From Candidatus Moraniibacteriota bacterium (GTDB lineage Bacteria; Patescibacteriota; Minisyncoccia; Moranbacterales; UBA1568): a stretch of 64,000 nt of DNA. The first letter of the stretch is position 1, and every line of letters starts with the position of its first letter. The position numbers were made by a program, and so were the translations under genes. The stretch is from NCBI GenBank assembly GCA_052035095.1, contig JBPOHW010000001.1, positions 108,857 through 172,856 of the forward strand, given 5' to 3'. Shown piece after piece: positions 1-64,000 of this stretch. Below the pieces are notes generated by a model, which saw nothing but the letters and a program-made list of their open reading frames with translations, was not told the DNA's origin and made no database searches.

Positions 1-1121
1 CGATCGCGACCTACGCCGCTCTTTTTCCGGCGGTCTGGGTCAAACCCGAAATAATTCTCGAGGGCACATTCCTCTCCGCCGCCTTCAAAAGCACCTGGCC
101 GCTCTTTGCGGGCGCCATCACCCTCCTGGGACTCGACACCATTCTCTTCAAGGGGAAAATCTCGGGGACACTTCTTGGTATCCTCTCGCGATTTCGATCA
201 ATTCCCGCCGCACTTCTCGCCGGAACACTTCTCGCGCTCTCGGTATTTGTCTGCATCAATACCTGGCTCGGGATGAAGTGGTTTGATTTCGAAGCCTTTG
301 TGATGTCGCCCAAGAATTCGGAAGAAAGCGCGACGCTTATCAAATCAATCGGCACGATGCTCTCCGATATCTACAGTCTCATTTTCGGGCTCCACCCGAT
401 CGCTTTCCTTTTTCTCCTCTCGGCGCTCATTCTCATAATACTCCGAAAAATGAAACACTCGCGCGAAGAACTCGTCGTAGTATCATTCGCGCTCTTCATT
501 CTGCTCTACTATCTCGGCTCGACGGCAAACTACGTCGTCGCCACGGTCCGTTACCAAATCGCGCTCTATCCCCTCGCTTTCATCATCGCGGCAATTGGCG
601 CCGTTTCGATGTTTGAGAGCCTGAATATCCGAAAATATTCTTCATCATTCCAACGATCTGTCGCCACGCTCCTCCTTCTCTTGATACTCTCGGCCAGCCT
701 CTTCTTCGCGCGCCCGCATTACCTCACCTACGCCTCTTCCCTCCTTCCCGAAACCCATATCTTGAATTACAAAGATATGGGCGACGGAAGCTATGAAGCG
801 GCCGAATATTTGAACACTCTCCCCAACGCCGAAAGCCTCCGCATCTGGTCGGACAAAGGCGCCGTCTGTGCCGCCTTTGTCGGCGACTGCTCGGTGAGTT
901 TCAACAAGAAGCGTTTCGAGGCGAATATCCCCGACTACATCGTCCTCTCCACCGGACGCAAACGAAAAACCGTCAATATGTGGCTCTCCAGCAATGTCCC
1001 CATCCGCTTCCAAGACGCCTATGAAACGGTTCCGCCGGAATTCGCCGTCATTCTAAACGGCCGCCCCGATAACTTCGTCAAAGTCATCGACGTCAAAAAA
1101 GCCTGGCGAGAAGAAGAATAA
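1..1121 (+). CDS. Membrane glycosyltransferase, GT39/ArnT-like (PMT family), C-terminal part; 5' end lies outside the window
   Basis: Frame 3 is open from position 3 with no stop until 1121. There are multiple hydrophobic TM helices followed by a soluble C-terminal domain, typical of the GT-C fold. It lies in a glycan-biosynthesis neighbourhood. Confidence 0.5.
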   Translation, partial: IATYAALFPAVWVKPEIILEGTFLSAAFKSTWPLFAGAITLLGLDTILFKGKISGTLLGILSRFRSIPAALLAGTLLALSVFVCINTWLGMKWFDFEAFVMSPKNSEESATLIKSIGTMLSDIYSLIFGLHPIAFLFLLSALILIILRKMKHSREELVVVSFALFILLYYLGSTANYVVATVRYQIALYPLAFIIAAIGAVSMFESLNIRKYSSSFQRSVATLLLLLILSASLFFARPHYLTYASSLLPETHILNYKDMGDGSYEAAEYLNTLPNAESLRIWSDKGAVCAAFVGDCSVSFNKKRFEANIPDYIVLSTGRKRKTVNMWLSSNVPIRFQDAYETVPPEFAVILNGRPDNFVKVIDVKKAWREEE

Positions 1122-1148
1122 AAAATTTTCACAAAACACTACGGATAA

Positions 1149-1180
1149 ACAAACACCCGTCATAAATAACGGGTGTTTGT
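1149..1180. terminator. Hairpin terminator shared by the convergent genes 1..1121 and 1183..2157
   Basis: Perfect inverted repeat acaaacacccgt / acgggtgtttgt around an 8-nt loop, directly between two convergent stop codons. Confidence 0.5.
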
Positions 1181-1182
1181 TG

Positions 1183-2157
1183 TCACTTATCATTTGTCAT
1201 TGACTCATCCCCTTCCTCCCTCCCCAAGAGATCGCGGGAGCGGAGGTAGAAGGGGATGGCGGCAAAGCTCACGAGCATCTGGATGAGGCGGCTCGTCACG
1301 GCGACGGCGACCGCCGCTTCGACGGAGGCGCCGAGAAAGCCGAAGAACGTGGCATACGCCCACTCCTTGAGACCGATATTGTTGATACTCACGGGAATAT
1401 TCGAGACGATGGTGACCAAGAAAATGACCCCGAGGTACTGGACGATATGCACTTCACCCCCCAATGCCCAGAAGAGGACGAGATTGGCGAGTCCCACGCC
1501 GACGAAGTTAAAAACAAGGGAGAGTCCGAGCGATGGAATGACCGTCCGTCTCATCGGATAGTTCACGATTTCCCGAATGAGATACTGAAATTTTTCCGGA
1601 AGTTTCACGAAGAGCGCGCGCACGATTTGGAGTTTTCGAATGACGGGAAAGAGAATATCGATCGAAAGTAAGAGAAAAATCGCGATATCGAGAAAAAGCC
1701 ATACCGGATTCGCGAGCACGAGCGGTATATGAAAGAGCGAGAAGAGAAACGCAAACACCATCGCCGCCCAGAGCCCCGTGAAGCGATCAAAAAGCGTCGT
1801 TGAAATCGCCGGCGACAGCGCGCCGTCTCGCCGCCCGAGCCAGAGCGTCCGATACGTGTCGCCGCCGATTGTCGACGGGAGGAAATTATTGATAAACGTC
1901 CCCGTCAAATACGCGCGAAAAAAATCGCGATACGGACGAGTAAACCCCTTGGCGCTCGCGATGATCTGCCACTTTCTCGCAGAAATGACGATACCGAAAA
2001 GAAGGAGCCCCACATAGAGCGCGAGATACGGCACATCCACCTCGAGAATCCGCCTCGCCACCTCCCCCCAATTGATCCGCCACACGAGCCACGCCACAAA
2101 GCTCCCCGATACCAGGAGCTTAATGAAAAAAGAGAATCGCTTGCGGAAAGGTGACAT
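1183..2157 (-). CDS. UPF0104 / lysylphosphatidylglycerol-synthase-TM-domain family membrane protein (flippase-like)
   Basis: Polytopic membrane protein of 324 aa with the architecture typical of PF03706-like proteins. These are often encoded beside glycosyltransferases. Confidence 0.55.
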   Translation of the reverse strand: MSPFRKRFSFFIKLLVSGSFVAWLVWRINWGEVARRILEVDVPYLALYVGLLLFGIVISARKWQIIASAKGFTRPYRDFFRAYLTGTFINNFLPSTIGGDTYRTLWLGRRDGALSPAISTTLFDRFTGLWAAMVFAFLFSLFHIPLVLANPVWLFLDIAIFLLLSIDILFPVIRKLQIVRALFVKLPEKFQYLIREIVNYPMRRTVIPSLGLSLVFNFVGVGLANLVLFWALGGEVHIVQYLGVIFLVTIVSNIPVSINNIGLKEWAYATFFGFLGASVEAAVAVAVTSRLIQMLVSFAAIPFYLRSRDLLGREEGDESMTNDK

Positions 2158-2330
2158 AAAAAGATCGGCAAGAAAATTACAAATCCAAAATTACAAGTTC
2201 CAAATAAATTCCAAGTTCTAACTTCAAAACGATGAACACATTTTTTATTTGCTTTTTTGTAGTTTGGTGCTTACCTGCCTTGCCGGTAGGCAGGTTTGGA
2301 GCTTGTAATTTTGAATTTGGTGCTTTCAAA

Positions 2331-3506
2331 TCAAGCTCCCCTTCCAGTTGCCTCTTCATATTCCTTCCGGTATTCCTTCGCCACTTCATTCCAACCCAAG
2401 GCTTCCGCGCGACGGCGACTTTCTTTTCCATATGCCTCCGTCTCCTTGGGGTGCGACGCGAGAAAAGACAACTTCTCGGCAATGTGTTCCGCGTCGCGCA
2501 TACGGATAATGCAACCATTCATGCCGTCTTCCACCAATTCACGCGTCCCGCCGGTATCGGTCGTCACGATGGGGAGTCCCGAAGCGAGCGCCTCCAAGAC
2601 ATTGTTACTCATACCTTCATTCAAAGACGGAAGCACATAAACGTGTGCCCGATGATAGAGCGGCACGATCTCGCGATGCGGCACGCGCCCGATAAAGCGC
2701 ACCTGGTCGGAGAGGTTGTTGTCTCGGACAAACGCTTCAAGCGATTCGCGTTCATCGCCGTCACCGGCAATATCAAGGAGAAACTCACGCTTTTCTTGTG
2801 TTTTCAAAACCCTCATCGCTTCGAGAAGCGACCCCAGACCCTTGCGTGGTGTGAGGCGCGCGATCGCGAGTACGCGAAACGGTTTTGAGGGGTCGCCCGA
2901 ATAGTCTCGCGGCACCGGGAAAAATTCTTTGGTATCAACTCCGTTTCGGATGATAGCGATATCGCGCGACGAGTCGGTAAGGAGCGCGAGCGTCCGAAGT
3001 CCCTCGCTGTTGGCAATCACTCTTCTCGCGCCTCGCCAGATGAAGCGCGTAAGCGGTCGCAGAAGAATATACAAGTTTTTGAACCGTTCGCTATATCCCG
3101 GCACATCCGATCCGCGCAGTGAGACGATATATGGAATATGGAATTCCATCGAGAGAAGCCGCGCCACAAACCCCGACGGCACCGAGAAAAACGCGTGAAG
3201 GCAATCGAACTTTTCTTGTTTCAACAGTTGTCGTGAAAACATCCACGACTTCCACGCGTATGCCAAAAGATTGGCTTTCGATTGAAAGTGGAGATCCTTC
3301 CCGCCGCTCCTCTTCCCGATCGGCAATCGCTCAATCCGAATCCGAGGCGCCGGATACTCGATCCGATGTTCATCATCCACCGACGACGTCACGAGCACCA
3401 CTTCCATATCCGAAAACGCCGCAAACTCCCGCAACATATATTCCGTCGCGTTCCCCGCCCCGCCACCCAAGGGCGGATACTCATAATTGTGAAGGAGAAT
3501 TTTCAT
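2331..3506 (-). CDS. Glycosyltransferase family 4 (GT-B, Glyco_trans_1)
   Basis: N-terminal segment MKILLHNYEYPPLGGGAGNA and the C-terminal EGMSNNVLEALASGLPIVTTDTGG motif (the E-x7-E region of GT4). Confidence 0.8.
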   Translation of the reverse strand: MKILLHNYEYPPLGGGAGNATEYMLREFAAFSDMEVVLVTSSVDDEHRIEYPAPRIRIERLPIGKRSGGKDLHFQSKANLLAYAWKSWMFSRQLLKQEKFDCLHAFFSVPSGFVARLLSMEFHIPYIVSLRGSDVPGYSERFKNLYILLRPLTRFIWRGARRVIANSEGLRTLALLTDSSRDIAIIRNGVDTKEFFPVPRDYSGDPSKPFRVLAIARLTPRKGLGSLLEAMRVLKTQEKREFLLDIAGDGDERESLEAFVRDNNLSDQVRFIGRVPHREIVPLYHRAHVYVLPSLNEGMSNNVLEALASGLPIVTTDTGGTRELVEDGMNGCIIRMRDAEHIAEKLSFLASHPKETEAYGKESRRRAEALGWNEVAKEYRKEYEEATGRGA

Positions 3507-3643
3507 AAATTGAGGAAAGTGAACACATTCGTTAACTTTCCCGTATCATTTTATTTTAACTTTATTTTCGTAACAAAAAACGCTCGAAAATTCAGAAAAG
3601 TATTACTAAACTAAGGTGACACTTTCGTTTCGTAAAAACCCGT

Positions 3644-4147
3644 CTATATTTTCCGGCTGTCATACGCCCAGTGCAGGACGGCTTGGCGCTGTTTTCTGCG
3701 GCAGTGTTCGTCGCTCGGGCGACAGTTATTTCGGATCTGCGCGATGTGCCTCCGCATCGCCTTCCAGCGTCGTATTTGTCGCTCATCATCCTCGTGTCTC
3801 CTCCCGACAAAGTACCGACAATACCACTGAAACCAGCCTCTCGGATCATCCGGATGAATCCATCCCCTTTCTCGCCAGACGGAGAGCGGCTGACTCGCGT
3901 TCACGCCGAAGAAATTCAGTTTCGGATCATGTCGTTCATGGCAGAGTTTGGCGTTTCGAAACCAGTCCTTCGGGAATTCCTCCCGGCAGTCCGTCATATA
4001 CTTTCCACCGAAAACACCGAGCGCGAGCATTTCCTTGGGGGTCAATTCCGGCCGGAAATCGGGAGCAAAGTTTTTCCCCATCGGTTCGGAAATTTCATAA
4101 GAATACCCCCTCTGCATAGTGTCATTCACGAACACTCTCTTGTTCAT
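3644..4147 (-). CDS. Hypothetical protein, Trp/Cys/His/Arg-rich, conserved-looking but of unknown function
   Basis: 167-aa ORF lying between a glycosyltransferase and ugd in the same orientation. It contains motifs such as GWFQWYCRYFVGRR. I could not assign it to a family. Confidence 0.45.
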   Translation of the reverse strand: MNKRVFVNDTMQRGYSYEISEPMGKNFAPDFRPELTPKEMLALGVFGGKYMTDCREEFPKDWFRNAKLCHERHDPKLNFFGVNASQPLSVWRERGWIHPDDPRGWFQWYCRYFVGRRHEDDERQIRRWKAMRRHIAQIRNNCRPSDEHCRRKQRQAVLHWAYDSRKI

Positions 4148-4212
4148 AGTTTTGCAATGTGCGTTTTTCCATCTTCTATTCTACATTTTGCATTTTACAT
4201 TTTGCATCTCCC

Positions 4213-5523
4213 CTATACGCCCACTCCATAATAGGTGAATCCCGCCGCTTCGGCTTCGGCTCGTTCGAAGATATTGCGACCGTCGACGATGACCGTACCG
4301 CGCATACGCTTTTGCAAATCCGCAAAGTCCGCCGTGCGGAATTCGTCCCACTCGGTCGCGACAACGAGAGCATCCGCGCCATCCGTTGCCGCGTATTGGT
4401 CGCGCGCGAATTTAAGACGCGGATGACTCTTGAGGGAAAGTTTTGCGTTTTCGGTCGCGACCGGATCGAAGGCAACGACCGACGCGCCCGCTTTGAGGAG
4501 CGTTTCAATAATGAGGAGCGCCGGCGCCTCGCGCACATCGTCTGTGCGCGGCTTGAAAGAGAGTCCCCAGATGGCGATTTTCTTTCCCTTCAGAGCTTTC
4601 AATGATTTCTTCAGAAATCCAATAGGAAGAAGCTTCTGCTTTTCATTTGCCGCGCGCACGGCTTCGAGGATCGTAAAGTCATAGCCGTGCTCTTTTCCCG
4701 TATGAAGGAGCGCCTTCACGTCCTTCGGGAAGCACGACCCGCCGAAGCCGATGCCCGCCGAAAGAAAGCGCGACCCGATCCGCGTGTCAAAGCCCATCCC
4801 ACGCGCGACTTCCTTGGCATTGCCGCCCACGATCACGCAGAAGTTCGCGATTTCATTGATGAATGAAATCTTGGTCGCGAGAAACGCGTTCGACGCGTAC
4901 TTGATGATTTCCGCGCTCTTCACATCCGTCTGGATGATAGGGCGCCCGGCGCGCGCGACGGGACGATAGATCCGCTCCATCACGCTCCATGCCCGCTCCG
5001 AATCCGTCCCTACGATCACGCGGTCGGGATTCAAGAAATCCTTGACCGCCGTTCCTTCGCGCAAAAATTCCGGATTGGATACGACATCGAATTCCTGCGT
5101 GCCATCGCTCGCTGTGGCAACGATCTCTCGCACCCGTTCCGCCGTCCCGACCGGCACGGTCGATTTGTTGACAAGTACCTTGTAGCCGTTCAGGTTCTTG
5201 CCGAATTCTTCCGCGACCGCGAAAACATACTGCAAATCCGCTTCACCCGTTTTTGGGTCGGGCGGCGTCCCGACGCCGTTAAAAACCGCATCCGACTCGC
5301 GAATCGCCTTCCCGATATCGGTGGTAAACGAAAGTCGTCCCTGCCGCACATTTTCTTTCACCAATTCTTCCAACCCGAACTCGTAAATCGGAATCCCGCC
5401 GCGCTTCAGCTTCGCAATTTTCTTGGCATCCGTGTCCGCGCACACCACCGTATGCCCGATCTCCGCCATACACGCCCCCGACACCAATCCCACATACCCC
5501 GCCCCCGCAAATGTCAGCTTCAT
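4213..5523 (-). CDS. ugd: UDP-glucose 6-dehydrogenase (nucleotide-sugar dehydrogenase)
   Basis: N-terminal Rossmann motif GAGYVGL and catalytic-cysteine region GFGGSCFPKD. The 436-aa length fits UDPGDH. Confidence 0.9.
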   Translation of the reverse strand: MKLTFAGAGYVGLVSGACMAEIGHTVVCADTDAKKIAKLKRGGIPIYEFGLEELVKENVRQGRLSFTTDIGKAIRESDAVFNGVGTPPDPKTGEADLQYVFAVAEEFGKNLNGYKVLVNKSTVPVGTAERVREIVATASDGTQEFDVVSNPEFLREGTAVKDFLNPDRVIVGTDSERAWSVMERIYRPVARAGRPIIQTDVKSAEIIKYASNAFLATKISFINEIANFCVIVGGNAKEVARGMGFDTRIGSRFLSAGIGFGGSCFPKDVKALLHTGKEHGYDFTILEAVRAANEKQKLLPIGFLKKSLKALKGKKIAIWGLSFKPRTDDVREAPALLIIETLLKAGASVVAFDPVATENAKLSLKSHPRLKFARDQYAATDGADALVVATEWDEFRTADFADLQKRMRGTVIVDGRNIFERAEAEAAGFTYYGVGV

Positions 5524-5549
5524 AGAACACCCGTTAATGTATTATCTTT

Positions 5550-5671
5550 AGGACTTCTTCACTTTGATGCAGTTCGAGGAAAAACCGAGTACCGAAATGA
5601 GGTGTATATCATAATACTCCGAATGAGGAACGGAGGTTTTGACGAAGAAATGCGCAAAGTGAGGAAGTCCT
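5550..5671. repeat. Intercistronic hairpin-closed element, family A/C copy A1 (17-bp closing stem aggacttcttcactttg / caaagtgaggaagtcct)
   Basis: About 85 percent identical to 61557..61677. It shares the 5' box tgcagttcgag and the 3' box acgaagaaatgYgc with the copies at 52200..52314 and 60133..60254. It starts 3 nt past the stop of the ORF at 5674 and ends 27 nt before the ugd start. Confidence 0.7.
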
Positions 5672-5673
5672 AT

Positions 5674-6003
5674 TCAAATTCCCATTTTCCGCCTTGCCAG
5701 GCGATACTGATCATCACTCATCATACCGCTCTTTCGCGCCTGCTCGAGTTGCGCGAGAATCTCATCCTTGTGCTTCGCGATATTCTTGGGCGTCATCGCC
5801 TTTTTCAAAACCTTTTCGCGCTCGGCGGGCGACATTTTCATGAGCTGTTTCATCGCAAACTTCTGGAACATCCCCATATCTTTTGGGTCGGGCGCCCCCG
5901 GCATATCGGCGAGTTTCTCCTCAAAGCTTCGATCGTCTTTCTTCTCGACAACCGTCGGCTTCTTCTTGTCATCTTTCGGTTTTTTGGCAAATGGATTCCA
6001 CAT
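5674..6003 (-). CDS. Hypothetical small lysine-rich protein
   Basis: 109-aa ORF in operon orientation between secF and ugd. No recognisable domain. Confidence 0.4.
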   Translation of the reverse strand: MWNPFAKKPKDDKKKPTVVEKKDDRSFEEKLADMPGAPDPKDMGMFQKFAMKQLMKMSPAEREKVLKKAMTPKNIAKHKDEILAQLEQARKSGMMSDDQYRLARRKMGI

Positions 6004-6028
6004 AGAAATTGAATAGATTTTATCAATT

Positions 6029-6160
6029 CGTCATTCCCGTCCCGCCGAGGCGGGAGGAAATCAGTCACCACGAACTGAAAATTTCATCTTTACAAACACA
6101 CTTTGTACTCGCTATTTTTAAGCTAGAGGAGTCTGGATTCCCGCCTTCGCGGGAATGACG
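6029..6160. repeat. Intercistronic hairpin-closed element, singleton, with two internal GC hairpins (cccgcc-gag-gcggg and attcccgc-cttc-gcgggaat)
   Basis: Perfect 11-bp long-range inverted repeat cgtcattcccg (6029) / cgggaatgacg (6150) enclosing about 110 nt. It ends 7 nt from the secF stop codon and 26 nt before the next start. Confidence 0.5.
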
Positions 6161-6167
6161 GTGGGGA

Positions 6168-7286
6168 TTACCTCCTCTTCCCCTTCTTCTTTTTCTTCTT
6201 GTGTACTTTTTTGGTTGAAGAAGAGAGTCGTGGAGGTTCGGAAATGACCGGCGCGGAGCCGAGGGTAGATTCGCCGATACCGAGAGAACGCATATTTTCC
6301 TCCGAAACCGGTTCACTCCTTTTTTCTTGTCTTTCTCGCTTTTCTTTTTTTCCCTTTCCGAGAGAAGTTTCCATTTTCCGAAGTGCGCGGTTTTTCTGAA
6401 AGATATTGCCGGTCACAAGGAGCGCGGTCGCGATATAGATGGATGAATAGGTTCCCGCCGAAACGCCAATCAAAAGCGCGACCGCGAATGATCGGATGGA
6501 CTCGCCGCCAAAAATACTGATCGCGATAAGGACAATAATCACGGTAAACGACGTATTGAACGATCGCGCAATCGTTTGATTGAGCGAGCGGTTCACGACG
6601 CCTTCGAAGTCCTCCTTGCCGCCGGAACGGATGAGATTTTCGCGGATTCGGTCATAGACGACGATGGTATCATTAACCGAATAACCGAGAATGGTGAGGA
6701 GCGCGGCGATAAACGGCGCGCCGACCTCGATACCGTAAAACTTCCCGAGAAACGAAAAGACGCCAAGCGTAATCACGATATCATGCGCGAGAGCGACGGT
6801 CGCCTGAACCCCATAGTGCCACGACGATACCGGGCGCGACACGCCGCGAAACGCCCACGCGATATAGAGAATGATGCCGATCACCGCGAGGATGAGCGCG
6901 ATGATGGCGTTTTTCTTGATACTCTCCGACACCGACGCCCCGATAAATTCGGAACGGATGAGCTCAATGTTCTCATCGGTCTTTTTGAGTTCAGCGAAAA
7001 CTGCCTCATTCACCGTTTCATCGGACGACGCGTAGCGAATAAGCGTGTTCCGATCTCCCGACGTCTGAACCACGAGACTCTCGACGCGCGGAACCTTGAC
7101 CAGCATTTCTTCTATCGCGGATTTTTCCGGAATCTTTCCCTCGCTCCACGACACCTCGAGGAGTGTCCCGCCGCGAAAATCAATGCCGAGTTTGAGTCCC
7201 CACATCGAAAGCATCGCGATACTCGCGATCGTGATCGCTATCGAAAAAGCGTAGAAATATTTTCGTTGTTGAATCAGTTGTCTCAT
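6168..7286 (-). CDS. secF: Protein translocase subunit SecF, with a lysine-rich C-terminal tail
   Basis: SecF TM architecture. The start MRQLIQQRKY overlaps the secD stop by 4 nt (ATGA); the longer upstream ORF extension is rejected. About 70 C-terminal residues are K/E-rich, ending KKKKKKGKRR. Confidence 0.85.
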   Translation of the reverse strand: MRQLIQQRKYFYAFSIAITIASIAMLSMWGLKLGIDFRGGTLLEVSWSEGKIPEKSAIEEMLVKVPRVESLVVQTSGDRNTLIRYASSDETVNEAVFAELKKTDENIELIRSEFIGASVSESIKKNAIIALILAVIGIILYIAWAFRGVSRPVSSWHYGVQATVALAHDIVITLGVFSFLGKFYGIEVGAPFIAALLTILGYSVNDTIVVYDRIRENLIRSGGKEDFEGVVNRSLNQTIARSFNTSFTVIIVLIAISIFGGESIRSFAVALLIGVSAGTYSSIYIATALLVTGNIFQKNRALRKMETSLGKGKKEKRERQEKRSEPVSEENMRSLGIGESTLGSAPVISEPPRLSSSTKKVHKKKKKKGKRR

Positions 7287-8992
7287 AATGAAGGAGTGGA
7301 AATATCCGGACGTTTGCGTTTGGGAACAAGCAGGAAAAGACGCTTTTCCGCCCACGCCCCGAGCATGGAAGAAAGCATCGTCCTCGTCAGTACAATGGCC
7401 GTGAACATTGAGAAGAGGACGCCCAAAAGGAGCACAAACGCGAAGCCCTTCACGAATCCGGTGCCGAGCCACATCAAAATAACGCAAGTGATGAGCGTCG
7501 AATAATTTCCGTCGCGAATCGACGGCCACGCGCGCCGGAATCCTTCATCAACCGCCTTCGCGAGATTCTTGCCGCTCTTCATCTCTTCCCATGTCCGTTC
7601 AAAAATGAGAATGTTGGCATCAACCGCCATACCGATCGAGAGAATAAATCCCGCGATACCGGCCAAAGACAAGGTGATCGGAAACGGCGTGAGACTCGAA
7701 AGCTTGAAAATCGCAAAGAGAAGTCCGGTATAGAGGAGGAGAGAAAAGGACGCGACGAGTCCGAAAAATCGATAGTAGAGAATCATAAACGCTATCACCA
7801 CGCCGACACCAATCATCCCCGCGAACAAACTCTGCTTGAGCGATACCTCGCCGAGAGACGCCGAAACCGTCTGCTGACCGATGAGCGTGATCGGCGCCGG
7901 AAGCGCACCCTCGTTGAGCCGCGCGACGAGCGCTTTCGCCTCCTTGAGGGAATAGTCGCCGGTAATGACCGCCTGGCCGTTCGGGATCTCAGCCTGCACC
8001 GTGGGCGCACTGATAATCTCGCCGTCCAAAAGTATCGCGATTTGTTTGCCGATGTTTTTCTTGGTAAGTTCGCCGAACAATTTCGCGCCCTCGGCATCAA
8101 AGCGGAGCGACACCTGTGGGAGTCCCATTCCCTGACCTCCACCGTAGTCCACAAACGCGTCTTTCAAATTCTTGCCGGAGAGTCCGGTTGCCTTGAAACG
8201 CGCGGCCTCGGGAAGCATCTCGAGCGATTGTTTAGGGAAAAGGATGTGCGACGTGCGCACTTCTTTTGCATCTCCTTCACCTCGCTCATCCGTCTTTTTG
8301 ACGACGTGCCATCCGAACGGCGATTCGACGAGATCGGGCCAGACGGTATCTTTTTTGAACTCGTCTTTGAAAATAATTTCATCGAATTCCTTGACGAATT
8401 TCCCCTTCGTCGCGAAATCCAAATCGCCGCCCTTCTCAGTGCTTCCGGGATCTTTACTCTCTTTCTTGGCAAGCTCGGCAAAATCTTCGTTCTTCTTGGC
8501 GCGCTCCAAAACTTCGACCGCTTTCGCTTTCGACGCCTCATTTATCGTGTCGAGTTGTTTCTGTACCGCCTCGGTATTGTCTTCTTGAAACTCAAGATAG
8601 GGCGTTTCTTTGAGTATTTTCTTCGCCTCGTCCACATCTTTGACGCCCGGCAATTCTACAATAATTCTATCTTCGTTCCCGGAACGCGAGAGCTGAACCA
8701 AGGGCTCGCCGACGCCAAAGGCATTCACGCGCCGCTCAATCACCGCGAGCGCCGACTGAAGCGCGGCGCTCCGCTTCTCCTCCGGAATTTGCGACGTATC
8801 AACCTTGTACTCAAGGTGAATCCCGCCCTGCAAATCAAGCCCGAGATTGACACGCAAGCTCGAAACAGCGCTCCCGAGCCACGGCACACTCGAAACCGCC
8901 CGCGGATACGCCATCACGCCCGCGACTACCGCCAAAAGAATAACTCCGAGCAATCGGAGCTCCCGCCATCGTTTCATATTCATATGCCGCAA
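7283..8992 (-). CDS. secD: Protein translocase subunit SecD, with a parvulin-like (PpiC-type PPIase) segment inserted in the periplasmic P1 domain
   Basis: SecD TM bundle plus P1 head. The inserted segment DFAELAKKESKDPGSTEKGGDLDFATKGKFVKEFDEIIF ... SPFGWHVVKK matches the PpiC rotamase core motifs. Confidence 0.85.
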   Translation of the reverse strand: MRHMNMKRWRELRLLGVILLAVVAGVMAYPRAVSSVPWLGSAVSSLRVNLGLDLQGGIHLEYKVDTSQIPEEKRSAALQSALAVIERRVNAFGVGEPLVQLSRSGNEDRIIVELPGVKDVDEAKKILKETPYLEFQEDNTEAVQKQLDTINEASKAKAVEVLERAKKNEDFAELAKKESKDPGSTEKGGDLDFATKGKFVKEFDEIIFKDEFKKDTVWPDLVESPFGWHVVKKTDERGEGDAKEVRTSHILFPKQSLEMLPEAARFKATGLSGKNLKDAFVDYGGGQGMGLPQVSLRFDAEGAKLFGELTKKNIGKQIAILLDGEIISAPTVQAEIPNGQAVITGDYSLKEAKALVARLNEGALPAPITLIGQQTVSASLGEVSLKQSLFAGMIGVGVVIAFMILYYRFFGLVASFSLLLYTGLLFAIFKLSSLTPFPITLSLAGIAGFILSIGMAVDANILIFERTWEEMKSGKNLAKAVDEGFRRAWPSIRDGNYSTLITCVILMWLGTGFVKGFAFVLLLGVLFSMFTAIVLTRTMLSSMLGAWAEKRLFLLVPKRKRPDISTPSL

Positions 8993-9097
8993 GTATAAAG
9001 ACTTTTTTCCGACCCCGCAACTCTTGACGCTCTACGGAGAATATGAAAAGGACGGGCTGCATTACGCAATCCGCCCTACAAAAAACACACTACTCAC

Positions 9098-9379
9098 TCA
9101 TGGCGCAAGTCGCCATTGTTTCAGCATCTCCTTATTTCCCGCTTTGAGCGATTCCAACTTCTCTCGCTCCATTGTTTCATATCTCGCCGTTCCTTCGGAC
9201 AGCGAGATCGAGGTCAGAGCGTTTTTCACCATTCCCCTTTCGGGAAACAGAATAGCGAGAACGACGAGTAGGAGCAGAACTCCGATCACGCCAAACGGAA
9301 GCGCCATACCCCCAAGAATATCGCGCTTCGAAAGGCGATATGACCCGCCAGAAAACAGACGTTTCTTTTGACCACTCAT
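9098..9379 (-). CDS. Hypothetical small single-pass membrane protein
   Basis: 93-aa ORF with one strong TM helix, immediately upstream of secD in the same orientation. It does not match the YajC consensus. Confidence 0.35.
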   Translation of the reverse strand: MSGQKKRLFSGGSYRLSKRDILGGMALPFGVIGVLLLLVVLAILFPERGMVKNALTSISLSEGTARYETMEREKLESLKAGNKEMLKQWRLAP

Positions 9380-9624
9380 TTTCCACCTCCAAAAAACTGT
9401 TTTTGACAGCTGTTGTATGCCGTCACGGGATGTCGATTAGACCACCGCCAACAGTGGGCGTCGGTAAGGTGCGTATCTACCTTTTCCTCGGACAATGCTC
9501 TTCCGCGCATTGAAACATCTATGTTCCATGCCACGAAAAGCGCGATGCCGAGAAGAGAAATTACGAGCGCCGCCCGCAAAAGAAACTCTTGAAACGTGCA
9601 CGGACACTGCATCCTCTTATTCAT
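9376..9624 (-). CDS. Hypothetical small membrane protein
   Basis: 82-aa ORF with 4-nt overlaps to both flanking minus-strand ORFs, an operon-like arrangement. Confidence 0.3.
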   Translation of the reverse strand: MNKRMQCPCTFQEFLLRAALVISLLGIALFVAWNIDVSMRGRALSEEKVDTHLTDAHCWRWSNRHPVTAYNSCQKQFFGGGK

Positions 9625-9627
9625 TCT

Positions 9628-10119
9628 TCACCTCTTGAGTTTTTCAGCTTCATCTCGCCGCATGGCAACATCACGAGCCTTCGGCGAAAGTATTTGGATG
9701 ACAACTCCTTCCTTGCAGTTGGAAAATTCTTTTCCACTTCTTCCTGCGCAAGATTGTTTAAGGAGTGCTCGAAACTTTTTATCCTCCTCGACGGATCGAG
9801 CAAGTCCTATTTGAAGACACGACTCATAGTTATATCGAGCCATTGCGTCATCAACGGATACGACTTCTCCGCGAGGCGGATATGTCTTCGAAACTGGAGT
9901 ATATTTCGACTCGCATGACGCCAGAGTTCGCACAACGCCCTCACGTTCCGACATGGGTATGCCCTTCAAGTTCACGCGAGTTGGTGAGTCACTGAATGAG
10001 CGAACAGTCCTCCCTATTCCATTCCTCACCTCATAAAGACCACTTTTCAGCTCGTTCAGATTCGCGCAACCGGAAAGCAGTGCTGCTATCAGAATGACAA
10101 AAAAAGCTTCTTTCCTCAT
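9628..10119 (-). CDS. Hypothetical lipoprotein
   Basis: Signal peptide ending in the lipobox LLSGC, followed by a soluble domain. Confidence 0.5.
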   Translation of the reverse strand: MRKEAFFVILIAALLSGCANLNELKSGLYEVRNGIGRTVRSFSDSPTRVNLKGIPMSEREGVVRTLASCESKYTPVSKTYPPRGEVVSVDDAMARYNYESCLQIGLARSVEEDKKFRALLKQSCAGRSGKEFSNCKEGVVIQILSPKARDVAMRRDEAEKLKR

Positions 10120-10188
10120 TGTTAAGTTACTCCCCTCTGACCGACATTGGTCATCCTCTTCTTACCACAACCTCCAAAAAAAGTCAAA

Positions 10189-10695
10189 CTATTTCGACAG
10201 TATTTCGTACGCGAATCGGAGGAGGCGTTTGGCATTTTCAAAAGTGGCGCGTTCGATAGCCTCCGCAAACGGGAGCCAAACAGAATCAAGATGTTCGTCC
10301 GAAAGACGAACAACGCTCTCCCGAGGCGCCTCCGCCAAAAAGAAATGCACGGTTTTGATAATCCACGGCGCGCGACCCTCCTTTTTTCGACGTTCGATTT
10401 CGGTGCCCTTGGCGACATAAAAAAAGTGGATGCGCCGGTGAAACTTTGGAACGAATTGGATGTCAACTAATCCGGTTTCCTCTTCGGTTTCTCGCCGCGC
10501 CGCTCCTTCAAACGTCTCACCGTCTTCAACGTGCCCCTTGGGAAAATCCCAGTGTCGGTGGCGGTATTGCAACAACAAAAATTCGAGAATACCACCCTCG
10601 GCGCGCCGAAATACGACCGCCCCCGCCGACACCTCATAGGCGATCGGAAGCCCCAGTATCCGTTCAATTCCCGGTTTTTTGGTAAAAGGTTTCAT
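10189..10695 (-). CDS. NUDIX hydrolase
   Basis: Nudix box GHVEDGETFEGAARRETEEETGL. The start is taken at MKPFTKKPG; the longer upstream extension is rejected. Confidence 0.75.
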   Translation of the reverse strand: MKPFTKKPGIERILGLPIAYEVSAGAVVFRRAEGGILEFLLLQYRHRHWDFPKGHVEDGETFEGAARRETEEETGLVDIQFVPKFHRRIHFFYVAKGTEIERRKKEGRAPWIIKTVHFFLAEAPRESVVRLSDEHLDSVWLPFAEAIERATFENAKRLLRFAYEILSK

Positions 10696-10816
10696 AGGAA
10701 TAACCGACAACTCGCAACAAACAACTGACAACTCACTTCTAAAAATCCACTTACCGCTCACGATACGTTGTTTGTTGTCAATGGTCTGTTGTTTGTTATG
10801 AATTTTTCATTAGACG

Positions 10817-12073
10817 TTAGGTCCCTCCCCGTATCGCTTGAATCGGATCGATGCGCGAGGCTTTCCACGCGGGATAGGTGCCAAAAATGATACCGGAGAA
10901 AAACGAAAAGCCGAGCGCCAAAAACACATTCTCCGCCGAAAAGACAAAAGAGAGCGGATATCCCAAAGCGGCAATCGCCGAAAAAGCCAGGAAGAGAATA
11001 CCGGAGGAGAGAAGGATGCCAATCAGACCGCCCGAAAGCGCGACGAGTGTCGCCTCGATCAGGAACTGCCGGAGAATATCTTTGGGACGCGCGCCGACCG
11101 CTTTGCGAAGTCCGATCTCGGACGTCCGCTCGGCAACCGACACGAAGAGAACATTCATAATGCCGACCCCGCCCACTACAAGCGAAATGGACGCGAGCGC
11201 AATGAGGAGTATCCGCACCGCGCCAAAGACCGAACTCACCAACTCCTGCGCTTCTTGAATGGACATTATTGAATAGTCTTCTTCGCCTTTCTTCCGAATA
11301 TCGTGCCGATCGCGCAGGACTCGATCGATTTCGACCATCGCGCCCTCCACTCGATTCTCGTCGCGCACCGATACCGTGATAAAACTCACGGAATCCACGC
11401 CGAGAATCTTGGTCTGCATCGTACGAAGCGGAATATACGCGAAATCGTCAAAACTCACAAATCCCGTCGAACCGCGCTCTTCGAGAACACCCGAGACGCG
11501 ATAGCTCTGTCCCTTGATAGTGATGGATTTCCCAACCGCCTCGCTCTCCCCGAAAAACACTTTTTTTATCTCGGAACCAAGTACCACAACCTGCGCCGCG
11601 CCCCGATCTTCCGCGTCGGTATAAAAGCTCCCCTCCGCGACGGATATTCCGCGATCAATGCTTGGCGCTCCCGACGTCGCTCCGAGCAAAAACACCTGCT
11701 TGTTGGTGTCTCGATACGTCGCGAGCGCCTGTCCGACAATACCGGCATAGTACCCGGAAACGTCCGAGAGTTTCTCGATCGCCTCCGAGTCATCCACGGT
11801 GAGCGTCGTCACCTGTATTCCCTGCGCGATCCCACCCGCGTTCTCCGATGACACGTGTTCCGCCGACGGCACCTTCACCTCAATCTGAATCGTGTTGCCA
11901 CCATAACTTTCTATTTGCTTCAGGACAAACTGCTCAACCGCGTCTCCGGCGGATGCCACTACGAGAATCGCGACCGTCCCGATAATGACGCCGGAAATCG
12001 TCAGAAGCGTCCGTCCGACATTCGTCGAGAGACTCTTCCACGCGAATTTGAGCGACAGAAACAATTCATGCAT
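10817..12073 (-). CDS. ABC transporter permease, MacB/FtsX family (MacB_PCD + FtsX domains)
   Basis: N-terminal TM helix, large periplasmic domain and C-terminal three-helix FtsX domain (GGVGIMNVLFVSVAERTSEIGLRKAVGA). Confidence 0.8.
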   Translation of the reverse strand: MHELFLSLKFAWKSLSTNVGRTLLTISGVIIGTVAILVVASAGDAVEQFVLKQIESYGGNTIQIEVKVPSAEHVSSENAGGIAQGIQVTTLTVDDSEAIEKLSDVSGYYAGIVGQALATYRDTNKQVFLLGATSGAPSIDRGISVAEGSFYTDAEDRGAAQVVVLGSEIKKVFFGESEAVGKSITIKGQSYRVSGVLEERGSTGFVSFDDFAYIPLRTMQTKILGVDSVSFITVSVRDENRVEGAMVEIDRVLRDRHDIRKKGEEDYSIMSIQEAQELVSSVFGAVRILLIALASISLVVGGVGIMNVLFVSVAERTSEIGLRKAVGARPKDILRQFLIEATLVALSGGLIGILLSSGILFLAFSAIAALGYPLSFVFSAENVFLALGFSFFSGIIFGTYPAWKASRIDPIQAIRGGT

Positions 12074-12097
12074 ACCGCAAGAAAAAAAGTCTATTCT

Positions 12098-13345
12098 CTA
12101 TTCATAGCGAAGCGCTTCCATCGGAGAAACACGCGCGGCGCGACGGGCGGGATAAAGACCGAAGACGACGCCGACCGTAAGCGAGACGATAGAAGCGACG
12201 AGCGCCGCCGGCATTGTGAGGAGAAATTCCCATTCATACCCGGCAGAGCGAATACCGACCGCCGAGAGATATGTCAGAAGAATGCCAAGGAGAAATCCGA
12301 AGAAACCGCCCAAGAGCGAGAGAAACATCGCTTCGATCAGAAATTGCAAGAGAATATCCGCGTCGCGCGCCCCGATCGCCTTCCGAAGCCCCACTTCGCG
12401 AATGCGTTGCTTGAGCGCGATAAGCATAATGTTCATTATGCCGATACCGCCCACAAAAAGCGAGATGCCGGCGACAAACGCGAGGAAATATTTGAGAACA
12501 CTCGTGAGAGAGGTGAGCGTCGAGATGGCCTCGGCGGTATTTCGCACCGAAAAATCATCTTGTTCCGATCCCTCAAGGTCATGCCGATCGCGCAAGAGAA
12601 GACGAATTTCTTCAGACACAAGCGGGATATTTTTTTCTTCATCCACTTTGACGCGCGCGAAATTGAGATAGTCGATGCCGAGAAGGAGTTTTTGCGCGAC
12701 AAGAAGCGGAATATAGATATTGCCATCAACATTGGAGAAGCCCGAACTCCCCTTCTCTTCGAGAACGCCGATCACGGTAAAGCTTACCTCATCAAGCGAG
12801 AGCCGCGCGCCGATCGGATCCTCTTGCCCGAAGAGATCGGTGGCGCGCGCCGATCCCAAAACCGCGAGCCGATCCATACTCGCCGCCTCTTCTTTGGAAA
12901 AAAATCGTCCGCGCGCGAGCGAAATGTTTTCAACGTGTACGATATCCGCCGACATGCCCTGATATGACGCCTCGAAAGATTCGCTCCGCGATGTCGCCGT
13001 AGCGGTTCCACTCACGTATCCCGCCCCTGCAACCACATGGGGCACGCGTTTTTCCGAAAGAATCGCGTCCAGATCCTTGTTCGTGAATGTGGTTGTCACG
13101 ATGCCAAAAACGGAAGCGGGCGGCCCCTTGGGATCGGACGCGCCCGGCAAAATCGCGATCAAATTGGACCCAACCCCGCGCACCTGTCCCACGATGAAGT
13201 TTTGCGCCGAAGCGCCGATCGACATCACGAGAAAGACCGCCGCGATCCCAATCACCATCCCGAGAACCGTAAGAAACGTCCGCACCTTGGTCGCCGCAAG
13301 ATTCCTCGCCGCCATCCGCACGGATTGCGCTATTCGTCGAAACAT
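12098..13345 (-). CDS. ABC transporter permease, MacB/FtsX family (paralog of 10817..12073)
   Basis: Same architecture, including GGIGIMNIMLIALKQRIREVGLRKAIGA. No ATPase subunit is adjacent. Confidence 0.8.
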   Translation of the reverse strand: MFRRIAQSVRMAARNLAATKVRTFLTVLGMVIGIAAVFLVMSIGASAQNFIVGQVRGVGSNLIAILPGASDPKGPPASVFGIVTTTFTNKDLDAILSEKRVPHVVAGAGYVSGTATATSRSESFEASYQGMSADIVHVENISLARGRFFSKEEAASMDRLAVLGSARATDLFGQEDPIGARLSLDEVSFTVIGVLEEKGSSGFSNVDGNIYIPLLVAQKLLLGIDYLNFARVKVDEEKNIPLVSEEIRLLLRDRHDLEGSEQDDFSVRNTAEAISTLTSLTSVLKYFLAFVAGISLFVGGIGIMNIMLIALKQRIREVGLRKAIGARDADILLQFLIEAMFLSLLGGFFGFLLGILLTYLSAVGIRSAGYEWEFLLTMPAALVASIVSLTVGVVFGLYPARRAARVSPMEALRYE

Positions 13346-13484
13346 GCCCCCAGTATAGCACTCTTTCCCAGTAGGCGGGAACGCTCGCGTTTACGGTGGA
13401 AAGGTTCGGATCGATAATCGTGACGCTCACCGATCCTTGGCACCAGCACCGCACACTTGCGGTGCCAGTCGCCATTCACGGAGT

Positions 13485-13736
13485 TCAGAGAAAACGACGA
13501 ATATCTTCCCATGAAACTTTTGTTTGAGCTTCTATCTCCTTGAGAAGATAGTAGAGTACGTCTCGTCGAAGATCATTGGGAATAGTGATGCTCTTTTGGT
13601 TGGAAATAAACGTTGCCTTTATATGACTTCCGCTTCCGCCCTTTGTGCTTATTTCAAACCCGAGCTTTTCGAGAGCTCGGGCAAATCTATTCCTTTTCAA
13701 ATTGTCCGGAAGACTTTTACGCGAGGGCATACTCAC
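13485..13736 (-). CDS. hicA: HicA-family toxin (YcfA-like mRNA interferase)
   Basis: 83-aa protein with the GSGSH motif. It overlaps the upstream HicB-like ORF by 20 nt. Confidence 0.55.
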   Translation of the reverse strand: MSMPSRKSLPDNLKRNRFARALEKLGFEISTKGGSGSHIKATFISNQKSITIPNDLRRDVLYYLLKEIEAQTKVSWEDIRRFL

Positions 13737-14049
13737 TTCTAGAATTGCTCATGCTCGCAATATTCGCTTCCTTGGAATAGGACGACGGGACATCAAAGGC
13801 GGTAAGAATGGCGTCCCGAATATTTTTATCGAGATCCTTCGCATCTTTTCCGGAGGATACGATTGACCCATGGCGAAAGTTTGTACTTACCGCCACAAGC
13901 GCTTCCGGATTTTCTTCATGAAAGGCAAAGTGTATAGGACCATTCAGTCTGAAATACTCATGCAAATCCAAAAGCTCCCGAGGGACAACATCCCCACCCT
14001 CGAGCAAGAGCTTCCTGAGAAAATCTCGTGAAATTTTGAGAAGAGACAT
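13717..14049 (-). CDS. hicB: HicB-family antitoxin (UPF0150-like)
   Basis: Segment FHEENPEALVAVSTNFRHGSIVSSGKDAKDLDKNIRDAI fits the HicB/UPF0150 consensus. It pairs with hicA. Confidence 0.45.
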   Translation of the reverse strand: MSLLKISRDFLRKLLLEGGDVVPRELLDLHEYFRLNGPIHFAFHEENPEALVAVSTNFRHGSIVSSGKDAKDLDKNIRDAILTAFDVPSSYSKEANIASMSNSRSEYALA

Positions 14050-14203
14050 AAGATTATTTTCTCACGGTATGTATCGTACTTCAAAAAAACAGCCCAGTCA
14101 AGCGAAATTCGGATACCTGAGTCAAACACGGGAACAGGGCACGATCCATCGGGGTCCCTACGCAACAATGCGGGATCGGGTGCGGGCAAATGATTATTCG
14201 CCC

Positions 14204-17200
14204 TTACATTCCGGCGCCCTGCACCATCCAGTAGAAATTGCTACAAGTAGTATCTCTACACCCACAGCGCCAAGAGCCGCCTTGGACACTACACGTCATC
14301 CCAACAAAGTACGCCGGTGCGCTCGCGCTTGCCGTTGAAATATTGGGGTTGGTGATCGTAGCGGAGACACTCCCCTGGCACCAGTCGCCGTTCTGGGCTC
14401 CCGTGCAGGTTCCCGTATATTGTGTCCAGGCACTTCCGGTGTAGTAGTAGCCCTTGGTATAGACGATCCGTGTCGTGTCACCCGTTTGTCCGAGAGTCGC
14501 TTGGATGGTATGCGGGTCGGATGATAAGCAGGTGGCATTTATGAGGTTCGTGCTCGTTTGGAACGCATCAAACGGCGCGCCGTAACTGTCGTAGGCGGAT
14601 TGGGAGAAGTTCGCGGTTGTCACGGTATTGCAGGGGGTGAAGGTGCCTCCGCTTACATATTCATCCGCGCCAATATCGATGCCGCCTCCTTGAGGACGGG
14701 TATGGCCATCGAAGTCATCAGTGAGCCCGGAAATACTCGTACCGGCATTGTTCGCCGAGGTGGTACCGCTTGCCAAATGAAGATCGGGAAGTGAGGCGTT
14801 TACAAACCAACTTGATTGAGCATTCGTAATATTATTCGAGAGTGTTGCCGCTGCCCCATCTCTCGCCTGTATCGCTTTGTTGGTAAGGTTGTTTCGAATC
14901 ACGAGACCGGAACTTAGAGGAAAGCGGTACTCGATGGCGTTCGGGTAGGTGTTTTGCATGAAGATCGTGTTGTTGTAGATTTGCGTATTCGGACTCTCAT
15001 CCGCCTCGATCGCGACATCGGCGAAAGAACCGTTGCCGCTTGCGTGATAGATCATATTGTTGCGGATAATGCCACGGAGGTGCCCGCGTCCCTGCACGAG
15101 ACCGAACCCGATACCGCGATCGCAATTGATGATGAGGTTCTTTTCGACGAGCGTGTCTTCGGAATTGCTCCAGAAATGAATGGCATGTTCTGCGACCGAT
15201 CCGCTGGGGCTGATGATATTCTTGAATGTATTACCGCGCACGATCCAGTTCTTGGCATTATGCGCGTCGATACCGCCCGTGTAGTATTGTCCCGCCTGTC
15301 CCGAAGTGAATTCAAAGAGAGAGTTTTCGACGAGACCATTGTCAGATCCGACCGTACTCGTATCGATATAGGTTACTTTGAGCATTTGTTCCCACGCGTT
15401 TCGAAATACCATATTCTTTGCCGTGAAATTGTCGCGATTATTCTCGCCGACCACTTGGATGAGATGCCAACCGACCCGTTGAAGCGTCATACTTTCCGCC
15501 GTGAAGTTGTTGGCATCTACCCGGAAAATCATCTTGACGCTCGCGCTTGATGTCATGGCGTCCCCCTGGAGGACGACGGTGTCTCGATTTCCCGATTGAC
15601 TCTTTATGGTCATATTGGGAGCGGAAATGGGGAGCATATCCGAAAGCGTATAGGTGCCATCAGCAATGAGAATAGTTGTCGAACACGAGGGATTGCTGTT
15701 TGCCGTATTCACGGCATTTGCGAGTTGGGAAACACTGTTTACGGTGACAGTGTTGCAGACGGTTCCGCCGCCACCCGATTGTGTGGTCGCACCCACGACA
15801 TTGCTCCAGCCGGAAAGATTGCCGGCGGCATCGGTCGCGCGGACATGGTAGTTATAGAAGGTATTTGGAGTGAGGCCGGAGTCGACGAAGGGAGAAGCAG
15901 TTGGCGTGCCGACTTGGGTGAAGTTGGAACAGCCCGTGCCTTGGCACCGTTCCACGATGTAGCCCGTAACGGCAACGTTGTCGGTGGCGGCGGTCCAGGT
16001 GACGGAGATGCTACTGGAAGAAGGAGCGGAAGCGGCAAGATTCGTGGGAGAAGTAGGGGGTGTCGTATCGCCGCCTCCTCCACCACTGTTCCCCTTCACT
16101 TCCACGGCGGCCAAAGCCCAGGTCATGCCGGTCGGTGCCGTTATTCCAATCGTTTTGTTGCCAGCGCTCCCGGCATTCGCATAGTAGCCGGCTTCGACAC
16201 CGTAGGTACTGCCGTCGGCATAGGCGCTCGTTTCAGTGAAGGTTCCGGCTTGCGAAGTATTGTAGGTTCTCGCTCCCGTTCTTGCGCTCCAGTCGCCGTT
16301 TACCATCACGATGCTTGAGTTCTCACCAACGCCGTTCAAGGTTAGGGTCGGGTTTCCGGTTGCGCTGTTCGCTTGCGCGGTCACACCAATGCCACTCGCG
16401 TTCCTGAAGTGGAGAACATCGCCGCCGAAGTTGCCGCCGTCATTGGTGAAGGAGACATTCACATTGGTTTGATTGCTCGCAACGTTCATCGTCCAGAGAC
16501 GGAGGAAGGTGAAGTTTGAGGCAGAGATCGTTTGGCGGAGGGTCCAGGTGCCAGTGAGGGTGCCAATCGGAGGAGTGGCTATCGTGGTGCTGGAACTTTC
16601 ATTCACGGCATAGGCGACGAGAGTGTCGCCAGACTGGACAGAGAAGTTAGTGGTCGTCTTTGGGGAGGTACTCGTATTCCACGCGGTTTCGTATTCAGAG
16701 ATAAAAGTGGGAGACGGAGGCGCGACTGGCGTTGTTGCGGAAGAAATATTTGAGTAACCAGAGTTGTTTCCGGCAGCGTCGGTGGCGCGGACTTGGTAGC
16801 GGTAGAGAGTGGAGGCAGAGAGTCCCGTGTCGGAGTAACTGGTGGAGGTTTGGGTGCCGATTTGGGTGAAGTTCGTACAGGAAGCGCCGGAGCAGCGTTC
16901 GACTTTGTATTGAGTGACTCCGACATTATCGGTAGAAGCGGTCCAGGTGAGGTTAATCGTGCTAGAAGAAGAGGCTGTAGCGGAGAGGTTGGCGGGAGTT
17001 GAGGGAGGAGCGGTGTCGGGAGCTTGAGTCGTTGCTCCAACCACATTGCTCCAGCCGGAGAGGTTGCCGGCAGCATCAGTGGCTCGGACGTGGTAGTTGT
17101 AGAAAGTGTTTGCCGTGAGACCAGTGTCCATAAATGGAGAGGCGGTCGGGGTGCCGACTTGGGTGAAATTGGAACAGCCCGTGCCTTGGCAGCGTTCGAC

Positions 17201-18460
17201 TATGTAACCTGTCACTCCAATGTTATCCGTCGATGCCGTCCAAGAAACGGAGATGGAAGATTGGTTTGGGGAAGTCGCGGCGAGGGTGGTCGGGGAAGTG
17301 GGAGGGGAGGTGTCGGGGGTGGAAGCGCCGGAAACTTGATAGACGTGAATCTCCGGATTGTCCCCATAATTAAGGGCAATATATATTCGTCTTGTCCCAG
17401 GATCATATGCAAGACCAGAAAATGTCATCTTTGCACAACTGTCATTTGGTCCCGGAAGTGTCCACCACGTGTAGGGTCTGACCTGATGGGGCTGTTTCGT
17501 TCCATTCTTTACCGCAAGCAGTTCATTTGCATCGAAAGCGGTCACTTGTCTTCGATAGGGTGCTGCCCCTTCACCATTAATCCCACCACATCCACCGTCA
17601 TCTTGTTTGTACGTAGGTGGTCCATAACCATGACGCCCGATGTACAGCACCGAGCGATAGCCAGAAGGAAAAACTAATCCCGCTGTGTAGTAGTCGGATC
17701 GCGAATAATAATTATTGGCAACATTCGCGTTATCGAGCGGGTTGGCCAAGGTATAGTACATCAATGGGATACTGGGAATGGGAGTTGTCACATTTACATC
17801 GTCCGGGTTAAAGACATAAAAGGTTGGACCGTTTGCGGAAACACTGTTAATCGACATGGGACCACTGCAGGTGAACGCCGGCCCACCCAACAACAATTGC
17901 CATTCCGGCGGAATTATTCCCATGCAACCGTTCCCGTACGCAGCGCTATTTAGGTTAGCCATACCGCGAAAAGTACTAAAACCACCAATATTCAGATTCC
18001 CAACGGCATGAGTCGGTCCACCCCCATTCGTATCATACGGAATTCTTTTTTGAACGATGAGACGACCATTGTACACAAATGCCCCTGAGAGCTCGGTGGT
18101 ACCGCTCCCAACAGACCCCGGAATACTAACCGGATCCTGAATCACCGTAGTTGAGCCACCAAGTGTCGCTGGTATAGCAATACGACCAAGGCTTTGGTTG
18201 TAGACATGGCCGCCCATGTAGAGACTTTGTCCGTCTGCACTCACAGCGAGTCCCATACCACCGTAAGCAAAAGAATTGGCAGAGCTTCCGGAGCCGGGAT
18301 TTGGAACGGTAAACTTCCCAAGATAGGTAAGATCACCTTGCTGAAGAAGCGACTGCGTGGTTGCATCGGCAAAAACATACTGACCCGAGAACATAGCAAA
18401 CAGAATTGCAAAAACAAAAATTAACACCCCAACCGGACATCTTAGCTGTTTCATACGCAA
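14204..18460 (-). CDS. Giant secreted/surface protein: signal peptide, N-terminal domain, three fibronectin-III domains and a right-handed parallel beta-helix (pectate-lyase-like) domain
   Basis: 1418 aa with the signal peptide MRMKQLRCPVGVLIFVFAILFA. Three FN3 repeats (about 80 percent identical at the DNA level). Beta-helix repeat signatures (NMTIKSQ.., IRNNMIYH.., NNTIFMQ..). Confidence 0.8.
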   Translation of the reverse strand: MRMKQLRCPVGVLIFVFAILFAMFSGQYVFADATTQSLLQQGDLTYLGKFTVPNPGSGSSANSFAYGGMGLAVSADGQSLYMGGHVYNQSLGRIAIPATLGGSTTVIQDPVSIPGSVGSGTTELSGAFVYNGRLIVQKRIPYDTNGGGPTHAVGNLNIGGFSTFRGMANLNSAAYGNGCMGIIPPEWQLLLGGPAFTCSGPMSINSVSANGPTFYVFNPDDVNVTTPIPSIPLMYYTLANPLDNANVANNYYSRSDYYTAGLVFPSGYRSVLYIGRHGYGPPTYKQDDGGCGGINGEGAAPYRRQVTAFDANELLAVKNGTKQPHQVRPYTWWTLPGPNDSCAKMTFSGLAYDPGTRRIYIALNYGDNPEIHVYQVSGASTPDTSPPTSPTTLAATSPNQSSISVSWTASTDNIGVTGYIVERCQGTGCSNFTQVGTPTASPFMDTGLTANTFYNYHVRATDAAGNLSGWSNVVGATTQAPDTAPPSTPANLSATASSSSTINLTWTASTDNVGVTQYKVERCSGASCTNFTQIGTQTSTSYSDTGLSASTLYRYQVRATDAAGNNSGYSNISSATTPVAPPSPTFISEYETAWNTSTSPKTTTNFSVQSGDTLVAYAVNESSSTTIATPPIGTLTGTWTLRQTISASNFTFLRLWTMNVASNQTNVNVSFTNDGGNFGGDVLHFRNASGIGVTAQANSATGNPTLTLNGVGENSSIVMVNGDWSARTGARTYNTSQAGTFTETSAYADGSTYGVEAGYYANAGSAGNKTIGITAPTGMTWALAAVEVKGNSGGGGGDTTPPTSPTNLAASAPSSSSISVTWTAATDNVAVTGYIVERCQGTGCSNFTQVGTPTASPFVDSGLTPNTFYNYHVRATDAAGNLSGWSNVVGATTQSGGGGTVCNTVTVNSVSQLANAVNTANSNPSCSTTILIADGTYTLSDMLPISAPNMTIKSQSGNRDTVVLQGDAMTSSASVKMIFRVDANNFTAESMTLQRVGWHLIQVVGENNRDNFTAKNMVFRNAWEQMLKVTYIDTSTVGSDNGLVENSLFEFTSGQAGQYYTGGIDAHNAKNWIVRGNTFKNIISPSGSVAEHAIHFWSNSEDTLVEKNLIINCDRGIGFGLVQGRGHLRGIIRNNMIYHASGNGSFADVAIEADESPNTQIYNNTIFMQNTYPNAIEYRFPLSSGLVIRNNLTNKAIQARDGAAATLSNNITNAQSSWFVNASLPDLHLASGTTSANNAGTSISGLTDDFDGHTRPQGGGIDIGADEYVSGGTFTPCNTVTTANFSQSAYDSYGAPFDAFQTSTNLINATCLSSDPHTIQATLGQTGDTTRIVYTKGYYYTGSAWTQYTGTCTGAQNGDWCQGSVSATITNPNISTASASAPAYFVGMTCSVQGGSWRCGCRDTTCSNFYWMVQGAGM

Positions 18461-18511
18461 ACAAATATTGACTTATGTTTTCCTCTCACTGCTTACAGTA
18501 TATCAATATCA

Positions 18512-18528
18512 CCCCCCCCTTTTTTTTG
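18512..18528. repeat. Homopolymeric tract C9T8 in the 5' region of the giant surface-protein gene
   Basis: Nine C followed by eight T, 52-68 nt upstream of the 18460 start codon. Confidence 0.6.
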
Positions 18529-18607
18529 CACTTTTCCTTTCTGTCGAGGTTGCCGCCTTCCTATACTTTTATTGAGAATTGTAGATTGAAAATAAATCAT
18601 TACTTCG

Positions 18608-20665
18608 TCACCTTCCCATATTGTACAAATTTGTTATTTCCGCCGTGGAGAGCGCGCGATCGTAGATGCGGACATCATCAATCTTTCCAGAAAAACTTGC
18701 GCTATCCATATACCCCCCTATATTTGCCACGGGTGTTCCGCTATAGCCGAGAGTAGTTGAGGGAATGATATCGAAAAAAGTAAGCGTTCTTTGGATGCCA
18801 TTTTTGTAGACCTTGAGGCGATTCGAATTTCCCGTTTGTGTTCCGTCGAAAACAAAAATCCAGTGTTCCCACACATTTGTCGCATGAAGATTTTCCGTTG
18901 TATAGGAAGGGTTTTCGCTATCTGAGTCACTGAGAATTATACATATATCGTCACTACCTCCCCATGCGTCACTGGTGCCGAAACCCCAAAAACTTGTTAC
19001 ATCTCTTCTTACAAAAAGAGCATTTCCTTCCGCAAGGGCTGATTGAAAGATCCACATAGATACACTCATCTGGGAGATACCATTTGTGTAACTGAGAATC
19101 CCATCAATATTCACATAATCACTCGTCCCATTAAACTGCAACCCCTGACCCAATTTCCCCGGGGTGACGGAGGAGGCGGTGAGACCGGAGGCGGCGCCGT
19201 GATTCCCGTTGCCGCTCACGTCTTTTATTTCCGTCCCCGTATCGCTCCACTTCACATCATCCCCGTCAAAAGTCCAATACCCCACCAACCCATCGGTCAT
19301 CATATCGTCCGCCCCCGAACTGATATATTCCTTCGCGCCGCTACTCTTGTAGAGATCGGCGACCTGCGTCGCGGAGAGTTCGGTTGAGTAAAATCGAATA
19401 TCATCCAGTGCGCCGCCAAAGTAACTGCTTGCGATTTTCCCCAGATACGCCGCACTTGCGTTGATGCCGGTTCCCGTCGTCACGGCGACATGGTGCCAGT
19501 TGGTATCGAGAAAAAGACTTGAGTATCCCCTCACTTCCACCGCGATGCCCGACATATCCACCGTGCCAGTGTGGTTGGTGATGCCATAGCTCGTCGTTCC
19601 CGCCGCGCCCTGATCACCCCAGTCAAAGAGAAAGAACGTTGCCGCGTCCGTCACAAACTGCGCCACCCGTTGCGTGCCGCTTCCGGGGGAAGAAGTGACC
19701 GTGGTGTCATTCACCGCATTCCAATCGCCCAAGACGACCGCCGTCGCGGAATTGGCATACCCGCGGGTGAGACTGATCGTTTTATTTGCCGAATTGTCGA
19801 GAGTCGCGGTATTTCCAAGCCCGCTCGACCCGCGATAGACAAAAGCGGCAATGCCGCGTGCCAATGTCCCCGCATCGCCTCTTGTTGCGGTAATAGCACC
19901 CGATCCGTTCGAGCCGGCAGTTGCCGACCAGAGGTAGTGGGCAGTGTCGCCCGAGTCCGCTGTATTAATAGAGGTAACGAGCGAGAAAGAGAGCCCGGTT
20001 GCGGTAGGGGTATTGAGAGTGGCGCTCGTCCCTGCTTCGGTCGAGCCAAACACGAGGACGAGATCGCCCACCTGCCACGTGACAGTCGGCGTCACTTCGT
20101 TTCCGGCAGTTTGACTCGTCCAATCGGACTGTTGGTAGTCAACGAGGGTCGGAGCACCCGAAGCAGTTCGGACTACGCCATCGATATAGATCGTTGGGGT
20201 GGTGAAGCTGTTTGCCGCAACGATACCGGACGTCATATCGATCGTCGCCGTACCGTTCAAATCAATGAGCGACTGCGTCGTACTGTTGGGCTTCACCCAG
20301 AAGGCGACCGTTTTGACGCCGTTATAGACACTGCCCAATGAGACGGAATCGCTCGTCCCGTTAAAAACAATTCCCTGACCGATTCTCCCCGCCGTGACAC
20401 TCCCCGTGGAGAGGTTGTTGGAGAAGTTGCCGTGCTTCGCGTATCCCGAGACGTCTTTGATCTCGGTACTCGTATCGCCCCAGACGACATCACTCCCGTC
20501 GAGCGTCCAGTGTCCCACAAGAATGGAAGAGGTCGGTCCCGGAACCGTCACATTCATCGTCTCCGCCGCCTGACCCTCGTTTTTCCCTTGAAGCCGCCAC
20601 CACAAAACCGCTCCCACGGTAAGGGAGAGAAGGATGAATATCCACGTGAGCAAACGGGCAGGCAT
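18608..20665 (-). CDS. Secreted/membrane-anchored protein with two LamG/concanavalin-A-like lectin domains
   Basis: N-terminal TM anchor MPARLLTWIFILLSLTVGAVLWW. LamG_3-type motifs (DDIRFYSTELSATQVADLY; IDDVRIYDRALSTAEITNLYN). The start is taken at MPARLL. Confidence 0.75.
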   Translation of the reverse strand: MPARLLTWIFILLSLTVGAVLWWRLQGKNEGQAAETMNVTVPGPTSSILVGHWTLDGSDVVWGDTSTEIKDVSGYAKHGNFSNNLSTGSVTAGRIGQGIVFNGTSDSVSLGSVYNGVKTVAFWVKPNSTTQSLIDLNGTATIDMTSGIVAANSFTTPTIYIDGVVRTASGAPTLVDYQQSDWTSQTAGNEVTPTVTWQVGDLVLVFGSTEAGTSATLNTPTATGLSFSLVTSINTADSGDTAHYLWSATAGSNGSGAITATRGDAGTLARGIAAFVYRGSSGLGNTATLDNSANKTISLTRGYANSATAVVLGDWNAVNDTTVTSSPGSGTQRVAQFVTDAATFFLFDWGDQGAAGTTSYGITNHTGTVDMSGIAVEVRGYSSLFLDTNWHHVAVTTGTGINASAAYLGKIASSYFGGALDDIRFYSTELSATQVADLYKSSGAKEYISSGADDMMTDGLVGYWTFDGDDVKWSDTGTEIKDVSGNGNHGAASGLTASSVTPGKLGQGLQFNGTSDYVNIDGILSYTNGISQMSVSMWIFQSALAEGNALFVRRDVTSFWGFGTSDAWGGSDDICIILSDSDSENPSYTTENLHATNVWEHWIFVFDGTQTGNSNRLKVYKNGIQRTLTFFDIIPSTTLGYSGTPVANIGGYMDSASFSGKIDDVRIYDRALSTAEITNLYNMGR

Positions 20666-20807
20666 GAGGATAGTATAGCACTGATCTGTAAGGGCGAAAA
20701 ATCTTTCGCCCGTACCCGAATACGCATCCGGGTGTGCGGCGCCCACCAGGGACGGGAACAAATGCGGATACGGGAACAGGGCACCCACAAGGAGCGCCCG
20801 TACACGC

Positions 20808-21638
20808 TCATCCGCCAATATATTTCCTCATAATGTCTCGGTAATTTCGGCAAAAATCCGAGACAAATGTTTGGTCGGGAAAAAAGTTTCTGAGATCATG
20901 AGCCAGCTTGTCAGCCGTGACGTCACGCTCGATTTTTTTTCGCAACTTTTCTTTGAGTTCGGCTTCCGTCGCGATACCGGTTGTCTTTTGGAGACTTGAG
21001 AAATCGGGAGACACACCTCGCTCCATATACCAGAAGAGATCAAAAAAATCGCGACCTTTGATATCTATCTCATTGTCTTTGCCCTGAAACCAACTGCGGG
21101 ACAGAATGGCATTCACCTTTCCGGTCATCAAGAACGGGAGGCTGTATCGTCGCACGACGAAATTGAACCCGGCGCGAAAAATCGGATCCACTTCCACGGC
21201 CGGAGAAAGAAACGCCATCTTGCTCGGCTCTATTTTCACATATAGTTGATCGCTTTCATGCTCTCTCGCCAGACCAAGCGCTTTCAAAATCGGAAATTTC
21301 ACATAGATTCGCTTTTCTTCCTGCCGTTTCGCCACAACTGAAAGGAGATACTTTTCTTTGAAATATATCTCCAGCTCTCGTGCCATTTTTTCCAGAGGCA
21401 ACTCCTTCCAATCCTTCTCAAGAAGGTCGAAATCCAAATCCTCGCTCAATCGAGGCGCCGAAAAACAAATACGAAGACACGATCCGCCGGTAAAAATGAA
21501 ATTCCGGTACTCGCGACCGTTGTAGACAAACTCCAAGACCGGATACTGCAAATACTCCTTCAAGAAATTCCGTATGACAAAATCCGGCATTCCTTCTCGC
21601 CGCTTGTCCGCGACTATTTTTTTGAGAATTTCAAACAT
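20808..21638 (-). CDS. abiEii: AbiEii-family nucleotidyltransferase toxin (type IV TA / abortive infection)
   Basis: NTase motif FTGGSCLRICFSAPRLSEDLDFD (the GG[ST]xL...R[LF]SEDxDF signature of DUF1814/AbiEii). It overlaps the upstream antitoxin gene by 8 nt. Confidence 0.7.
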   Translation of the reverse strand: MFEILKKIVADKRREGMPDFVIRNFLKEYLQYPVLEFVYNGREYRNFIFTGGSCLRICFSAPRLSEDLDFDLLEKDWKELPLEKMARELEIYFKEKYLLSVVAKRQEEKRIYVKFPILKALGLAREHESDQLYVKIEPSKMAFLSPAVEVDPIFRAGFNFVVRRYSLPFLMTGKVNAILSRSWFQGKDNEIDIKGRDFFDLFWYMERGVSPDFSSLQKTTGIATEAELKEKLRKKIERDVTADKLAHDLRNFFPDQTFVSDFCRNYRDIMRKYIGG

Positions 21639-22269
21639 AGTGGAGCGTTCGTATGATATCCGCGACCCGTTTCATTCGCTTGTTTTCGGAGAGTTTCACA
21701 AACTCGGAAAATTTTTTGAATTCGCTTCCTGAAAAATTTTCCCAATTGAGACGAAGATTCTCAATCGTTTCCGAACTCACATTTCTGTTTTTGAAAAAAT
21801 ACAAATACAAAAAATCAAAGAGCGCTTTTTCTTTGCTCGCCTCATAAAATGTCGCGCCGGAGAAAGACTTTACGTCATAGCCGCAAAAAAGAGCCTCTCG
21901 AACGGACGCGTATCGAAAGGTTCCCAGCTCATTGGTTATTTCGCGCGTGGACTTGGGAGTGACGGAGGTGATGACGGATGCCGGTTCGCTCATTATGCGA
22001 TGCGCGTCCAAAACATATTCGAGCGAGAGGTATGACGGCTCGACCATTTTCCCCGCAAGATACGCGAGGTAACCGGCTTTGTCCGGTTCTTTTTCGTATC
22101 GTTCCCGAAGAATATACAGACCCTTCTTGAGCGATATCAACGCCCCATTCCGGAGCCACGATTTCACGTTTTCATTTAGCCGGTGCTCATTAGGCTCAAA
22201 CGCGCGCAGGATGTTTTTGTTGATGATGAGAAGATGAGAAATGCGCTTTTCCAGTTCGTCGAGACGCAT
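21631..22269 (-). CDS. abiEi: AbiEi-family antitoxin/transcriptional regulator
   Basis: N-terminal wHTH-like region with the KKGLYIL motif typical of AbiEi_4, directly upstream of abiEii. Confidence 0.6.
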   Translation of the reverse strand: MRLDELEKRISHLLIINKNILRAFEPNEHRLNENVKSWLRNGALISLKKGLYILRERYEKEPDKAGYLAYLAGKMVEPSYLSLEYVLDAHRIMSEPASVITSVTPKSTREITNELGTFRYASVREALFCGYDVKSFSGATFYEASKEKALFDFLYLYFFKNRNVSSETIENLRLNWENFSGSEFKKFSEFVKLSENKRMKRVADIIRTLHYV

Positions 22270-22294
22270 AAAAAGTGTCTATCACTATTTAAGA

Positions 22295-22317
22295 ATTAGT
22301 ATATTCATACTACTAAT
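22295..22317. promoter_or_regulatory. Imperfect palindrome attagta-N9-tactaat immediately upstream of abiEi; candidate autoregulatory operator
   Basis: Inverted 7-bp arms seen in sequence. AbiEi antitoxins are known to autorepress by binding inverted repeats in their own promoters. Confidence 0.3.
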
Positions 22318-22422
22318 ACCAAAACGACCTGTCAAATATCCGGAATTCCTCGCCTGGAGTTGAAAGCTCAGTTCTGAAGTGAAAAAAATCACTCAAAAAA
22401 AATGCGCGTTGTGCAACCCCAT

Positions 22423-23136
22423 TTATTTCCCAAATCGCCGGGCGCGGCGGGTGTATTCTTCGATGGATGCGGCGAAAGCGTCCGCGTCGAAGTCGGGATA
22501 GAGCGTGTCGGAAAAATAGAGCTGAGCGTCGGCGATATCCCACATCATAAAGCCCGCGGAAAGGTGCGGCTCGCCACCCGTCCGGATGAGGTAGTCAACC
22601 GGCGGGAGATCGCGCGTCATCAATGTACGTTTCAGTGTTTCCGAAGAAATATCGTCCGGCGAAATGCCGGACGTGATCAACGTCCGAACCGCCTCCAGCA
22701 TCTCGTCATTGCCGCTATAGGCGAGAAAAAAATTCAAAGAATACGCGTCGTAGCGTTTCGTCTCTTCCCCGCAACGGATCAAGATTTTTTTGAGCGTGTC
22801 CGGAAACTGCTCCCGCCAACGTCCGATCATTCGAATGCGCACCTGATCCTTGTGAACGGACTCATTCTCGATCATCCGCGTGAAGTAGGTTTCATAAATG
22901 CCGAGGAGCGCTCGCTTTTCTTCGAAGGGGCGCTTCGTGAGATTTTCCATCGATGAGCCCCAAAACGAAAACGCTCGAACGCCGAGCTCGCGCGCCTTCT
23001 CGATAATCTTCTCGGTATTCTTGGCGCCCGCCTCGTGTCCGTCCCAGGGAGCAAGCCCGCGCGCCGCCGCCCACCGACGATTGCCATCGGGAATGAGCGC
23101 GACATGACGCGGGACCAATGAGCTCGGCTGTGCCAT
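22423..23136 (-). CDS. uppS: Undecaprenyl-diphosphate synthase
   Basis: Motifs HVALIPDGNRRWA and FSxxNxxR. The start is taken at MAQPSS; the longer upstream extension is rejected. Confidence 0.85.
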   Translation of the reverse strand: MAQPSSLVPRHVALIPDGNRRWAAARGLAPWDGHEAGAKNTEKIIEKARELGVRAFSFWGSSMENLTKRPFEEKRALLGIYETYFTRMIENESVHKDQVRIRMIGRWREQFPDTLKKILIRCGEETKRYDAYSLNFFLAYSGNDEMLEAVRTLITSGISPDDISSETLKRTLMTRDLPPVDYLIRTGGEPHLSAGFMMWDIADAQLYFSDTLYPDFDADAFAASIEEYTRRARRFGK

Positions 23137-23171
23137 AAGAAAAAAGAAAAATTCAAAAAAATATGCCTGAT

Positions 23172-23200
23172 CGTAGAGACGCAAAATTTTGCGTCTCTAC
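23172..23200. repeat. Perfect 22-bp palindrome gagacgcaaaattttgcgtctc between the polyprenyl synthase and uppS
   Basis: Self-complementary sequence seen directly. It could be an operator or an intercistronic hairpin. Confidence 0.4.
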
Positions 23201-23217
23201 ACACCGAAAACATTTTA

Positions 23218-24357
23218 TCAACATTCTCTGTTCATCATATAGTCCGCGACACCGAGGAGGAAATCTTTCGCTTCACTCGGGAAATGAGCCGAGGCGATTT
23301 CGCGCTTCCCTGTTTCAATATACGCTCGCGCCGTTTCTTTGGAGGATTCGAGCGCTCCCGATATCCGAAGCAGTTCCCGAAACCGCTCGACATCTCGCAC
23401 GAGGAGTTTCTCGCCTTTTTTGAGAATCGAGAGGAGTTCTTTGCGCTCTTCTTTCGGGAGAAGCGTGAGCGCCCGTGAAACGAGGAGCGTGAATTTCCCT
23501 TCCTCGATGTCCGAACCGACCGGCTTCCCCAACTTTTCTTCCGTGCCGAATATTCCCAAAATATCATCTTGAATTTGAAACGCAATACCGAGTGGAACCG
23601 CGAAGCGCCCGAGCGTCTCCGAGAATTCCGTCGTCCCGCCCGCCAAAAGGCACCCCAACTGAAGCGGTCCGTCCACGGTATAGCGCGCCGTCTTGTGTTC
23701 GTACATAGAAAGAATTTCTTCTTCCGTCGCCTTCCCGCGATACTCGATGAGAATATCCTGCGCCTCACCCACCACCGTGAGCGAAACGATATCCTGTAAT
23801 TTTGAAAGCGCGCGCAACACTCGCTCGGCCGGAAAACCGGATTCGAAAATAATCTGATTGCCCAAGGCGCCCACCATATCGCCCACGATAATCGCCATGG
23901 AGTTTCCGAAATGCGCGGCATCCGAGCGAAGGAAGAGTTTCTTGCCGAGAAGACGGAAATGTTCGTGCGCCGTTTTGACGCCGTGGCGCTTTTCGTCGCG
24001 ATCGATAATATCGTCGTGAATGAGGAGGAAGATATGCACGAGTTCTATTGATACCGCCGCGCGAAGCATTCGCTCCCGATCCATCCCGCCGCCCGCGAGA
24101 TAGCCGTAGTACATAAATGCCGCCCGAAGCCGCTTCCCGCCCGAAAGCGAAAGCGTCTTCACGTACCGAAGCGCGTCGGTCATAAAGAGATCGCGTTTCG
24201 CCACTTCCGCGATCGCGCGATCAAGGTATACCTCTATCTCTCGATCAACCTTTGCCTTGAAAGCCTTCAATTCCACTCGAATATCCGCGCCGCGCGCATC
24301 GGGAACCATTCGTGACATACCGTTTGACGGAATAAAAATATGACCGGATTGTAGCAC
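23218..24357 (-). CDS. Polyprenyl diphosphate synthase (FPP/GGPP synthase family)
   Basis: First aspartate-rich motif LIHDDIIDRD and second motif FQIQDDILG. The start may be the internal MSRMVPD. Confidence 0.8.
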   Translation of the reverse strand: MLQSGHIFIPSNGMSRMVPDARGADIRVELKAFKAKVDREIEVYLDRAIAEVAKRDLFMTDALRYVKTLSLSGGKRLRAAFMYYGYLAGGGMDRERMLRAAVSIELVHIFLLIHDDIIDRDEKRHGVKTAHEHFRLLGKKLFLRSDAAHFGNSMAIIVGDMVGALGNQIIFESGFPAERVLRALSKLQDIVSLTVVGEAQDILIEYRGKATEEEILSMYEHKTARYTVDGPLQLGCLLAGGTTEFSETLGRFAVPLGIAFQIQDDILGIFGTEEKLGKPVGSDIEEGKFTLLVSRALTLLPKEERKELLSILKKGEKLLVRDVERFRELLRISGALESSKETARAYIETGKREIASAHFPSEAKDFLLGVADYMMNREC

Positions 24358-24385
24358 CGGACAAGCGTAAAAACAAGGTGGTGTT

Positions 24386-24427
24386 GGTAGTGAGTAGTGA
24401 GTAGTTGGTAGTGAGTAGTGAGTAGTT
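24386..24427. repeat. Two tandem 21-nt direct repeats (ggtagtgagtagtgagtagtt) in a divergent promoter region, followed by a -10-like TATACT
   Basis: Exact tandem duplication seen in sequence. TATACT at 24429..24434 lies 22 nt before the ATPase start. A related 17-mer, tagttggtagtgagtag, recurs at 37023..37039. Confidence 0.6.
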
Positions 24428-24455
24428 GTATACTAGAGACACCTAACTCTCCATC

Positions 24456-27218
<2,763 letters not shown>

Positions 27219-27244
27219 GACTATAAATCATTTTTTTTGTCCAG

Positions 27245-27273
27245 TTGACGCCAAAAAAAGCGCACTCTACAAT
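27245..27273 (+). promoter_or_regulatory. Sigma70-like promoter TTGACG-N17-TACAAT
   Basis: Near-consensus hexamers with a 17-nt spacer, about 90 nt upstream of the 27365 start. Confidence 0.5.
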
Positions 27274-27364
27274 GAAGAGGATGGTCGATCCGACTTCAAC
27301 GCAAGCGGTACTCCGAAAGAATTCTGTTCATGATTGAATACTCTAGAAAGGCAGGTGACACACT

Positions 27365-28000
27365 ATGCAAGACGAACAGCCACTGGAAGAAGAGCAAGAA
27401 GAAGGCGGTGGATTCAAGGCATGGCTCGAAGACAATCTTCGCATCATTTTGAGCGTACTCGTTGTTTTTGCCATTGCCGGAGGTATCTACTCGTACTCGC
27501 AACGATCTCAGACTCCCGCTATCACCGAAGAAACCGAGACACCGGAAGAAACGATCGGATCGGGTGAAGAAATCGCAGAGGAAACCGAAGAGACCAAAGA
27601 GGACACCGAGGAATCCGCCGAAGAAACTCCTCGACCGACCGAGGTTAAGGAGGAAGTAAAACCGGTACAAAAACCCGCTGAGGCGGTTGCCGAAAGCCGA
27701 GAGACGGAGACAGCTTTCGTTGAAACGGCGATTCGAGGCGACGGCGCGACTCATCTCGCGAGGAGGGCCCTCGGGAATTTTCTCGAGAAGAACCCCGACT
27801 CGGCGCTTTCCAAGGAACACAAGATTTACATCGAAGATTACCTCCGGAAGCATGTTTCCTACGGACACATCCGCACCGGAAGCAGTCTGGAATTCTCCAA
27901 GAGTCTGATACAGGAAGCTATCGGGAAGTCGAAGCAGTTGAACGATCGACAACTCTCGAACCTCAAGAAATATTCAGACCGAGCCCCTTCGCTTCGTTAG
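27365..28000 (+). CDS. Hypothetical membrane-anchored protein with a Glu-rich acidic linker
   Basis: N-terminal acidic segment, one TM helix, an E/T-rich low-complexity region and a C-terminal folded domain. It has its own promoter and terminator. Confidence 0.5.
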   Translation: MQDEQPLEEEQEEGGGFKAWLEDNLRIILSVLVVFAIAGGIYSYSQRSQTPAITEETETPEETIGSGEEIAEETEETKEDTEESAEETPRPTEVKEEVKPVQKPAEAVAESRETETAFVETAIRGDGATHLARRALGNFLEKNPDSALSKEHKIYIEDYLRKHVSYGHIRTGSSLEFSKSLIQEAIGKSKQLNDRQLSNLKKYSDRAPSLR

Positions 28001-28110
28001 AGTCACTGAGATTCTTCAAGAGGAAGGGCGCTTCGTATGATTGCCTGGAAGGAAATGACATTCTGAATCTCATTTTTTCGTTTTCGACTTTTCGTTCTTT
28101 ATCGCACCCC

Positions 28111-28138
28111 AAAACCCCGCAACGCGGGGTTTTGTGTT
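28111..28138 (+). terminator. Rho-independent terminator (ccccgc-aac-gcgggg followed by a T-run)
   Basis: GC-rich 6-bp stem extended by A/T pairs, followed by ttttgtgtt, 110 nt after the 28000 stop. Confidence 0.7.
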
Positions 28139-28139
28139 A

Positions 28140-28312
28140 AGAGCCTGTCTGAAAACTCCATATTCTGCTACGATTTCCAAATTTTGGCTGCAAAACATTC
28201 AGATTTCGTCAGGTTACCTTCGGGTAGCCCTTCTCAACCTTCATGTTTTTCGCTCAAAATTTGAAAATCTCGCGACGAAAGAGAGTTTTCAGACAGGCTC
28301 TAAAGTTTTTTC
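28140..28312 (+). ncRNA. Candidate small structured RNA: 19-bp closing stem around about 125 nt, with an internal UUCG-tetraloop hairpin, ending in a U-run
   Basis: agagcctgtctgaaaactc (28140) pairs perfectly with gagttttcagacaggctct (28283). It is followed by aaagttttttcgg. Internal hairpin ggttacc-ttcg-ggtagcc. It lies in a 520-bp convergent intergenic region that has no convincing ORF. Confidence 0.4.
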
Positions 28313-28521
28313 GGCTTCTCACTGGAGTCTTCAAATGAAGGGTAGGTGGAAACTCTTACCATTCAAAATCTCCAAGACCGTTTCCTTATGAAGGATTTGC
28401 GGAAGTGCTTACCGGAAGATGAAAGAAGAAAAAGGGGCATTAAATTCCAGAACTCACTGCCAAAAGGAGTCATTTCCTTTACCCTAAGGAATAAATCTCT
28501 CTCCAAAGCCCACTAGCCAAC

Positions 28522-29472
28522 CTACACCCGATAGTACTCACGGTACCAATTGACGAAATTCTTGATGCCGACATCGATCCTGGTCGTTGGCGCCCAGCCG
28601 AGAGCGCGGAGCTTAGAAATATCGGCAACGGTCGAGACGACATCGCCCAAAGGAAGTGGCATCAGCTTCTTCTCCGCTTTTTTTCCGGCATTCTTCTCGA
28701 TTTCTTCGATAAACTCAAGAAGCGTATTTTCGGCATCGCCGCCGATATTCATAATTTCATAGGGGAAATTCCCATCGAGCGCGACCAGTACGCCGGAAAC
28801 AATATCGTCCACATAGGTGAAGTTTCGCGTCATCTTGCCATAATTGTTCACTTCGATCGGCTTCCCGTCAAAAATATTCTTCGTAAAAATACCGAGCGCC
28901 ATATCCGGACGCCCCCACGGACCGTAGACCGTGAAAAACCGCAGTCCCGTCGTCGGCAATCCGTAGACGTGACTCCAGACGTGCGCGAAGAGCTCATCGG
29001 CCTTCTTGCTCGCGGCATAAGGAGAAATCGGCATATCCACAGAATCGCTCTCAGCGAAGGGCTGTTTTTCGTTCTTACCATAGACGGAGGATGACGACGC
29101 ATAGACAAAATTTGCAACCTTCCACTTGCGTGCCGCCTCCAAAAGAATCAGCGTGCCATTCACATTAATATCCGCGTACGTAATCGGATCATCGAGCGAA
29201 TTCCGCACCCCCGCCATCGCCGCCAAGTGCACCACTTTCTCTATTTTCTCCGCTTCAAAAATTCCCTCAACCAGTTTCGCATTGCGAATATCACCCTCAT
29301 AGAGCTTGAAATCAATGCCTTTCAAAAAAACCGCGATGCGATCGCGCTTCAACTGCGGATCATAGTAGTCATTGAAATTATCAAGAATTGTCACCTGATC
29401 GCCACGTTTGACCAGCTTCTTCGTCACCGCCGATCCGATAAACCCCGCGCCACCCGTTACGAGAATATTCAT
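28522..29472 (-). CDS. NAD-dependent epimerase/dehydratase (extended SDR; UDP-sugar 4-epimerase-like)
   Basis: Motifs GGAGFIGS and YxxxK (PYAASKKADE). The 316-aa length fits. Confidence 0.85.
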   Translation of the reverse strand: MNILVTGGAGFIGSAVTKKLVKRGDQVTILDNFNDYYDPQLKRDRIAVFLKGIDFKLYEGDIRNAKLVEGIFEAEKIEKVVHLAAMAGVRNSLDDPITYADINVNGTLILLEAARKWKVANFVYASSSSVYGKNEKQPFAESDSVDMPISPYAASKKADELFAHVWSHVYGLPTTGLRFFTVYGPWGRPDMALGIFTKNIFDGKPIEVNNYGKMTRNFTYVDDIVSGVLVALDGNFPYEIMNIGGDAENTLLEFIEEIEKNAGKKAEKKLMPLPLGDVVSTVADISKLRALGWAPTTRIDVGIKNFVNWYREYYRV

Positions 29473-29497
29473 AAAGAAGAGAATTAAGAATGAGGAA

Positions 29498-30700
29498 TTA
29501 AGAATGAGGAATTTTGGTTTTTAAGAAGTGCGCGTATTCGTCGTCTTTTGCATTTTTCGTTGTATATTTTTTGAGTGTCGTTTCTCGCGCTTTTCCTCCC
29601 ATACTTTTTCGAAACATTGCATCGGAGATAAGCCGTTCGAGCTTCTCGCGCCACTCATTCTCGTCTTTCGCGACATATCCGTCAATGCCATCGGTAATCG
29701 CTTCACAAAACGTACCGGTCGCCGCGGCGACCGTCGGCACACCAACTATCCCCGCTTCAAAAAATTTGAGCTCGCTCTTTGCCTCGCAAAAGGGATCGCC
29801 GATTTCGAGGGGCGCGATATTGACATCAACGCTCGCCAGATTCTTGAGATGCTCCGCGCGCGGCGCGTAGGTCACACGAGAAATTCGATCCGAAAAGGCT
29901 TCGAGCTCCAAGGGGAGCGAGAGTGGACCGGCAAGGAAGAGTCGAAGATTTGGACGCGCATCAAGAAGTCTCGTGAGAACACTTGCCACCGTCGCAAAAT
30001 CCCGATCATGCCCCGTCGACCCGCTGAAATAGCCAATGACGACGTCGGCTTTCTTTGGCACATTGCCTAATTCTTTATTCCTTATTCTTACTTCCAAAAT
30101 CGCTTCCGCGATTTTTATGTCTTCTTCACTCAGGCGATTCGGGACGACGAAAACCGGTTTGCCGAATTTCTTGAGTCTTTCAGCAAGAAAGTTGGTACTC
30201 GTCGTAATCGCCGCGACGAATGGATCTTCGAGAAATTCGCTCCCGACACCATGCTCGTACTGTTTCTTTTCAAGGGCATTCATCGCCTCATAGGCGGCGG
30301 TTCGCTTGAAAAGCTCGCCATCAAACACCAAGTCATCCGTATCAAAAAGAACCGTCTTCTTTTTTTCTTTCAACGCGTGAAAAAATTTCTTGATCACTAG
30401 CGTCCATGAGGTGCGATGAAAGATACAGACAGAGAACTTATCGGCGTATCGAACAAGAAACGGATTATCCTGCGTTGTCACCGATATTTTGAAACCATTG
30501 AAGCGAAGCATTTCCGCCATATGATGACATCGATACCGCGCACTATCCCCGACGCCGCTCGCCACAAAGAGAACGTCACCCGAACCGACAGAGCGAAAAA
30601 GCGAGCACGCCGAAAAAAGAATTCGTTTTCCACCTCGAACAATTCCCTCGTGCTTTATAATTGCCCACACTTTTCCAAGTTTTACGAGCGAAAAATTCAT
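29498..30700 (-). CDS. Glycosyltransferase, GT-B fold (GT1/GT4-like)
   Basis: 400-aa protein with a C-terminal Glyco_trans_1-like region (GIVGVPTVAAATGTFCEAITDGIDGYV). Confidence 0.75.
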   Translation of the reverse strand: MNFSLVKLGKVWAIIKHEGIVRGGKRILFSACSLFRSVGSGDVLFVASGVGDSARYRCHHMAEMLRFNGFKISVTTQDNPFLVRYADKFSVCIFHRTSWTLVIKKFFHALKEKKKTVLFDTDDLVFDGELFKRTAAYEAMNALEKKQYEHGVGSEFLEDPFVAAITTSTNFLAERLKKFGKPVFVVPNRLSEEDIKIAEAILEVRIRNKELGNVPKKADVVIGYFSGSTGHDRDFATVASVLTRLLDARPNLRLFLAGPLSLPLELEAFSDRISRVTYAPRAEHLKNLASVDVNIAPLEIGDPFCEAKSELKFFEAGIVGVPTVAAATGTFCEAITDGIDGYVAKDENEWREKLERLISDAMFRKSMGGKARETTLKKYTTKNAKDDEYAHFLKTKIPHS

Positions 30701-30716
30701 AGCGATAATATTGAAC

Positions 30717-30888
30717 GCGAAAGATTCGCTTATTTGGCTAAGAGAAAGAAATTAACGGAGGGGCGGGCGAACTTACAGAAACCACAAACGAAAGCTTCTT
30801 TGAGAGGTTATTTCCATCCATAACACACAAACTCGCCTACCAAGCCCCGGAGCATTTCTTGAACGTGACAAATAAGCGAATCTTTCGC
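30717..30888. repeat. Intercistronic hairpin-closed element, family B copy B1 (20-bp perfect closing stem gcgaaagattcgcttatttg / caaataagcgaatctttcgc)
   Basis: About 135-nt core nearly identical to 32228..32358. It fills the whole spacer between the M23 peptidase stop (30896) and the GT start (30700). Confidence 0.7.
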
Positions 30889-30895
30889 AATACAT

Positions 30896-32176
30896 TCACA
30901 AATACTTTGCCGGATTGATATGCGCGCCGGTCGGAATCATAAGATTTTTGATACTCTTCGATTCAACAACATCAAACGAAGCGCTGCTATACACGCCAAA
31001 GTGCACATGGGGTCCCGTCGAATAGCCCGTCGAACCCATAAGACCGATTTTGTCACCGCGCTTCACACCCTTCCCTTTCGAAACAAGTTGTTTACTCATA
31101 TGCCCATAGAGCGTCGTCAGGCCGTTTTTGTGTTCGATGGCAACCCATTTGCCGTAGGCATACTTCCCATTGTCGCCCGTTGCGATTACCTTGCCATCCT
31201 CGGCGGAAAGTATCGGCGTGCCCGTGCTATCGGCAAAGTCAATCCCATTGTGAAAGGTATACCAACGGGTGAACGTTGTCTTGCCATATCCTTGACTCTT
31301 ACGCGGATCCTTGACCGGATACCCTAAAACGCCCGACCCAAAACCGGGAATAGAACTCAAGTCTATCTTCCCCGCCCGCGCGGCGTCCAATTCTTCGATT
31401 TCATCCTCGATCGCTTTTCGCTGTTTCTCCAGATCGGAAATAACCGCCTCATACTTCGTCTGCTCCGCCGATGCCTGTGCCGCGAGCGTTTCTTTCTTTC
31501 GTTTCGCGCTCTCGAGATAGGAGTTTTGCTGTTCAAGACGAAGCTTGACACTCTCTATTTCCACTTTTTTCTCGCGCGCCAAATCCTGCTCCCGGAAGAG
31601 CGTGTCGCGAAGACTCACCACCCCCGAAAGTGTCTCTCGAATGCCGCTTCCAAACTCAAACAACCGATCGCGCGCAGAAAAAAGATGTTTTGTTTCTTCC
31701 GAAGACGCGAGCAAAAACGAGGGAAGCGTACCGGTCTGCGTTTGAGACTCATAATACGAACGGAGGATATCGGTCAAAAAACGCTTCTGCGAAACAATCA
31801 TTTTCTCTTTCTCTCCGATGCGCGACTCGAGCGATTCTATCTCCTGTCCCAAATTCGCGAGCTTCCGCTCATTGTCGGTGATATTCCCCTCGAGCGCGCT
31901 CGACTGTGCGTCGAGCCGCTTCGCCTCCGTCACCAACTGCGCCTCTTCTTTTTCTTTCAGGGTAACCACTTTTTTGAGAGTTTTTATTTTGTCACCCAAA
32001 AGATCATATTTGTCATCAAGTTGGTCGCTTCTTTTATCAAGGGCATCTTTCTGATCTTGCGTAAGCTCTACCGCATAAACAAAAGATGTTTCACAAACAA
32101 AAACAAAAACCGCACTCACCGCCACGGAAAGTTTCAAGAAAATATCCCACACTGTTTTTTGCCGCGTTTCCTTCAT
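30896..32176 (-). CDS. M23-family peptidase with an N-terminal TM helix and a long coiled-coil (EnvC/NlpD-like)
   Basis: C-terminal M23 motifs HNGIDFA and GSTGYSTGPHVHFGV. The start is taken at MKETRQK, which has a GAGG RBS; the annotated extension to 32227 reads through repeat B2 and is rejected. Confidence 0.8.
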   Translation of the reverse strand: MKETRQKTVWDIFLKLSVAVSAVFVFVCETSFVYAVELTQDQKDALDKRSDQLDDKYDLLGDKIKTLKKVVTLKEKEEAQLVTEAKRLDAQSSALEGNITDNERKLANLGQEIESLESRIGEKEKMIVSQKRFLTDILRSYYESQTQTGTLPSFLLASSEETKHLFSARDRLFEFGSGIRETLSGVVSLRDTLFREQDLAREKKVEIESVKLRLEQQNSYLESAKRKKETLAAQASAEQTKYEAVISDLEKQRKAIEDEIEELDAARAGKIDLSSIPGFGSGVLGYPVKDPRKSQGYGKTTFTRWYTFHNGIDFADSTGTPILSAEDGKVIATGDNGKYAYGKWVAIEHKNGLTTLYGHMSKQLVSKGKGVKRGDKIGLMGSTGYSTGPHVHFGVYSSASFDVVESKSIKNLMIPTGAHINPAKYL

Positions 32177-32193
32177 GATGAAATCCTCAAAAA

Positions 32194-32374
32194 CGCTTTC
32201 GCATTTGGCAAACCTGCTTGCCGGCAAGGCAGGGAGAAAGAAATTAACGCAGCGGCGAGCAAACCTACGAAAACCACAAACGAAAGTTTCTTTGGGAGGT
32301 TATTTCCATCCGTAACACAAAAACTCGCCTACCAAGCCCCGGAGCATTTCTTGAACGTGCCGAATGCGAAAGCG
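32194..32374. repeat. Intercistronic hairpin-closed element, family B copy B2 (16-bp closing stem cgctttcgcatttggc / gccgaatgcgaaagcg), with an extra internal hairpin
   Basis: Same core as B1 but a different closing-stem sequence that still pairs. It carries an inserted palindrome cctgcttgccggcaaggcagg, which resembles cctgccttgccggtaggcagg at 2269..2292. It lies between the gltX stop and the peptidase start. Confidence 0.7.
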
Positions 32375-32406
32375 TTTTTGTATATCACAAACCAGACTTC
32401 TTCCCA

Positions 32407-33915
32407 TTATACCATTTTTTCAAGAAGCATTTCCGCAGACTCAATGCGTCGGAGTGTCGCCGCCTTCCCAATCACCCACGCGATTTCAAAGGGCGGCGGC
32501 GACTGCTTCTCACCCGAGAGCGCGACACGAAGCGGCCAGAGGAAATCACCCTTCCTCTCCCCCGCCACTTCAAGGAGTGTCGGTTCCAATCGCTCCCGCG
32601 TCCACTCACTTTCGGAAAGAGACTGCATCGTATCACGCATTTTTTTGAGCGCCTCGCGCGTTTCTTCCGGCGTATTTTGTTTCCACGGAAGAAGCGCGGG
32701 ATCAACCGTCGGCTCAAGAAAGAAAAATTTCACCGCATCGCCGACATCGGAAAGTTTTTGGAGTCGCTCCTGTTCTATCGAAAGCGCTCTTCGCACAAAG
32801 TCCGCTTTCCTCCGCTCCGGATCCACAGTCTCGAACCATGTTTTTTTCTCGAGAAACGAAAGCGCTTTCATCAGAAAATCATCAAGCGAAAGCTTTTTGA
32901 TATACTGCGCGTTGAGCCAATCCAGTTTCTTTGCATCAAAGACCGCCCCACCCTTGTGCACATGCGCGAGATCAAAAGCTTCGACAAGTTCATCGAGCGA
33001 AAAGATTTCTTGCGTCTTCCCCTCACCGGGATTCCATCCCAAGAGCGCGACGAAGTTGAGGAGCGCCTCCGGAAGATAGCCTTTCTCCAGATAGTCCTCG
33101 ACCGCCACATCGCCCTGGCGCTTGGAGAGCTTGGATCGGTCGGGATTGAGGAGAAGTGGCAAATGCGCAAACTGCGGGATATCCCATCCGAACGCTTCAT
33201 ACAGAAGTATATGCTTCGGCGTCGACGGCAACCATTCTTCCCCGCGAATCACGTGCGTGATACCCATCAAATGATCGTCGACGACATTCGCCAGATGATA
33301 CGTCGGAAAGCCGTCGGACTTTACCAATACCTGATCATCAATCGCCTTCCGCGAAAACGAAACCTTCCCGCGCACGATATCGTCAAAGGTAATCTCTCCC
33401 GCTCCTTCAACGCGAAGCCGCACAACATGCGGCGCGTTTTCTTTCAACCGCTCGGCAACCCCTTCTTTTGAGAGTTCTCGACATTTCCCATCATACCGCG
33501 TCGGCTCCTTGCGCGCCTCCTGCTCCTTTCGCACCGCTTCGAGCCTTTCAGCGCTACAGAAACACCGATACGCCTTTCCCCTCTCTATCAACTCCTCCGC
33601 GTATTTCTTATATATTTCCAGCCGTTCCGACTGCACATACGGCCCGAAATCTCCGAAATTTTGAATTTTGAATTTTGAATTTTGAATTTGCATTACCCCT
33701 TCGTCCCAGTTGAAAAACATTCCGAGTGTTGCGAGCAATTTTTCCGTCGCGTCTTCCACGAACCGCTTCCGATCCGTATCCTCGATACGCAAGACGAATG
33801 TTCCGCCGTGTTTTTTGGCAAACAAATAATTGTAGAGCGCCGTCCGAAGACTCCCCACATGCAAATACCCCGTCGGCGACGGCGCAAACCGCACCCGCAC
33901 TGTTTCATGTTTCAT
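32407..33915 (-). CDS. gltX: Glutamyl-tRNA synthetase
   Basis: N-terminal motif RFAPSPTGYLHVGSLRTAL (HIGH-class) and the KMSKS-like region. 502 aa. Confidence 0.9.
   Translation of the reverse strand: MKHETVRVRFAPSPTGYLHVGSLRTALYNYLFAKKHGGTFVLRIEDTDRKRFVEDATEKLLATLGMFFNWDEGVMQIQNSKFKIQNFGDFGPYVQSERLEIYKKYAEELIERGKAYRCFCSAERLEAVRKEQEARKEPTRYDGKCRELSKEGVAERLKENAPHVVRLRVEGAGEITFDDIVRGKVSFSRKAIDDQVLVKSDGFPTYHLANVVDDHLMGITHVIRGEEWLPSTPKHILLYEAFGWDIPQFAHLPLLLNPDRSKLSKRQGDVAVEDYLEKGYLPEALLNFVALLGWNPGEGKTQEIFSLDELVEAFDLAHVHKGGAVFDAKKLDWLNAQYIKKLSLDDFLMKALSFLEKKTWFETVDPERRKADFVRRALSIEQERLQKLSDVGDAVKFFFLEPTVDPALLPWKQNTPEETREALKKMRDTMQSLSESEWTRERLEPTLLEVAGERKGDFLWPLRVALSGEKQSPPPFEIAWVIGKAATLRRIESAEMLLEKMV
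33646..33682. repeat. Microsatellite (ttttgaa)x4-5 inside the gltX coding sequence
   Basis: Tandem heptamer seen in sequence. It encodes QIQNSKFKIQNF, in frame, in a surface loop region. Confidence 0.6.
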
Positions 33916-33954
33916 AGGTTTTTCCTACGTTTAATTCTAGCTCTTTACCCCACT

Positions 33955-34782
33955 CTACAATACCACCTTTTCCACATTGATTCTCTCCCCAAAAAACCGC
34001 TTTCCCAGTGTTTCGAAATTTTCAGTGATATCGGTCGAGTAAAACGTTCGCGCGCCGTTTCTGGCGAGCGTTCTTTCGCGTTCCGGATGACGATCAAGAT
34101 AGTTTCGGAGTTTTCGCGCGACCACGTTCGCTTCCGAAATGACGTGCACGTTTTTGCCAACGAGCTTCCGGATGCGCCTCTCCAGCATACCATAATGCGT
34201 GCATCCCAGGATCAACGTGTCTATTTTCTTCACAAGGAGTGGCTTCAGGTATTGTTTCAAGAAATGTTCGGTCGCCGGAGAATGTTCCTCTCCCGCCTCG
34301 ACGAGCGGTACGAGGAGTGGACACGCCTCTTGGAAAACATTGATCTTTGGGTCGAGTTTGAAAATCTCCCGAACGAACGCGCCGGAACGAACGGTTCCCG
34401 AGGTCGCCAGAACGCCCACTCGTCCATTTCGCGTTCTCCCCACCGCCTCCTCTGCCGCCGGAATGAGAACACCCAATACATTCCGGTCCGAGAAGTATTT
34501 CGGGAGATACTCCCGTTGAATCCTGCGAAGCGCGTCGCTCGAGGCGGTATTGCACGCGAGGATGATGAGTCCGCAATTTTTCGTGAGCAAAAATTCGACC
34601 GCCTGCCGCGTAAATTCATACACTACTTCCGGCGAACGCGTCCCATACGGCACCCGCGCCGTGTCTCCCAAGTACACAAAGTCATAGTCCGGCAGTTCCT
34701 TCACGATGCCGTGCAAAATCGAAAGCCCCCCAAAGCCGGAATCAAAAACACCAATAGATTGCGTGCGAATGTTTTGAGGCAT
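33955..34782 (-). CDS. murI: Glutamate racemase
   Basis: Motifs VFDSGFGGLS and ILACNTAS / LGCTHY, which carry the catalytic cysteines. Confidence 0.85.
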   Translation of the reverse strand: MPQNIRTQSIGVFDSGFGGLSILHGIVKELPDYDFVYLGDTARVPYGTRSPEVVYEFTRQAVEFLLTKNCGLIILACNTASSDALRRIQREYLPKYFSDRNVLGVLIPAAEEAVGRTRNGRVGVLATSGTVRSGAFVREIFKLDPKINVFQEACPLLVPLVEAGEEHSPATEHFLKQYLKPLLVKKIDTLILGCTHYGMLERRIRKLVGKNVHVISEANVVARKLRNYLDRHPERERTLARNGARTFYSTDITENFETLGKRFFGERINVEKVVL

Positions 34783-34834
34783 AGATCAAGAACCATTCTT
34801 TGTTTAGGGATTTTCCCAATGTTTCTCGTGATAA

Positions 34835-35887
34835 TTATTTCATTTCCTTGTTTACCTCCCTTTCCAGCTGCGCAAAACGATCGAAATCACTCTCAAAAAG
34901 TCGGTCTTGTACGATGCGATATTTTTCGAATTCCATCTCAGCAAACTCTCTGGCGAGTTCGTGTGTCACCTTTCCCGCATCGGATAGCACCGCCCGATCC
35001 GTCATACGAATAAATCGATCCAGTCGTTCGTTCCAATCCGCCATCGTCATGGGAATGTGGCGCGATGCCATATCTTCCGCCAGATCCAAGTAAGCGGAAA
35101 CCATTCGTTCCAAAGAAAAAAGCTCTTGCTTGGTGAGATAATTTTTCGCCACCGAAACATCGAATTTTTGAATCTTTCCGTCCGGAGCGTCTTTCCAACT
35201 CGTCAGTCCCATACGATCCTTGTCGGCACGAGCTCGCGAGACAATCACCTCGGCGGCCGTTTGCCCATGAATAGCCCAGTGAAGTTTATTCTGCACGGTC
35301 GCGAAAAATTTCTTCGTCGTTTCCGCGCTCCGATCATAGTCGATCGCGGTAGCATAAATATCGGTGATCTTCTGGTAAAACTTTCTCTCCGAAAGTCGGA
35401 TTTCTCGTATACGAGAGAGGAGCTCTTCGAAGAATTGTTCTGTTAAAACGGTTCCGCCATTCTTGAGGCGCTCATCATCCATGACAAAACCTTTGATGGT
35501 AAATTCTTTCACGACATCGCGCGCCCATTTGCGAAACTGCACGGCTCGTTCGTTCTCTATCTTGAAACCGACCGAGATAATTGCCTGCAGATTGTAATGC
35601 AAGGCATTGTATTTTTTGCCATCCGCGGCAGTTATCCGGAATTTCCGGATAACTGCATTTTCGTCCAGTTCACCACTTCTAAAAAGATTTTTCAGGTGCT
35701 CATTTATCGTTCGAACGTCTACGTTGTAGAGTATCGCCATTAGTCTTTGCGTCAACCAGATATTCTCATTTTCATAGCGAAGTTCGACCGCCGTTTCTTG
35801 CTCTCCAATGGCCGATACATAAGTCAAATACTCCGCCGCCGACGAACGAATAGTCACTGCTTTCGTTTTTTTCTTTCGATTTGCCAT
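34835..35887 (-). CDS. RhuM-family protein (Virulence_RhuM-like)
   Basis: Conserved central block AIISVGFKIENERAVQFRKWARDVVKEF, typical of the RhuM family. Confidence 0.55.
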   Translation of the reverse strand: MANRKKKTKAVTIRSSAAEYLTYVSAIGEQETAVELRYENENIWLTQRLMAILYNVDVRTINEHLKNLFRSGELDENAVIRKFRITAADGKKYNALHYNLQAIISVGFKIENERAVQFRKWARDVVKEFTIKGFVMDDERLKNGGTVLTEQFFEELLSRIREIRLSERKFYQKITDIYATAIDYDRSAETTKKFFATVQNKLHWAIHGQTAAEVIVSRARADKDRMGLTSWKDAPDGKIQKFDVSVAKNYLTKQELFSLERMVSAYLDLAEDMASRHIPMTMADWNERLDRFIRMTDRAVLSDAGKVTHELAREFAEMEFEKYRIVQDRLFESDFDRFAQLEREVNKEMK

Positions 35888-35913
35888 AATTTCTTGTTGA
35901 CATGAAGCATCTA

Positions 35914-36624
35914 TTACTGTCGCTCGATATATTCCCCTATTTTCTTTATGGAGTCCGATTCCTCGGAAGTTTTATTCAGTTTTACTGTAATATATCCTAA
36001 GAGTTTTTCTAATTTTCGGTTTAACGCATTTGAGTCGATACCAATTTCATTATTAGAAGACATACAGGCTACATCTCTTTGATCATAAAGTAGTACTAGA
36101 GAAACAAAATCCGTACCAGGAACAAAATCTATTCCAAGAGCACCTCTTATCTTTGGCGTGAATTCATGAGCAAGCTTATTTCTAATACGACTAATTTTTT
36201 TTATTAAATCATCAGTAATCCCCGTGATATGTTTTGTGTCTCTAAGAAAATCCTGTAGACATTTTCCACTTCTTTTCTCTAACTCTCCTGACCGTGGAAG
36301 ACGAAAGCTTGAAAAATATTTTTCACATGCCGTACATGCTTTTAATTGTTCTTTTGCTTTTTCTTTTGCTTTCTCTAATTGTTGCACTTCCCCTGCGCTC
36401 CAAAAATCACCTGATTTACCTTCAAGAATAGCATCAATCGTACCCAAGAACTCTATCGTTGCAAGGGTGGAGAGTAATATTGTGAAATTCCCCCCACCTA
36501 TAGACATTTTCTTATCATCCTCCCGAACTGTTGGCACACACTTTGCATACAAATAAGTATTGCCGTCAGCAATACAAAATCTCACTGTCTCTGAAATGCT
36601 TCGAATAATTTGCTGTTTGCTCAT
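35914..36624 (-). CDS. Hypothetical AT-rich orphan protein with an R-x4-H (HEPN-like) motif; candidate abortive-infection/defence effector
   Basis: 236-aa ORF whose local GC is clearly lower than its flanks. The motif IRNKLAHEF fits the HEPN Rx4-6H signature. It is adjacent to RhuM. Confidence 0.4.
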   Translation of the reverse strand: MSKQQIIRSISETVRFCIADGNTYLYAKCVPTVREDDKKMSIGGGNFTILLSTLATIEFLGTIDAILEGKSGDFWSAGEVQQLEKAKEKAKEQLKACTACEKYFSSFRLPRSGELEKRSGKCLQDFLRDTKHITGITDDLIKKISRIRNKLAHEFTPKIRGALGIDFVPGTDFVSLVLLYDQRDVACMSSNNEIGIDSNALNRKLEKLLGYITVKLNKTSEESDSIKKIGEYIERQ

Positions 36625-36728
36625 AAAACTTTTTTCTCTTTAACCTCTTTGTGTTTGCTACATTTCAAATTTTCCTCCAGAGCTACGCGATTACCCATTC
36701 GTAGAAACGAGTGCTCCGCTTCACTTCT

Positions 36729-37460
36729 TCACAAACTTTCCCTCTTCAATTGATCCACACATACCGCTACCGGAAACACCACTACCGCTCGCCAGATTCG
36801 TCGCCAGCGTTTTGGTTGGAGGAAAAGTCGCCAGAGCCACTCAACGCCGAGTACGCGAAACACTTTCGGAGCACGCGGGAGCTTCCCCGTGAGAAAATCA
36901 AACGCGCCGCCGACGCCTATCGCAAGTCTCACCGAGTTCGCCCGTCCCCGCAAGGACTCGAGGAAGTATTCTTGGTCGGGGGCGCCGAAATTGGAGAAGA
37001 CGATAGGGCAGTTAGTAGTTAGTAGTTGGTAGTGAGTAGTTTTTTCAGACTGCTGTCCATATATTTTCAGTTTTGGATATTTTTTGAGGAGGGCGGCTTG
37101 AATTTCTTTGAGAGAGGAGAGTCCATCTCTCTTGATAGCGAGAAAAACTGAGAGATTTCGCGTTTCCGCTTCTTTTAAGATTTCGTGCAGAAGGTCGGCG
37201 CCCGGAAAACGCTCAATATGTTTTCCGTACAGCCACCCGGCAAGCGTGATGCCGAACCCGTCCGCCACGCGAAGATCAGCCCTCAAAAGATTCTCTTTGA
37301 ATTTCTCATCCTCCCTCGCCCGAAGCAAAAACTCCGGTCCCACGGTCGCGATACGAAAGAAAGAATTCCCTGTAAAAATTGATCGGACGCAAGAAAGAAC
37401 CTCTTTTTTTGAAAGACTCGATAAGGGAATCCCAAAAAAGAATCTTTGCTCTTTGTTCAT
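36729..37460 (-). CDS. WecB/TagA/CpsF-family glycosyltransferase (N-acetylmannosaminyltransferase-like)
   Basis: N-terminal and C-terminal blocks match the TagA family (LRADLRVADGFGI; GVGGAFDFLTGKLPRAPK; GVEWLWRL). The start is taken at MNKEQRFFFGIP. The loop before the second half is encoded by the tagtgagtag repeat. Confidence 0.7.
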   Translation of the reverse strand: MNKEQRFFFGIPLSSLSKKEVLSCVRSIFTGNSFFRIATVGPEFLLRAREDEKFKENLLRADLRVADGFGITLAGWLYGKHIERFPGADLLHEILKEAETRNLSVFLAIKRDGLSSLKEIQAALLKKYPKLKIYGQQSEKTTHYQLLTTNCPIVFSNFGAPDQEYFLESLRGRANSVRLAIGVGGAFDFLTGKLPRAPKVFRVLGVEWLWRLFLQPKRWRRIWRAVVVFPVAVCVDQLKRESL

Positions 37461-37470
37461 TGTTCCTTGT

Positions 37471-38040
37471 TCATTGTGTCCCCTCCCCTTCAAGCGGAAA
37501 CTCTTCGAGCGCTTCATATCGCAAGCCTTCTTCTTTTGAGAAGACGCTTTCAAAAAGGAGAATGCTTGAAACGGGAATGGACGTCGCCCAGGACGATTCG
37601 AGATTGGGCTTTTCGGAGAGCGCGTCCCATTTTTCTTTGCGGACGCGAGCGAGCGTTATATGCGGACGAAAACTCTTGCGCGGCGCGTCTTCGATATCGA
37701 GCGCCTCGCGGACATGGTTGTAGAGCGCCAAGAGTTCCGTACTCTCGGGACCCGCGTACCACAAGAGACTACGCGCGTTTTTCCCCTCTTCGGGAAGAAG
37801 CGCGATTCGATCAAAAAAGAGATCAAACTCTTCAATACGAGGTGAAAGTTCCCGCAGGCGCTCCGCCACGAGCGCGATATCCTCATCGTATCGAAACCCG
37901 ATAAAAAGAAGCGTCACATGAAGATTCTCTTCCTTGGTAAGGCGAAGTGGAAGATCTTTCCATGCTTCGAGTCGCTTCCCCACTCGTTTCGCCACCTCCT
38001 TCGGAATTCGGAATCCCAAAAATATTTTTCGCGCTTTCAT
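37471..38040 (-). CDS. thpR: RNA 2',3'-cyclic phosphodiesterase (2H phosphoesterase, LigT/ThpR)
   Basis: Two H-x-T-x motifs (HVTLLFIG and HITLARV). 189 aa. Confidence 0.7.
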   Translation of the reverse strand: MKARKIFLGFRIPKEVAKRVGKRLEAWKDLPLRLTKEENLHVTLLFIGFRYDEDIALVAERLRELSPRIEEFDLFFDRIALLPEEGKNARSLLWYAGPESTELLALYNHVREALDIEDAPRKSFRPHITLARVRKEKWDALSEKPNLESSWATSIPVSSILLFESVFSKEEGLRYEALEEFPLEGEGTQ

Positions 38041-38105
38041 ATGGTCTTACCCTATCAAAAAGCGGTGTTTAAGGCAAATTTTCAAGGGAGGGCGGTTCTG
38101 TTAGT

Positions 38106-40115
38106 ATGGAACGGATGACAATCGTCAAAAATCACCTCCTCTCTATCGCTCCCTTGGTGCCGATTCCCTTTGGAAAATCAGGGTTGTTTTCGTATCTCCC
38201 GAAAAAAAACGGGGAAATGGTTCCGCCCGGATCCATCGTCTCCGTTTCCTTTGGAGCGCGAATCGTGCGCGGCGTGGTATGGAATGCGCCGGCAAAAAAC
38301 CCACCTTTCATACGACGCTTTCGCTACAAGGCGATTCGAAAAATACTGGCGGAGACTTTCCTCTCCAAGGAACAACTGGCACTCGCGGAATATATGGCGC
38401 ATGAGTCTCGAATCGCGCTCGGCACGACGCTCAATCGATTTGTCCCCGCGATACTCGAAGTGACTTCAAATGTGCCACCAAAAAAATCGAAGCCATTTCC
38501 CGCTTCTTCCGGAAAAAAATATCGCCTCACGCCCGAACAGAAAAAGGCGACCAAAGCGCTTCTTGACGTGTCAGACGGCTCTCCGCTCCTCTTTGGCCCC
38601 CCGGCATCCGGGAAAACCTTTGTCTTCTTTGAGCTCATCCGGACACTCCTCAAATCGGGCGGACAAGCACTCATTCTCGTTCCCGATGACGCCATCCTTC
38701 TCCAAGAGGAAGAACGCTACGGGGATATTTTTGGAAAGCAATCGATCGGCATTTCCCACGCGCGCATGAAAAACGACGAGCAATCAACGCTTCGAGAAAA
38801 TATTCGAAAAGGCGTGACGCGCGTCGTTATCGGCACAAACTCATCGCTTTTTCTCTCCTTCCACAATCTCCGCCTCATTATCCTTGATGACGAAGACGCA
38901 CCTTCCTATGAAACGGGAGCGTCAAACATCACTCTCCCGACACATACCATCACCTCAAAACTTGCCGAGCTTCACGCCGCGAAATTCATTCGCGCCTCTT
39001 CGACACCGTCATATGCCTCATTCTTCCGCGCGCAAACAAACGGCAGACTCGTCGAACTTCCCGCTCCACCATCCGCGCACAACAAAACCTGGCACATCGT
39101 CAATCTCCGTCTCGAACAGTGGAAGAAAAAACTTTCGCCGATTTCGGATGAATTGAGATACGCGATCGCCTCCGCGATTGAGCGAAAGAAACAAGCCATA
39201 CTGTTCGTTTCCCGTTCGGGAATGAGCGCGTTCTCGGTGTGCGCCGAGTGCAAGAATGTTGTGCGATGCCAAACTTGCTCGCGAGCGCTCTCATACCAAA
39301 AGGACGGTGAGTATCTCTGCGTCGCCTGCAAGAAGAGCGCGGGAGCGACACCGTCATGTCCTTCGTGCGGTTCCCTCGTTTTGAAACATATCGGCATCGG
39401 CACCGAACGCGTCGAGCGTGATCTCCGCCGAAAGTTCCCCGGCATCCGATCGGTTCGATACGACAAAAACACCAAAAAGCTTAAGAAAACGCGCCTCGAA
39501 CTGCGCGCCTTTTTGCAGGGCGAAAGAGATATTCTCATCACGACCGAACAGGGCATTCGCGGCTGGGACTTGCCCCAAGTTTCCCTCATTGCTATGATAG
39601 ACGTGGATACGCTCCTCGGCATTTCCCGATGGGACGGCGATGAGCGGGCGCTTCGGATATTTCTCGCTCTCTCCGGTCGGGGAAGGAGAGAGGATGCGCA
39701 TCCGAGCGATGTCTTCCTTCAGACATTTCATCCGGAAAATCCTCTCTTTGAATACCTGAGACAAGAAAGACTCGTCGATTTCTTCAAAACCATCGAGGAA
39801 GAGCGTCGGCTGTTTCTCTACCCGCCCTTTGGGAGTATCATCCGCCTCACGTGTCGCCACTCCGCCGACAAAAAACTTCGCGAGGAAGTCGAAAACGTGC
39901 GCAACCAACTCGAGATGGAGCAAAAAAATCACCGACAAAAAACATATATCACCATCTCCGAAATCGTCCGGAAAACACGAGAGCGGTATTCCGAACAGCG
40001 CGTCATCATCCGGGAGGGTTCAACCTCTTCCAATCACGCTCCGTCATTATCCGTATTTGAAACAATTTTGCGAGATCTCTCTCGCGCGTGGACTATTGAA
40101 CGAAATCGCATATGA
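38106..40115 (+). CDS. priA: Primosomal protein N' (replication restart helicase PriA)
   Basis: Walker A GPPASGKT and a Cys-rich zinc-binding insertion (CAECKNVVRCQTCSRALSY...CVACKK...CPSCGS). The stop overlaps the def start (ATGA). Confidence 0.85.
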   Translation: MERMTIVKNHLLSIAPLVPIPFGKSGLFSYLPKKNGEMVPPGSIVSVSFGARIVRGVVWNAPAKNPPFIRRFRYKAIRKILAETFLSKEQLALAEYMAHESRIALGTTLNRFVPAILEVTSNVPPKKSKPFPASSGKKYRLTPEQKKATKALLDVSDGSPLLFGPPASGKTFVFFELIRTLLKSGGQALILVPDDAILLQEEERYGDIFGKQSIGISHARMKNDEQSTLRENIRKGVTRVVIGTNSSLFLSFHNLRLIILDDEDAPSYETGASNITLPTHTITSKLAELHAAKFIRASSTPSYASFFRAQTNGRLVELPAPPSAHNKTWHIVNLRLEQWKKKLSPISDELRYAIASAIERKKQAILFVSRSGMSAFSVCAECKNVVRCQTCSRALSYQKDGEYLCVACKKSAGATPSCPSCGSLVLKHIGIGTERVERDLRRKFPGIRSVRYDKNTKKLKKTRLELRAFLQGERDILITTEQGIRGWDLPQVSLIAMIDVDTLLGISRWDGDERALRIFLALSGRGRREDAHPSDVFLQTFHPENPLFEYLRQERLVDFFKTIEEERRLFLYPPFGSIIRLTCRHSADKKLREEVENVRNQLEMEQKNHRQKTYITISEIVRKTRERYSEQRVIIREGSTSSNHAPSLSVFETILRDLSRAWTIERNRI

Positions 40116-40588
40116 CTCTTCTTCCCATAGTGACCGGCAAAAATACCGAAATACTCCATCGCAAAACCGATCGGGTAAAAAATCCGCTTGATCCGGATAT
40201 CCAAAACCTCATTCCGATTATGTTTGATTCTCTGCGCGTCGCGGAGGGTATCGGGCTTGCCGCGCCCCAGATCGACCGTTCCATTCGTCTCGCCGTCATC
40301 GAGGTCGAAGGAAAACGAACCGTCATGATCAACCCGAAAATCACTTCGTATTCGCGTGAAAAAATCCTCTTCGAGGAAGGCTGTTTGAGTCTCCCGGGAG
40401 AATACCTTCTCATTGAACGCTCCGAGCGCATCACCGTGCGTTACGAAGACGAATATGGCAAGGAAATAAAAAAGCGCGCTTCCGGACTCTTCGCCATCGT
40501 CGTTCAACACGAAGTGGATCACTTGGACGGGATACTCATCTGCGATCGCTTCAAAAACCAAAGAAACAAGAAACAGTACGCGTTGTGA
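40112..40588 (+). CDS. def: Peptide deformylase
   Basis: Motifs GIGLAAPQI, EGCLSLPG and HEVDHLDG. Confidence 0.9.
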   Translation: MTLLPIVTGKNTEILHRKTDRVKNPLDPDIQNLIPIMFDSLRVAEGIGLAAPQIDRSIRLAVIEVEGKRTVMINPKITSYSREKILFEEGCLSLPGEYLLIERSERITVRYEDEYGKEIKKRASGLFAIVVQHEVDHLDGILICDRFKNQRNKKQYAL

Positions 40589-40617
40589 TACGCTAAACTC
40601 TCCTCTACACATATACG

Positions 40618-40708
40618 CGCCGAGACCACAAAAAATAATTTTTCGAAACTTCGCTCCGAGCCCAACGAGGAGTGTGTGAGAAAAAATATTTTTTGTGGTT
40701 GAGGCGAC
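40618..40708. repeat. Intercistronic hairpin-closed element, family E copy E1
   Basis: Shares about 60 nt of core (aaacttcgctccga...gaggagtgtgtgagaaaaaatattttt) and the terminal boxes cgccgagacc / gaggcgac with 41741..41833. Its closing stem is ccacaaaaaata / tattttttgtgg. It lies between def and fmt. Confidence 0.6.
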
Positions 40709-40729
40709 TAAAATTCCACTCCAAAATCA

Positions 40730-41710
40730 TTGAAAATTAACCTTCTCCCTATGTTCGATATATCGAAAACCCGAGTCGTCTTTATGGGGACGCCGCGATT
40801 CGCCGAAATGGTGTTGCAGTCGCTCATTGACGCTCGATATCACATCGTCGCCGTGTATACCCAGCCCGACAAGCCATCCGGTCGCGAGCAGGAGGTCGTC
40901 AAAAGTCCGGTCAAAATCCTCGCCGAAGCTCAACAAATACCGATTGAACAGCCCAGTCGCCTCGACGGCAACGCGATTGATGCGTTTGCCTCCTACAAAC
41001 CGGATGTCGTCGTGATCGCCGCCTACGGAAAACTCATACCCAAAGCGATGCTCGAAATTCCCCACTTCGGATTTCTCAATGTTCACGCTTCGCTCCTCCC
41101 TCGCTGGCGCGGCGCCTCCCCCATACAAAACGCACTCCTCTCGGGTGATACCGAAACCGGCGTTTCGATTATGCTCCTCGATCAGGGTATGGATACGGGA
41201 CCGGTTTTCGAACGAAAAAGCGTCTCAATCACTCCAAACGACACCACGGAAATCTTGCTTCCAAAATTGGCGGAAGCCGGATCGGCACTCCTCCTCTCCG
41301 TACTCCCCGAGTGGCTCGAAAAGAGACGAGAGCCAACGCCACAAGACGAAACGACTGCAACTCTCTGCCAACTCATCGAACGCGAAGATGGAAAGGTTTT
41401 TTGGAACGATAACGCGGAAACCATTTATAATCGCTACCGAGCGCTCAGTTCTTGGCCGGGCATCTTCTCCTTCTGGAGACGAAATGGCTCGCTCCTTCGT
41501 ATGAAGCTCCACCGCGTTTCATTGCAGAAGCAAAGTCCGGAAACACACCATGAGTTGGGACAAGTTTTTGAAATCGGCGACCGCGTCGGCATTCAGACCG
41601 CGCGCGGCATCATTCTCCTCGACGAGGTGCAACTCGAAGGAAAGGAACGTGTCGATATCGCCGATTTCATTCGCGGCTATCCCGACTTTATCGGCGCAGT
41701 CCTTGAATAA
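40730..41710 (+). CDS. fmt: Methionyl-tRNA formyltransferase
   Basis: N-terminal FMGTPRFA and the formyltransferase motif NVHASLLPRWRGASPIQ. The start may be the internal MFDISK (40751). Confidence 0.85.
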   Translation: MKINLLPMFDISKTRVVFMGTPRFAEMVLQSLIDARYHIVAVYTQPDKPSGREQEVVKSPVKILAEAQQIPIEQPSRLDGNAIDAFASYKPDVVVIAAYGKLIPKAMLEIPHFGFLNVHASLLPRWRGASPIQNALLSGDTETGVSIMLLDQGMDTGPVFERKSVSITPNDTTEILLPKLAEAGSALLLSVLPEWLEKRREPTPQDETTATLCQLIEREDGKVFWNDNAETIYNRYRALSSWPGIFSFWRRNGSLLRMKLHRVSLQKQSPETHHELGQVFEIGDRVGIQTARGIILLDEVQLEGKERVDIADFIRGYPDFIGAVLE

Positions 41711-41740
41711 TACCAAATTACCTTACGGCTCCACCGTGCA

Positions 41741-41833
41741 CGCCGAGACCGTGAATCCCGCCTTGGCGGGACGAAAGTTTGCTCCGATAGAGAGGAGTAT
41801 ATGAGAAAAAATATTTTTCGCGGTCGAGGCAAC
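41741..41833. repeat. Intercistronic hairpin-closed element, family E copy E2
   Basis: Same boxes and core as E1, with a different closing stem (gaccgtgaa... / ...ttcgcggtc) and an extra internal hairpin cccgcc-ttg-gcggg. It lies between fmt and the rhodanese gene. Confidence 0.6.
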
Positions 41834-41883
41834 TCTCAAAGAAGCGAGAGTGAGAATAATTCAACAAAGCGCTCGCTCGATTT

Positions 41884-42714
41884 TTGAATCGAAGCATGAA
41901 AGATTCGGCTATCATTCTCTTGGGACTTTTCCTCGTACTCGCCATCGGAGTCTGGTCTTTTTTTCGTTCCGAGAAGGGGGCATCAAAAGAAATACCTCCG
42001 CAATCCGCCTCCGAAGAGGCGGTTACCTTTCAAAAAATCTCTCTCGAAGAGCTTCGCGATATCGTACTGGAAAGAAAGAAAAGCGAAGAAACGATTCTTC
42101 TGGATATTCGACCGTCATCGCTCTGGGCGGAAGAACACATTATCGGATCGAAAAACCTCATGTACGAGGACGCGAGTCAATCGCTTCAGCCGACCGACGC
42201 GGAGAAAACCAAGCATTGGATTCTCGTATCCCCGGACACTTCCCTTGCCGGTCGTTTCGTCACGCTCCTTCGCGAGCGAGAAATTCCCGACGAGCGCATT
42301 CGCGTTTTTGACGGCACCTACGAAACATGGAAAGAGAAAACCGGCCTCGTCATACGACGAGCTGACCCTTCATCGCCAATTGATGTCACCAAGATACGCC
42401 TCGTCACTCCGGAAGAGGCAAAGAAAAAAATCGAGGAAGGCGGAAAGTGGTTTATACTCGACACCCGATCCCCGGAATGGTTTGCCAAGGATCATATCGC
42501 CGGAGCGATAAACATTCCATTCCCCACAATCGAAGAAAACAGAAAAACAATTCCCTCGACCGCAAACATCTTTGTTTACGGAGACACTGATCGAGAGGGA
42601 TTTGCCGCCGGCGTCCTCCTCTTCGATCTCGGATTTTTCAACACCTACACGCTCTCATCGAGTTTCGATGATTGGAAAGCCAGGGACTTTCCCACGGAAA
42701 ATACCAGGAAATAG
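41884..42714 (+). CDS. Membrane-anchored tandem rhodanese-domain protein
   Basis: N-terminal TM helix followed by two rhodanese-like repeats (LLDIRPSSLWAEEHIIGSKNL; FILDTRSPEWFAKDHIAGAINIP). Confidence 0.65.
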   Translation: MNRSMKDSAIILLGLFLVLAIGVWSFFRSEKGASKEIPPQSASEEAVTFQKISLEELRDIVLERKKSEETILLDIRPSSLWAEEHIIGSKNLMYEDASQSLQPTDAEKTKHWILVSPDTSLAGRFVTLLREREIPDERIRVFDGTYETWKEKTGLVIRRADPSSPIDVTKIRLVTPEEAKKKIEEGGKWFILDTRSPEWFAKDHIAGAINIPFPTIEENRKTIPSTANIFVYGDTDREGFAAGVLLFDLGFFNTYTLSSSFDDWKARDFPTENTRK

Positions 42715-42743
42715 CATTTCGATTCCGATACTCTTACCACTTC

Positions 42744-44234
42744 TTATCGCTTCAGTTTTTCCTCAAGCAATGAACGGGCGATACGCGGATTGGCTTTTCC
42801 CTTACTCTCCGCCATCACCTTCCCCACGAGAAACTGAAGTGCATTGTCCTTGCCGCCGCGATAGTCCGCGACGGATTTTGGATGTGCCGCGAGCACGGAC
42901 GTCACAATCGCGTCAATCGCTCCTTCATCATTCGTCTGCGACAGCCCCAAGCGCTCGATAATATGCGACGGATCATGGTCGCCTCTCGCAAGCATTTCGG
43001 CAAGCACTCGCTGCGCCGCGCTTGAATTGACCGCGCCATCCGCGACAAGCCCGATAAATTCGGCGTAATTCTCGGGCGTAATGGGAAAATTCGACATATC
43101 GCCACCCCGCTCCGAAAGAAACTTCTTGATTTCGGTGAGAAAATAATTCGCCGCGAGTTTGAAAAGTTTCTTACGGCTACTCTCCGCCTCTCCCGAAACC
43201 CGCTTCTCAAGGAGCTCGCTCGCGACTCGTTCGAAATAGTCCGCCGTATCTCGCTCGGAAACAAGCGCCACTACATCCGCCTTCGGAAGCCCGTATTCTT
43301 CCATAAACCGCGATTCCTTCGCCTCCGGCAATTCCGGCAGGGCTCGGCGAAGCTTTGCGATATATTCCTCCGAAAAAACAAGAGCGGGAATATCCGGTTC
43401 GGGAAAATAGCGATAATCGTGCGCCGATTCTTTGGTACGTTGGGACACCGTCGTACCGCGAGCATCATCCCACCCTCTCGTCTCTTGCTTTACTTCCTTG
43501 CCACCTTCCAAAACTTCCGTCTGCCGCGCTATTTCATAGTCTGCCGCTTTCTCGACGGAACGAAAAGAATTCAGATTTTTTATCTCCACTTTTGTCCCGC
43601 TCAAACGTTTCTCCCCTTTTTTGTGAAGCGAAATGTTCACTTCGCACCGCATCTGCCCCTTTTCCATATCCGCGTCGGAAATATCAAGATACCGCAAAAT
43701 TTGTCGCAGTCGCTGGCAAAATGCGCGCGCGTCCTTGCCACTCTCAAAGTCCGGCTCGGTGACGAGCTCCATCAAGGGCACACCCGCGCGATTGAGATCG
43801 ACCGAAGTCATCCCACCGGAAATATGCGCGAGTTTCCCCGTATCCTCTTCGAGGTGAATACGCGTGATATGAAATGTCTTACCATCAATTACCATCGCGC
43901 CTTTCTCGCAGAGCGGCTTATCAAACTGCGAAATCTGATACCCCTTCGGAAGATCGGGATAAAAATAATTCTTGCGATCAAACTTCGACTCGAGACGAAT
44001 CACGCACCCCAAAGCGAGCCCCACTTTCTGCACGTACTCGATCGCCTTCACATTTGGCACGGGAAGCGTTCCGGGTTGCGCGGTGCAAACGGGACAAATA
44101 TGCACGTTCGGTTCTTTCTCAAGCCCCCGCCCATTCGCGCAGGCGCAAAACATCTTGGACTTCGTCTTCAACTCGGCATGCACCTCCATACCAATCACGG
44201 GAATGTATTTCATAAAAAAATCACGTAAAGCCAA
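42744..44234 (-). CDS. gatB: Aspartyl/glutamyl-tRNA(Asn/Gln) amidotransferase subunit B
   Basis: N-terminal IGMEVHAEL...MFCAC and the C-terminal GatB/YqeY domain. About 490 aa. Confidence 0.9.
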   Translation of the reverse strand: MALRDFFMKYIPVIGMEVHAELKTKSKMFCACANGRGLEKEPNVHICPVCTAQPGTLPVPNVKAIEYVQKVGLALGCVIRLESKFDRKNYFYPDLPKGYQISQFDKPLCEKGAMVIDGKTFHITRIHLEEDTGKLAHISGGMTSVDLNRAGVPLMELVTEPDFESGKDARAFCQRLRQILRYLDISDADMEKGQMRCEVNISLHKKGEKRLSGTKVEIKNLNSFRSVEKAADYEIARQTEVLEGGKEVKQETRGWDDARGTTVSQRTKESAHDYRYFPEPDIPALVFSEEYIAKLRRALPELPEAKESRFMEEYGLPKADVVALVSERDTADYFERVASELLEKRVSGEAESSRKKLFKLAANYFLTEIKKFLSERGGDMSNFPITPENYAEFIGLVADGAVNSSAAQRVLAEMLARGDHDPSHIIERLGLSQTNDEGAIDAIVTSVLAAHPKSVADYRGGKDNALQFLVGKVMAESKGKANPRIARSLLEEKLKR

Positions 44235-44357
44235 ATGTCAAACAATATCCTTCTTTCTTCGCCTATACTAGCACAAATAACCTACTTGGCAAAAATAAAA
44301 GAGGTGGAAGAAAACAACTGTTTTCTTCCACCTCAAGGTACACTTACGCCAGCCAAG

Positions 44358-45248
44358 TCAACCAGAATTCCCTTCAGCGTCAGGCTGAAAATCCGGAAGA
44401 AGCACGATATACAATCCGCCATGACAAAATGCTGATTTCACCGGCAGAACACCGGTCGAAGCTTCATTAAAAATCGCTTCCTCCAGCTGATCAGCGTAGG
44501 CACTCGCCGTTTCGCCCGGAAAATATCCCACCCGATCCTTGGGTATCATAAGCGAAACAACTTCCGTTTTGCACACCCCCGCATCAATTTCGGGATGATC
44601 GAGGAGTCCCCGGCTTCCCCTGTTTACCAGAAGGATATACTCGAGACCGTTATCGATTACAATCCTCCCATCCTTCTCAACTATCGGATAGGCTAGCTCA
44701 AGCACTTTCCGTTCATACCCCGGGCTATTCGGGAGCGGCCACGTTGACACCGACAACGTATACCCCTCTTCCATGCGCCTTTGATCTGAATACTTGATCA
44801 CTATGCGCTGAAAGCTCGGGTCTGAAACTCGGGCAATGACTTCCCTGCCACCACAGTTCAATATTGCCAAGAACCCCTTTTCTGTGGATATCTCCTCCGG
44901 AGAGTCCAGCAATCTGGAAATCTGCTCCTCCGAAGGATGCCCGCGGTAATCGCACCGCTGAACAGGGTTTCTATAGAAAAGATACGCCTGCCCCTGGACT
45001 TCATACGTATACAGCTTCGGAACCTCGGAAGCGCTGAGTGGCTGCTGTTCAGATACTGCATCACCGCGCAACCTCTGCATCTGTGCGAGATTTCCGCGCA
45101 AGCACTTCTTGAAATCGTGCTCACCTAGCCTTAACTGCTGACACTCGGCAAAGAGCTTCGGATCAACAGGGGTTCCCTGTCCCTGAGAAAATGCGAGGTT
45201 TGGACCCAATGCCGCTACTAGAAGAATCACGCCCACAATATTTTTCAT
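44358..45248 (-). CDS. Hypothetical secreted protein
   Basis: Signal peptide MKNIVGVILLVAALGPNLAFSQ. Its AGGAGG RBS lies inside the perfect hairpin aagacc-taagg-aggtctt. Confidence 0.5.
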   Translation of the reverse strand: MKNIVGVILLVAALGPNLAFSQGQGTPVDPKLFAECQQLRLGEHDFKKCLRGNLAQMQRLRGDAVSEQQPLSASEVPKLYTYEVQGQAYLFYRNPVQRCDYRGHPSEEQISRLLDSPEEISTEKGFLAILNCGGREVIARVSDPSFQRIVIKYSDQRRMEEGYTLSVSTWPLPNSPGYERKVLELAYPIVEKDGRIVIDNGLEYILLVNRGSRGLLDHPEIDAGVCKTEVVSLMIPKDRVGYFPGETASAYADQLEEAIFNEASTGVLPVKSAFCHGGLYIVLLPDFQPDAEGNSG

Positions 45249-45282
45249 AAGACCTCCTTAGGTCTTTGATTGAGTGAACGCC

Positions 45283-45353
45283 ACCACGACGTTCTGCGTT
45301 GGATGAAGAACGTTTTGGAAAAATAAAACCTTCCCACGCAGAACGCCACAGCT
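45283..45353. repeat. Intercistronic hairpin (13-bp stem cgttctgcgttgg / ccacgcagaacg, about 30-nt loop) with a flanking direct repeat gaacgccac
   Basis: Inverted repeat seen in sequence, between the kinase-like gene stop (45510) and the secreted-protein start (45248). Confidence 0.4.
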
Positions 45354-45509
45354 GGCGCACACACGAATTGGGAAGGTGCAAAAAAACCGCAAGACACCTT
45401 TTTGTTTTGTATGATCATACGCTAACTCATATTGGAATCATTGTCAATGATGAATGTCCAACAAAATAGACAAAAATTGAAAAAAATACTTTTTTTCTTA
45501 AAAATTTCT

Positions 45510-46082
45510 TCACACCTTCTCCAGAGCGGAACGCTCGCGAAGCGCAAACGTTTCATCTATACGGGCAAAGAGCGATTGAGCGGTATCATTATTCTCAATG
45601 ACGGCATCAGCCATCTCTTTGAGCACATATACCTCACGATCGGCAGCGTGTTCATGATCCTGCGCAAATTCCTCAAATGTCTTTTCTCGATCATCCGCTT
45701 TCGTCCCACGACGTTTGATGCGTTCATATCGAATACGGAGATCGGTTTCCACAAAGATAAAATAAAAATTCGGAAGCCTTCGAAGTTCTTCGAGTTCGGC
45801 AACCTTCCGTATACCATCAATGACCACCATCGACTTCGATGAATTTCGCGCATCGATGGAAAGTACGGTCGCGAGAATATGTTCCCCAAAGGCCTTGCGA
45901 AGCGCCTCCGCGAGAGCGGCATAGTTCTTTCGCGCGAGTGGAAGCGACAAACGACTTAAAATATCCTTTAAAATAAGGGAAAAACTGAGACTTTGCGCTC
46001 CGTATCGCTTGACAAGATATTCTTTCACAGTGTCCTTTCCCGCTCCCGGCTCTCCGGAAATTCCAATTATGGAAGTATTCAT
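45510..46082 (-). CDS. P-loop nucleotide/nucleoside kinase-like protein
   Basis: Walker A GISGEPGAGKDT near the N-terminus. 190 aa, a small kinase fold. Confidence 0.55.
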   Translation of the reverse strand: MNTSIIGISGEPGAGKDTVKEYLVKRYGAQSLSFSLILKDILSRLSLPLARKNYAALAEALRKAFGEHILATVLSIDARNSSKSMVVIDGIRKVAELEELRRLPNFYFIFVETDLRIRYERIKRRGTKADDREKTFEEFAQDHEHAADREVYVLKEMADAVIENNDTAQSLFARIDETFALRERSALEKV

Positions 46083-46187
46083 ACTTTGGTAATTATGTAA
46101 AATAAAAACTCCCTTCTTCCCCAGGCTCCGCCATTATTCTCTTCCGAGAGTAATCCGAGAAGGCGAAAAAAACAAGGATATCGCGCC

Positions 46188-47339
46188 TCACCCGATCCTT
46201 CTTTGAAATATTCGAAGCATTTTCCGCGCCGTTTGTTGCCAACGAAAATGAGTAGCGCATTCCTCACTCTTTCGAGAAAGCATTTCACGAAGCACCGGAT
46301 CGCGGAGAAGCTCGCGAAGCGCGCGAAGAAGGTCGTCGGGACGAAGTGGATCAACGAGAATCGCGGCTTCACCTACTGTTTCGGGAAACGACGAGGTATT
46401 CGATGCCACGACCGGTACCCCGCATGCCGCGGCTTCCAAGGGCGGAAACCCGAAGCCTTCATACACCGATGGGGAGACAAAAATACTTGACAAATTGTAC
46501 AAAGCTGGCTTGTCTTCATCGCGGACAAATCCGGTAAAGCGAATTTTCGAGCCTGACGACAAACGATCTATTTCTTTGAAAATATCGCGATATTTCCAGC
46601 CATTTGTCCCGGCGATAACAAGTTCGAAATCGGACGCTTCGCCGTCCGCCACGAGCGCGTCAAACACGCGCGCCAAAGAAAGAATGTTTTTCCTCGGCTC
46701 AATCGTCCCAACAAAAAGGATATATCGATACGGAAGCGAATATCGGCGCTTAACCTCGATGAGCTTCGGATCGTTACGGTCCATTCTTCGAAATCGCTCC
46801 GAAATACCGCTCGAAATCACGGCGATTTTCTTGGGTGACATACCGAGATACTCGACGAGATCGTCGTGCGTTGATGATGACACGGCAATCACTCGATTGG
46901 CTCGAAGAGCGAGCCGGCGAAAGTTCACAAACGAGTGCCACAACCGTCGCTTCCATGAGAACGTCTCGGGACAATGCTCAAACGAAAGATCATGCGCCGT
47001 AAGAATAACTCTCACGCGCCCAGAAAAAGCAGCGAAGTTCAGATTGGGCAGAAAAAAAACATCGACGCCACCAATCAAACGATCGAGATGCGGAAAACGG
47101 AAATACCAGAGTGAAAAATTGAGAAGTTTGTTCGGAATCCGAAACGAAGCGAGCCGAACATTGGAAAAACGACGATTCCAATCCATGGGACATTTCGGCA
47201 ATTTCCAGGCATTCCAAAAAAGAACATACTCATTTTCGCGATCCGTCGCGAAGAGATGTTCCAACAATTCCAATGTGTACTCCTCAACGCCCGTCCGTTT
47301 CCCTCCAAGCAGACAGCGTATATCAATGCCGATTTTCAT
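46188..47339 (-). CDS. Glycosyltransferase family 4
   Basis: Start MKIGIDIR. C-terminal EGFGFPPLEAAACGVPVVASN motif. Confidence 0.8.
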   Translation of the reverse strand: MKIGIDIRCLLGGKRTGVEEYTLELLEHLFATDRENEYVLFWNAWKLPKCPMDWNRRFSNVRLASFRIPNKLLNFSLWYFRFPHLDRLIGGVDVFFLPNLNFAAFSGRVRVILTAHDLSFEHCPETFSWKRRLWHSFVNFRRLALRANRVIAVSSSTHDDLVEYLGMSPKKIAVISSGISERFRRMDRNDPKLIEVKRRYSLPYRYILFVGTIEPRKNILSLARVFDALVADGEASDFELVIAGTNGWKYRDIFKEIDRLSSGSKIRFTGFVRDEDKPALYNLSSIFVSPSVYEGFGFPPLEAAACGVPVVASNTSSFPETVGEAAILVDPLRPDDLLRALRELLRDPVLREMLSRKSEECATHFRWQQTARKMLRIFQRRIG

Positions 47340-47952
47340 ACCGTTTCTGTTCAATCGTTCCCGTGCTTTCACTCCAATACCATCGAAACAGTACCGCAAA
47401 AAACCCAAAAAATACCCCGAGAAAAAGACTTATCCCAAAAGCCCGATCCTTCCCGAAGCGCGCGTCAACGATAGAGGGCGTCTCCCCGACAAGTGCGAAC
47501 CAGCCTGTTTCCAAACGATCCCGATTGAGCGATGCCGTCTCCCGATTGAGCACTTCAAAGAGTGCCCGAGAAACCACCTCTGCCGTTTTTTCATCTCTCG
47601 ATACGAACCGAATGCGAATAACCTGTGACGAAAGCCGGTCGGCATCAAAAGAAATCATCTCGTCATCTCGCTTTGCCGTGTAAAGGATGTCGGACACGAT
47701 ACGCGGCGACTCGAGCCAGCGCACCACCGTATCCGCGAACCGCTCATCGGCCTGCAGACGATAGAAGTCGTCATACGCATATTCGGTGGTCGTACGAACA
47801 CCGGAACGCGCCACATTCATCGTGATTTCCGCCGCAAACCGAATCGGTTGGAGCAGTTGGACGACAAACCCCGTCGCGACAAAAACCGCAACCGTCCCCG
47901 AAAAGAGCACCCGCTCTTTCCAAAACAACCGCAAAAATTCTCGAAGATCCAT
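47323..47952 (-). CDS. Wzz-like polysaccharide chain-length determinant N-terminal domain protein
   Basis: N-terminal TM, a periplasmic domain and a C-terminal TM. The topology resembles PF02706. It overlaps the GT4 start. Confidence 0.45.
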   Translation of the reverse strand: MDLREFLRLFWKERVLFSGTVAVFVATGFVVQLLQPIRFAAEITMNVARSGVRTTTEYAYDDFYRLQADERFADTVVRWLESPRIVSDILYTAKRDDEMISFDADRLSSQVIRIRFVSRDEKTAEVVSRALFEVLNRETASLNRDRLETGWFALVGETPSIVDARFGKDRAFGISLFLGVFFGFFAVLFRWYWSESTGTIEQKRYENRH

Positions 47953-48073
47953 AGGGGAAAATATTATTCCGAAAGCGGTATGCGCATCTCTTGCACATTA
48001 CCTCCCTTCTCCCAGCCTAGCCCATTTTTTCACTAGCATCAAGCACTCATTCGCTCGCCAGGTCTATAAAAAA

Positions 48074-48105
48074 CCTCCGAAAAAGCATCCCGCTCTCCGG
48101 AGGTT
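48074..48105 (-). terminator. Second, downstream terminator-like hairpin (cctccg ... cggagg followed by a T-run on the minus strand)
   Basis: Seen in sequence about 100 nt beyond the rpsI terminator. This gives tandem terminators, or it could be the end of a short transcript. Confidence 0.35.
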
Positions 48106-48192
48106 CAATTCAATCAAATCCATTCGACGCTCATTTTAAAGTATCACCAAATTTCTTCGTTCCTTCTAAACATTTCTCCCCCACCCTACCCC

Positions 48193-48220
48193 AAAAAATC
48201 CCGCTCATGCAGCGGGATTT
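48193..48220 (-). terminator. Rho-independent terminator of the rplQ-rplM-rpsI transcript
   Basis: On the minus strand, aaatcccgctgcatgagcgggattt is followed by ttttgggg. It lies 30 nt after the rpsI stop. Confidence 0.75.
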
Positions 48221-48249
48221 GGATGGACAATGCGAGAGAAAACAAGATA

Positions 48250-48777
48250 TCAGTAGCGTTTGCTCCACGGGGGGGCGCGTCGGGCCTTGTTGAGTCCGGG
48301 TTTCTTGCGCTCCACTTTGCGAGCGTCACGCCTCAGGAATTTCCCCGCTTTGAGAAGCGGTCGGTGTTCAATATTGGCGACAACGAGCGCGCGCGCGAGT
48401 CCCAAACCGGCAGCCGAAGCCTGTCCCATAGGACCGCCGCCCCGAACATGGACGGAAATACGATATTTTTTCTCGAGTCCGACCACGCGGATCGGTTCAA
48501 GAAAGAGATTTTGGAGTCGAAGCGTTGGGAAATATTCTTTTCCCTTCTTGTTATTGACAATCACCTCGCGTTCGCTTTCACCCTCGTCTTCAAAAAGGCG
48601 CACGGTCGCAACCGCCGTCTTCCGACGCCCGACACCCGAAAAATATTTCTCCGAAATCGCTGCGACCGAAACAGCCGACTCTTTCACCTTCTTCTCGCGA
48701 TCCTTGGTGTCTTTGGTGTCTTTTGACTCCTTAACAAGGAGAGTGGTATCTTTGGAGATTTCTTTCTTGGGTGCCAT
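48250..48777 (-). CDS. rpsI: 30S ribosomal protein S9, with an N-terminal lysine-rich extension of about 40 aa
   Basis: C-terminal GGGPMGQASA...RRAPPWSKRY. The N-terminus KKEISKDTTLLVKESKDTKDTKDREKK is an extra extension. Confidence 0.9.
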   Translation of the reverse strand: MAPKKEISKDTTLLVKESKDTKDTKDREKKVKESAVSVAAISEKYFSGVGRRKTAVATVRLFEDEGESEREVIVNNKKGKEYFPTLRLQNLFLEPIRVVGLEKKYRISVHVRGGGPMGQASAAGLGLARALVVANIEHRPLLKAGKFLRRDARKVERKKPGLNKARRAPPWSKRY

Positions 48778-48791
48778 AGCGTAGGAGAAAA

Positions 48792-49190
48792 TTATGAGAG
48801 TGTTTCATCGATCGTATGCGGATGCGTCGCGCTCGTAAAAAGGCGAAGTCGCTTCATCATGCAATCACGGAGTTTGTTCTTGGGAAGCATACCATACACC
48901 GCCATTTCAATGACTTTTCGAGAATCCTTCTTCATCTGATCTTTGAGACTGATCGAGGTGATGCCGCCCGGGTATCCACTGAAATGGTGATACATCTTTT
49001 GGTCCGGTTTCTTTCCGGTCGCGACAATACCATCGGTATTTATCACGACAACAAAATCCCCGCCATCGATATGCGGCGCAAAATCCACCTTGCGCTTTCC
49101 GGAAAGAACTTCGGCGACTCGCGTCGCGAGGCGTCCCAAAATCTTTCCCTGCGCGTCAATCAAAAAGTGTTTTCGGTTATGTGATTCCAT
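48792..49190 (-). CDS. rplM: 50S ribosomal protein L13
   Basis: Start MESHNRKHFLIDAQGKILGRLAT. 132 aa. Confidence 0.9.
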   Translation of the reverse strand: MESHNRKHFLIDAQGKILGRLATRVAEVLSGKRKVDFAPHIDGGDFVVVINTDGIVATGKKPDQKMYHHFSGYPGGITSISLKDQMKKDSRKVIEMAVYGMLPKNKLRDCMMKRLRLFTSATHPHTIDETLS

Positions 49191-49210
49191 ACCATTCTTG
49201 CAAAGAAAAA

Positions 49211-49582
49211 TCAGTCAACAAATTCCAAAACAGCCACTCGGGCGCCATCACTCTTGCGGGGAGGAAGTTTTACCACTCGCGTGAATCCGCTCGTCCTCGA
49301 AGAAAACTTCTTGAGAAAATCCGTGTCCGAAAGATATCCGAGCGTCACCTCCGAAACCCGCTTTTTGAGCAATCGAAGCGACGCTACCTTTCGGTCGGGA
49401 GCCTCAACACCTCTCTTTGCGAGCGTGAGGATGCGATCGATGCGCGACTTGATTTCTTTCGCTCGCGCTTCGGTTGTCCGAATGCGCCCGTGCGTCACCA
49501 AGCTCTCGACAAGGCTCTTCACGAGCGCCCGCCGCTGATTTCGATTCCGTTCAAGTTTTCGTCCCGATGATCGATGATCCAT
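49211..49582 (-). CDS. rplQ: 50S ribosomal protein L17
   Basis: Segment RKLERNRNQRRALVKSLVESLVTHGRIRTTEARAKE. Confidence 0.9.
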   Translation of the reverse strand: MDHRSSGRKLERNRNQRRALVKSLVESLVTHGRIRTTEARAKEIKSRIDRILTLAKRGVEAPDRKVASLRLLKKRVSEVTLGYLSDTDFLKKFSSRTSGFTRVVKLPPRKSDGARVAVLEFVD

Positions 49583-49606
49583 ATTCCGTTCCTTTCATTC
49601 GAAAAA

Positions 49607-50518
49607 TTATTCACTCTCACGAAAAGAAAGTCCCGCTTCGAGGAGTGCTTTCTTCACTTCCTCAAAACCCTTCTCTCCCATACCGGCAAATCCATGCACT
49701 TCTCCTTCGGAAAGAGCTGCGATATCCGAGAGCGCTCGTATTTCATACGCGTCGAGTACCTTTCTCGTTCGAGCGGAAAACATCTGAAGCACCCCAGTCT
49801 CGTCTTCTTCGGATTTTTTCTCTGTCTGAAGAACTGATTCACCAAGGAGCGCTGAGAACTGACCAATCAACAACGAAACAGCTCGTCGAAACGCTTCTTC
49901 CGGCGTAATACTTCCATCCGTCAGCACTTCGAGTGTGACTCGATCAAAGTCGGTTCGCTTTCCCACACGCATATTTTCCACGGTGTAGTTGACGCGCTCG
50001 ATGGGCGTGTAGATGGCGTCAATCACGATTACGCCGATTTCTTTTTCTTTTCGTTCTTGGTGCTCGACCGGCACATAACCGAGACCGCGCTCCACGGTAC
50101 ATTCCATTTCAAGCTCCGCCTTCTTGTCGGTCAGCGTCGCGATCATTTGATCGGTATTCACAACCTCCAAAGAAGAGGGGGTATGTATTTTTTCCGCTCG
50201 CACTTCTCCTTCGCCCTTTGCTTTGAGCGTTATCTTCACCGACTCATCGCCATGCATTCGGAAGCGAACCTTTTTGAGATTGAGAATAATTTTGACCACA
50301 TCCTCAAGCACGCCCGGCAGCGTTGAAAACTCGTGCGAAACATTCTTGATTTTGACCGACGTAATCGCCGCGCCATCGAGAGACGAAAGCAGCGTCCGGC
50401 GAATCGCGTTACCCAATGTCGCCCCGTAGCCGGGATGACACCCGTCGATCTCGAACTTTCCCGAATTCGGTCCGAGCTCGGTGTACTTGGGTTCCTGCGG
50501 AAGAGATATGGTATGCAT
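49607..50518 (-). CDS. rpoA: DNA-directed RNA polymerase alpha subunit
   Basis: N-terminal domain plus the alpha-CTD helix-hairpin-helix (IRALSDIAALSEGEV). 303 aa. Confidence 0.9.
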   Translation of the reverse strand: MHTISLPQEPKYTELGPNSGKFEIDGCHPGYGATLGNAIRRTLLSSLDGAAITSVKIKNVSHEFSTLPGVLEDVVKIILNLKKVRFRMHGDESVKITLKAKGEGEVRAEKIHTPSSLEVVNTDQMIATLTDKKAELEMECTVERGLGYVPVEHQERKEKEIGVIVIDAIYTPIERVNYTVENMRVGKRTDFDRVTLEVLTDGSITPEEAFRRAVSLLIGQFSALLGESVLQTEKKSEEDETGVLQMFSARTRKVLDAYEIRALSDIAALSEGEVHGFAGMGEKGFEEVKKALLEAGLSFRESE

Positions 50519-50547
50519 ACGTTTGAAACGTAAAAAATAAGGAGAGC

Positions 50548-51177
50548 TTATTTGGAATAATATTCGACAACCGCCTGCGGATCCACGTGAATACCGATAT
50601 CGGTCCGGGTCGGCTTTCCGACCACCTTCCCCGAAAATGAAGCGCTGTCAAGCTCAAGCCATGTCGGCACATCCTTCTTGTTCACGATTTCAGTCTTCTT
50701 GTTTTTGAAATACTCCTTGCCGGCTTTGGTGGTCGAAAGCGAAACGACATCGCCCACCTTTACCTCCGCCGAAGGAATGGAGAGCAAACGCCCGTTCACT
50801 CGAAAGGCTCGGTGTGACACCAATTGACGCGCGAGCGCTCGAGACGAAGCGAACCCCAGTCGATACACGACGCTGTCAAGCCGCATCTCAAGACGAGCAA
50901 GCAACAAATCTCCAGCAACTCCCTGTCGGCGACTCACATCCTCATAGTGCTTTCGGAATTGTTTTTCCAAAATGCCATAAATACGCTTGATGCGCTGTTT
51001 CATAGCGAGCTGTTTCCCATACTCGCTCTGTCCCTTGGAGACGGTTTTTCCGTGCATACCAGGCGCATACGCCTTTCGAATCATCGCGCATTTCGGCGTA
51101 AAGCACCGCTCGCCCTTCAAAAAGAGTTTCTCTCCCGCCCGTCGACACAGTTTGCATTTATCAAAATTTCTCGCCAT
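50548..51177 (-). CDS. rpsD: 30S ribosomal protein S4
   Basis: Start MARNFDKCKLCRRAGEKLFLKGERC, which includes the zinc-ribbon cysteines. The start is taken at MARNF. Confidence 0.9.
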   Translation of the reverse strand: MARNFDKCKLCRRAGEKLFLKGERCFTPKCAMIRKAYAPGMHGKTVSKGQSEYGKQLAMKQRIKRIYGILEKQFRKHYEDVSRRQGVAGDLLLARLEMRLDSVVYRLGFASSRALARQLVSHRAFRVNGRLLSIPSAEVKVGDVVSLSTTKAGKEYFKNKKTEIVNKKDVPTWLELDSASFSGKVVGKPTRTDIGIHVDPQAVVEYYSK

Positions 51178-51208
51178 ACATCCGTTCAAACATCAAAAAA
51201 TAAAAACC

Positions 51209-51709
51209 TTACACACGGCGGGCTTTTCGTGATCGGCATCCGCCATGAGCGACCGGGGTAATATCACGTATCGACAGGAGCGACAGTCCGTTATTTGCAA
51301 GCGCTCGTATCGCCGCCTCGCGTCCGCTTCCGACTCCCTTCACAAAAACCTCCACTTCTTGAAGCCCGTATTTCCGAGATTTTTCCACTACCTCGCTCAC
51401 CACCTGCGTCGCCGCGTACGGCGTCGATTTCTTAGCCCCCTTGAAACCCATATGTCCCGAACTCGACCACGCGAGTGTCGATCCGTTCATATCGGCGAGC
51501 GTCACAATCGTATTATTGTAACTGCATTGAATATTCGCTCGTCCGCGCACGACCTGATTCTTCCACTTCTTTTTTTTCTTGACCGATGTCACCGCTTCTT
51601 TTTCCGCGACACCATCGGACGGCTCCGTTTCGGAAACATCCTTTTTCGCCGTCTCTTCAACTTCGACAGCCTCGATCTTTTTCTTCGGTTTCACCGTTTT
51701 TTCCGCCAT
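51209..51709 (-). CDS. rpsK: 30S ribosomal protein S11, with an N-terminal acidic/lysine-rich extension
   Basis: Conserved core VVRGRANIQCSYNNTIVTLADMNG...GREAAIRAL, preceded by an extension of about 50 aa. The start is taken at MAEKTVKPKKK. Confidence 0.85.
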   Translation of the reverse strand: MAEKTVKPKKKIEAVEVEETAKKDVSETEPSDGVAEKEAVTSVKKKKKWKNQVVRGRANIQCSYNNTIVTLADMNGSTLAWSSSGHMGFKGAKKSTPYAATQVVSEVVEKSRKYGLQEVEVFVKGVGSGREAAIRALANNGLSLLSIRDITPVAHGGCRSRKARRV

Positions 51710-51760
51710 AGTTTCAAATAGTAGAGCTGATTCATACTTCAACACTCGCAAGCACTTGTT

Positions 51761-52150
51761 CTAGGTCTTCTCCGCCGCCTTGCGTCGCCCGCTTCCCATG
51801 GTTTTTCGAACATTGCCGCGAATGGTACGCGTATTGGTCTTGGTCCGCTGTCCGCGAACGGGAAGGTTTTTCTGGTGACGCGTCCCGCGATAGCATCCGA
51901 TTTCTTTGAGCCGCTTCACGTTCATTTTGACCGCGTGCCGAAGCTCGCCCTCGACCCGATATTTCTTCTCAATGGCATCCCGCAAACGATTAGCTTCTTC
52001 GATCGGAAGATTTTTCGATCGAATGTCGGGACTGATCGAGAGCTCGCCAAGAATCTTCCGGCTCGTCGTAATGCCGATGCCGTAAATATAGGTGAGCGCG
52101 ACTTCAATGCGCTTCTCGTCAGGAATGTTGATACCGGCAATACGAACCAT
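51761..52150 (-). CDS. rpsM: 30S ribosomal protein S13
   Basis: Start MVRIAGINIPDEKRIEVALTYIYGIG. Confidence 0.9.
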   Translation of the reverse strand: MVRIAGINIPDEKRIEVALTYIYGIGITTSRKILGELSISPDIRSKNLPIEEANRLRDAIEKKYRVEGELRHAVKMNVKRLKEIGCYRGTRHQKNLPVRGQRTKTNTRTIRGNVRKTMGSGRRKAAEKT

Positions 52151-52199
52151 AAAATTCTCTTTAACAATAACCGCTCATTACTTTCTATTTCGCCCGAGG

Positions 52200-52314
52200 A
52201 CATTCATCTTTGAGTACAGTTCGAGACGCAGGTGAGGAGCGGGGCAAGCTTTATGTAAACATACAGTGTCAAGCACCGGAACCGGCAACGAAGAAATGTG
52301 CCAAAGATGAATGT
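52200..52314. repeat. Intercistronic hairpin-closed element, family A/C copy C2 (closing stem acattcatctttg / caaagatgaatgt), filling the rpmJ-rpsM spacer
   Basis: Core gagtacagttcgaga...gaggagcggggcaagctttatgtaaacatacag...acgaagaaatgtgcc aligns with 60133..60254, and through the 5' and 3' boxes with the A copies. It abuts the rpmJ stop codon. Confidence 0.7.
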
Positions 52315-52315
52315 T

Positions 52316-52429
52316 CTACCCTTGTCGTTGCTTGTGTTTCTTGACGGAGCACACCACAAAGAGCGTCCCTCTCCGTTTTACCACCTTGCAGTGAGCGCAC
52401 ATTTTTTTGACCGATGCTCGAACTTTCAT
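52316..52429 (-). CDS. rpmJ: 50S ribosomal protein L36
   Basis: My own translation of the minus strand gives [37 protein letters not shown], the C-x2-C...C-x4-H zinc ribbon. It is too short to appear in the ORF track. Confidence 0.8.
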
Positions 52430-52486
52430 ACGCGTTGCCGATGATAAAAATTCTCTCTTTCTTCCCTCTCTTTACTTTTTCCAAAA

Positions 52487-52714
52487 TTATTTGAGCCGTT
52501 GGACGATTCTTCCTCGATTCAAATCGTAGGGACTCATTTCGAGAATCACGCGATCTCCGGGCAAAAGGCGAATATAGTTGACTCGCATTCTCCCCGAGAT
52601 ATGCGCGAGCACTTCGTGTCCGTTCTCAAGCCGAACCCGAAACGACGTGCTCGGAAGCGACTCGATAACCTCACCTTCAACGCGGATGATTTCTTTGTTT
52701 GTATTCGAACCCAT
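52487..52714 (-). CDS. infA: Translation initiation factor IF-1
   Basis: Start [44 protein letters not shown]. The long upstream in-frame extension is rejected. Confidence 0.9.
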
Positions 52715-52927
52715 ACGACGCCCGCAGGCGGAAACAACAAAAGATAAAACGTTCGCAAACCATTCGCTCATCCAAAACAGACGCAAAGAATCGGCGGGTA
52801 CTTTTCCGCCGACGACGAAAACGAAAAACGAGGGGGAGCGGCAATCGGGAAAGTCAGTCCTCGTTCCAGCGTCTTCTTCCGCGTCGATCCGAACTTCTCC
52901 ATTTCGAGTTTTTTGAGAGCACTGAGC

Positions 52928-52956
52928 ATTGTAGCCAAGGATTCTTTTTTTGTCAA
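52928..52956 (-). promoter_or_regulatory. Near-consensus sigma70 promoter TTGACA-N17-TACAAT for the infA-rpmJ-rpsM-rpsK-rpsD-rpoA-rplQ(-rplM-rpsI) operon
   Basis: On the minus strand: ttgacaaaaaaagaatccttggctacaat. This implies a leader of about 200 nt before infA. Confidence 0.55.
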
Positions 52957-53334
52957 CAGTCCCCCAAAATCCCCAAGAAAACCCGTATTTTCGGATAAAA
53001 AACACCCCGCCAGTTTCCCGACAGGGGTTTCGATTCAATCGAATCGTTCATGCTTTTCAGACTTCCATTTCATTTCATCTCGTCATCACGGCATCCTGGC
53101 ACCTTGGCGCGCGTAGGTGTCCCTTTCTATAGCCTTGCCACCTGAAAAAAGAACGTATAGCAACGGTAAAACAAAATTTGTGAGAGAAATATAATCACTC
53201 TCTCGCTCGTGAAAAACAAGTATCTCGACGTCCTTCACTTGTACCTTTCGATTTTTCATAGTTCTTTCTTTACAAATCAAGCATCTCCTTCCCATCTTTC
53301 CTAACCTTCATCCTATTTCCTCTCCATCTCAACT

Positions 53335-54459
53335 TCAAATTGGAAACTTCTTGCGACTATCCAAACGCTCCGCGAGTACTCTGTTCAAATACACGCGGAT
53401 TTTCTGCGTGAAAATCGAGCGATCAAAGGCGAGCGCTTTTTTGCGAATATGCTCCGGATCGTAGTCGCTTTCGCGAAACTTCCGAACCGCCGCAACGATA
53501 TCCTCTGATGTCTGTCGATCGAAGAATACCCCCATCTTGCCTTCTTCGAGATGCTCGGGGATATCGCCCCCACGAAAAGCGATAAGCGGCCGCCCCGAGG
53601 CAAACGCTTCAAACGCTACGATACCGAAGTCTTCTTCCTGCGGAAAGACGAACGCTCGACACTCGCCGTAATAACGAGGGAGCTCCTTGTCCGGAACCCG
53701 ACCCAGAAATTCAATTGTCGGCCCCGCGAGTCGCCGTAACCGATCAAGCTCGGGTCCCCGGCCGATGATTTTGAGCGGGAGCTTGAGTTCATTGAACGCG
53801 CGAATAGCGATATCGTGCCGCTTATAGGCAATGAGTCTTCCCACCATAAGAAAATACTCTTTGCGCTCCCTGTCGGGGGTAACGTGAAACAAACCCGCGT
53901 CGACGGGCGGATGAATTACTTCCGATTCTCGCCGGTAATACTTCGCGATTCGATCCGCCACAAACCGCGAGTTGGCGATAATATGATCCGGGCGACTCGC
54001 GCTCACCTGATCCCAGAGCCGGATGGGACTCATAAAAAATGGCACAAATCGCTTCACGATGCGAGAGAGCCCGAAGTCTTCGACATACTTGTGGCAATCA
54101 TCCCACGCGTACCGCATCGGCGTATGCATATAGGAGATATGGAGCGTCTCGGGACCCGTAATGACACCCTTGGCATAGCTTGACGAATCGGAAAGAACCA
54201 TATCGAATCCGCGGAAATTAAACTGCTCGATCGCAAGTGGCATAAGCGGAGGGAACAGCCGATGGTTCCGCCTCGCCCAAGGAAGCTTCTGAAGAAACGA
54301 TGTCCGAATATCCCTCCCTTCGAATCGACCATGCATCGCCTCTCGGTCATAGAGAAGCGTAAAAATCGGCGCCTCCGGAAAAAGTTCCGTAAACGCCTCC
54401 AATACCCGTTCAGCCCCTCCGTACTGAACCAAATAATCATGCACCAAGGCCACCTTCAT
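53335..54459 (-). CDS. Glycosyltransferase family 4
   Basis: Start MKVALVHDYLVQYGGAERV. C-terminal Glyco_trans_1 region (EDFGIVAFEAFASGRPLIAF). Confidence 0.8.
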   Translation of the reverse strand: MKVALVHDYLVQYGGAERVLEAFTELFPEAPIFTLLYDREAMHGRFEGRDIRTSFLQKLPWARRNHRLFPPLMPLAIEQFNFRGFDMVLSDSSSYAKGVITGPETLHISYMHTPMRYAWDDCHKYVEDFGLSRIVKRFVPFFMSPIRLWDQVSASRPDHIIANSRFVADRIAKYYRRESEVIHPPVDAGLFHVTPDRERKEYFLMVGRLIAYKRHDIAIRAFNELKLPLKIIGRGPELDRLRRLAGPTIEFLGRVPDKELPRYYGECRAFVFPQEEDFGIVAFEAFASGRPLIAFRGGDIPEHLEEGKMGVFFDRQTSEDIVAAVRKFRESDYDPEHIRKKALAFDRSIFTQKIRVYLNRVLAERLDSRKKFPI

Positions 54460-54481
54460 ACAGTTCTCGCGAAAATCCCGA

Positions 54482-54844
54482 TCATGCATTGTTTTCTTTC
54501 TGGAATGCCCGATTAAACGCCCAGTTCAAGAAAGAGAAGAGGAGCGAACCCAAAAACGCCGCGCCGAAAGACGAAATGACAAACCCCGACACCCACTGCG
54601 CGAGCAACCAGAACAAAAAACCGTTCACCACGAAAGTAAACAATCCAAGCGTCAAGAGAGTAATAGGAAGCGTCAGAAGGAGAAGTATCGGTCGGAGCGT
54701 AATACTGATACACCCCCACAAGAAAGCGAGCCACAGCGCCGTCGAAAAGTCCCGCACCTCTATGCCTGGCACCACATTGGCAATAATGAAAAACGAGACC
54801 GCGTTCACCATCCAAAGAGCAAGAAGACGCATAAGAGTGTCCAT
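54482..54844 (-). CDS. DUF360 / phage-holin-4-like small membrane protein
   Basis: 120 aa with four TM helices. The pattern resembles the YvlD/holin superfamily IV. Confidence 0.45.
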   Translation of the reverse strand: MDTLMRLLALWMVNAVSFFIIANVVPGIEVRDFSTALWLAFLWGCISITLRPILLLLTLPITLLTLGLFTFVVNGFLFWLLAQWVSGFVISSFGAAFLGSLLFSFLNWAFNRAFQKENNA

Positions 54845-54900
54845 ATCAATAACGCCTCCCTCAGTATAGAGGAAACAGCCGCCCTTTCAAAGGGGGAAAT

Positions 54901-54931
54901 AAAAAAAACCGCCTCTTTGGCGCGAGACGGC
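54901..54931 (-). terminator. Rho-independent terminator downstream of rplU
   Basis: On the minus strand, gccgtctcgcgccaaagaggcgg is followed by T8. Confidence 0.55.
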
Positions 54932-54957
54932 TCCCGAAAGTCAAAAAATCAAAAAGA

Positions 54958-55269
54958 CTATGCCGCTATCTTCGTCACCTCGACCTCCGTAAATGGCTGG
55001 CGATGACCGAATTTAACCTTGTAGCGCTTCTTGGGCTTGTGCTTGATGCCCCGCACCTTGTCCGCCTTTCCCTGCTCGAGAATCGTCGCGGAAACGACCG
55101 CCTTTGGCACAAAGGGTATACCTACCTTAACCGATGTTTCATCGCCAACGAGGAGTACTTCCGAAAAAGCGACGCTTTCACCCGCGGTTCCCTCCAGTTT
55201 TTCGACGCGAAGTTTCTTCCCCACCTCGACACCGTACTGTTTCCCACCCGTTTTGATAATGGCAATCAT
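54958..55269 (-). CDS. rplU: 50S ribosomal protein L21
   Basis: Start MIAIIKTGGKQYGVEVGKKLRVEKL. 103 aa. Confidence 0.9.
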   Translation of the reverse strand: MIAIIKTGGKQYGVEVGKKLRVEKLEGTAGESVAFSEVLLVGDETSVKVGIPFVPKAVVSATILEQGKADKVRGIKHKPKKRYKVKFGHRQPFTEVEVTKIAA

Positions 55270-55329
55270 AGAATTTCTCTAAAACAAAGCACGATTCACT
55301 CTACTCAAAAATGCGACATCTGTCAAATC

Positions 55330-57249
55330 TCAGTCCTCCAAAACCGCCTTTATTCTCCGAACGCCCGCCGACGAAGCCTCTTCCTTTACAATCCGAAAAC
55401 GCCCCATATTGTTCGTCATGGACACATGCGGTCCGCCGCACAGCTCTTCTGAATACACCGTGCCATCCATTCCCTTCACTCGATAGACCGTCACTTTTTC
55501 CGGGTACTTCTCCCAAAAACTTCCCTCGACGCCTCGTTTCCTCGCCGTTTCCTTCTCAAGAATTTCCGTTTCAACCGAACAACCCGCCGCAATCGCCTCA
55601 TTCACATACGCCTCTACCTTATCAAGAATCTCCCGGGGTACCTTCTCGGGAAAGGTAAAATCAAACCGCGCCCGCTCCTCAGTGATATTCGATCCCGCCT
55701 GATGGACACCCTCGCCCAAGAACTTCCGGAGTCCCGCGAGCATCAAGTGTGTCGCCGTATGAAGTTTGGTTGTTTTTTCGGAATGATCGGCAAGTCCGCC
55801 CTTGAATTTCCCGGCGCTCGCCGTGCGAGACAACGCACGATGCTTTTCCATCTCCTTTTCAAAGTCATCAATATCAACTTGCATCCCCCTTTCATGAGCA
55901 ATTTCAATTGTAAGTTCGATGGGAAATCCGTACGTCGCAAAAAGATCAAAAGCAACGGCGCCGGGAATTCGCTTTTCACGACGCTCGCCTTCCCCTGACT
56001 CCAACCAACGCACGGAAATTTCATAGAATTTCTCAAATTGCAAAAGTCCCCGCGTCAACGTTTTCCTAAACTTTTCCTCCTCCTCCGAAAGAGACGTGAT
56101 TATACTCTCACCTTTTTCAAAGAGAGTGGGATAAGCCGATCCGTATACTTCGCAAAAACAACGAGAAACTCTTGAAACGAAGTCCCTTTCAATACCGAGG
56201 GTATTTCCAAATCGCACCGCGCGCCGGATGAGTCGCCGCACAAAATACCCCTGATCTTTATTTGACGGAAAGACACCGTCCCCGATCAAAAAAGTTGCCG
56301 CGCGGAGATGATCGAGGATAACGCGAAACGAGTAGGTCTCTTTTTCTCCCTCACCATAGCGCTTTCCGGAAAGTTTCTCGAGAGTTTCGCGCGCGCCGTC
56401 AAAAATATCAACAAGAAACACATCGGGATTATCATTCACCGCCGCCGCCATCCGTTCGAGCCCCCCGCCAAAATCAACATTCGGCTTCGGAAGCTTCGCG
56501 AATCCATCCGGTGTCTTCACATACTCCATAAAGACATTGTTGCCGATTTCGACAAAACGTCCGCAATCGCAGTTCACGTGGCACGGCATATCTTTCCACA
56601 AGGAGCGTTCGTGAAGCCCGAGGTGCAAGCCGAAATCCCAAAACATTTCCGTATCGGGTCCGCCCGGCTCGCCGACCGGCATATGTTCGGGCACGCCAAC
56701 GCGCGACCACCAGTTTTTTTTGTCGCCGTAATAAAAAATTCGTTCACCGGGGAGCATTTCTTTCGCTTCCGAATATTCGGCAATGCGGACTTCTTTTTCC
56801 CCGGAACGTTCAAACAACTCCTTCCATCTCCTTGCCGCTTCCTCATCGCGCGGAATGCCGAGCGCTTCATTGCCGCCATAACACGTAAAGTAGAGCCGCG
56901 ACGAATCAAGCCCGAGTTCTTCGGTCAAAAATTCCCACATCCACTCGATTTGCTCTTTTTTGAAATAATCTCCAAACGACCAATTGCCGAGCATTTCAAA
57001 AAACGTGGTATGGCGATTGTCGCCCACCTCCTCGATATCCTGCGATCGGAAGCACTTCTGCGAATCGGTAATCCGCGTCCCCAAAGGATGCGCCTCGCCG
57101 AGAAAATACGGGAGCATCGGCTGCATCCCGCTCCCGGTAAAGAGCGTCGTCGGATCATTTTCCGGCACAAGCGACGAAGAAGGCACGATCGAGTGCCTCT
57201 TCCCCTCAAAAAATCGAAGATATTTTTCCCGTATTTCTTTGGCAGTCAT
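55330..57249 (-). CDS. alaS: Alanyl-tRNA synthetase, short form lacking the C-terminal (C-Ala/DHHA1) region
   Basis: Class II catalytic core (FTGSGMQPMLPYFLG; HTTFFEMLGNWSFGDYFK) and editing-domain HxxxH (HTATHLM). It is 639 aa against about 870 aa for the usual form. Confidence 0.85.
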   Translation of the reverse strand: MTAKEIREKYLRFFEGKRHSIVPSSSLVPENDPTTLFTGSGMQPMLPYFLGEAHPLGTRITDSQKCFRSQDIEEVGDNRHTTFFEMLGNWSFGDYFKKEQIEWMWEFLTEELGLDSSRLYFTCYGGNEALGIPRDEEAARRWKELFERSGEKEVRIAEYSEAKEMLPGERIFYYGDKKNWWSRVGVPEHMPVGEPGGPDTEMFWDFGLHLGLHERSLWKDMPCHVNCDCGRFVEIGNNVFMEYVKTPDGFAKLPKPNVDFGGGLERMAAAVNDNPDVFLVDIFDGARETLEKLSGKRYGEGEKETYSFRVILDHLRAATFLIGDGVFPSNKDQGYFVRRLIRRAVRFGNTLGIERDFVSRVSRCFCEVYGSAYPTLFEKGESIITSLSEEEEKFRKTLTRGLLQFEKFYEISVRWLESGEGERREKRIPGAVAFDLFATYGFPIELTIEIAHERGMQVDIDDFEKEMEKHRALSRTASAGKFKGGLADHSEKTTKLHTATHLMLAGLRKFLGEGVHQAGSNITEERARFDFTFPEKVPREILDKVEAYVNEAIAAGCSVETEILEKETARKRGVEGSFWEKYPEKVTVYRVKGMDGTVYSEELCGGPHVSMTNNMGRFRIVKEEASSAGVRRIKAVLED

Positions 57250-57278
57250 AGAAACCCGTTGCGTTATATCGAATGCAA

Positions 57279-57536
57279 TCAGTAATATTTTATAATCTTC
57301 TCAAGTTCTCTTTTTTCCGAAGGTTCAAGATATATTCCAAGAGTCTCAAAACAAGCAAAAAGCTTCCCGGCAACCTCTTCCTTCTGAATTTTTCCCGACG
57401 TAAAGTCCCTCCGAATATCGTTTACCTTGTTTTCATGAAAGCTGGTCCAATCGATTTTCTTTCCTTGGGAATTTCTCCATTCGACAAACTTTCGCACCGC
57501 CTGATTGACATCGAGGTAGCTCATAGAGGTTTCCAA
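57279..57536 (-). CDS. Hypothetical small protein
   Basis: 85-aa ORF in operon orientation downstream of alaS. No recognisable domain. Confidence 0.3.
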   Translation of the reverse strand: METSMSYLDVNQAVRKFVEWRNSQGKKIDWTSFHENKVNDIRRDFTSGKIQKEEVAGKLFACFETLGIYLEPSEKRELEKIIKYY

Positions 57537-57541
57537 AAAAG

Positions 57542-57913
57542 TTACAACGTCACCAACCGTTTCTTCGCCAGGCGAATGTCTTCCTCGACCGTTCGAGATT
57601 CCACTTCGTCCTTTTTGACCTCCTTCTCTATATTCTCAATCTCGATATCAAGGCGCCGGCGCTGATCCTTGAGTTTCCGAAGCGCGAGATCTCGATCGGT
57701 TTTGCGCCGAGTGAGCTTGAGGCGATCGCTGTAGAGTATTGAAAGATCCGACTCGACGCGACGAATCGCCGCTCTTCGCTCGACGTCAGAAAGCGTCTTT
57801 CCATGAGGGCCAGGTTGCGTCGTCTGTCTTGGTCCGAAAAATCCCATACATTTGCAGTGACAAAAAACCACTCCCTCCATAATACCGAGGGAAAGCAAAA
57901 AATCAAGCCGCAA
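57542..57913 (-). CDS. Hypothetical coiled-coil protein
   Basis: ORF with a charged heptad-like C-terminal half. The start is uncertain. Confidence 0.3.
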   Translation of the reverse strand: MRLDFLLSLGIMEGVVFCHCKCMGFFGPRQTTQPGPHGKTLSDVERRAAIRRVESDLSILYSDRLKLTRRKTDRDLALRKLKDQRRRLDIEIENIEKEVKKDEVESRTVEEDIRLAKKRLVTL

Positions 57914-57937
57914 GAAAAAAGAAAGTAATACGCGAGG

Positions 57938-60118
57938 CTATTCCTTTACCGTTACCGTCACTTGCGACGCGCGACTCGGAATACGGGTCGTCATAAATTT
58001 CGGCCAGAAAACCACCTCAATCTTCTCGATATTCGGATACTCCGGGAAAATTCCCTGCACCTCGCCAACACTCTTTCCGAGAAGGCTTTGTTTTATTTTT
58101 TCCACATCCACGGTCGCGCGCTTCGAGAAAGAAACCTTCGCCTTTATCAACATTGACTTTGAAACAAAATCCGGACGAGGTACGGTGTATTCGAGACTCA
58201 CGTCTTCCGGAGAAAGTTTCTCCTCAAAAAGAGTCGCACCAACCGCTCGCATATCCGCCTCCGAAAAAACAAAGGCTCGCGCCGACACGCGAATGCGATA
58301 ATCAAAACTTGGCGCGACCGCGCCCGTGCCCGGAAAAGCGCCCGAAGAAAGTTTTTCAAAAAGAATGGCGTCATCCAAAATTTTCTCACCCGGTTTCAAA
58401 TCCTTCTCGAATTCCACACGAATCAATTCGGAAAGTTTCTGCTCGGAAGTTTCCTTGGCGCGTATTACGTCATCCGCCGAAACGGAAGCGATCCCGCCAT
58501 CCCCCTCGCCGCCACCCAAAAACGGTTGCGTGGATCGAGCGGTAATCTTTTCATATTTGGCATTTCCCTTGAAGCCGGGAATCGTGAATGACGCGGGTTC
58601 GATATTGTATTCCTTTCCCGACACATCGGCCACCACCTCCGCCTCAACCGTCCCGGGTGTCAATGTTCCATCTGTTTCCTTCGCGCCGGGAACCGTGACT
58701 CCCTTCACAATGCGAAAAATTTTTCCGTCCGACGTTTCAAAGCGAGTGGTTGCGATAAGGGACTGTGGATCTTTCCCGAACGCGTTGGAGATCGTTATCG
58801 TTCCGCGAGCGCGTTTATCGGACGCGGACGACTTCCCCGTCCCCGGAAATGACTGACTGATTTCTTTTTCCATTTCGAGAAAACGAAGTGGAATAATCTT
58901 TCCTTCGGTATCGACATCTCGTTGATCCGTCTTTGCCAAAACTTCCGCGTCAATCGACTCCGAGCTATCTTTTACGAGAATCGCCACCTCGGCTTGAGGA
59001 ACAAAGATAAACGCCGAGACGCCCGCCGCCGCGAGTATTGATACCGCGACAAACCCAAAAACAAAATACGGAAAAATTCGCCGTCCGGATTTCTTCTCGA
59101 AAGGAATCTCGGGGGATTGTTTTTCCGAGGACGCCGAGGGGGTAGCGCGATGCTGATAGAGTCGAGCAATCGGGGTTTCGAGCGATGGCTGTGGAGGAGG
59201 AGGGGGTGCACTGGCGACTTTTGACGGAAGAGCCGAAACCGAAGGTGAACTCGGAGCCATGACCGAAGCGGGAGCGGGAACGGAATCAAAATTTTTCGGT
59301 GTCTGTAAAGAGCGAGAGGGGGACGGAGATAACGGCGTCGGAGGAGCTTGAAACAAAAACGAAACTCGAGGGACGCCTCCAGAGGAGGATGCGGGAGACG
59401 CCGATGTCGCCAAAGGCTTCGGCGTTGAAATCGGCCGACTCATCTCCCGCGAAGGAACCGACGTATCAACCCGCGGCGCCGGCGCCTTCAATGAGGATTC
59501 GTCCCGAACCGAATTGAGCGTTGTCAGTTGTTTCGGCGTCCGATCACTGACGGGAATCGTTCGCGGTATGCTCGACGAAATGGAGGGGGTTGCGGGGAGC
59601 GCTTTCGAAGGGATTTTCGGGTAGACCGGCGTTTTCGCGTCCTCGTTTCCGGGCGACGCTTCAACAACCGATTCTCTTTTTGTGAAGAAACTCGACGACC
59701 CGATCGATTCGGAATGAAGCCGTTCAGCCGATCCCACCCCTGGAAGCGATTCGCAATCCTCCGCTGCCGACTGCTCAACGCGAGAGAGTCGCGCGGGAAG
59801 AGCGGCATCTTCCGCTCGAGAAGCGACGCCATCAACCGTTTCGAGCGAACTCTTCGTTTCGATACCGGCCTTCTCGGCAAGAAGTCGCCCCGTCTCGTCC
59901 TGCGTCACCAAACACAAGTGTTTCCCGAGTTTTTTGGACTCGCGATCGAGAAGGCGAAGATTGACAAGACTTTGAAGAAATGCCGCTCGTTTCGGAACGG
60001 CAAAAAACACCTCCGTATCGGTCACTTTTCGAAGTCGTCCGATAACGGAAATGATTTCCTCATCCGGATCAATATACACAAGGTGCGACATAAGCTTTTT
60101 TGATTTTTTTGTTTTCAA
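57938..60118 (-). CDS. Hypothetical bitopic membrane protein: N-terminal cytoplasmic domain, Pro/Ser-rich linker, one TM and a large extracytoplasmic domain. It sits where ftsZ would be expected after ftsA
   Basis: 726 aa. Low-complexity P/S/A stretch (residues about 150-330), TM helix IFPYFVFGFVAVSILAAAGVSAFIFV, and a C-terminal beta-rich domain. The start may be TTG at 60118 or ATG at 60091. Confidence 0.6.
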   Translation of the reverse strand: MKTKKSKKLMSHLVYIDPDEEIISVIGRLRKVTDTEVFFAVPKRAAFLQSLVNLRLLDRESKKLGKHLCLVTQDETGRLLAEKAGIETKSSLETVDGVASRAEDAALPARLSRVEQSAAEDCESLPGVGSAERLHSESIGSSSFFTKRESVVEASPGNEDAKTPVYPKIPSKALPATPSISSSIPRTIPVSDRTPKQLTTLNSVRDESSLKAPAPRVDTSVPSREMSRPISTPKPLATSASPASSSGGVPRVSFLFQAPPTPLSPSPSRSLQTPKNFDSVPAPASVMAPSSPSVSALPSKVASAPPPPPQPSLETPIARLYQHRATPSASSEKQSPEIPFEKKSGRRIFPYFVFGFVAVSILAAAGVSAFIFVPQAEVAILVKDSSESIDAEVLAKTDQRDVDTEGKIIPLRFLEMEKEISQSFPGTGKSSASDKRARGTITISNAFGKDPQSLIATTRFETSDGKIFRIVKGVTVPGAKETDGTLTPGTVEAEVVADVSGKEYNIEPASFTIPGFKGNAKYEKITARSTQPFLGGGEGDGGIASVSADDVIRAKETSEQKLSELIRVEFEKDLKPGEKILDDAILFEKLSSGAFPGTGAVAPSFDYRIRVSARAFVFSEADMRAVGATLFEEKLSPEDVSLEYTVPRPDFVSKSMLIKAKVSFSKRATVDVEKIKQSLLGKSVGEVQGIFPEYPNIEKIEVVFWPKFMTTRIPSRASQVTVTVKE

Positions 60119-60132
60119 GTGTTCCCAGGTTG

Positions 60133-60254
60133 AGAACCTTCAAAATTCGGTGCAGTCCAAGGCGCAATCGAGGAGCGGAGTAAGCCGTATGTAGTCATAC
60201 GGTGTCGAGCACCGGAAATTGCAACGAAGGAATGTGCCGGATTTTGAAGGTTCT
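60133..60254. repeat. Intercistronic hairpin-closed element, family A/C copy C1 (18-bp closing stem agaaccttcaaaattcgg / ccggattttgaaggttct); the right arm overlaps the ftsA stop codon
   Basis: Core aligns with 52200..52314 (cgaggagcggagtaagccgtatgtagtcatacggtgtcgagcaccggaaattgcaacgaaggaatgtgcc). The arms have a different sequence but stay complementary. Confidence 0.7.
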
Positions 60255-61512
60255 ATCTCTGGACGGTGTCCATGGCACGACGCAGCATTCCAGCAAGAGA
60301 CTTCTCTTCGTCCGCGAGGTGAAGAACAAGATTCGCAAGCCCCATCGGCGTAATGTCTTGAGGATTGGAAAGAACACCGGTCGTATCGCTTATCCGGATA
60401 ATATCGTGCGGTTGAAGGAAACTTACCTGCGGCGGCTTGGCAAACGGCAAGCTCGCACTCCACTCTTCGGAAAGAAGCGCCTCCCGAATTCCGGGAAGTC
60501 CCGACCCGCCACCGCACAGAAATATCTTGGTCGGAAGAAGGTCGGTATCCGAAAACTCGGCAAGTGAAAGCTCGACGCCACCCTGCCATACATGACAATC
60601 CTCTCGGAAGAATTCATGAAGCGCCTCGGTTGCCTCTTTGTCGAGTTTCCCAAGTGAGTAGTTGATTTTCAATTTCTCAGCTTCTTCAAAACTCACGCCG
60701 GACTCTTGTGCGAGACGCTTCGTGAAGGCGCGTCCACCCAAGGCAAACATCTTCGTCCCCTCCAATCCGCCATTCCGAACAACCGCGATATCGGTCGTGC
60801 CACCCCCGATATCGATGAATATCGCGCTAAAATCGAGCATATCCTCGACCTCAACCGACCGCGCGACCGCGTAGGGTTCCGCCGCGATATTAATGAGATC
60901 GAGATGAAGATCCGACGCGATACTCTCGATCGCTCCCAAATGAATCATCGGCGCATAGGCATTGAAAATGCTCATCGAGACATCGCGCCCCTGAAAATTG
61001 AGCGGATTGGTTACGCGATACCCGTCAATCCGCACATCAACGACCGCCGCGTTGATGAGCTTCACATCGATTTCGGACTGATTCGTTTCCCAGGCAAGTT
61101 GTTTGTGAATACGTTCATACGCTTTTTCTTGCACCTTCTCGACAATCATACGAAGCTCCGACAAACTGATCTTCACCTCCGGATTCACGCGTTCATAATG
61201 CACGGTTGTCGTTGTTCCTTTCACAAGTTCTCCCGCGATACCGACAATGCTTTTCCTCACCTTCTTCACTTTTGCCTGCTCCTCCGCAAGGAGAATCGCT
61301 TCGCGGCACGACTCAATCACGCCGGCAATATCCGAGACGGCGCCACTTTGCATATTGCCCATTTTTTGCCGAACCCAGCCAACACCGACGACGACGCCGC
61401 GTCCGCCGGTTTCAATTCGAAAGATAAGCGCCTTCACGATTTCCGTCCCGATATCGAGCGCCAAATAATACTCGCCCGACCCTTGTCCGAAAACTTTTGA
61501 AAAAAGACCCAT
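60253..61512 (-). CDS. ftsA: Cell division protein FtsA (actin-like ATPase)
   Basis: Phosphate-1 ALDIGTEIVKA, phosphate-2 IDIGGGTTDIAV and adenosine GGGSGLPGI motifs. Confidence 0.8.
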   Translation of the reverse strand: MGLFSKVFGQGSGEYYLALDIGTEIVKALIFRIETGGRGVVVGVGWVRQKMGNMQSGAVSDIAGVIESCREAILLAEEQAKVKKVRKSIVGIAGELVKGTTTTVHYERVNPEVKISLSELRMIVEKVQEKAYERIHKQLAWETNQSEIDVKLINAAVVDVRIDGYRVTNPLNFQGRDVSMSIFNAYAPMIHLGAIESIASDLHLDLINIAAEPYAVARSVEVEDMLDFSAIFIDIGGGTTDIAVVRNGGLEGTKMFALGGRAFTKRLAQESGVSFEEAEKLKINYSLGKLDKEATEALHEFFREDCHVWQGGVELSLAEFSDTDLLPTKIFLCGGGSGLPGIREALLSEEWSASLPFAKPPQVSFLQPHDIIRISDTTGVLSNPQDITPMGLANLVLHLADEEKSLAGMLRRAMDTVQR

Positions 61513-61556
61513 ACCGACAAGAAATAATCAATCACCAATTCTCAATTTCCAAAAAT

Positions 61557-61677
61557 AGGACTTCCTCACTTTGATGCAGTTCGAGAAAAAACCGAGCAAC
61601 GGAAGGAGGTGTATGCGCAATACTTCGAGTGAGTAGCGCAGGTTTTGACGAAGAAATGCGCAAAGTGAGGAAGTCCT
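61557..61677. repeat. Intercistronic hairpin-closed element, family A/C copy A2 (perfect 17-bp closing stem aggacttcctcactttg / caaagtgaggaagtcct)
   Basis: About 85 percent identical to 5550..5671. The one stem difference relative to A1 gives a G-U pair instead of G-C. It ends 45 nt before the ftsA start. Confidence 0.7.
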
Positions 61678-61763
61678 AAAAAAATAACACCACGCAATGT
61701 GAAAGCAATTCAATCACGAGTACAGTATACCACAATTTACACTCACCCGTATCGCCCTGGCAA

Positions 61764-62774
61764 TCAACCCAAAGATTGAACGGAAATATCACCGATACGC
61801 GACGCAACTTCTTCCTGATGCAAAAGTCCTTCGATCGCGCCGTAGTGGCGAACGACGCTCGCGCCGTTTATCATGCCCCAGACGAGCGACTCCGAGAGCG
61901 ACTTTTCGAGAATGGTCGCCGCGAGAAACGCGCTTCCGAAGGCATCCCCCGCCCCGGTCGTATCAATCCCTCGTTCCGGTTGCTTCGAAATCGCACGAAA
62001 CAATTCCTTGCCATCGTACCCCCACGCGCCCCGCATACCATCCGTCATCGCGATTTTTTTCGCGCCCCTCTCAAAGAGGATATGGAGAAGCGTCTTCTCA
62101 TCGTTTAGGTTTTCTTTCAACATTTCCGGACAAGCAAAAAGCGCCAATTCAATCGCCTCATCTTTATTGAGGAGCAGTATATCCGCCTGTCCGATTGCTT
62201 CCAAAACAAGCGCGGGATTGTCTTTCATATTCTTCTGTCCGGGATTGACCGCAAGCTTCGCGCCCGCCACTTTCGCGCCCGCCATCGTTTGCCGCATATT
62301 CTCTTCCCACGCGCCATTTAAAGCGCTCACCACCACCCACGACGCGCCGGAAAATTTCGACGCCTCCACGCGGAGCCGTTCAGCAGAATCGCGATTGTAG
62401 AAAATAGTCCGTTCGCCGTCCTTCGTAAAGACAAGAATACTCGAGAGGTCGCTCTTCACTTTTGGAAATTCCTCCAACAACTTCGTGTCGACATGCTCCC
62501 GCTCAAATTCGCGCCGAATCCACGCACTGATATCATCATCCCCTGTCGCGCCATAGCACGAGACAGGGACACCAAGTCGAGCAAGTCCTACCGACGTATT
62601 GGCGGCAACACCTCCGAGCGCTTCATATCGATCCTCGATCTGATACTTCGCCCCCACCTCAAACATCACTTTCCGTTGCGCCGTCACATCCTCGGGCGTG
62701 TCCAAAAATTCCCCCTCCGACGTCGGGAAAAAAATATCCTTCGCCACCGACCCGACACAAATGACATTTGACAT
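61764..62774 (-). CDS. PfkB-family carbohydrate/nucleoside kinase (ribokinase/adenosine-kinase-like)
   Basis: PfkB signature-2 DTTGAGDAFGSAFLAA and the N-terminal GG motif region. The start is taken at MSNVICVGS. Confidence 0.8.
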   Translation of the reverse strand: MSNVICVGSVAKDIFFPTSEGEFLDTPEDVTAQRKVMFEVGAKYQIEDRYEALGGVAANTSVGLARLGVPVSCYGATGDDDISAWIRREFEREHVDTKLLEEFPKVKSDLSSILVFTKDGERTIFYNRDSAERLRVEASKFSGASWVVVSALNGAWEENMRQTMAGAKVAGAKLAVNPGQKNMKDNPALVLEAIGQADILLLNKDEAIELALFACPEMLKENLNDEKTLLHILFERGAKKIAMTDGMRGAWGYDGKELFRAISKQPERGIDTTGAGDAFGSAFLAATILEKSLSESLVWGMINGASVVRHYGAIEGLLHQEEVASRIGDISVQSLG

Positions 62775-62857
62775 AAAGAAAAAAGAAGAAATCAGAAATT
62801 TCAAATTCAGGCATTCGATATTAAATCAAAATTCTCCATTCAACATTCAACATTCTC

Positions 62858-64000
62858 CTACTGTCCCAATTCTTCCGCGATCGCGAGCAAACGATTATAT
62901 TTGGCGAGGCGTTCACCGCGCGAAAGAGAGCCGGTTTTGATACAGTCGGCGCCGGCACCCACGGCGAGGTCGGCGATGAAATCGTCCGTCGTTTCGCCGG
63001 AGCGGTGCGACACCACCGTTTTCAAGTTATTCTTTTTTGCCAAACGCATCGTCTCGAGCGTCTCGGAGAGTGTGCCGATTTGGTTGGGCTTGATGAGGAC
63101 GGCATTGCAGGCCTTTTTCTCAATCGCGATTTCGACGCGCTTCGGATTGGTCACCAGGAGATCATCGCCGATTGTCTGGACACCTTTTCCCTTGCCGAAG
63201 CGTTCCTCATGAATCGCGAATCCCTCCCAGTCTCCCTCGTGGAGCGCGTCTTCGATCGAAACGAGGAAATATTTTTCCACCCATTCGGCATACACATTGA
63301 GGAGCTGATCACGCGTCAACCGGACATGCTCCGGCTCAAGCGCGTACACATTTTCCGCCTCGACAAAAAACGAGTTCGCCGCAGCATCAATGCCAAGAAA
63401 CACATCTTTCCCCGCCGCGTATCCCGCCTTTTCAATCGCGAGGAGAATCATTTCAAATGCCTGCGCGTGACTCTCGAGTTTGGGTGCGAATCCGCCTTCG
63501 TCCCCCACACCGACCGAATAGCCGCTCTTCCCGAGGATGCCGCGAAGCGCCTGAAAAATTTCACTGCCCGCCCGAAGTTGTTCGGAATATTTTTGAATCC
63601 CCTTCGGAAAGAGCTTGAACTCCTGCACCGACAATCCCGAATCGCTGTGCGCGCCGCCATTCAAGATATTGAACATCGGGACGGGAAACCCATCGCCGAC
63701 CGTCGGCGCGTCACTCTCGCCATGTTCGTACAGGTTGCGGATGTATCGGTAGAGCGGAATACCCTCAAGCACCGCGCTCGCTCTTGCCGCGGCGAGCGAG
63801 ATGCCGAGAATCGCGTTTGCTCCGAGTCGCGCTTTGTTCTCCGTCCCATCGAGATCGCGCATCGCCCGATCTATTCGCTCCTGATCCAGCGCGTTCATAC
63901 CGATGAGTTTTTCTCGAAGCTCGCCATTCACATTCGCAACCGCCCGAAGCACGCCCTTCCCGCCATAACGTTTGGGATCATTGTCTCGCAATTCAATCGC
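62858..64000 (-). CDS. eno: Enolase (phosphopyruvate hydratase), partial; the N-terminal about 50 aa lie beyond the window end
   Basis: Motifs NILNGGAHSDSGLSVQEF, IKPNQIGTLSETL and SHRSGETTD. Confidence 0.9.
   Translation of the reverse strand, partial: AIELRDNDPKRYGGKGVLRAVANVNGELREKLIGMNALDQERIDRAMRDLDGTENKARLGANAILGISLAAARASAVLEGIPLYRYIRNLYEHGESDAPTVGDGFPVPMFNILNGGAHSDSGLSVQEFKLFPKGIQKYSEQLRAGSEIFQALRGILGKSGYSVGVGDEGGFAPKLESHAQAFEMILLAIEKAGYAAGKDVFLGIDAAANSFFVEAENVYALEPEHVRLTRDQLLNVYAEWVEKYFLVSIEDALHEGDWEGFAIHEERFGKGKGVQTIGDDLLVTNPKRVEIAIEKKACNAVLIKPNQIGTLSETLETMRLAKKNNLKTVVSHRSGETTDDFIADLAVGAGADCIKTGSLSRGERLAKYNRLLAIAEELGQ

What the first reader, a model, noticed from the sequence alone, without database searches (positions are those of the whole stretch)
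5550..61677. Multi-copy family of intercistronic RNA-like elements (A1, A2, C1, C2) with a conserved core and co-varying closing stems
Four copies lie at 5550-5671, 61557-61677, 60133-60254 and 52200-52314.
- Shared motifs: a 5' box RtRcagtYcRag, a central short hairpin (tatg..cata), and a 3' box acgaagRaatgYgcc.
- Each is enclosed by a 13-18 bp terminal stem. The stem sequence is completely different between the A and C copies. Within the A pair it differs by a compensatory G-C to G-U change.
- Because the core is conserved while the flanking inverted repeats diverge yet keep pairing, this is the signature of a selected RNA secondary structure. It is the opposite of a MITE, where the terminal inverted repeats are the conserved part.
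- All four sit inside minus-strand operons. Each abuts, or lies 3 nt from, the stop codon of the upstream gene (small ORF, PfkB kinase, ftsA, rpmJ). Each ends 15-50 nt before the next start (ugd, ftsA, the 726-aa gene, rpsM).
- Possible roles: an intercistronic mRNA processing or stability module, an attenuator, a translational-coupling breaker, or a cis-antisense sRNA family.
- I do not recognise it as any described element. It is not REP, ERIC or a Correia element.
Basis: seen in the sequence. Interest (0 to 1): 0.8.

Follow-up and report, generated by a model that had tools for sequence, protein, structure and literature searches.

The report
Widespread miniature hairpin transposon family
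The four repeats are real copies of a previously undescribed ~125-bp hairpin-forming mobile repeat (a MITE-like element) that is scattered through the tiny genomes of Patescibacteria and a few other phyla, not a dedicated operon-processing RNA, although one of its two strands keeps its fold in a way that is still unexplained.

Summary
All four copies exist (covariance-model hits of 97-114 bits, nothing else in the window). The same element occurs in at least 118 species-level genomes, mostly Patescibacteria but also Neisseria dentiae, Neisseriaceae, Myxococcota and Chloroflexota. On 116 copies the hairpin is strongly supported: 93% of cells pair versus 70% shuffled and 34-44% slid, and 33 of 36 pairs show double changes. 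No Rfam family, paper, plasmid or phage matches it.

It behaves as mobile DNA. Near-identical A-type copies lie at unrelated loci. Relatives with 92-93% identical FtsA have empty sites. One strain variant has lost 34 nt. One relative has a full copy next to a truncated one. A subset has about 5-nt flanking direct repeats. Neisseriaceae copies end in the exact terminal inverted repeats of the IS5-family ISNme1.

Pairing is favoured on the window + strand (G-U:A-C = 283:61), which is antisense to the flanking genes in all four window copies and in 79% of cases overall. The phylum-spanning core combined with lineage-specific termini, and the strand-specific fold, remain unexplained. Best reading: a new MITE family. 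Interest is moderate.

The parts
5549..5672 (+). Copy A1. The whole hairpin element, with the fold strand on +. It lies between a 109-aa ORF (stop codon at 5674-5676) and ugd (start at 5523).
   Evidence: Model hit of 114.5 bits; sequence; folds.
5568..5578 (+). A1 5' box, TGCAGTTCGAG on the fold strand.
   Evidence: Exact pattern match; alignments A1/A2.
5642..5655 (+). A1 3' box, ACGAAGAAATGCGC on the fold strand.
   Evidence: Exact pattern match.
52197..52317 (+). Copy C2, between rpmJ and rpsM (start at 52150). The rpmJ TAG stop codon at 52316-52318 overlaps the element tip.
   Evidence: Model hit of 97.4 bits; ORFs and Pfam.
52236..52269 (.). Apical 34 nt of C2. This segment is deleted in strain-level variants whose flanks are otherwise identical.
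   Evidence: Alignment of loci L165, L167 and L168 with the window.
60132..60255 (+). Copy C1. The ftsA TAG stop codon (60253-60255) forms its tip. The next ORF starts at 60118 (TTG) or about 60092 (ATG).
   Evidence: Model hit of 104.2 bits. The site is empty in L119 and L120. L070 has a related copy at the same junction.
61556..61678 (+). Copy A2, inserted in the ftsA 5' leader, 44 nt before the ATG at 61512.
   Evidence: Model hit of 111.9 bits; sequence; leaders of relatives lack it.
61551..61555 (.). AAAAA directly flanking A2. It is repeated at 61679-61683, so it is a possible 5-nt target-site duplication. The sequence is low-complexity, so this single case is weak evidence.
   Evidence: Flank analysis.
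61679..61683 (.). Second copy of the AAAAA flank of A2.
   Evidence: Flank analysis.
61724..61734 (-). Promoter-like TGTGGTATACT upstream of A2 and ftsA. It is context rather than part of the element, and it shows that A2 sits inside a leader.
   Evidence: Read directly; the box is conserved in L070, L119 and L120.

Best explanation
The four repeats belong to a new family of about 125-bp non-autonomous mobile elements (MITE-like).

Architecture (shown):
- lineage-specific terminal inverted repeats;
- a hypervariable but always complementary stem;
- a core conserved across phyla, consisting of two purine-rich boxes (TGCAGTTCGAGG and ACGAAGAAATGCG on the fold strand), a variable helix and an apical GTA..TAC hairpin.

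Behaviour:
- Copies are gained and lost between close relatives (shown).
- They land in short AT-rich spacers, very often exactly at or after a TAA or TAG stop codon. There the element tip TAG/TAA can itself serve as the stop (shown).
- They are presumably mobilised in trans by a transposase that makes a staggered cut of about 5 bp (inferred from flanking direct repeats in a subset, and from ISNme1-type termini in Neisseriaceae).
- The hairpin is maintained on one particular strand through G-U/G-T wobbles and G-A-rich internal loops. Some single-stranded form of that strand, either a transcript or ssDNA, therefore matters to the element (inferred; the molecule is unknown).
- The 79% antisense orientation and the orientation-specific stop-codon abutment are best explained by host selection against placing the very stable strand inside operon mRNAs (inferred).

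In this window the copies are most likely tolerated passengers, not required processing signals.
For: Family and structure:
- The model found 116 hits in 100 sources.
- 93.1% of cells pair, against 69.6% in shuffles and 34-44% in slid controls, and 33 of 36 pairs have double changes.

Mobility:
- A-type copies with identical stems lie at unrelated loci in the window and in MAG XM1_ASGE3bin.7.
- None of 39 ftsA loci from relatives carries an element, including L119 and L120 with 92-93% FtsA identity. Their junctions were read directly.
- L070 has a full copy plus a truncated 3' arm 30 nt away.
- Strain variants carry a 34-nt internal deletion.
- Copies in a Myxococcota MAG sit in mosaic repeat clusters at contig ends.
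- Direct repeats of at least 5 nt flank 5 of 111 copies, against 0.3 expected; repeats of at least 3 nt flank 16, against 3.5 expected.

Termini:
- N. dentiae copies end in GAGACCTTTGCAAAA / TTTTGCAAAGGTCTC. This equals the ISNme1 (IS5 family) inverted repeats listed in Table 2 of PMC4596501.
- The same termini flank a different 165-bp MITE in the same locus.

Context and strand:
- No protein family is enriched near the copies; neighbours are only housekeeping genes.
- G-U:A-C is 283:61 overall, 143:60 without the two conserved wobble columns, and G-U exceeds A-C in 19 columns against 7.
- The bias has the same direction in antisense (68:24), sense (16:9) and mixed (59:27) contexts.
- The + strand folds better with both RNA and DNA energy parameters.
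- Orientation is 49 antisense to 13 sense.
- Stop-codon abutment is 48 of 72 versus 9 of 46 (Fisher p = 6e-7).
Against: - No transposase was found, and no autonomous element with these ends turned up in about 1.1 Mb of fetched DNA.
- Most copies show no flanking direct repeat.
- The terminal TA behaves as part of the inverted repeat, never as a direct duplication.
- A DDE-type cut-and-paste MITE does not by itself predict a strand-specific hairpin.
- It also does not predict a core conserved from Patescibacteria to Neisseria under different termini.
- Outer stems of different copies within one genome differ greatly yet stay complementary (L027 and L005). This needs either selection on pairing or arm-to-arm correction.
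- The boxes are invariant partly by construction, because the loci were retrieved with a pattern containing them.
- Some phylum labels come from MAG bins and could be binning errors. The N. dentiae isolate, whose copy sits next to DUS sequences, and the Chloroflexota copy with 74% GC are safe.
Confidence: 0.55

Rival explanations
1. A structured non-coding RNA, or an RNA-like mobile module, is encoded on the fold strand (the window + strand). It would be transcribed independently or antisense to the operons and act in cis-antisense or in trans. The inverted-repeat termini would merely be its vehicles.
For: - Covariation is strand-specific, with conserved U-G and G-U wobbles and G-A-rich internal loops.
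- The core is conserved across phyla under different termini.
- The strand asymmetry does not depend on neighbour orientation.
Against: - Neither flank has a position-specific conserved promoter or terminator.
- No protein partner is linked.
- Apical loops are variable and are not GNRA/UNCG-type.
- The apical 34 nt are dispensable in a natural variant.
- There is no Rfam relative, even at E<=10.
- Close relatives lack the copies altogether.
Confidence: 0.17
2. One reading: a cis-acting intercistronic mRNA element for processing, stability, attenuation or uncoupling, working within the minus-strand operon transcripts.
For: - The sense-strand 5' end abuts or overlaps the upstream stop codon in 48 of 72 cases.
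- The sense RNA still folds, with z-scores of -3.6 to -7.6.
- REP-like stabiliser or ribosome-stalling roles are known for comparable repeats (established knowledge of E. coli REP elements).
Against: - Wobble statistics show that pairing is preserved on the other strand. G-U on the fold strand is a C-A mismatch in the mRNA.
- The same operon junctions lack the element in lineages with 92-93% identical FtsA.
- A2 sits in a 5' leader.
- 21% of copies are in the opposite orientation, and copies also lie between convergent or divergent genes.
Confidence: 0.1
3. A host DNA-level element whose hairpin matters on one replication strand. It could be kept off the lagging-strand template, or serve as a protein-binding or cruciform site. 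Orientation would then be set by the replichore rather than by transcription.
For: - The fold strand has negative GC skew in 89 of 116 loci. This includes 15 of 34 loci where most genes are on the fold strand.
- The strand asymmetry points the same way in sense and antisense copies.
- Four copies on one 245-kb contig switch orientation together with the genes.
Against: - GC skew is confounded by coding-strand composition.
- L027 holds copies of both orientations within 4 kb among genes that are all on one strand.
- Gain, loss and truncation patterns indicate mobility rather than a fixed chromosomal function.
Confidence: 0.1
4. An ssDNA-transposed or ssDNA-recombined element: a REP/REPIN with a RAYT, an IS200/IS605-derived palindromic element, or an attC-like site.
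For: - The hairpin is strand-specific and has conserved irregularities.
- It sits right after stop codons with the folded strand antisense, as integron attC bottom strands do (established knowledge of integrons).
Against: - Flanking direct repeats in a subset are not made by HUH/Y1 enzymes.
- There is no GTAG REP signature.
- The GTT..AAC polarity is opposite to the attC R''/R' boxes (read).
- Flanking genes are housekeeping genes, not cassettes.
- No Y1 transposase or integrase was seen near any copy.
Confidence: 0.06

Closest known systems
Correia elements (CREE/nemis) of Neisseria and ERIC/IRU of enterobacteria (palindromic MITEs transcribed within operons)
   Same: - 100-150 bp long, with near-complete self-complementarity.
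- Found in intergenic and intra-operon positions, in many copies.
- Present or absent between relatives.
- Effects on the host depend on orientation.
   Different: - No sequence similarity.
- The termini are not the Correia 26-bp repeat.
- A TA duplication was tested and not seen; a subset instead shows about 5-nt repeats.
- The core is conserved across phyla, whereas Correia and ERIC are genus- or family-restricted.
- Wobble pairing here is strand-specific.
REPINs / REP sequences mobilised by RAYT
   Same: - A long hairpin whose pairing is maintained by compensatory change.
- Extragenic, often just after stop codons.
- No linked gene at each copy.
   Different: - In REPINs the conserved parts are the two terminal REPs and the middle varies. 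Here the tips are lineage-specific, the middle of the outer stem is hypervariable and the subterminal boxes are invariant.
- There is no GTAG motif.
- Some copies have flanking direct repeats.
- No RAYT was found.
IS5-family MITEs sharing ISNme1/ISPg-type termini (e.g. BrickBuilt and MITEPgRS of Porphyromonas gingivalis; PMC4596501)
   Same: - Neisseriaceae copies carry the exact ISNme1 terminal repeats GAGACCTTTGCAAAA / TTTTGCAAAGGTCTC.
- Several MITE types share one set of termini within a genome.
   Different: - Patescibacterial copies end in TAGGACTTAC instead.
- The internal core is unrelated to BrickBuilt.
- The observed direct repeats are about 5 nt.
Integron attC sites
   Same: - An imperfect palindrome of 57-141 bp that starts at or overlaps the stop codon of the upstream gene.
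- The functional fold is on the strand antisense to that gene.
- Structure is conserved more than sequence in part of the stem.
   Different: - The R-box polarity is reversed.
- The core sequence is strongly conserved.
- Neighbours are housekeeping genes.
- There is no integrase or cassette array.

Membership tests
MITE (non-autonomous inverted-repeat transposable element) | Small (<~300 bp), non-coding, present in several dispersed copies. | tested here: met
   The window holds four copies of 121-124 bp.
MITE (non-autonomous inverted-repeat transposable element) | Terminal inverted repeats shared by family members. | tested here: met
   The terminal consensus is TAGGACTT..AAGTCCTA, with 45-70% conservation per column. 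A-type copies have identical 17-bp arms at unrelated loci.
MITE (non-autonomous inverted-repeat transposable element) | Target-site duplication. | tested here: inconclusive
   Direct repeats of at least 5 nt flank 5 of 111 copies against 0.3 expected; repeats of at least 3 nt flank 16 against 3.5 expected. Most copies have none. A TA duplication is rejected: there are no direct-only cases against 27 inverted-only cases.
MITE (non-autonomous inverted-repeat transposable element) | Insertion polymorphism: filled versus empty orthologous sites. | tested here: met
   The ftsA junctions are filled in the window and in L070 but empty in L119 and L120 (92-93% FtsA identity) and in all 39 metagenome ftsA loci.
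MITE (non-autonomous inverted-repeat transposable element) | A cognate autonomous element or transposase with the same ends. | tested here: inconclusive
   Neisseriaceae copies share 15 of 15 nt on both arms with the ISNme1 terminal repeats. No transposase ORF and no split half-sites were found in 1.1 Mb of loci. Whole genomes could not be searched.
Any Rfam 15 RNA family | A covariance-model match at the gathering score, or any match at E<=10. | tested here: not met
   No hit on the elements. The only hit in the window is a borderline Alpha_RBS match at the start of rpsM.
REP/REPIN-RAYT | Conserved terminal REP units with a GTAG-type motif and an associated RAYT gene. | tested here: not met
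   There is no GTAG motif, and the conserved parts are subterminal boxes. No recurrent neighbouring gene was found. The presence of a RAYT elsewhere in the genomes could not be tested.
Integron attC | R'' (RYYYAAC) at the 5' end and R' (GTTRRRY) at the 3' end of the top strand, lying within cassette arrays next to intI. | tested here: not met
   GTT lies 5' and AAC lies 3' on both strands (read). The neighbours are rpmJ/rpsM, ftsA and ugd.
IS200/IS605-derived palindromic elements | Separate subterminal hairpins at the left and right ends, no inverted-repeat termini and no target duplication. | tested here: not met
   The element is a single end-to-end hairpin with inverted termini, and a subset has flanking direct repeats.
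Correia element | A 26-bp Correia inverted repeat with a TA duplication. | tested here: not met
   The termini differ, and TA is not a direct repeat. The comparison with the Correia sequence itself is from memory.

The most novel reading that the evidence does not exclude
The phylum-spanning core may be a functional single-stranded module: a structured RNA, or an ssDNA hairpin with conserved G-A loops and wobbles. It would have been captured repeatedly by, or would itself direct, miniature transposons with different termini. Examples would be a transposition-guiding or transposition-regulating RNA, or the recognition hairpin of an undescribed strand-specific transposition pathway that is active in the streamlined genomes of Patescibacteria.
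Probability: 0.2. Interest if true: 0.75.

Novelty: new member of a known kind. Interest (0 to 1): 0.42.

Why it matters
- Patescibacteria (CPR) genomes are about 1 Mb, tightly packed and usually described as poor in mobile DNA. A repeat present four times in 64 kb, even between rpmJ and rpsM, shows that a miniature element can colonise them.
- The same core recurs in Neisseria, Myxococcota and Chloroflexota under different termini. That makes it a marker of cross-phylum DNA exchange.
- For annotation, it explains odd 120-nt spacers, stop codons supplied by the repeat, and contig breaks.
- For RNA-motif discovery, it is a cautionary example: excellent covariation statistics can come from a mobile palindrome.
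- The strand-specific fold, if it reflects a real single-stranded intermediate or transcript, could reveal how such elements move or are tolerated. N. dentiae is cultivable, so this can be tested.

Tried and rejected
- Rfam, at gathering scores and at E<=10: nothing.
- Full-text search for the box sequences and termini: only chance primer matches, except the ISNme1 terminal repeat table. Keyword searches for CPR repeats or RNA motifs found nothing relevant.
- Plasmid collection: no match. Viral contigs: 3 pattern hits, of which only one is a weak model hit.
- Linked protein: clustering of 814 ORFs around the copies found only housekeeping families such as LepA, T2SS/T4P proteins and aminoacyl-tRNA synthetases.
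- Guide-like complementarity between the variable stem and the flanks: none beyond chance (6.36 versus 6.12).
- Outer stems derived from the target: rejected, because the empty sites lack them and A-type stems are identical at different loci.
- Conserved promoter or terminator in the flanks: none.
- TA target duplication: rejected.
- Autonomous version, sought as split half-sites or a long-range pair of termini: not found in the DNA held.
- Resemblances considered by eye and dropped: a kink-turn (CGAAGAA matches Kt-7, but the register contradicts the U-A to C-G covariation in P3); a tRNA T-loop (GTTCGAG); group II intron domain V (AGCCGUAU..AUACGGU, but no bulge or upper helix); hairpin-ribozyme loop A; the attC R boxes (wrong polarity); and Tn3-type terminal repeats (a partial match over the outer roughly 20 nt only, not tested further).
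- Mutational bias as the cause of the G-U excess: rejected. Expected deamination asymmetry would favour the opposite strand (inference).
- Exact-protein look-ups for L36, FtsA and the 109-aa ORF found nothing on record.
Full report

The four stretches were read on the minus strand and aligned. They share two boxes. On the minus strand these read GCRCATTYCTTCGT and CTYGRACTGYA. Exact matches to them occur only in the four copies.

Each copy folds end to end into a rod-like hairpin, far better than shuffles (z = -3.6 to -9). A covariance model built later from 98 relatives finds exactly four hits in the 64 kb. All are on the + strand, score 97-114 bits, and nothing else appears at E<=1.

Three details needed correction:
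- The stems of A and C copies are not unrelated. They share the tip (T)AGRAC.TTC and the inner TTG/CAA.
- The A1/A2 difference is a one-sided C-G to U-G change that is a pair only on the + strand.
- A2 does not abut the PfkB stop codon. PfkB ends at a TGA at 61764-61766. A2 starts 85 nt further on, downstream of a TGTGGTATACT promoter-like box that is conserved upstream of ftsA in relatives. A2 therefore sits in the ftsA leader.

**2. How widespread is it?**

- Most are Patescibacteria: Saccharibacteria, Paceibacterota, Moranii-, Kaiser-, Uhr-, Taylor-, Nomura-, Campbell- and Kerfeldbacteria.
- Others are a Neisseria dentiae isolate and MAG, Neisseriaceae MAGs, a Myxococcota MAG (9 loci), a Chloroflexota MAG (element GC of 74%), and MAGs labelled Bdellovibrionales, Micavibrio and Gammaproteobacteria.
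- About seven hits are chance matches without stems.
- The model recovers 116 copies in 100 sources, including 11 that lack the exact pattern, and more in the remaining loci.
- Viral contigs and plasmids essentially lack the element.
- Rfam has no relative.
- Full-text searches with the box sequences found nothing relevant.

The N. dentiae copies lie next to Neisseria DNA-uptake sequences, so the cross-phylum range is not a binning artefact.

**3. Structure**

On the 116-copy alignment, 93.1% of cells form standard pairs. Shuffled partners give 69.6% and slid partners give 34-44%. Thirty-three of 36 pairs show changes on both sides.

Read on the window + strand, the architecture is:
- an outer stem of about 17 bp, with a conserved tip TAGGACTT, a hypervariable middle and a conserved inner TTG;
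- a 2-nt bulge;
- P2, UGCA/UGCG, with a conserved U-G;
- a G-A mismatch;
- P3, UUC/GAA, which covaries to UCC/GGA;
- a GA/GAA internal loop;
- an invariant G-C pair;
- a second 2x2 loop;
- a variable helix P4;
- a purine-rich internal region;
- an apical hairpin NNGUAY..RUACNN.

**4. Which strand folds?**

All four window copies fold 9-15 kcal/mol better on the + strand with RNA parameters. They fold 4-6 kcal/mol better on that strand with DNA parameters.

Across the family, non-Watson-Crick cells are G-U 283 times and A-C 61 times in that orientation. Without the two conserved wobble columns the counts are 143 and 60. In the outer stem alone they are 96 and 37. G-U exceeds A-C in 19 columns and the reverse holds in 7. 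The internal loops are G-A-rich on this strand and pyrimidine-rich on the other.

The expected deamination bias would enrich G-T on the gene-sense strand, so mutation pressure does not explain the result (inference).

The bias points the same way in three classes of copy:
- fold strand antisense to both neighbours: 68:24;
- fold strand sense to both neighbours: 16:9;
- mixed contexts: 59:27.

A reversed bias in the sense class is rejected (p = 8e-5). These cells are not phylogenetically independent, so the p-values are only indicative.

**5. Position and orientation**

The fold strand is antisense to both neighbouring ORFs in 49 cases and sense in 13. ORFs were called with a simple longest-ORF rule, so the counts are noisy.

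Gene 3' ends that face an element lie within -15..+10 nt of it in 48 of 72 cases when the gene is antisense to the fold strand. When the gene is sense to it, the figure is only 9 of 46 (Fisher p = 6e-7). In at least 11 cases the stop codon is the element's own terminal TAG or TAA.

Neither flank shows position-specific conservation, a promoter or a T-run.

**6. Evidence for mobility**

(a) A-type copies with identical 17-bp arms occur twice in the window and four times in the related MAG XM1_ASGE3bin.7. They lie at loci with no flank homology.

(b) A metagenome scan with the window's FtsA returned 39 loci, and the model finds no element in any of them. L119 and L120, with 92.6% and 91.9% FtsA identity, have plain 75-nt and 55-nt spacers after the ftsA TAG and plain leaders upstream. 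Only L070, the closest relative at 93.1%, has a copy at the ftsA stop.

(c) L070 also has a truncated 3' arm 30 nt downstream of its full copy, and its junctions are shifted by 4-5 nt relative to the window. This indicates repeated events at one site.

(d) Contigs encoding the identical S13 protein all carry C2, but three strain variants have lost its apical 34 nt while their flanks remain identical.

(e) In the Myxococcota MAG the copies sit in mosaic repeat clusters at contig ends.

(f) With hairpin ends defined by maximal pairing, direct repeats of at least 5 nt flank 5 of 111 copies against 0.3 expected. They are TAAAT, ATAAC, AAAAA, AGGCC and TCTTAC. Repeats of at least 3 nt flank 16 copies against 3.5 expected. 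A TA duplication is excluded, because the terminal dinucleotide is never a direct-only repeat.

(g) The N. dentiae copies end in GAGACCTTTGCAAAA / TTTTGCAAAGGTCTC. These are the terminal inverted repeats given for the IS5-family ISNme1 in Table 2 of PMC4596501. The same termini flank a different 165-bp palindromic MITE 3 kb away. Two other Neisseriaceae MAGs have the variant GAGCCCCCTGCAAAA, one of them with TTTAA on both sides.

The core therefore travels between lineage-specific termini.

**7. What was not found**

- No protein family recurs near the copies.
- No split half-sites or long-range terminal pairs that would mark an autonomous element were found in about 1.1 Mb.
- The variable stem is not complementary to the flanks.

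**8. Interpretation**

The simplest account is a new MITE-like family. It explains the copy-number pattern, the gain and loss, the truncations, the terminal consensus, the ISNme1 termini and the flanking repeats.

Pairing is kept on the antisense strand, and sister lineages lack the element at the same junctions.

Two things are not explained by a plain cut-and-paste MITE:
- the strand-specific maintenance of the hairpin, which is intrinsic to the element;
- the near-invariant core shared across phyla under different termini.

I infer that some single-stranded form of the fold strand, either a transcript or ssDNA, matters to the element. I also infer that the antisense bias near stop codons reflects host selection against placing the very stable strand (about -53 versus -38 kcal/mol) inside operon mRNAs. 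Both points are inferences.

Replication-strand effects could not be separated from gene direction with 8-kb loci. L027 shows both orientations within 4 kb of co-directional genes, so orientation is not strictly set by the replichore.

**9. Novelty and score**

I found no description of this family in Rfam or in the searchable literature. In kind it is a MITE/REP-like palindromic repeat, so I rate it a new member of a known kind.

There is a roughly 20% chance that the core is a functional single-stranded module of a new sort.

Interest is moderate at 0.42. The element is notable for CPR genome biology and as a caution for covariation-based RNA discovery, but it is not the selected operon RNA that was proposed.

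Noticed in passing
window 30742-30873 and 32234-32365 (minus-strand orientation); L081 about 3300-3460: A second, unrelated 132-nt repeat family (90% identical). Each copy is enclosed by a different inverted repeat of 20 bp, 11 bp or 21 bp, and the copies share only the inner TTTGGCA/TGCCAAA. The core itself is not unusually structured (z about 0). The organisation is the same as in the main family: a variable closing stem around a conserved core.
   Followed up: partly
window 52118-52222 (-): A borderline Rfam Alpha_RBS hit (38.3 bits against a threshold of 38.0). It spans the 3' arm of copy C2 and the start of rpsM. Most of the score comes from the conserved rpsM coding start, so it is probably not a genuine S4-binding leader.
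   Followed up: no
window 61724-61734 (-); L070 about 3985-3995; L119 about 2869-2879; L120 about 2798-2808: An extended -10-like box TGTGGTATA(C/A)T is conserved upstream of ftsA in four related genomes. It implies that ftsA has its own promoter and that copy A2 lies in its 5' leader.
   Followed up: partly
window 24372-24440 and 36993-37054: Short arrays of a 7-nt unit (GTAGTGA / AGTAGTT-like) occur in two intergenic regions 12.6 kb apart (family D2).
   Followed up: no
window 15779-17255: Three 232-nt direct repeats (63-79% identical) lie inside the 1418-aa ORF at 14204-18460. They are presumably internal protein repeats (family D1).
   Followed up: no
window 40667-40709 and 41792-41834: A 43-nt repeat (86% identical) occurs upstream of two plus-strand ORFs (family D8).
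   Followed up: no
L003 2631-2795 and about 7300-7446 (Neisseria dentiae): A different palindromic MITE of about 165 bp has the same ISNme1-type terminal repeats as the N. dentiae copy of the main family. There is one full copy and one copy lacking its left end.
   Followed up: partly
L070 about 5600-5650: A truncated extra 3' arm of the element (GAGCTGCACCAGATTTTGAAGGTTCTC) lies 30 nt downstream of the full copy at the ftsA stop codon.
   Followed up: partly
window 57938-60118 (-): The 726-aa ORF downstream of ftsA has no Pfam match at E<=0.001, but it is conserved in position in L070, L119 and L120.
   Followed up: no

Follow-up and report, generated by a model that had tools for sequence, protein, structure and literature searches.

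The folding of proteins as they emerge from the Sec channel is still poorly understood, and recent work has PpiD, SurA and PrsA-like lipoproteins docking non-covalently on the translocon. The secD locus in the 64-kb stretch of DNA analysed here (the window), which comes from a tiny bacterium of the Patescibacteria (Moranbacteria), raises the further question of whether a foldase can be part of the export machinery itself, for a preliminary description of the sequence had proposed that this SecD carries a parvulin-type segment. We find that a parvulin domain is indeed present inside the outward-facing, substrate-handling domain of SecD. The reading we consider likely is that of a functional SecD with a circularly permuted parvulin-type PPIase at the base/head junction of its P1 domain, to which we assign a foldase role by inference, so that export and folding, usually the business of separate proteins, appear fused in one polypeptide.

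The 569-residue open reading frame (Table 1) encodes a genuine SecD. It scores 388.1 bits against TIGR01129 (cutoff 244.4), with profile positions 1-397 of 397 covered by residues 50-540; T. thermophilus SecDF (3aqp) matches it at E 7e-71; and all three SecD Pfam domains (SecD_1st, SecDF_P1_head, SecD_SecF_C) are above cutoff. Foldseek searches with the full-length AF2 model (pTM 0.45) recovered 5xan, 5yhf and 3aqp at E about 1e-21, and returned only SecDF and RND transporters. Translation probably starts at the ATG of M4 (8983), a start we prefer because a database protein 100% identical to this SecD (P0001) is 566 aa long, as the product from that codon would be. AF2 secondary structure matches the topology of the family (TM1, a large extracytoplasmic P1 and a five-helix TM bundle), and TM1 places the P1 domain that follows it outside the cytoplasm. 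The aspartate of the MAVDAN motif, the proton-path Asp, is invariant across 98 homologues. secD and secF are coupled by an ATGA overlap, in which the secF ATG (7286-7284) overlaps the secD TGA stop (7285-7283). Judged by the TIGR01129 score, the conserved TM Asp and the coupled secF, this SecD would be functional as an export subunit. It has the same family membership and architecture as the SecDFs of T. thermophilus and D. radiodurans (3AQP, 5XAN, 5YHF) and E. coli SecD (5MG3), sharing with these solved proteins TM1, a P1 of base and head, five more TM helices with the Asp, and an adjacent SecF.

Table 1. Features of the secD-secF locus, in window coordinates (residue numbers count from the TTG of the 569-aa frame)
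Feature	Position	Strand	Basis
secD open reading frame	7283..8992	-	569 aa counted from TTG; TIGR01129 and 3aqp matches
TM1, N-terminal transmembrane helix (residues about 12-30)	8903..8959	-	AF2 helix (model residues 3-25), hydrophobic LRLLGVILLAVVAGVMAYP, 3aqp-like topology
P1 N-terminal (base) segment, last strand YLEFQED	8579..8758	-	Pfam SecD_1st, residues 79-138, E 1.3e-18
Inserted module with entry and exit linkers (residues 139-265, ~127 aa)	8198..8578	-	Boundaries against insert-less SecDs; AF2; Foldseek; linker covariation
Parvulin core, alpha1-alpha2-alpha3-beta2-alpha4-beta3-beta4 (residues 149-236)	8285..8548	-	Rotamase_3 profile 32-115 of 116
beta4-beta1' hairpin loop GEGDAK (residues 238-243)	8264..8281	-	AF2 secondary structure
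Predicted relocated beta1 (S1), EVRTSHILFP (residues 244-253), with His249 (8246-8248)	8234..8263	-	Alignment to solved parvulins; AF2; covariation
P1 head subdomain (residues 268-366)	7895..8191	-	Pfam SecDF_P1_head, E 5.8e-29, profile 18-114 of 114
SecD TM domain (TM2-6)	7367..7882	-	Pfam SecD_SecF_C, residues 371-542
MAVDAN aspartate motif in the SecD TM domain	7613-7630	-	Aligned to GAAVDGNVL of T. thermophilus SecDF
secF (372 aa)	6168..7286	-	Pfam SecD_SecF_C, E 3.5e-56

Where the solved SecDs have a short helical excursion, this SecD has a parvulin. Rotamase_3 (PF13616) matches residues 149-236 with 76.8 bits (cutoff 22.5, E 2.6e-21), far above chance; Rotamase (PF00639) matches residues 150-235 with 63.9 bits (cutoff 21.7); the PrsA, SurA and PpiC NCBIfam models match residues 155-240; and PDB parvulins match the insert down to E 1.6e-13. 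The preliminary description is borne out on this point by a highly significant profile match, and the peptides it quoted are located at residues 170-208 (DFAELAKK...), 225-233 (SPFGWHVVKK) and 246-252 (RTSHILF). Its boundaries need revision: it gave about 110 aa lying between P1-head segments, whereas the insert measures about 127 aa and lies where the SecD_1st segment meets the P1-head profile, positions 1-17 of which have no match in this SecD. Covariation between the linkers on either side (138-150 and 255-264) follows an antiparallel pattern. The corresponding stretch is just about 40 residues long in T. thermophilus SecDF (119-161), and the insert-less SecDs among the best search matches have 12-73 variable residues there; a PPIase domain was found in none of the solved SecD sequences matched. 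The AF2 model of the insert alone is confidently folded (pLDDT 92.1, pTM 0.81), and Foldseek aligned it to the PPIase 8hm4_B with probability 1.00 over 116 columns (rmsd 3.6 A). Significant matches were confined to 8hm3 and 8hm4, single-domain parvulins being unranked in this sequential alignment, which is blind to permutation; the permutation and a long alpha1 may account for their absence.

Canonical parvulins have the linear order beta1-alpha1-alpha2-alpha3-beta2-alpha4-beta3-beta4 (PMC2678132). The SecD insert departs from it, and the sequence and model together indicate the same elements in permuted order, alpha1 to beta4 and then beta1, as the preliminary description had raised as a possibility. 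In native order the Rotamase_3 match begins at profile position 32 of 116, beta1 being absent ahead of alpha1, and the strand that precedes alpha1 is SecD's own YLEFQED. AF2 places a strand over EVRTSHILFP in both the full-length (241-250) and insert-only (117-126) models, giving an alpha3-beta-alpha-beta2-beta fold with a beta4/beta1' hairpin. The GEGDAK loop of this hairpin joins the chain where canonical parvulins have their termini, and loop-length variants among homologues mark it as a site of extra insertions in relatives. When the strand was moved to the front in silico, Rotamase aligned over 1-97 of 97 and the de-permuted insert aligned end to end with solved parvulins, its score against 6xd8 rising from 53.3 to 60.8 bits, with EVRTSHILF paired to EIKASHILV. 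Relative to a reversed-strand control, de-permutation changed the Rotamase_3 score by +0.6 to +5.5 bits and that of PF00639 by -3.5 to +1.7 bits, a small Pfam gain that is not decisive for permutation when taken alone. Secondary structure and covariation point to a beta1'-beta4 pairing and a probable contact between His229 and His249, which occur together among homologues (183 His/His, 2 Ile/Ile). This co-occurrence agrees both with the hydrogen bond that links the His of S1 to the His of S4 and with the activity of the Pin1 H59L/H157L double mutant (PMC2678132). The permuted order would put the new chain ends at the former beta1-alpha1 (S1-H1) loop, beside the active-site cleft, where the module joins the SecD strands YLEFQED and FKATGLSGK. 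Since the S1-H1 loop helps substrate binding in canonical parvulins (PMC2678132), cutting it may alter specificity or activity.

The insert could otherwise be read as an unpermuted, truncated parvulin without beta1, the SHILF strand then belonging to the P1 head or a linker; that Pfam leaves the strand uncovered in native order, and that the de-permutation gains are small, would agree with this. We think it very improbable, however, because insert-less SecDs have no strand comparable to EVRTSHILF at this site, because this strand lines up with the beta1 of solved parvulins, its His and the following KQS included, and because it co-varies with parvulin beta4, alpha4 and beta2 (strand-core pairs make up 9 of the 30 top covarying pairs, against 3.0 expected, P=0.002). 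AF2 also builds one rigid module that includes the strand, and a sheet deprived of its central His-bearing strand would leave the parvulin core exposed (fold as in PMC2678132). On the homologue and GTDB genome surveys we reject, and give next to no probability to, the view that the whole arrangement arose from chimeric assembly or binning, or from a recent isolated insertion that means nothing for function: nothing was found in its favour, the frame is unbroken and AF2 models the insert with high confidence. The chimera had been foreseen in the preliminary description should the insert prove missing from homologues, yet Rotamase domains are present in 120 of the 120 best homologues (60-100% identity; NCBI, JGI, ENA and Logan assemblies), the insert and both its flanks are fully covered in the best 80 GTDB species genomes (at least 80 species), and the same SecD-parvulin architecture occurs in a closed 1.05-Mb genome (CP064994.1). 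More broadly, 92 of the 150 best 50%-identity cluster representatives have the insert, and related single, tandem and SecDF-fused forms extend through several Patescibacteria (CPR) lineages.

A more serious competitor, though still an unlikely one, concedes the permuted parvulin and denies it catalysis: the insert would be a non-catalytic chaperone or substrate clamp, giving the P1 head more surface with which to bind unfolded chains, for better capture or less backsliding with no isomerisation of prolines, much as the inactive parvulins in PpiD or SurA P1 might act. Such PPIase-inactive domains are common in Sec-associated chaperones (PpiD, PMC9643414; Mdp436, Mdp489), the S1-H1 loop that binds substrate is interrupted by the permutation, tandem relatives in other lineages have lost the beta4 His from the unit at the equivalent (first) position, and two close homologues have Ile for both His. 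That last double change need not abolish activity, however, since the Pin1 H59L/H157L mutant is active (PMC2678132). The core active-site residues D181 (8450-8452), S224 (8321-8323) and H229 (8306-8308), whose codons were verified, align together with H249 and the proline-pocket residues L191, F199 and F203 to the equivalent positions of PrsA, SurA P2 and an archaeal parvulin. Within the single-unit clade to which this SecD belongs, these four active-site positions (D181 100%, H229 98%, H249 98%, S224 88%) and three pocket positions (L191 100%, F199 88%, F203 97%) are conserved to a degree unexpected of a binding surface alone. Conservation is no proof of isomerase activity; because both the active site and the pocket are conserved, a working translocon-tethered foldase appears the best reading of the sequence. 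The suggestion in the preliminary description that the segment might be degenerate and non-catalytic therefore seems unlikely for this SecD; it does hold for the leading unit of the tandem forms in other lineages.

As a working foldase, the domain would act within the cycle of the motor. The proton-motive force would drive motion of the SecDF P1 head, which would grip the unfolded chain as it comes out of SecYEG; the parvulin, carried on that head, would bind proline-containing unfolded segments and catalyse their cis/trans isomerisation during pulling and release of the chain. SecD would then be at once pulling motor and first foldase, a covalent counterpart of the partnerships of PrsA, PpiD or SurA with Sec, and such a fusion might suit a small-genome, single-membrane bacterium.

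The best sequence matches of the insert are to PrsA, the lipoprotein foldase found in the single-membrane bacteria Bacillus, Staphylococcus and Listeria: the de-permuted insert matches 6xd8 at E 1.3e-15, and NCBIfam PrsA models match as well. The two have active-site residues in common and both face the outside of the membrane near the Sec exit. PrsA, however, is a separate, lipid-anchored dimer whose parvulin, in canonical order, lies within an NC (SurA-like) domain, while here the scaffold is SecD P1, the parvulin is permuted, and there is neither an NC domain nor a lipobox; no SurA_N-like or other chaperone-domain Pfam match was found in SecD. This SecD is accordingly not a member of the PrsA/SurA/PpiD type of chaperone, its anchor being the SecD membrane domain, and may be likened to them in working mode by analogy. 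Parvulin-containing chaperones at the Sec exit are a shared idea of several known systems: PpiD/YfgM partners SecYEG (PMC9643414), SurA partners the Sec machinery (PMC9987972), and in Mycoplasma, PrsA-like lipoproteins associated with SecDF (Mpn444, Mpn436 and Mpn489) form a 'dome' on the Sec translocon with crosslinks to SecD (bioRxiv 10.1101/2025.04.25.650208, 10.1101/2024.09.05.611430). Those are non-covalent assemblies of separate proteins, whereas here the parvulin is within the SecD polypeptide and, unlike in those complexes, would be carried along by the P1 head as the PMF drives it.

A literature search covering fusions of SecD with a parvulin, permuted parvulins and foldases of CPR bacteria found no description of any. 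The database copies encountered are all annotated simply as 'SecD', which leaves the parvulin invisible to current annotation. Conserved in many Patescibacteria, the covalent fusion counts as 'Rosetta-stone' evidence for P1 and parvulin acting simultaneously on one substrate; it offers a one-polypeptide system for studying how export and folding are coupled, and for very small genomes it suggests a way to economise on envelope proteostasis. A wider scenario, which we put forward tentatively and hold to be somewhat less than evenly probable, is that in Patescibacteria a parvulin foldase was absorbed into the SecDF motor as the first natural circularly permuted parvulin, that elsewhere a second, canonical parvulin became nested in the beta4-beta1' loop, that P1 motion, driven by the PMF, is mechanically coupled to isomerisation and to hand-over of the chain as it emerges, and that in these reduced genomes SecD replaces stand-alone PrsA as the main extracytoplasmic foldase. 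No second, canonical parvulin was found within the window.

The locus appears also to be a naturally occurring case of a circularly permuted parvulin, with apparent tandem or nested forms in other lineages. In the tandem forms we propose that the second parvulin sits in the beta4-beta1' loop of the first. Among proteins with tandem parvulins (SurA P1-P2; the B. fragilis PPIase 8HM3/8HM4), the native insert is collinear with parvulin 1 from alpha1 to beta4 followed by beta1 of parvulin 2, which fits a duplication/deletion route to the permutation. These proteins keep complete canonical units, whereas the SecD insert is a single unit with beta1 last. Residues 167-273 of 8hm4 align to SecD 153-263, and 8hm3 and 8hm4 are the best Foldseek matches.

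The SecD encoded by this ORF carries a parvulin-type peptidyl-prolyl isomerase domain within P1, and the peptides quoted as parvulin-like in the preliminary description occupy its residues 170-208, 225-233 and 246-252. SecD identity is supported by NCBIfam TIGR01129 (388 bits, cutoff 244), while residues 155-240 also match the NCBIfam PrsA, SurA and PpiC models; in a PDB sequence search, T. thermophilus SecDF residues 23-135 and 162-426 align with query residues 38-155 and 273-544, and query residues 155-239 are matched by solved PrsA and SurA parvulin domains. Together with the Pfam matches tabulated below, these results confirm the proposed rotamase-family segment and its position inside P1; however, the insert spans about 127 residues rather than about 110, and lies at the junction of P1 base and P1 head rather than between two head segments.

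Features of the secD locus; residues refer to the SecD ORF and positions to the window
Feature	Residues	Window position (strand)	Evidence or content
secD		7283-8992 (-)	569-aa ORF
SecD/SecF GG motif	48-67		Pfam-A
SecD_1st	79-138		Pfam-A
Parvulin-type insert	139-265
Rotamase_3	149-236		Pfam-A, 76.8 bits (gathering cutoff 22.5), E 2.6e-21
Rotamase (PF00639)	150-235		Pfam-A, 63.9 bits
beta4-beta1' loop	238-243	8264-8281 (-)	GEGDAK
Proposed relocated strand beta1'	244-253		EVRTSHILFP, with His249
SecDF_P1_head	268-366		Pfam-A
SecD_SecF_C	371-542		Pfam-A
secD stop/secF start overlap		7283-7286 (-)	ATGA (TGA/ATG)
SecF C-terminal tail		6168-6390 (-)	low complexity
MacB/FtsX-type permease genes		10817-12073 (-); 12098-13345 (-)	MacB_PCD + FtsX
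NUDIX hydrolase gene		10189-10761
Small ORFs		9628-10119 (-); 9098-9379 (-); 5674-6003 (-)
1418-aa ORF		14204-18460 (-)	three fibronectin type III domains, one Ig-like domain

A survey of SecD homologues recovered the same insertion: Rotamase Pfam domains occur in all 120 best homologues (60-100% identity; NCBI, JGI, ENA and Logan assemblies), each annotated solely as 'protein translocase subunit SecD' and, where named, belonging to Candidatus Moranbacteria/Moraniibacteriota. Scanning GTDB species genomes with the insert and its flanks yielded at least 376 tblastn-confirmed relatives, the best 80 of which cover insert and both SecD flanks fully at 46-90% identity. An artefact is ruled out by the separate assembly sources of the 120 homologues, by these 80 relatives and by the inclusion among them of CP064994.1, a closed 1.05-Mb Moraniibacteriota genome. 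When 1.84 billion cluster representatives at 50% identity were searched exhaustively with the P1 domain by HMMER, 92 of the 150 best carried a parvulin-like insert. In insert-less SecDs among these, the stretch from 'LEF[KR]' to 'TGL[ST]GK' is variable and only 12-73 residues long; the site is a hypervariable loop which a domain has colonised. Every named match is from a Patescibacteria/CPR lineage, apart from apparently mislabelled MAG record titles: many GTDB-representative MAGs titled 'uncultured Bdellovibrionales bacterium' (scan loci L002, L004, L009, L016-L018 and others) carry a Moraniibacteriota-type SecD, with identity across the insert reaching 72%, probably a mislabel in the submitter taxonomy.

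Canonical parvulins are ordered beta1-alpha1-alpha2-alpha3-beta2-alpha4-beta3-beta4, with conserved histidines on S1 (beta1) and S4 (beta4) hydrogen-bonded in the core (PMC2678132). In native order the insert's Pfam matches miss the start of the profiles, beginning at position 32 of 116 (Rotamase_3) or 14 of 97 (PF00639), the strand ahead of alpha1 is SecD's own YLEFQED, and beta4 (GWHVVKK) is followed by a conserved ERGEGD loop and then 'EVRTSHILF'. Six lines of evidence, drawn from de-permutation alignments, AlphaFold2 models, covariation, the histidine pair and insert-less SecDs, strongly support the circular permutation previously raised as a possibility, in which EVRTSHILF would be the missing beta1. 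With EVRTSHILF placed before alpha1 in silico, the Pfam alignment covers the whole Rotamase profile (1-97 of 97) and Rotamase_3 scores 88.3 bits, versus 80.4 for the truncated form and 83.8 for a reversed-strand control; five divergent homologues gain 0.6 to 5.5 bits over their own controls. These score gains are modest. Alignments of the de-permuted insert to solved parvulins likewise run the full length: against PrsA1 (6xd8) the score rises from 53.3 to 60.8 bits, pairing EVRTSHILF with EIKASHILV; the 2m08 alignment pairs KEVRTSHILFPKQS with NKIKCSHILVSKQS; and in SurA P2 the relocated strand falls on TEVHARHILL. No EVRTSHILF-like strand is present at the same site in insert-less SecDs.

The insert is the most confident part of the full-length AlphaFold2 model, and residues 128-275 modelled alone reach pLDDT 92.1 and pTM 0.81, in the predicted order [SecD strand]-alpha1-alpha2-alpha3-beta2-alpha4-beta3-beta4-beta1'-[SecD strand], with beta4 and beta1' forming a long hairpin; a Foldseek search pairs the module with a solved PPIase, 8hm4_B, over 116 columns at rmsd 3.6 A and 32% identity (probability 1.00). 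MI-APC covariation over 189 non-redundant single-unit inserts (Neff 119) places residues 244-254 with beta4, alpha4 or beta2 in 9 of the 30 top pairs, versus 3.0 expected (binomial P=0.002), the strongest pair overall being T234-S248. The entry (138-150) and exit (255-264) linkers covary in an antiparallel pattern, which is what neighbouring termini of an inserted domain should produce. Residues 229 and 249 are both His in 183 sequences and both Ile in 2 (GWIIVKK ... RISIIAF), a paired change that mirrors Pin1 H59L/H157L, a double mutant that is active (PMC2678132).

Within the clade the active site (D181 100%, H229 98%, H249 98%, S224 88%) and proline pocket (L191 100%, F199 88%, F203 97%) are conserved and align with their counterparts in active PrsA and SurA P2 domains. 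The main rival reading, that the insert is a non-catalytic chaperone or clamp, is less likely because the active site is conserved. In canonical parvulins the S1-H1 loop lies at the edge of the substrate cleft (PMC2678132); in the modelled permutation the new chain ends lie at this former loop, and therefore the cleft is likely close to the two-stranded P1 connection.

The protein that hosts the insert is apparently a functional SecD, judging from the invariant MAVDAN Asp motif of its transmembrane domain in the homologue alignment and the directly adjoining secF, whose overlap with secD implies translational coupling. In SecDF, proton-motive force swings the P1 head, to which the unfolded chain binds as it emerges. 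Carried on P1, a parvulin would bind unfolded segments that contain proline and would catalyse cis/trans isomerisation while the chain is pulled and released; translocation and folding would then be covalently joined in one unit. Documented counterparts of a non-covalent kind are PpiD/YfgM with SecYEG (PMC9643414), SurA with the Sec machinery (PMC9987972) and the PrsA-like PPIase lipoproteins of genome-reduced Mycoplasma, which crosslink to SecD and cover the translocon like a dome (10.1101/2024.09.05.611430; 10.1101/2025.04.25.650208).

Among the full texts searched, largely from outside subscription journals, neither a SecD-parvulin fusion nor a circularly permuted parvulin is described. Domain databases already tag both Pfam families (SecD, Rotamase) on these proteins, so their co-occurrence is retrievable; as far as we have seen it is un-annotated and undiscussed in the literature found. 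Both families are well known.

SecDF fusions of ~1000-1100 aa in Peregrinibacteria and Gracilibacteria (database proteins P0160, P0391-P0508, P0129) also bear the insert, so that several deep CPR lineages share this architecture; forms of ~780-900 aa bear extra segments. SecDs of ~650-700 aa (Parcubacteria group, Buchananbacteria) contain two parvulin units, A and B, and tandem forms of other Patescibacteria include P0130, P0132, P0134, P0138, P0141, P0152 and P0163. Their layout is alpha1(A)...beta4(A), 'EVKASHILI', alpha1(B)...beta4(B), trailing strand, head. The match of unit B to the canonical Rotamase profile is complete (1-97 of 97); His is lost from beta4(A) and kept in the middle strand ('ASHILI') and beta4(B), and the trailing strand, usually without His (e.g. 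VSRILFEKKT), resembles TSHILFPKQS of the window. The simplest reading is that unit A is a permuted parvulin, now degenerate, whose beta4-beta1' loop houses a canonical one. Exactly this loop varies in length in some Moranbacteria SecDs, with 10-15 extra residues (e.g. 'KPARNASQSDAGG'). The 145-residue insert at the same site in P0166, a 633-aa SecD, has no Rotamase profile match and may be a fully degenerate parvulin remnant.

Around secDF, the SecF tail (~75 residues, Lys/Glu/Ser-rich, ...KKVHKKKKKKGKRR) lies outside the Pfam SecD_SecF_C domain, and none of the three small flanking ORFs matches Pfam; that of 163 aa begins with a lipoprotein-like signal (LLSGC). The two permease genes, adjacent and paralogous, lie upstream of secD with the NUDIX hydrolase gene nearby, and the 1418-aa ORF probably encodes a large surface or adhesion protein.

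Follow-up and report, generated by a model that had tools for sequence, protein, structure and literature searches.

B1 and B2, probable copies of a dispersed hairpin-forming insertion element in the gltX-peptidase-glycosyltransferase operon of a member of Candidatus Moranbacteria

ERIC sequences, also called IRUs, are enterobacterial imperfect palindromes of 127 bp (PMC2229807, PMC3184786, PMC10969869). The Correia elements of Neisseria (NEMIS or CREE) are about 100-160 bp long, occur in hundreds of copies and are co-transcribed with their neighbours, and the repeat hairpin, which RNase III binds or cleaves, affects the expression of adjacent genes (PMC2649163). REPINs are REP doublets that form hairpins and are mobilised by RAYTs; they are intergenic, multi-copy and without target duplication (PMC3116915, PMC3733652). 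For CPR bacteria, no description of palindromic intergenic repeats was found in the literature. The genomes of these organisms (Patescibacteria) are about 1 Mb in size, tightly packed and have few known mobile elements. Here we analysed a 64-kb stretch of DNA (the window, 64,000 nt in full) from Candidatus Moranbacteria, in which two related elements, B1 and B2, flank the gene of an M23 peptidase. They are best read as members of a hairpin-forming, multi-copy family of insertion elements that had not been described before, and not as a regulator dedicated to these genes.

All genes at the locus are encoded on the minus strand, namely gltX (32407..33915) upstream of B2, the M23 peptidase gene (30896..32176, 426 aa) and a group-1 glycosyltransferase (GT) gene (29498..30700) downstream of B1. 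B2 (32188..32380, minus strand, 193 nt) lies between the stop of gltX and the start of the peptidase gene, and B1 (30717..30888, minus strand, 172 nt; 203 bits with the family model) between the stop of the peptidase gene and the start of the GT gene. As the preliminary description had stated, both occupy these stop-to-start spacers almost completely. The near-identical core claimed for the two elements was found as well, with 90% identity over 132 nt (B1 30742-30873 versus B2 32234-32365), and so were their closing stems. In gene sense, the 5' arm of B1, GCGAAAGATTCGCTTATTTG (30869..30888, minus strand), is complementary at 20 of 20 positions to the 3' arm (30717..30736, minus strand), whereas the 23-nt 5' arm of B2 (32358..32380, minus strand) is 96% complementary to its partner (32188..32210, minus strand). 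The closing arms of B2 are longer than first given. Folded on the minus strand, as had been proposed, the whole elements are far more stable than shuffled sequences, and this holds on either strand (z -4.5 to -7), and it is the arms that drive this effect. Probing of the window with three core sequences, allowing up to 3 mismatches, gave no third copy.

The position of B2 also affects the annotation of the peptidase. Its ORF was listed with a TTG start at 32227, and the resulting N-terminal extension (32177-32227) reaches into B2. Because the homologues are 426-431 aa long and start at the ATG at 32176, the extension is artefactual, in agreement with the earlier suspicion. The same homologues assign the window to Candidatus Moranbacteria (Moraniibacteriota).

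A pattern scan in combination with a covariance model yielded 12 B copies in total, present in the window, in L006 (GCA_041920175.1), in L014-L020 (JGI 3300028804) and in L021. The metagenome scan with the core 21-mer contributed 8 true copies, 7 of them in JGI sample 3300028804 and 1 in ERZ724505. The covariance-model search that had been suggested from B1 and B2 onward was run with the copies as seed and brought the family to at least 12 members; the twelfth copy (L018 6063-6250, termed L018b) was found by the model built from the copies and carries a 1-nt insertion at the 21-mer probe site. The closing stem is present in every further copy. A simple segmental duplication, raised in the preliminary description as the other possible origin, is contradicted by the GCCGCTGCG variant and the 21-nt insert that B2 has in common with L019, a contig of another metagenome. 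The genes around the copies are mutually unrelated (HlyD/AcrB, a GH130 phosphorylase, unknown ORFs); downstream of B lie the peptidase, the GT, AcrB or unknown ORFs, and one copy is located 3' of the GH130 gene. L016 and L017 represent one orthologous locus from two strains, with 83% nucleotide identity across the region.

B is restricted to a subclade of Candidatus Moranbacteria (CPR). Viral contigs and the records of phages and plasmids yielded no copies, and a scan of genome contigs with CCGGGGCTTGGTAGGCGAG, a pattern that spans a variable position, returned only 4 matches, all of them due to chance. Exact look-ups with the window proteins gave no match. When the window was compared with Rfam 15 at the gathering threshold, B was not matched and only Alpha_RBS was reported, elsewhere in the window; at E values up to 10 the only addition was a spurious PhrS match adjoining B2. 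In a strain with a 99% identical peptidase the contigs begin inside B2 and end inside B1, in the conserved blocks, and in the L006 species five contigs terminate within the B copy. Contig ends inside the conserved blocks indicate a repeat that was not bridged by short reads and not a mis-assembly of the window sequence.

The gene order gltX-peptidase-GT-epimerase is also found in L023, which is from a closed 1.09-Mb genome, and in L024 and L025 (peptidases 63-67% identical). In these three loci the gltX-to-peptidase spacer measures 0-31 nt and the peptidase-to-GT spacer 11-13 nt, and no element is present. In L005, L006/L007 and L012, with peptidases 90%, 79% and 77% identical to that of the window, respectively, the gltX-to-peptidase spacer is 58-61 nt long and has neither hairpin nor core. 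Altogether, empty orthologous spacers were found in L005, L006, L012 and L023-L026, and a search of more distant relatives with model R1 gave no B match. In L006 a B copy is located in the peptidase-to-GT spacer, the position of B1, with a 19-bp closing stem of different sequence; in L005 there is no B 3' of the peptidase gene. B copies appear and disappear between close relatives.

Because the same operon in relatives has spacers of 0-61 nt without the element, B1 and B2 are insertions, and because the spacers of the closer relatives are without hairpin or core, B2 including its arms was inserted in the window's own lineage. This shows that the gltX-peptidase-GT-epimerase operon was ancestrally compact and that B elements entered its very short spacers. 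The possibility that the core landed in the loop of a pre-existing terminator hairpin was rejected, as the empty orthologous spacers contain no hairpin.

The same spacers bear on the proposal that B1 and B2 act as a locus-specific leader, attenuator or terminator regulating the peptidase and GT genes. The elements are indeed immediately upstream of both genes, UUUUUG follows B2 and the L006 copy, and the TTTTT that had been noticed behind the right arm of B2 follows the arm on both strands. However, B is found between unrelated genes and is missing from the orthologous spacers (0-61 nt) of relatives, and a 128-nt loop with inconsistent U tracts misfits an intrinsic terminator. Instead of a small-loop GC-rich hairpin with a U tract at every member, the copies have loops of 126-150 nt and only about 5 of the 12 are followed by a U-rich tract; the terminator or attenuator function suggested earlier is not supported. 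A constant association with one gene family, as in a gene-specific leader or riboswitch, was not found either. Scans of B1 and B2 detected no canonical terminator or promoter, only a 5-bp mini-hairpin inside each B1 arm. We consider a regulatory role dedicated to these two genes highly improbable.

The arms are 18-23 nt long with 0-2 mismatches in all 12 copies. In the 12-copy alignment the stem comprises 18 pairs, 98.1% of the cells are paired and 11 of the 18 pairs show compensated double changes. The covariation score of the stem was reached by none of 500 shuffles, and when the partner was slid by 1-3 columns pairing dropped to about 50%. Between the arms of L016 and L017, 4-5 of 18 positions differ per arm and a single G-U is left uncompensated. 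Judged from this alignment, arm complementarity is maintained through compensated changes. The arms of B1 and B2 had been described as unrelated but fully paired by covariation; pairing and compensation were confirmed (11/18, 98%), but the arms are diverged homologues and not unrelated. They are 50-61% identical, which makes them the most diverged pair, and have TTCGC..ATTyGG in common beside the core. The loose arm consensus of all 12 copies reads rAGAcTTCCGTATTTGGCAC, with good conservation over the inner ~10 bp and free variation in the outer half. The idea that the arms were copied from the target was rejected, since they are homologous in all copies, and a sigma-54 promoter, considered from TGGCAC, was rejected as the spacing to any GC element is unsuitable. 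Among the imperfect stem pairs, read on the gene-sense strand, there are 4 G-U versus 3 A-C, so the stem gives no signal for one strand or for RNA versus DNA and may be kept at the DNA level.

Between the arms lies a core of ~128 nt with three nearly invariant blocks. Block C1, CACGTTCAAGAAATGCTCCGGGGCTTGGTAG (31 nt; 30837..30867 in B1 and 32329..32359 in B2, both minus strand), is identical in 10 of 12 copies, the exceptions being L021 with two substitutions at the 5' end and L018b with its 1-nt insertion. Block C2 is about GGAWGGAAATAACCTCCCAAAGAAGCTTTCGTTTGTGG and block C3 is CGCCCCTCCGTTAATTTCTTTCTC. The blocks are separated by two freely varying stretches that diverge at about the neutral rate, and the variable core columns are clustered (permutation p = 0.002). 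The identity at four-fold degenerate sites in the genes on either side is 65% for L016/L017 and 51% for B1/L006, whereas the cores at these orthologous loci reach 87.5% (Fisher p = 2e-6 and 8e-15, respectively). The pairwise core identities are all 82-91%, regardless of genome or locus. Such conservation is more suggestive of fixed positions under constraint than of a recent common origin. The similarities obtained from arms and from cores are discordant, which indicates that the copies also exchange sequence with one another. An effect resembling selection on every single copy could arise in this way, and gene conversion between copies could explain part of the core conservation at orthologous loci.

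An alternative reading is a host-functional RNA family that acts in trans as a small RNA, sequesters a protein as a sponge or is a ribozyme. Here the ~128-nt core would be released from operon transcripts by cleavage of the closing helix, the 31-nt block would be the working surface and mobility would be secondary. The core evolves far more slowly than neutral sites at orthologous loci and its invariant blocks alternate with near-neutral stretches, the copies are biased to the sense orientation, and the candidate helices P3' and P4 hold G-U pairs that pair on the sense strand only. However, the core without arms is no better folded than shuffles in 5 of 6 copies (z +0.3 to -0.9 on either strand; L016 -2.4). 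The two helices that are always predicted in it, AAGAAAU/AUUUCUU and GGGGC/GCCCC, never vary, and this invariance gives no information on pairing. Compensated changes were not seen in helices P2 and P3, the core shows no covariation in the alignment, and the variant of B2 and L019 disrupts the second helix (P3) without compensation. In addition, copies are gained and lost between close relatives, one is antisense and Rfam gave no match. The core as a structured RNA is thus not convincing on the alignment, and we regard a host-functional RNA as an unlikely explanation.

A wider form of the idea takes B together with two sister families, A and C, as a domesticated RNA module of ultra-small bacteria, in which a variable 20-bp helix maintained by selection would enclose a ~128-nt RNA with the nearly invariant 31-nt block; this RNA would be excised from operon transcripts by RNase III and would then act in trans or bind a protein. 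We hold this to be doubtful; if true, it would represent a new class of multi-copy non-coding RNA that spread without target duplication.

Several other assignments of the core were rejected. A small protein gene is excluded as no ORF is conserved, substitutions and frame-shifting indels having removed the ORFs of 14-15 codons from several copies. For a template/variable repeat pair of a DGR, the differences between B1 and B2 are not adenine-specific and the repeats are non-coding. 6S RNA, Y RNA and retron ncRNA do not fit the copy number and the variable loci, and there is no RT/Rsr nearby and no Rfam match.

With respect to the flanking genes, 11 of 12 copies are in sense orientation (binomial p = 0.006). 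The exception is L020, which is antisense between the HlyD and AcrB genes, both confirmed with Pfam. The copies start 7-26 nt past the upstream stop codon (96 nt in L021), and 11 to about 30 nt separate their ends from the start codon that follows (63 nt in L015). At the 12 border pairs no target-site duplication, direct repeat, conserved dinucleotide or common flanking motif was detected. About 45 window ORFs include no transposase, RT, RAYT or HUH enzyme, and in the examined loci no autonomous element with matching ends was found, as the arm motif flanks no ORF. Mobility is therefore deduced solely from the presence and absence of copies.

These borders are relevant for an element that acts as DNA, either as a single-stranded hairpin or cruciform moved by an HUH/Y1-type enzyme (similar to REPIN-RAYT or to the PATEs of IS200/IS605) or as a protein-binding or recombination site, with the arms kept complementary by intra-hairpin repair. 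The missing target-site duplication would be consistent with such movement, as would the types of stem mismatches, which are symmetric between the strands, and a nested REP-like GC palindrome. In the superfamily, (G/A/T)TAG is a frequent arm start that recalls the REP tag (PMC3733652), and the orientation bias could track replication because nearly all window genes are co-oriented. However, neither a RAYT nor a TnpA was found in the sequence examined, no conserved tetranucleotide is present beside the B arms, and REPs are conserved around variable spacers, the opposite of B. We think it improbable that B is such a DNA-level element.

Returning to the insertion element, we assign a probability of roughly 0.7 to the reading that B is a palindromic, non-coding insertion element of ~165-195 nt with dispersed copies, B1 and B2 among them, similar to ERIC and Correia and read through in operon mRNAs. 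Its layout is an arm of 19-23 bp, the ~128-nt core and the complementary arm. We infer that B is transcribed through as part of the polycistronic mRNA, because it lies inside operons, a family A element is found even between infA and rpsM, and no promoter or terminator is recognisable. In this mRNA the core would be caged by a long perfect helix of the two arms. By analogy with the Correia elements (PMC2649163), such a helix would be the kind of substrate that RNase III recognises, or a block to 3' exonucleases, and cleavage or blocking could make the stability of the upstream cistron independent of that of the downstream one, as is reported for Correia/NEMIS and ERIC. Cleavage of B by RNase III is a conjecture drawn from this analogy. 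The predicted folds leave most of the invariant blocks unpaired, and these may be recognised sequence-specifically by a protein or a nucleic acid, the partner being either the machinery of mobilisation or a factor of the host.

Like ERIC, B is an imperfect palindrome of ~120-190 nt in transcribed operon spacers, with many copies and presence or absence at orthologous spacers; in both, the sequence is far better conserved than the flanking spacer, and neither a known transposase nor a clear target duplication is associated with it. In contrast to ERIC, there is no sequence relationship, the host belongs to a different phylum (CPR), the core is not a continuous palindrome, and it is the arms that vary, with compensation, around invariant core blocks. 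With Correia, B has in common the terminal inverted repeats around a conserved core. However, Correia has conserved 26-bp terminal repeats, a TA target duplication, an IHF site and end promoters, whereas in B the TA duplication is lacking, the arms are variable and a scan found no promoter-like site inside B1 and B2. REPINs resemble B as long hairpins of two inverted arms and a spacer, intergenic and multi-copy, but in REPINs the arms are conserved and the spacer is free, while B has variable arms and a conserved core; moreover, no GTAG/CGTC tag is found beside the B arms and no RAYT among the window ORFs. As in MITEs, B is small and non-coding (165-195 nt), with terminal inverted repeats and dispersed copies that show presence/absence; target-site duplications were not found at the 12 border pairs, and the core is better conserved than the terminal repeats, the reverse of a classical MITE. 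The missing target duplication and the reversed REPIN pattern place B in the class of bacterial intergenic palindromic repeats, with no named family.

B1 and B2 are not the only hairpins of the window. A loose inverted-repeat search gave 38 matches, compared with 8-19 in shuffles, and eight inverted repeats have arms of at least 16 nt with at most 2 mismatches, all of them intergenic. Besides B1 and B2, at least 6 long hairpins are located in window spacers. Four of the window elements belong to family A, which is rod-like and 121-124 nt long (5549-5672, 52197-52317, 60133-60254 and 61556-61678); a fifth copy is found in L019, and the inner helix covaries. One family A copy is inserted between infA and rpsM, so such elements and the read-through transcription of essential operons must be compatible with each other. 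In L007 a related hairpin element, C, is present in the murI-to-gltX spacer, which in the window is only 39 nt long; it reaches 38 bits with the B model. Families A, B and C have the junction motif TTTGGCAC in common on the sense strand. Together, at least 8 hairpin elements make up roughly 2% of the 64-kb window and are found inside essential operons including the ribosomal-protein region. They explain breaks in short-read assemblies of these organisms and create false ORF extensions, as at the N-terminus of the peptidase. With its conserved core and compensating arms, B is a tractable case for the distinction between selfish and host-recruited repeats.

B2 contains in addition a GC-rich palindrome of 21 nt, CCTGCCTTGCCGGCAAGCAGG (32213..32233, no strand assigned), between TTTCTC and TTTGCC. 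A palindrome of 20-21 nt is present in B2, L017, L019 and L018b, always exactly between these two motifs, and in silico deletion restores the sequence of the uninserted copies. L016, the orthologue of L017, is without it. By this comparison the palindrome is a module in its own right, whose gain or loss is tied to a single site. Its resemblance to a sequence at 2269-2292, pointed out in the preliminary description, was borne out and extended by the three other B copies with the module at the same site: the same palindrome is located just inside the right arm of an unrelated hairpin element at 2180-2319.

The comparison of arms and cores of the dispersed palindromic repeat B was based on an alignment of 11 copies (alignment A4), in which the similarities between the copies are discordant between the two parts. 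The copies of the metagenome loci L014 and L019 are 94% identical in their arms but 83% in their cores, whereas B2, the copy in the spacer between gltX and the M23 peptidase gene, is 90% identical to the L019 copy in its core and 72-78% in its arms. As arm and core similarities disagree, the sequences suggest recombination or conversion between B copies.

A further hairpin element, family C, occupies the murI-gltX spacer of a relative (L007, 1606-1756), a spacer which in the window comprises only 39 nt. Family C scores 38 bits with the B model and is a distant relative of B. Two other long intergenic hairpins of 168 nt (window 28137-28304) and 140 nt (2180-2319) have arms of 22-25 nt, and for neither of them was a second copy found. 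In the hairpin at 2180-2319 the GC palindrome of B2 adjoins the right arm, but in plus orientation.

Family A consists of rod-like hairpin repeats of 121-124 nt, four of which are located in the window (5549-5672, 52197-52317, 60133-60254 and 61556-61678) and one in L019 (10918-11038). Their closing stems of 16-18 bp are variable, and the inner helix covaries (GCAAUU/GAUUGC, AAAACC/GGUUUU, AGAUG/CAUCU). One copy lies in the infA-rpsM interval. With 38.3 bits against a gathering score of 38, a match to the Rfam family Alpha_RBS (52118-52222, minus strand) barely passes the threshold. Part of it coincides with the end of the family A element that precedes rpsM, and the match may be spurious.

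At the gltX-peptidase locus the extended -10-like motif TGGTATAAT overlaps the gltX stop codon (about 32405-32414, minus strand), and relatives without B2 carry similar motifs at the same place. TGGTATAAT may act as an internal promoter of the peptidase gene. A RhuM-family gene and an unknown ORF (34835-36624) are located between WecG and gltX, as is murI; in the more distant relatives L023 and L024 WecG immediately precedes gltX.

Elsewhere in the window, an AbiEii-type toxin gene and an overlapping unknown ORF that follows it occupy 20808-22269; the ORF may encode the antitoxin. GTAGTGA/GTAGTTA-like units form short tandem tracts at two separate sites (24372-24440 and 36993-37054). The fmt gene is flanked on both sides by a 43-nt repeat with 86% identity (40618-40709 and 41792-41834), the first copy belonging to an 89-nt hairpin, and a 1418-aa fn3-domain ORF contains three internal repeats of 232 nt (15779-17255).
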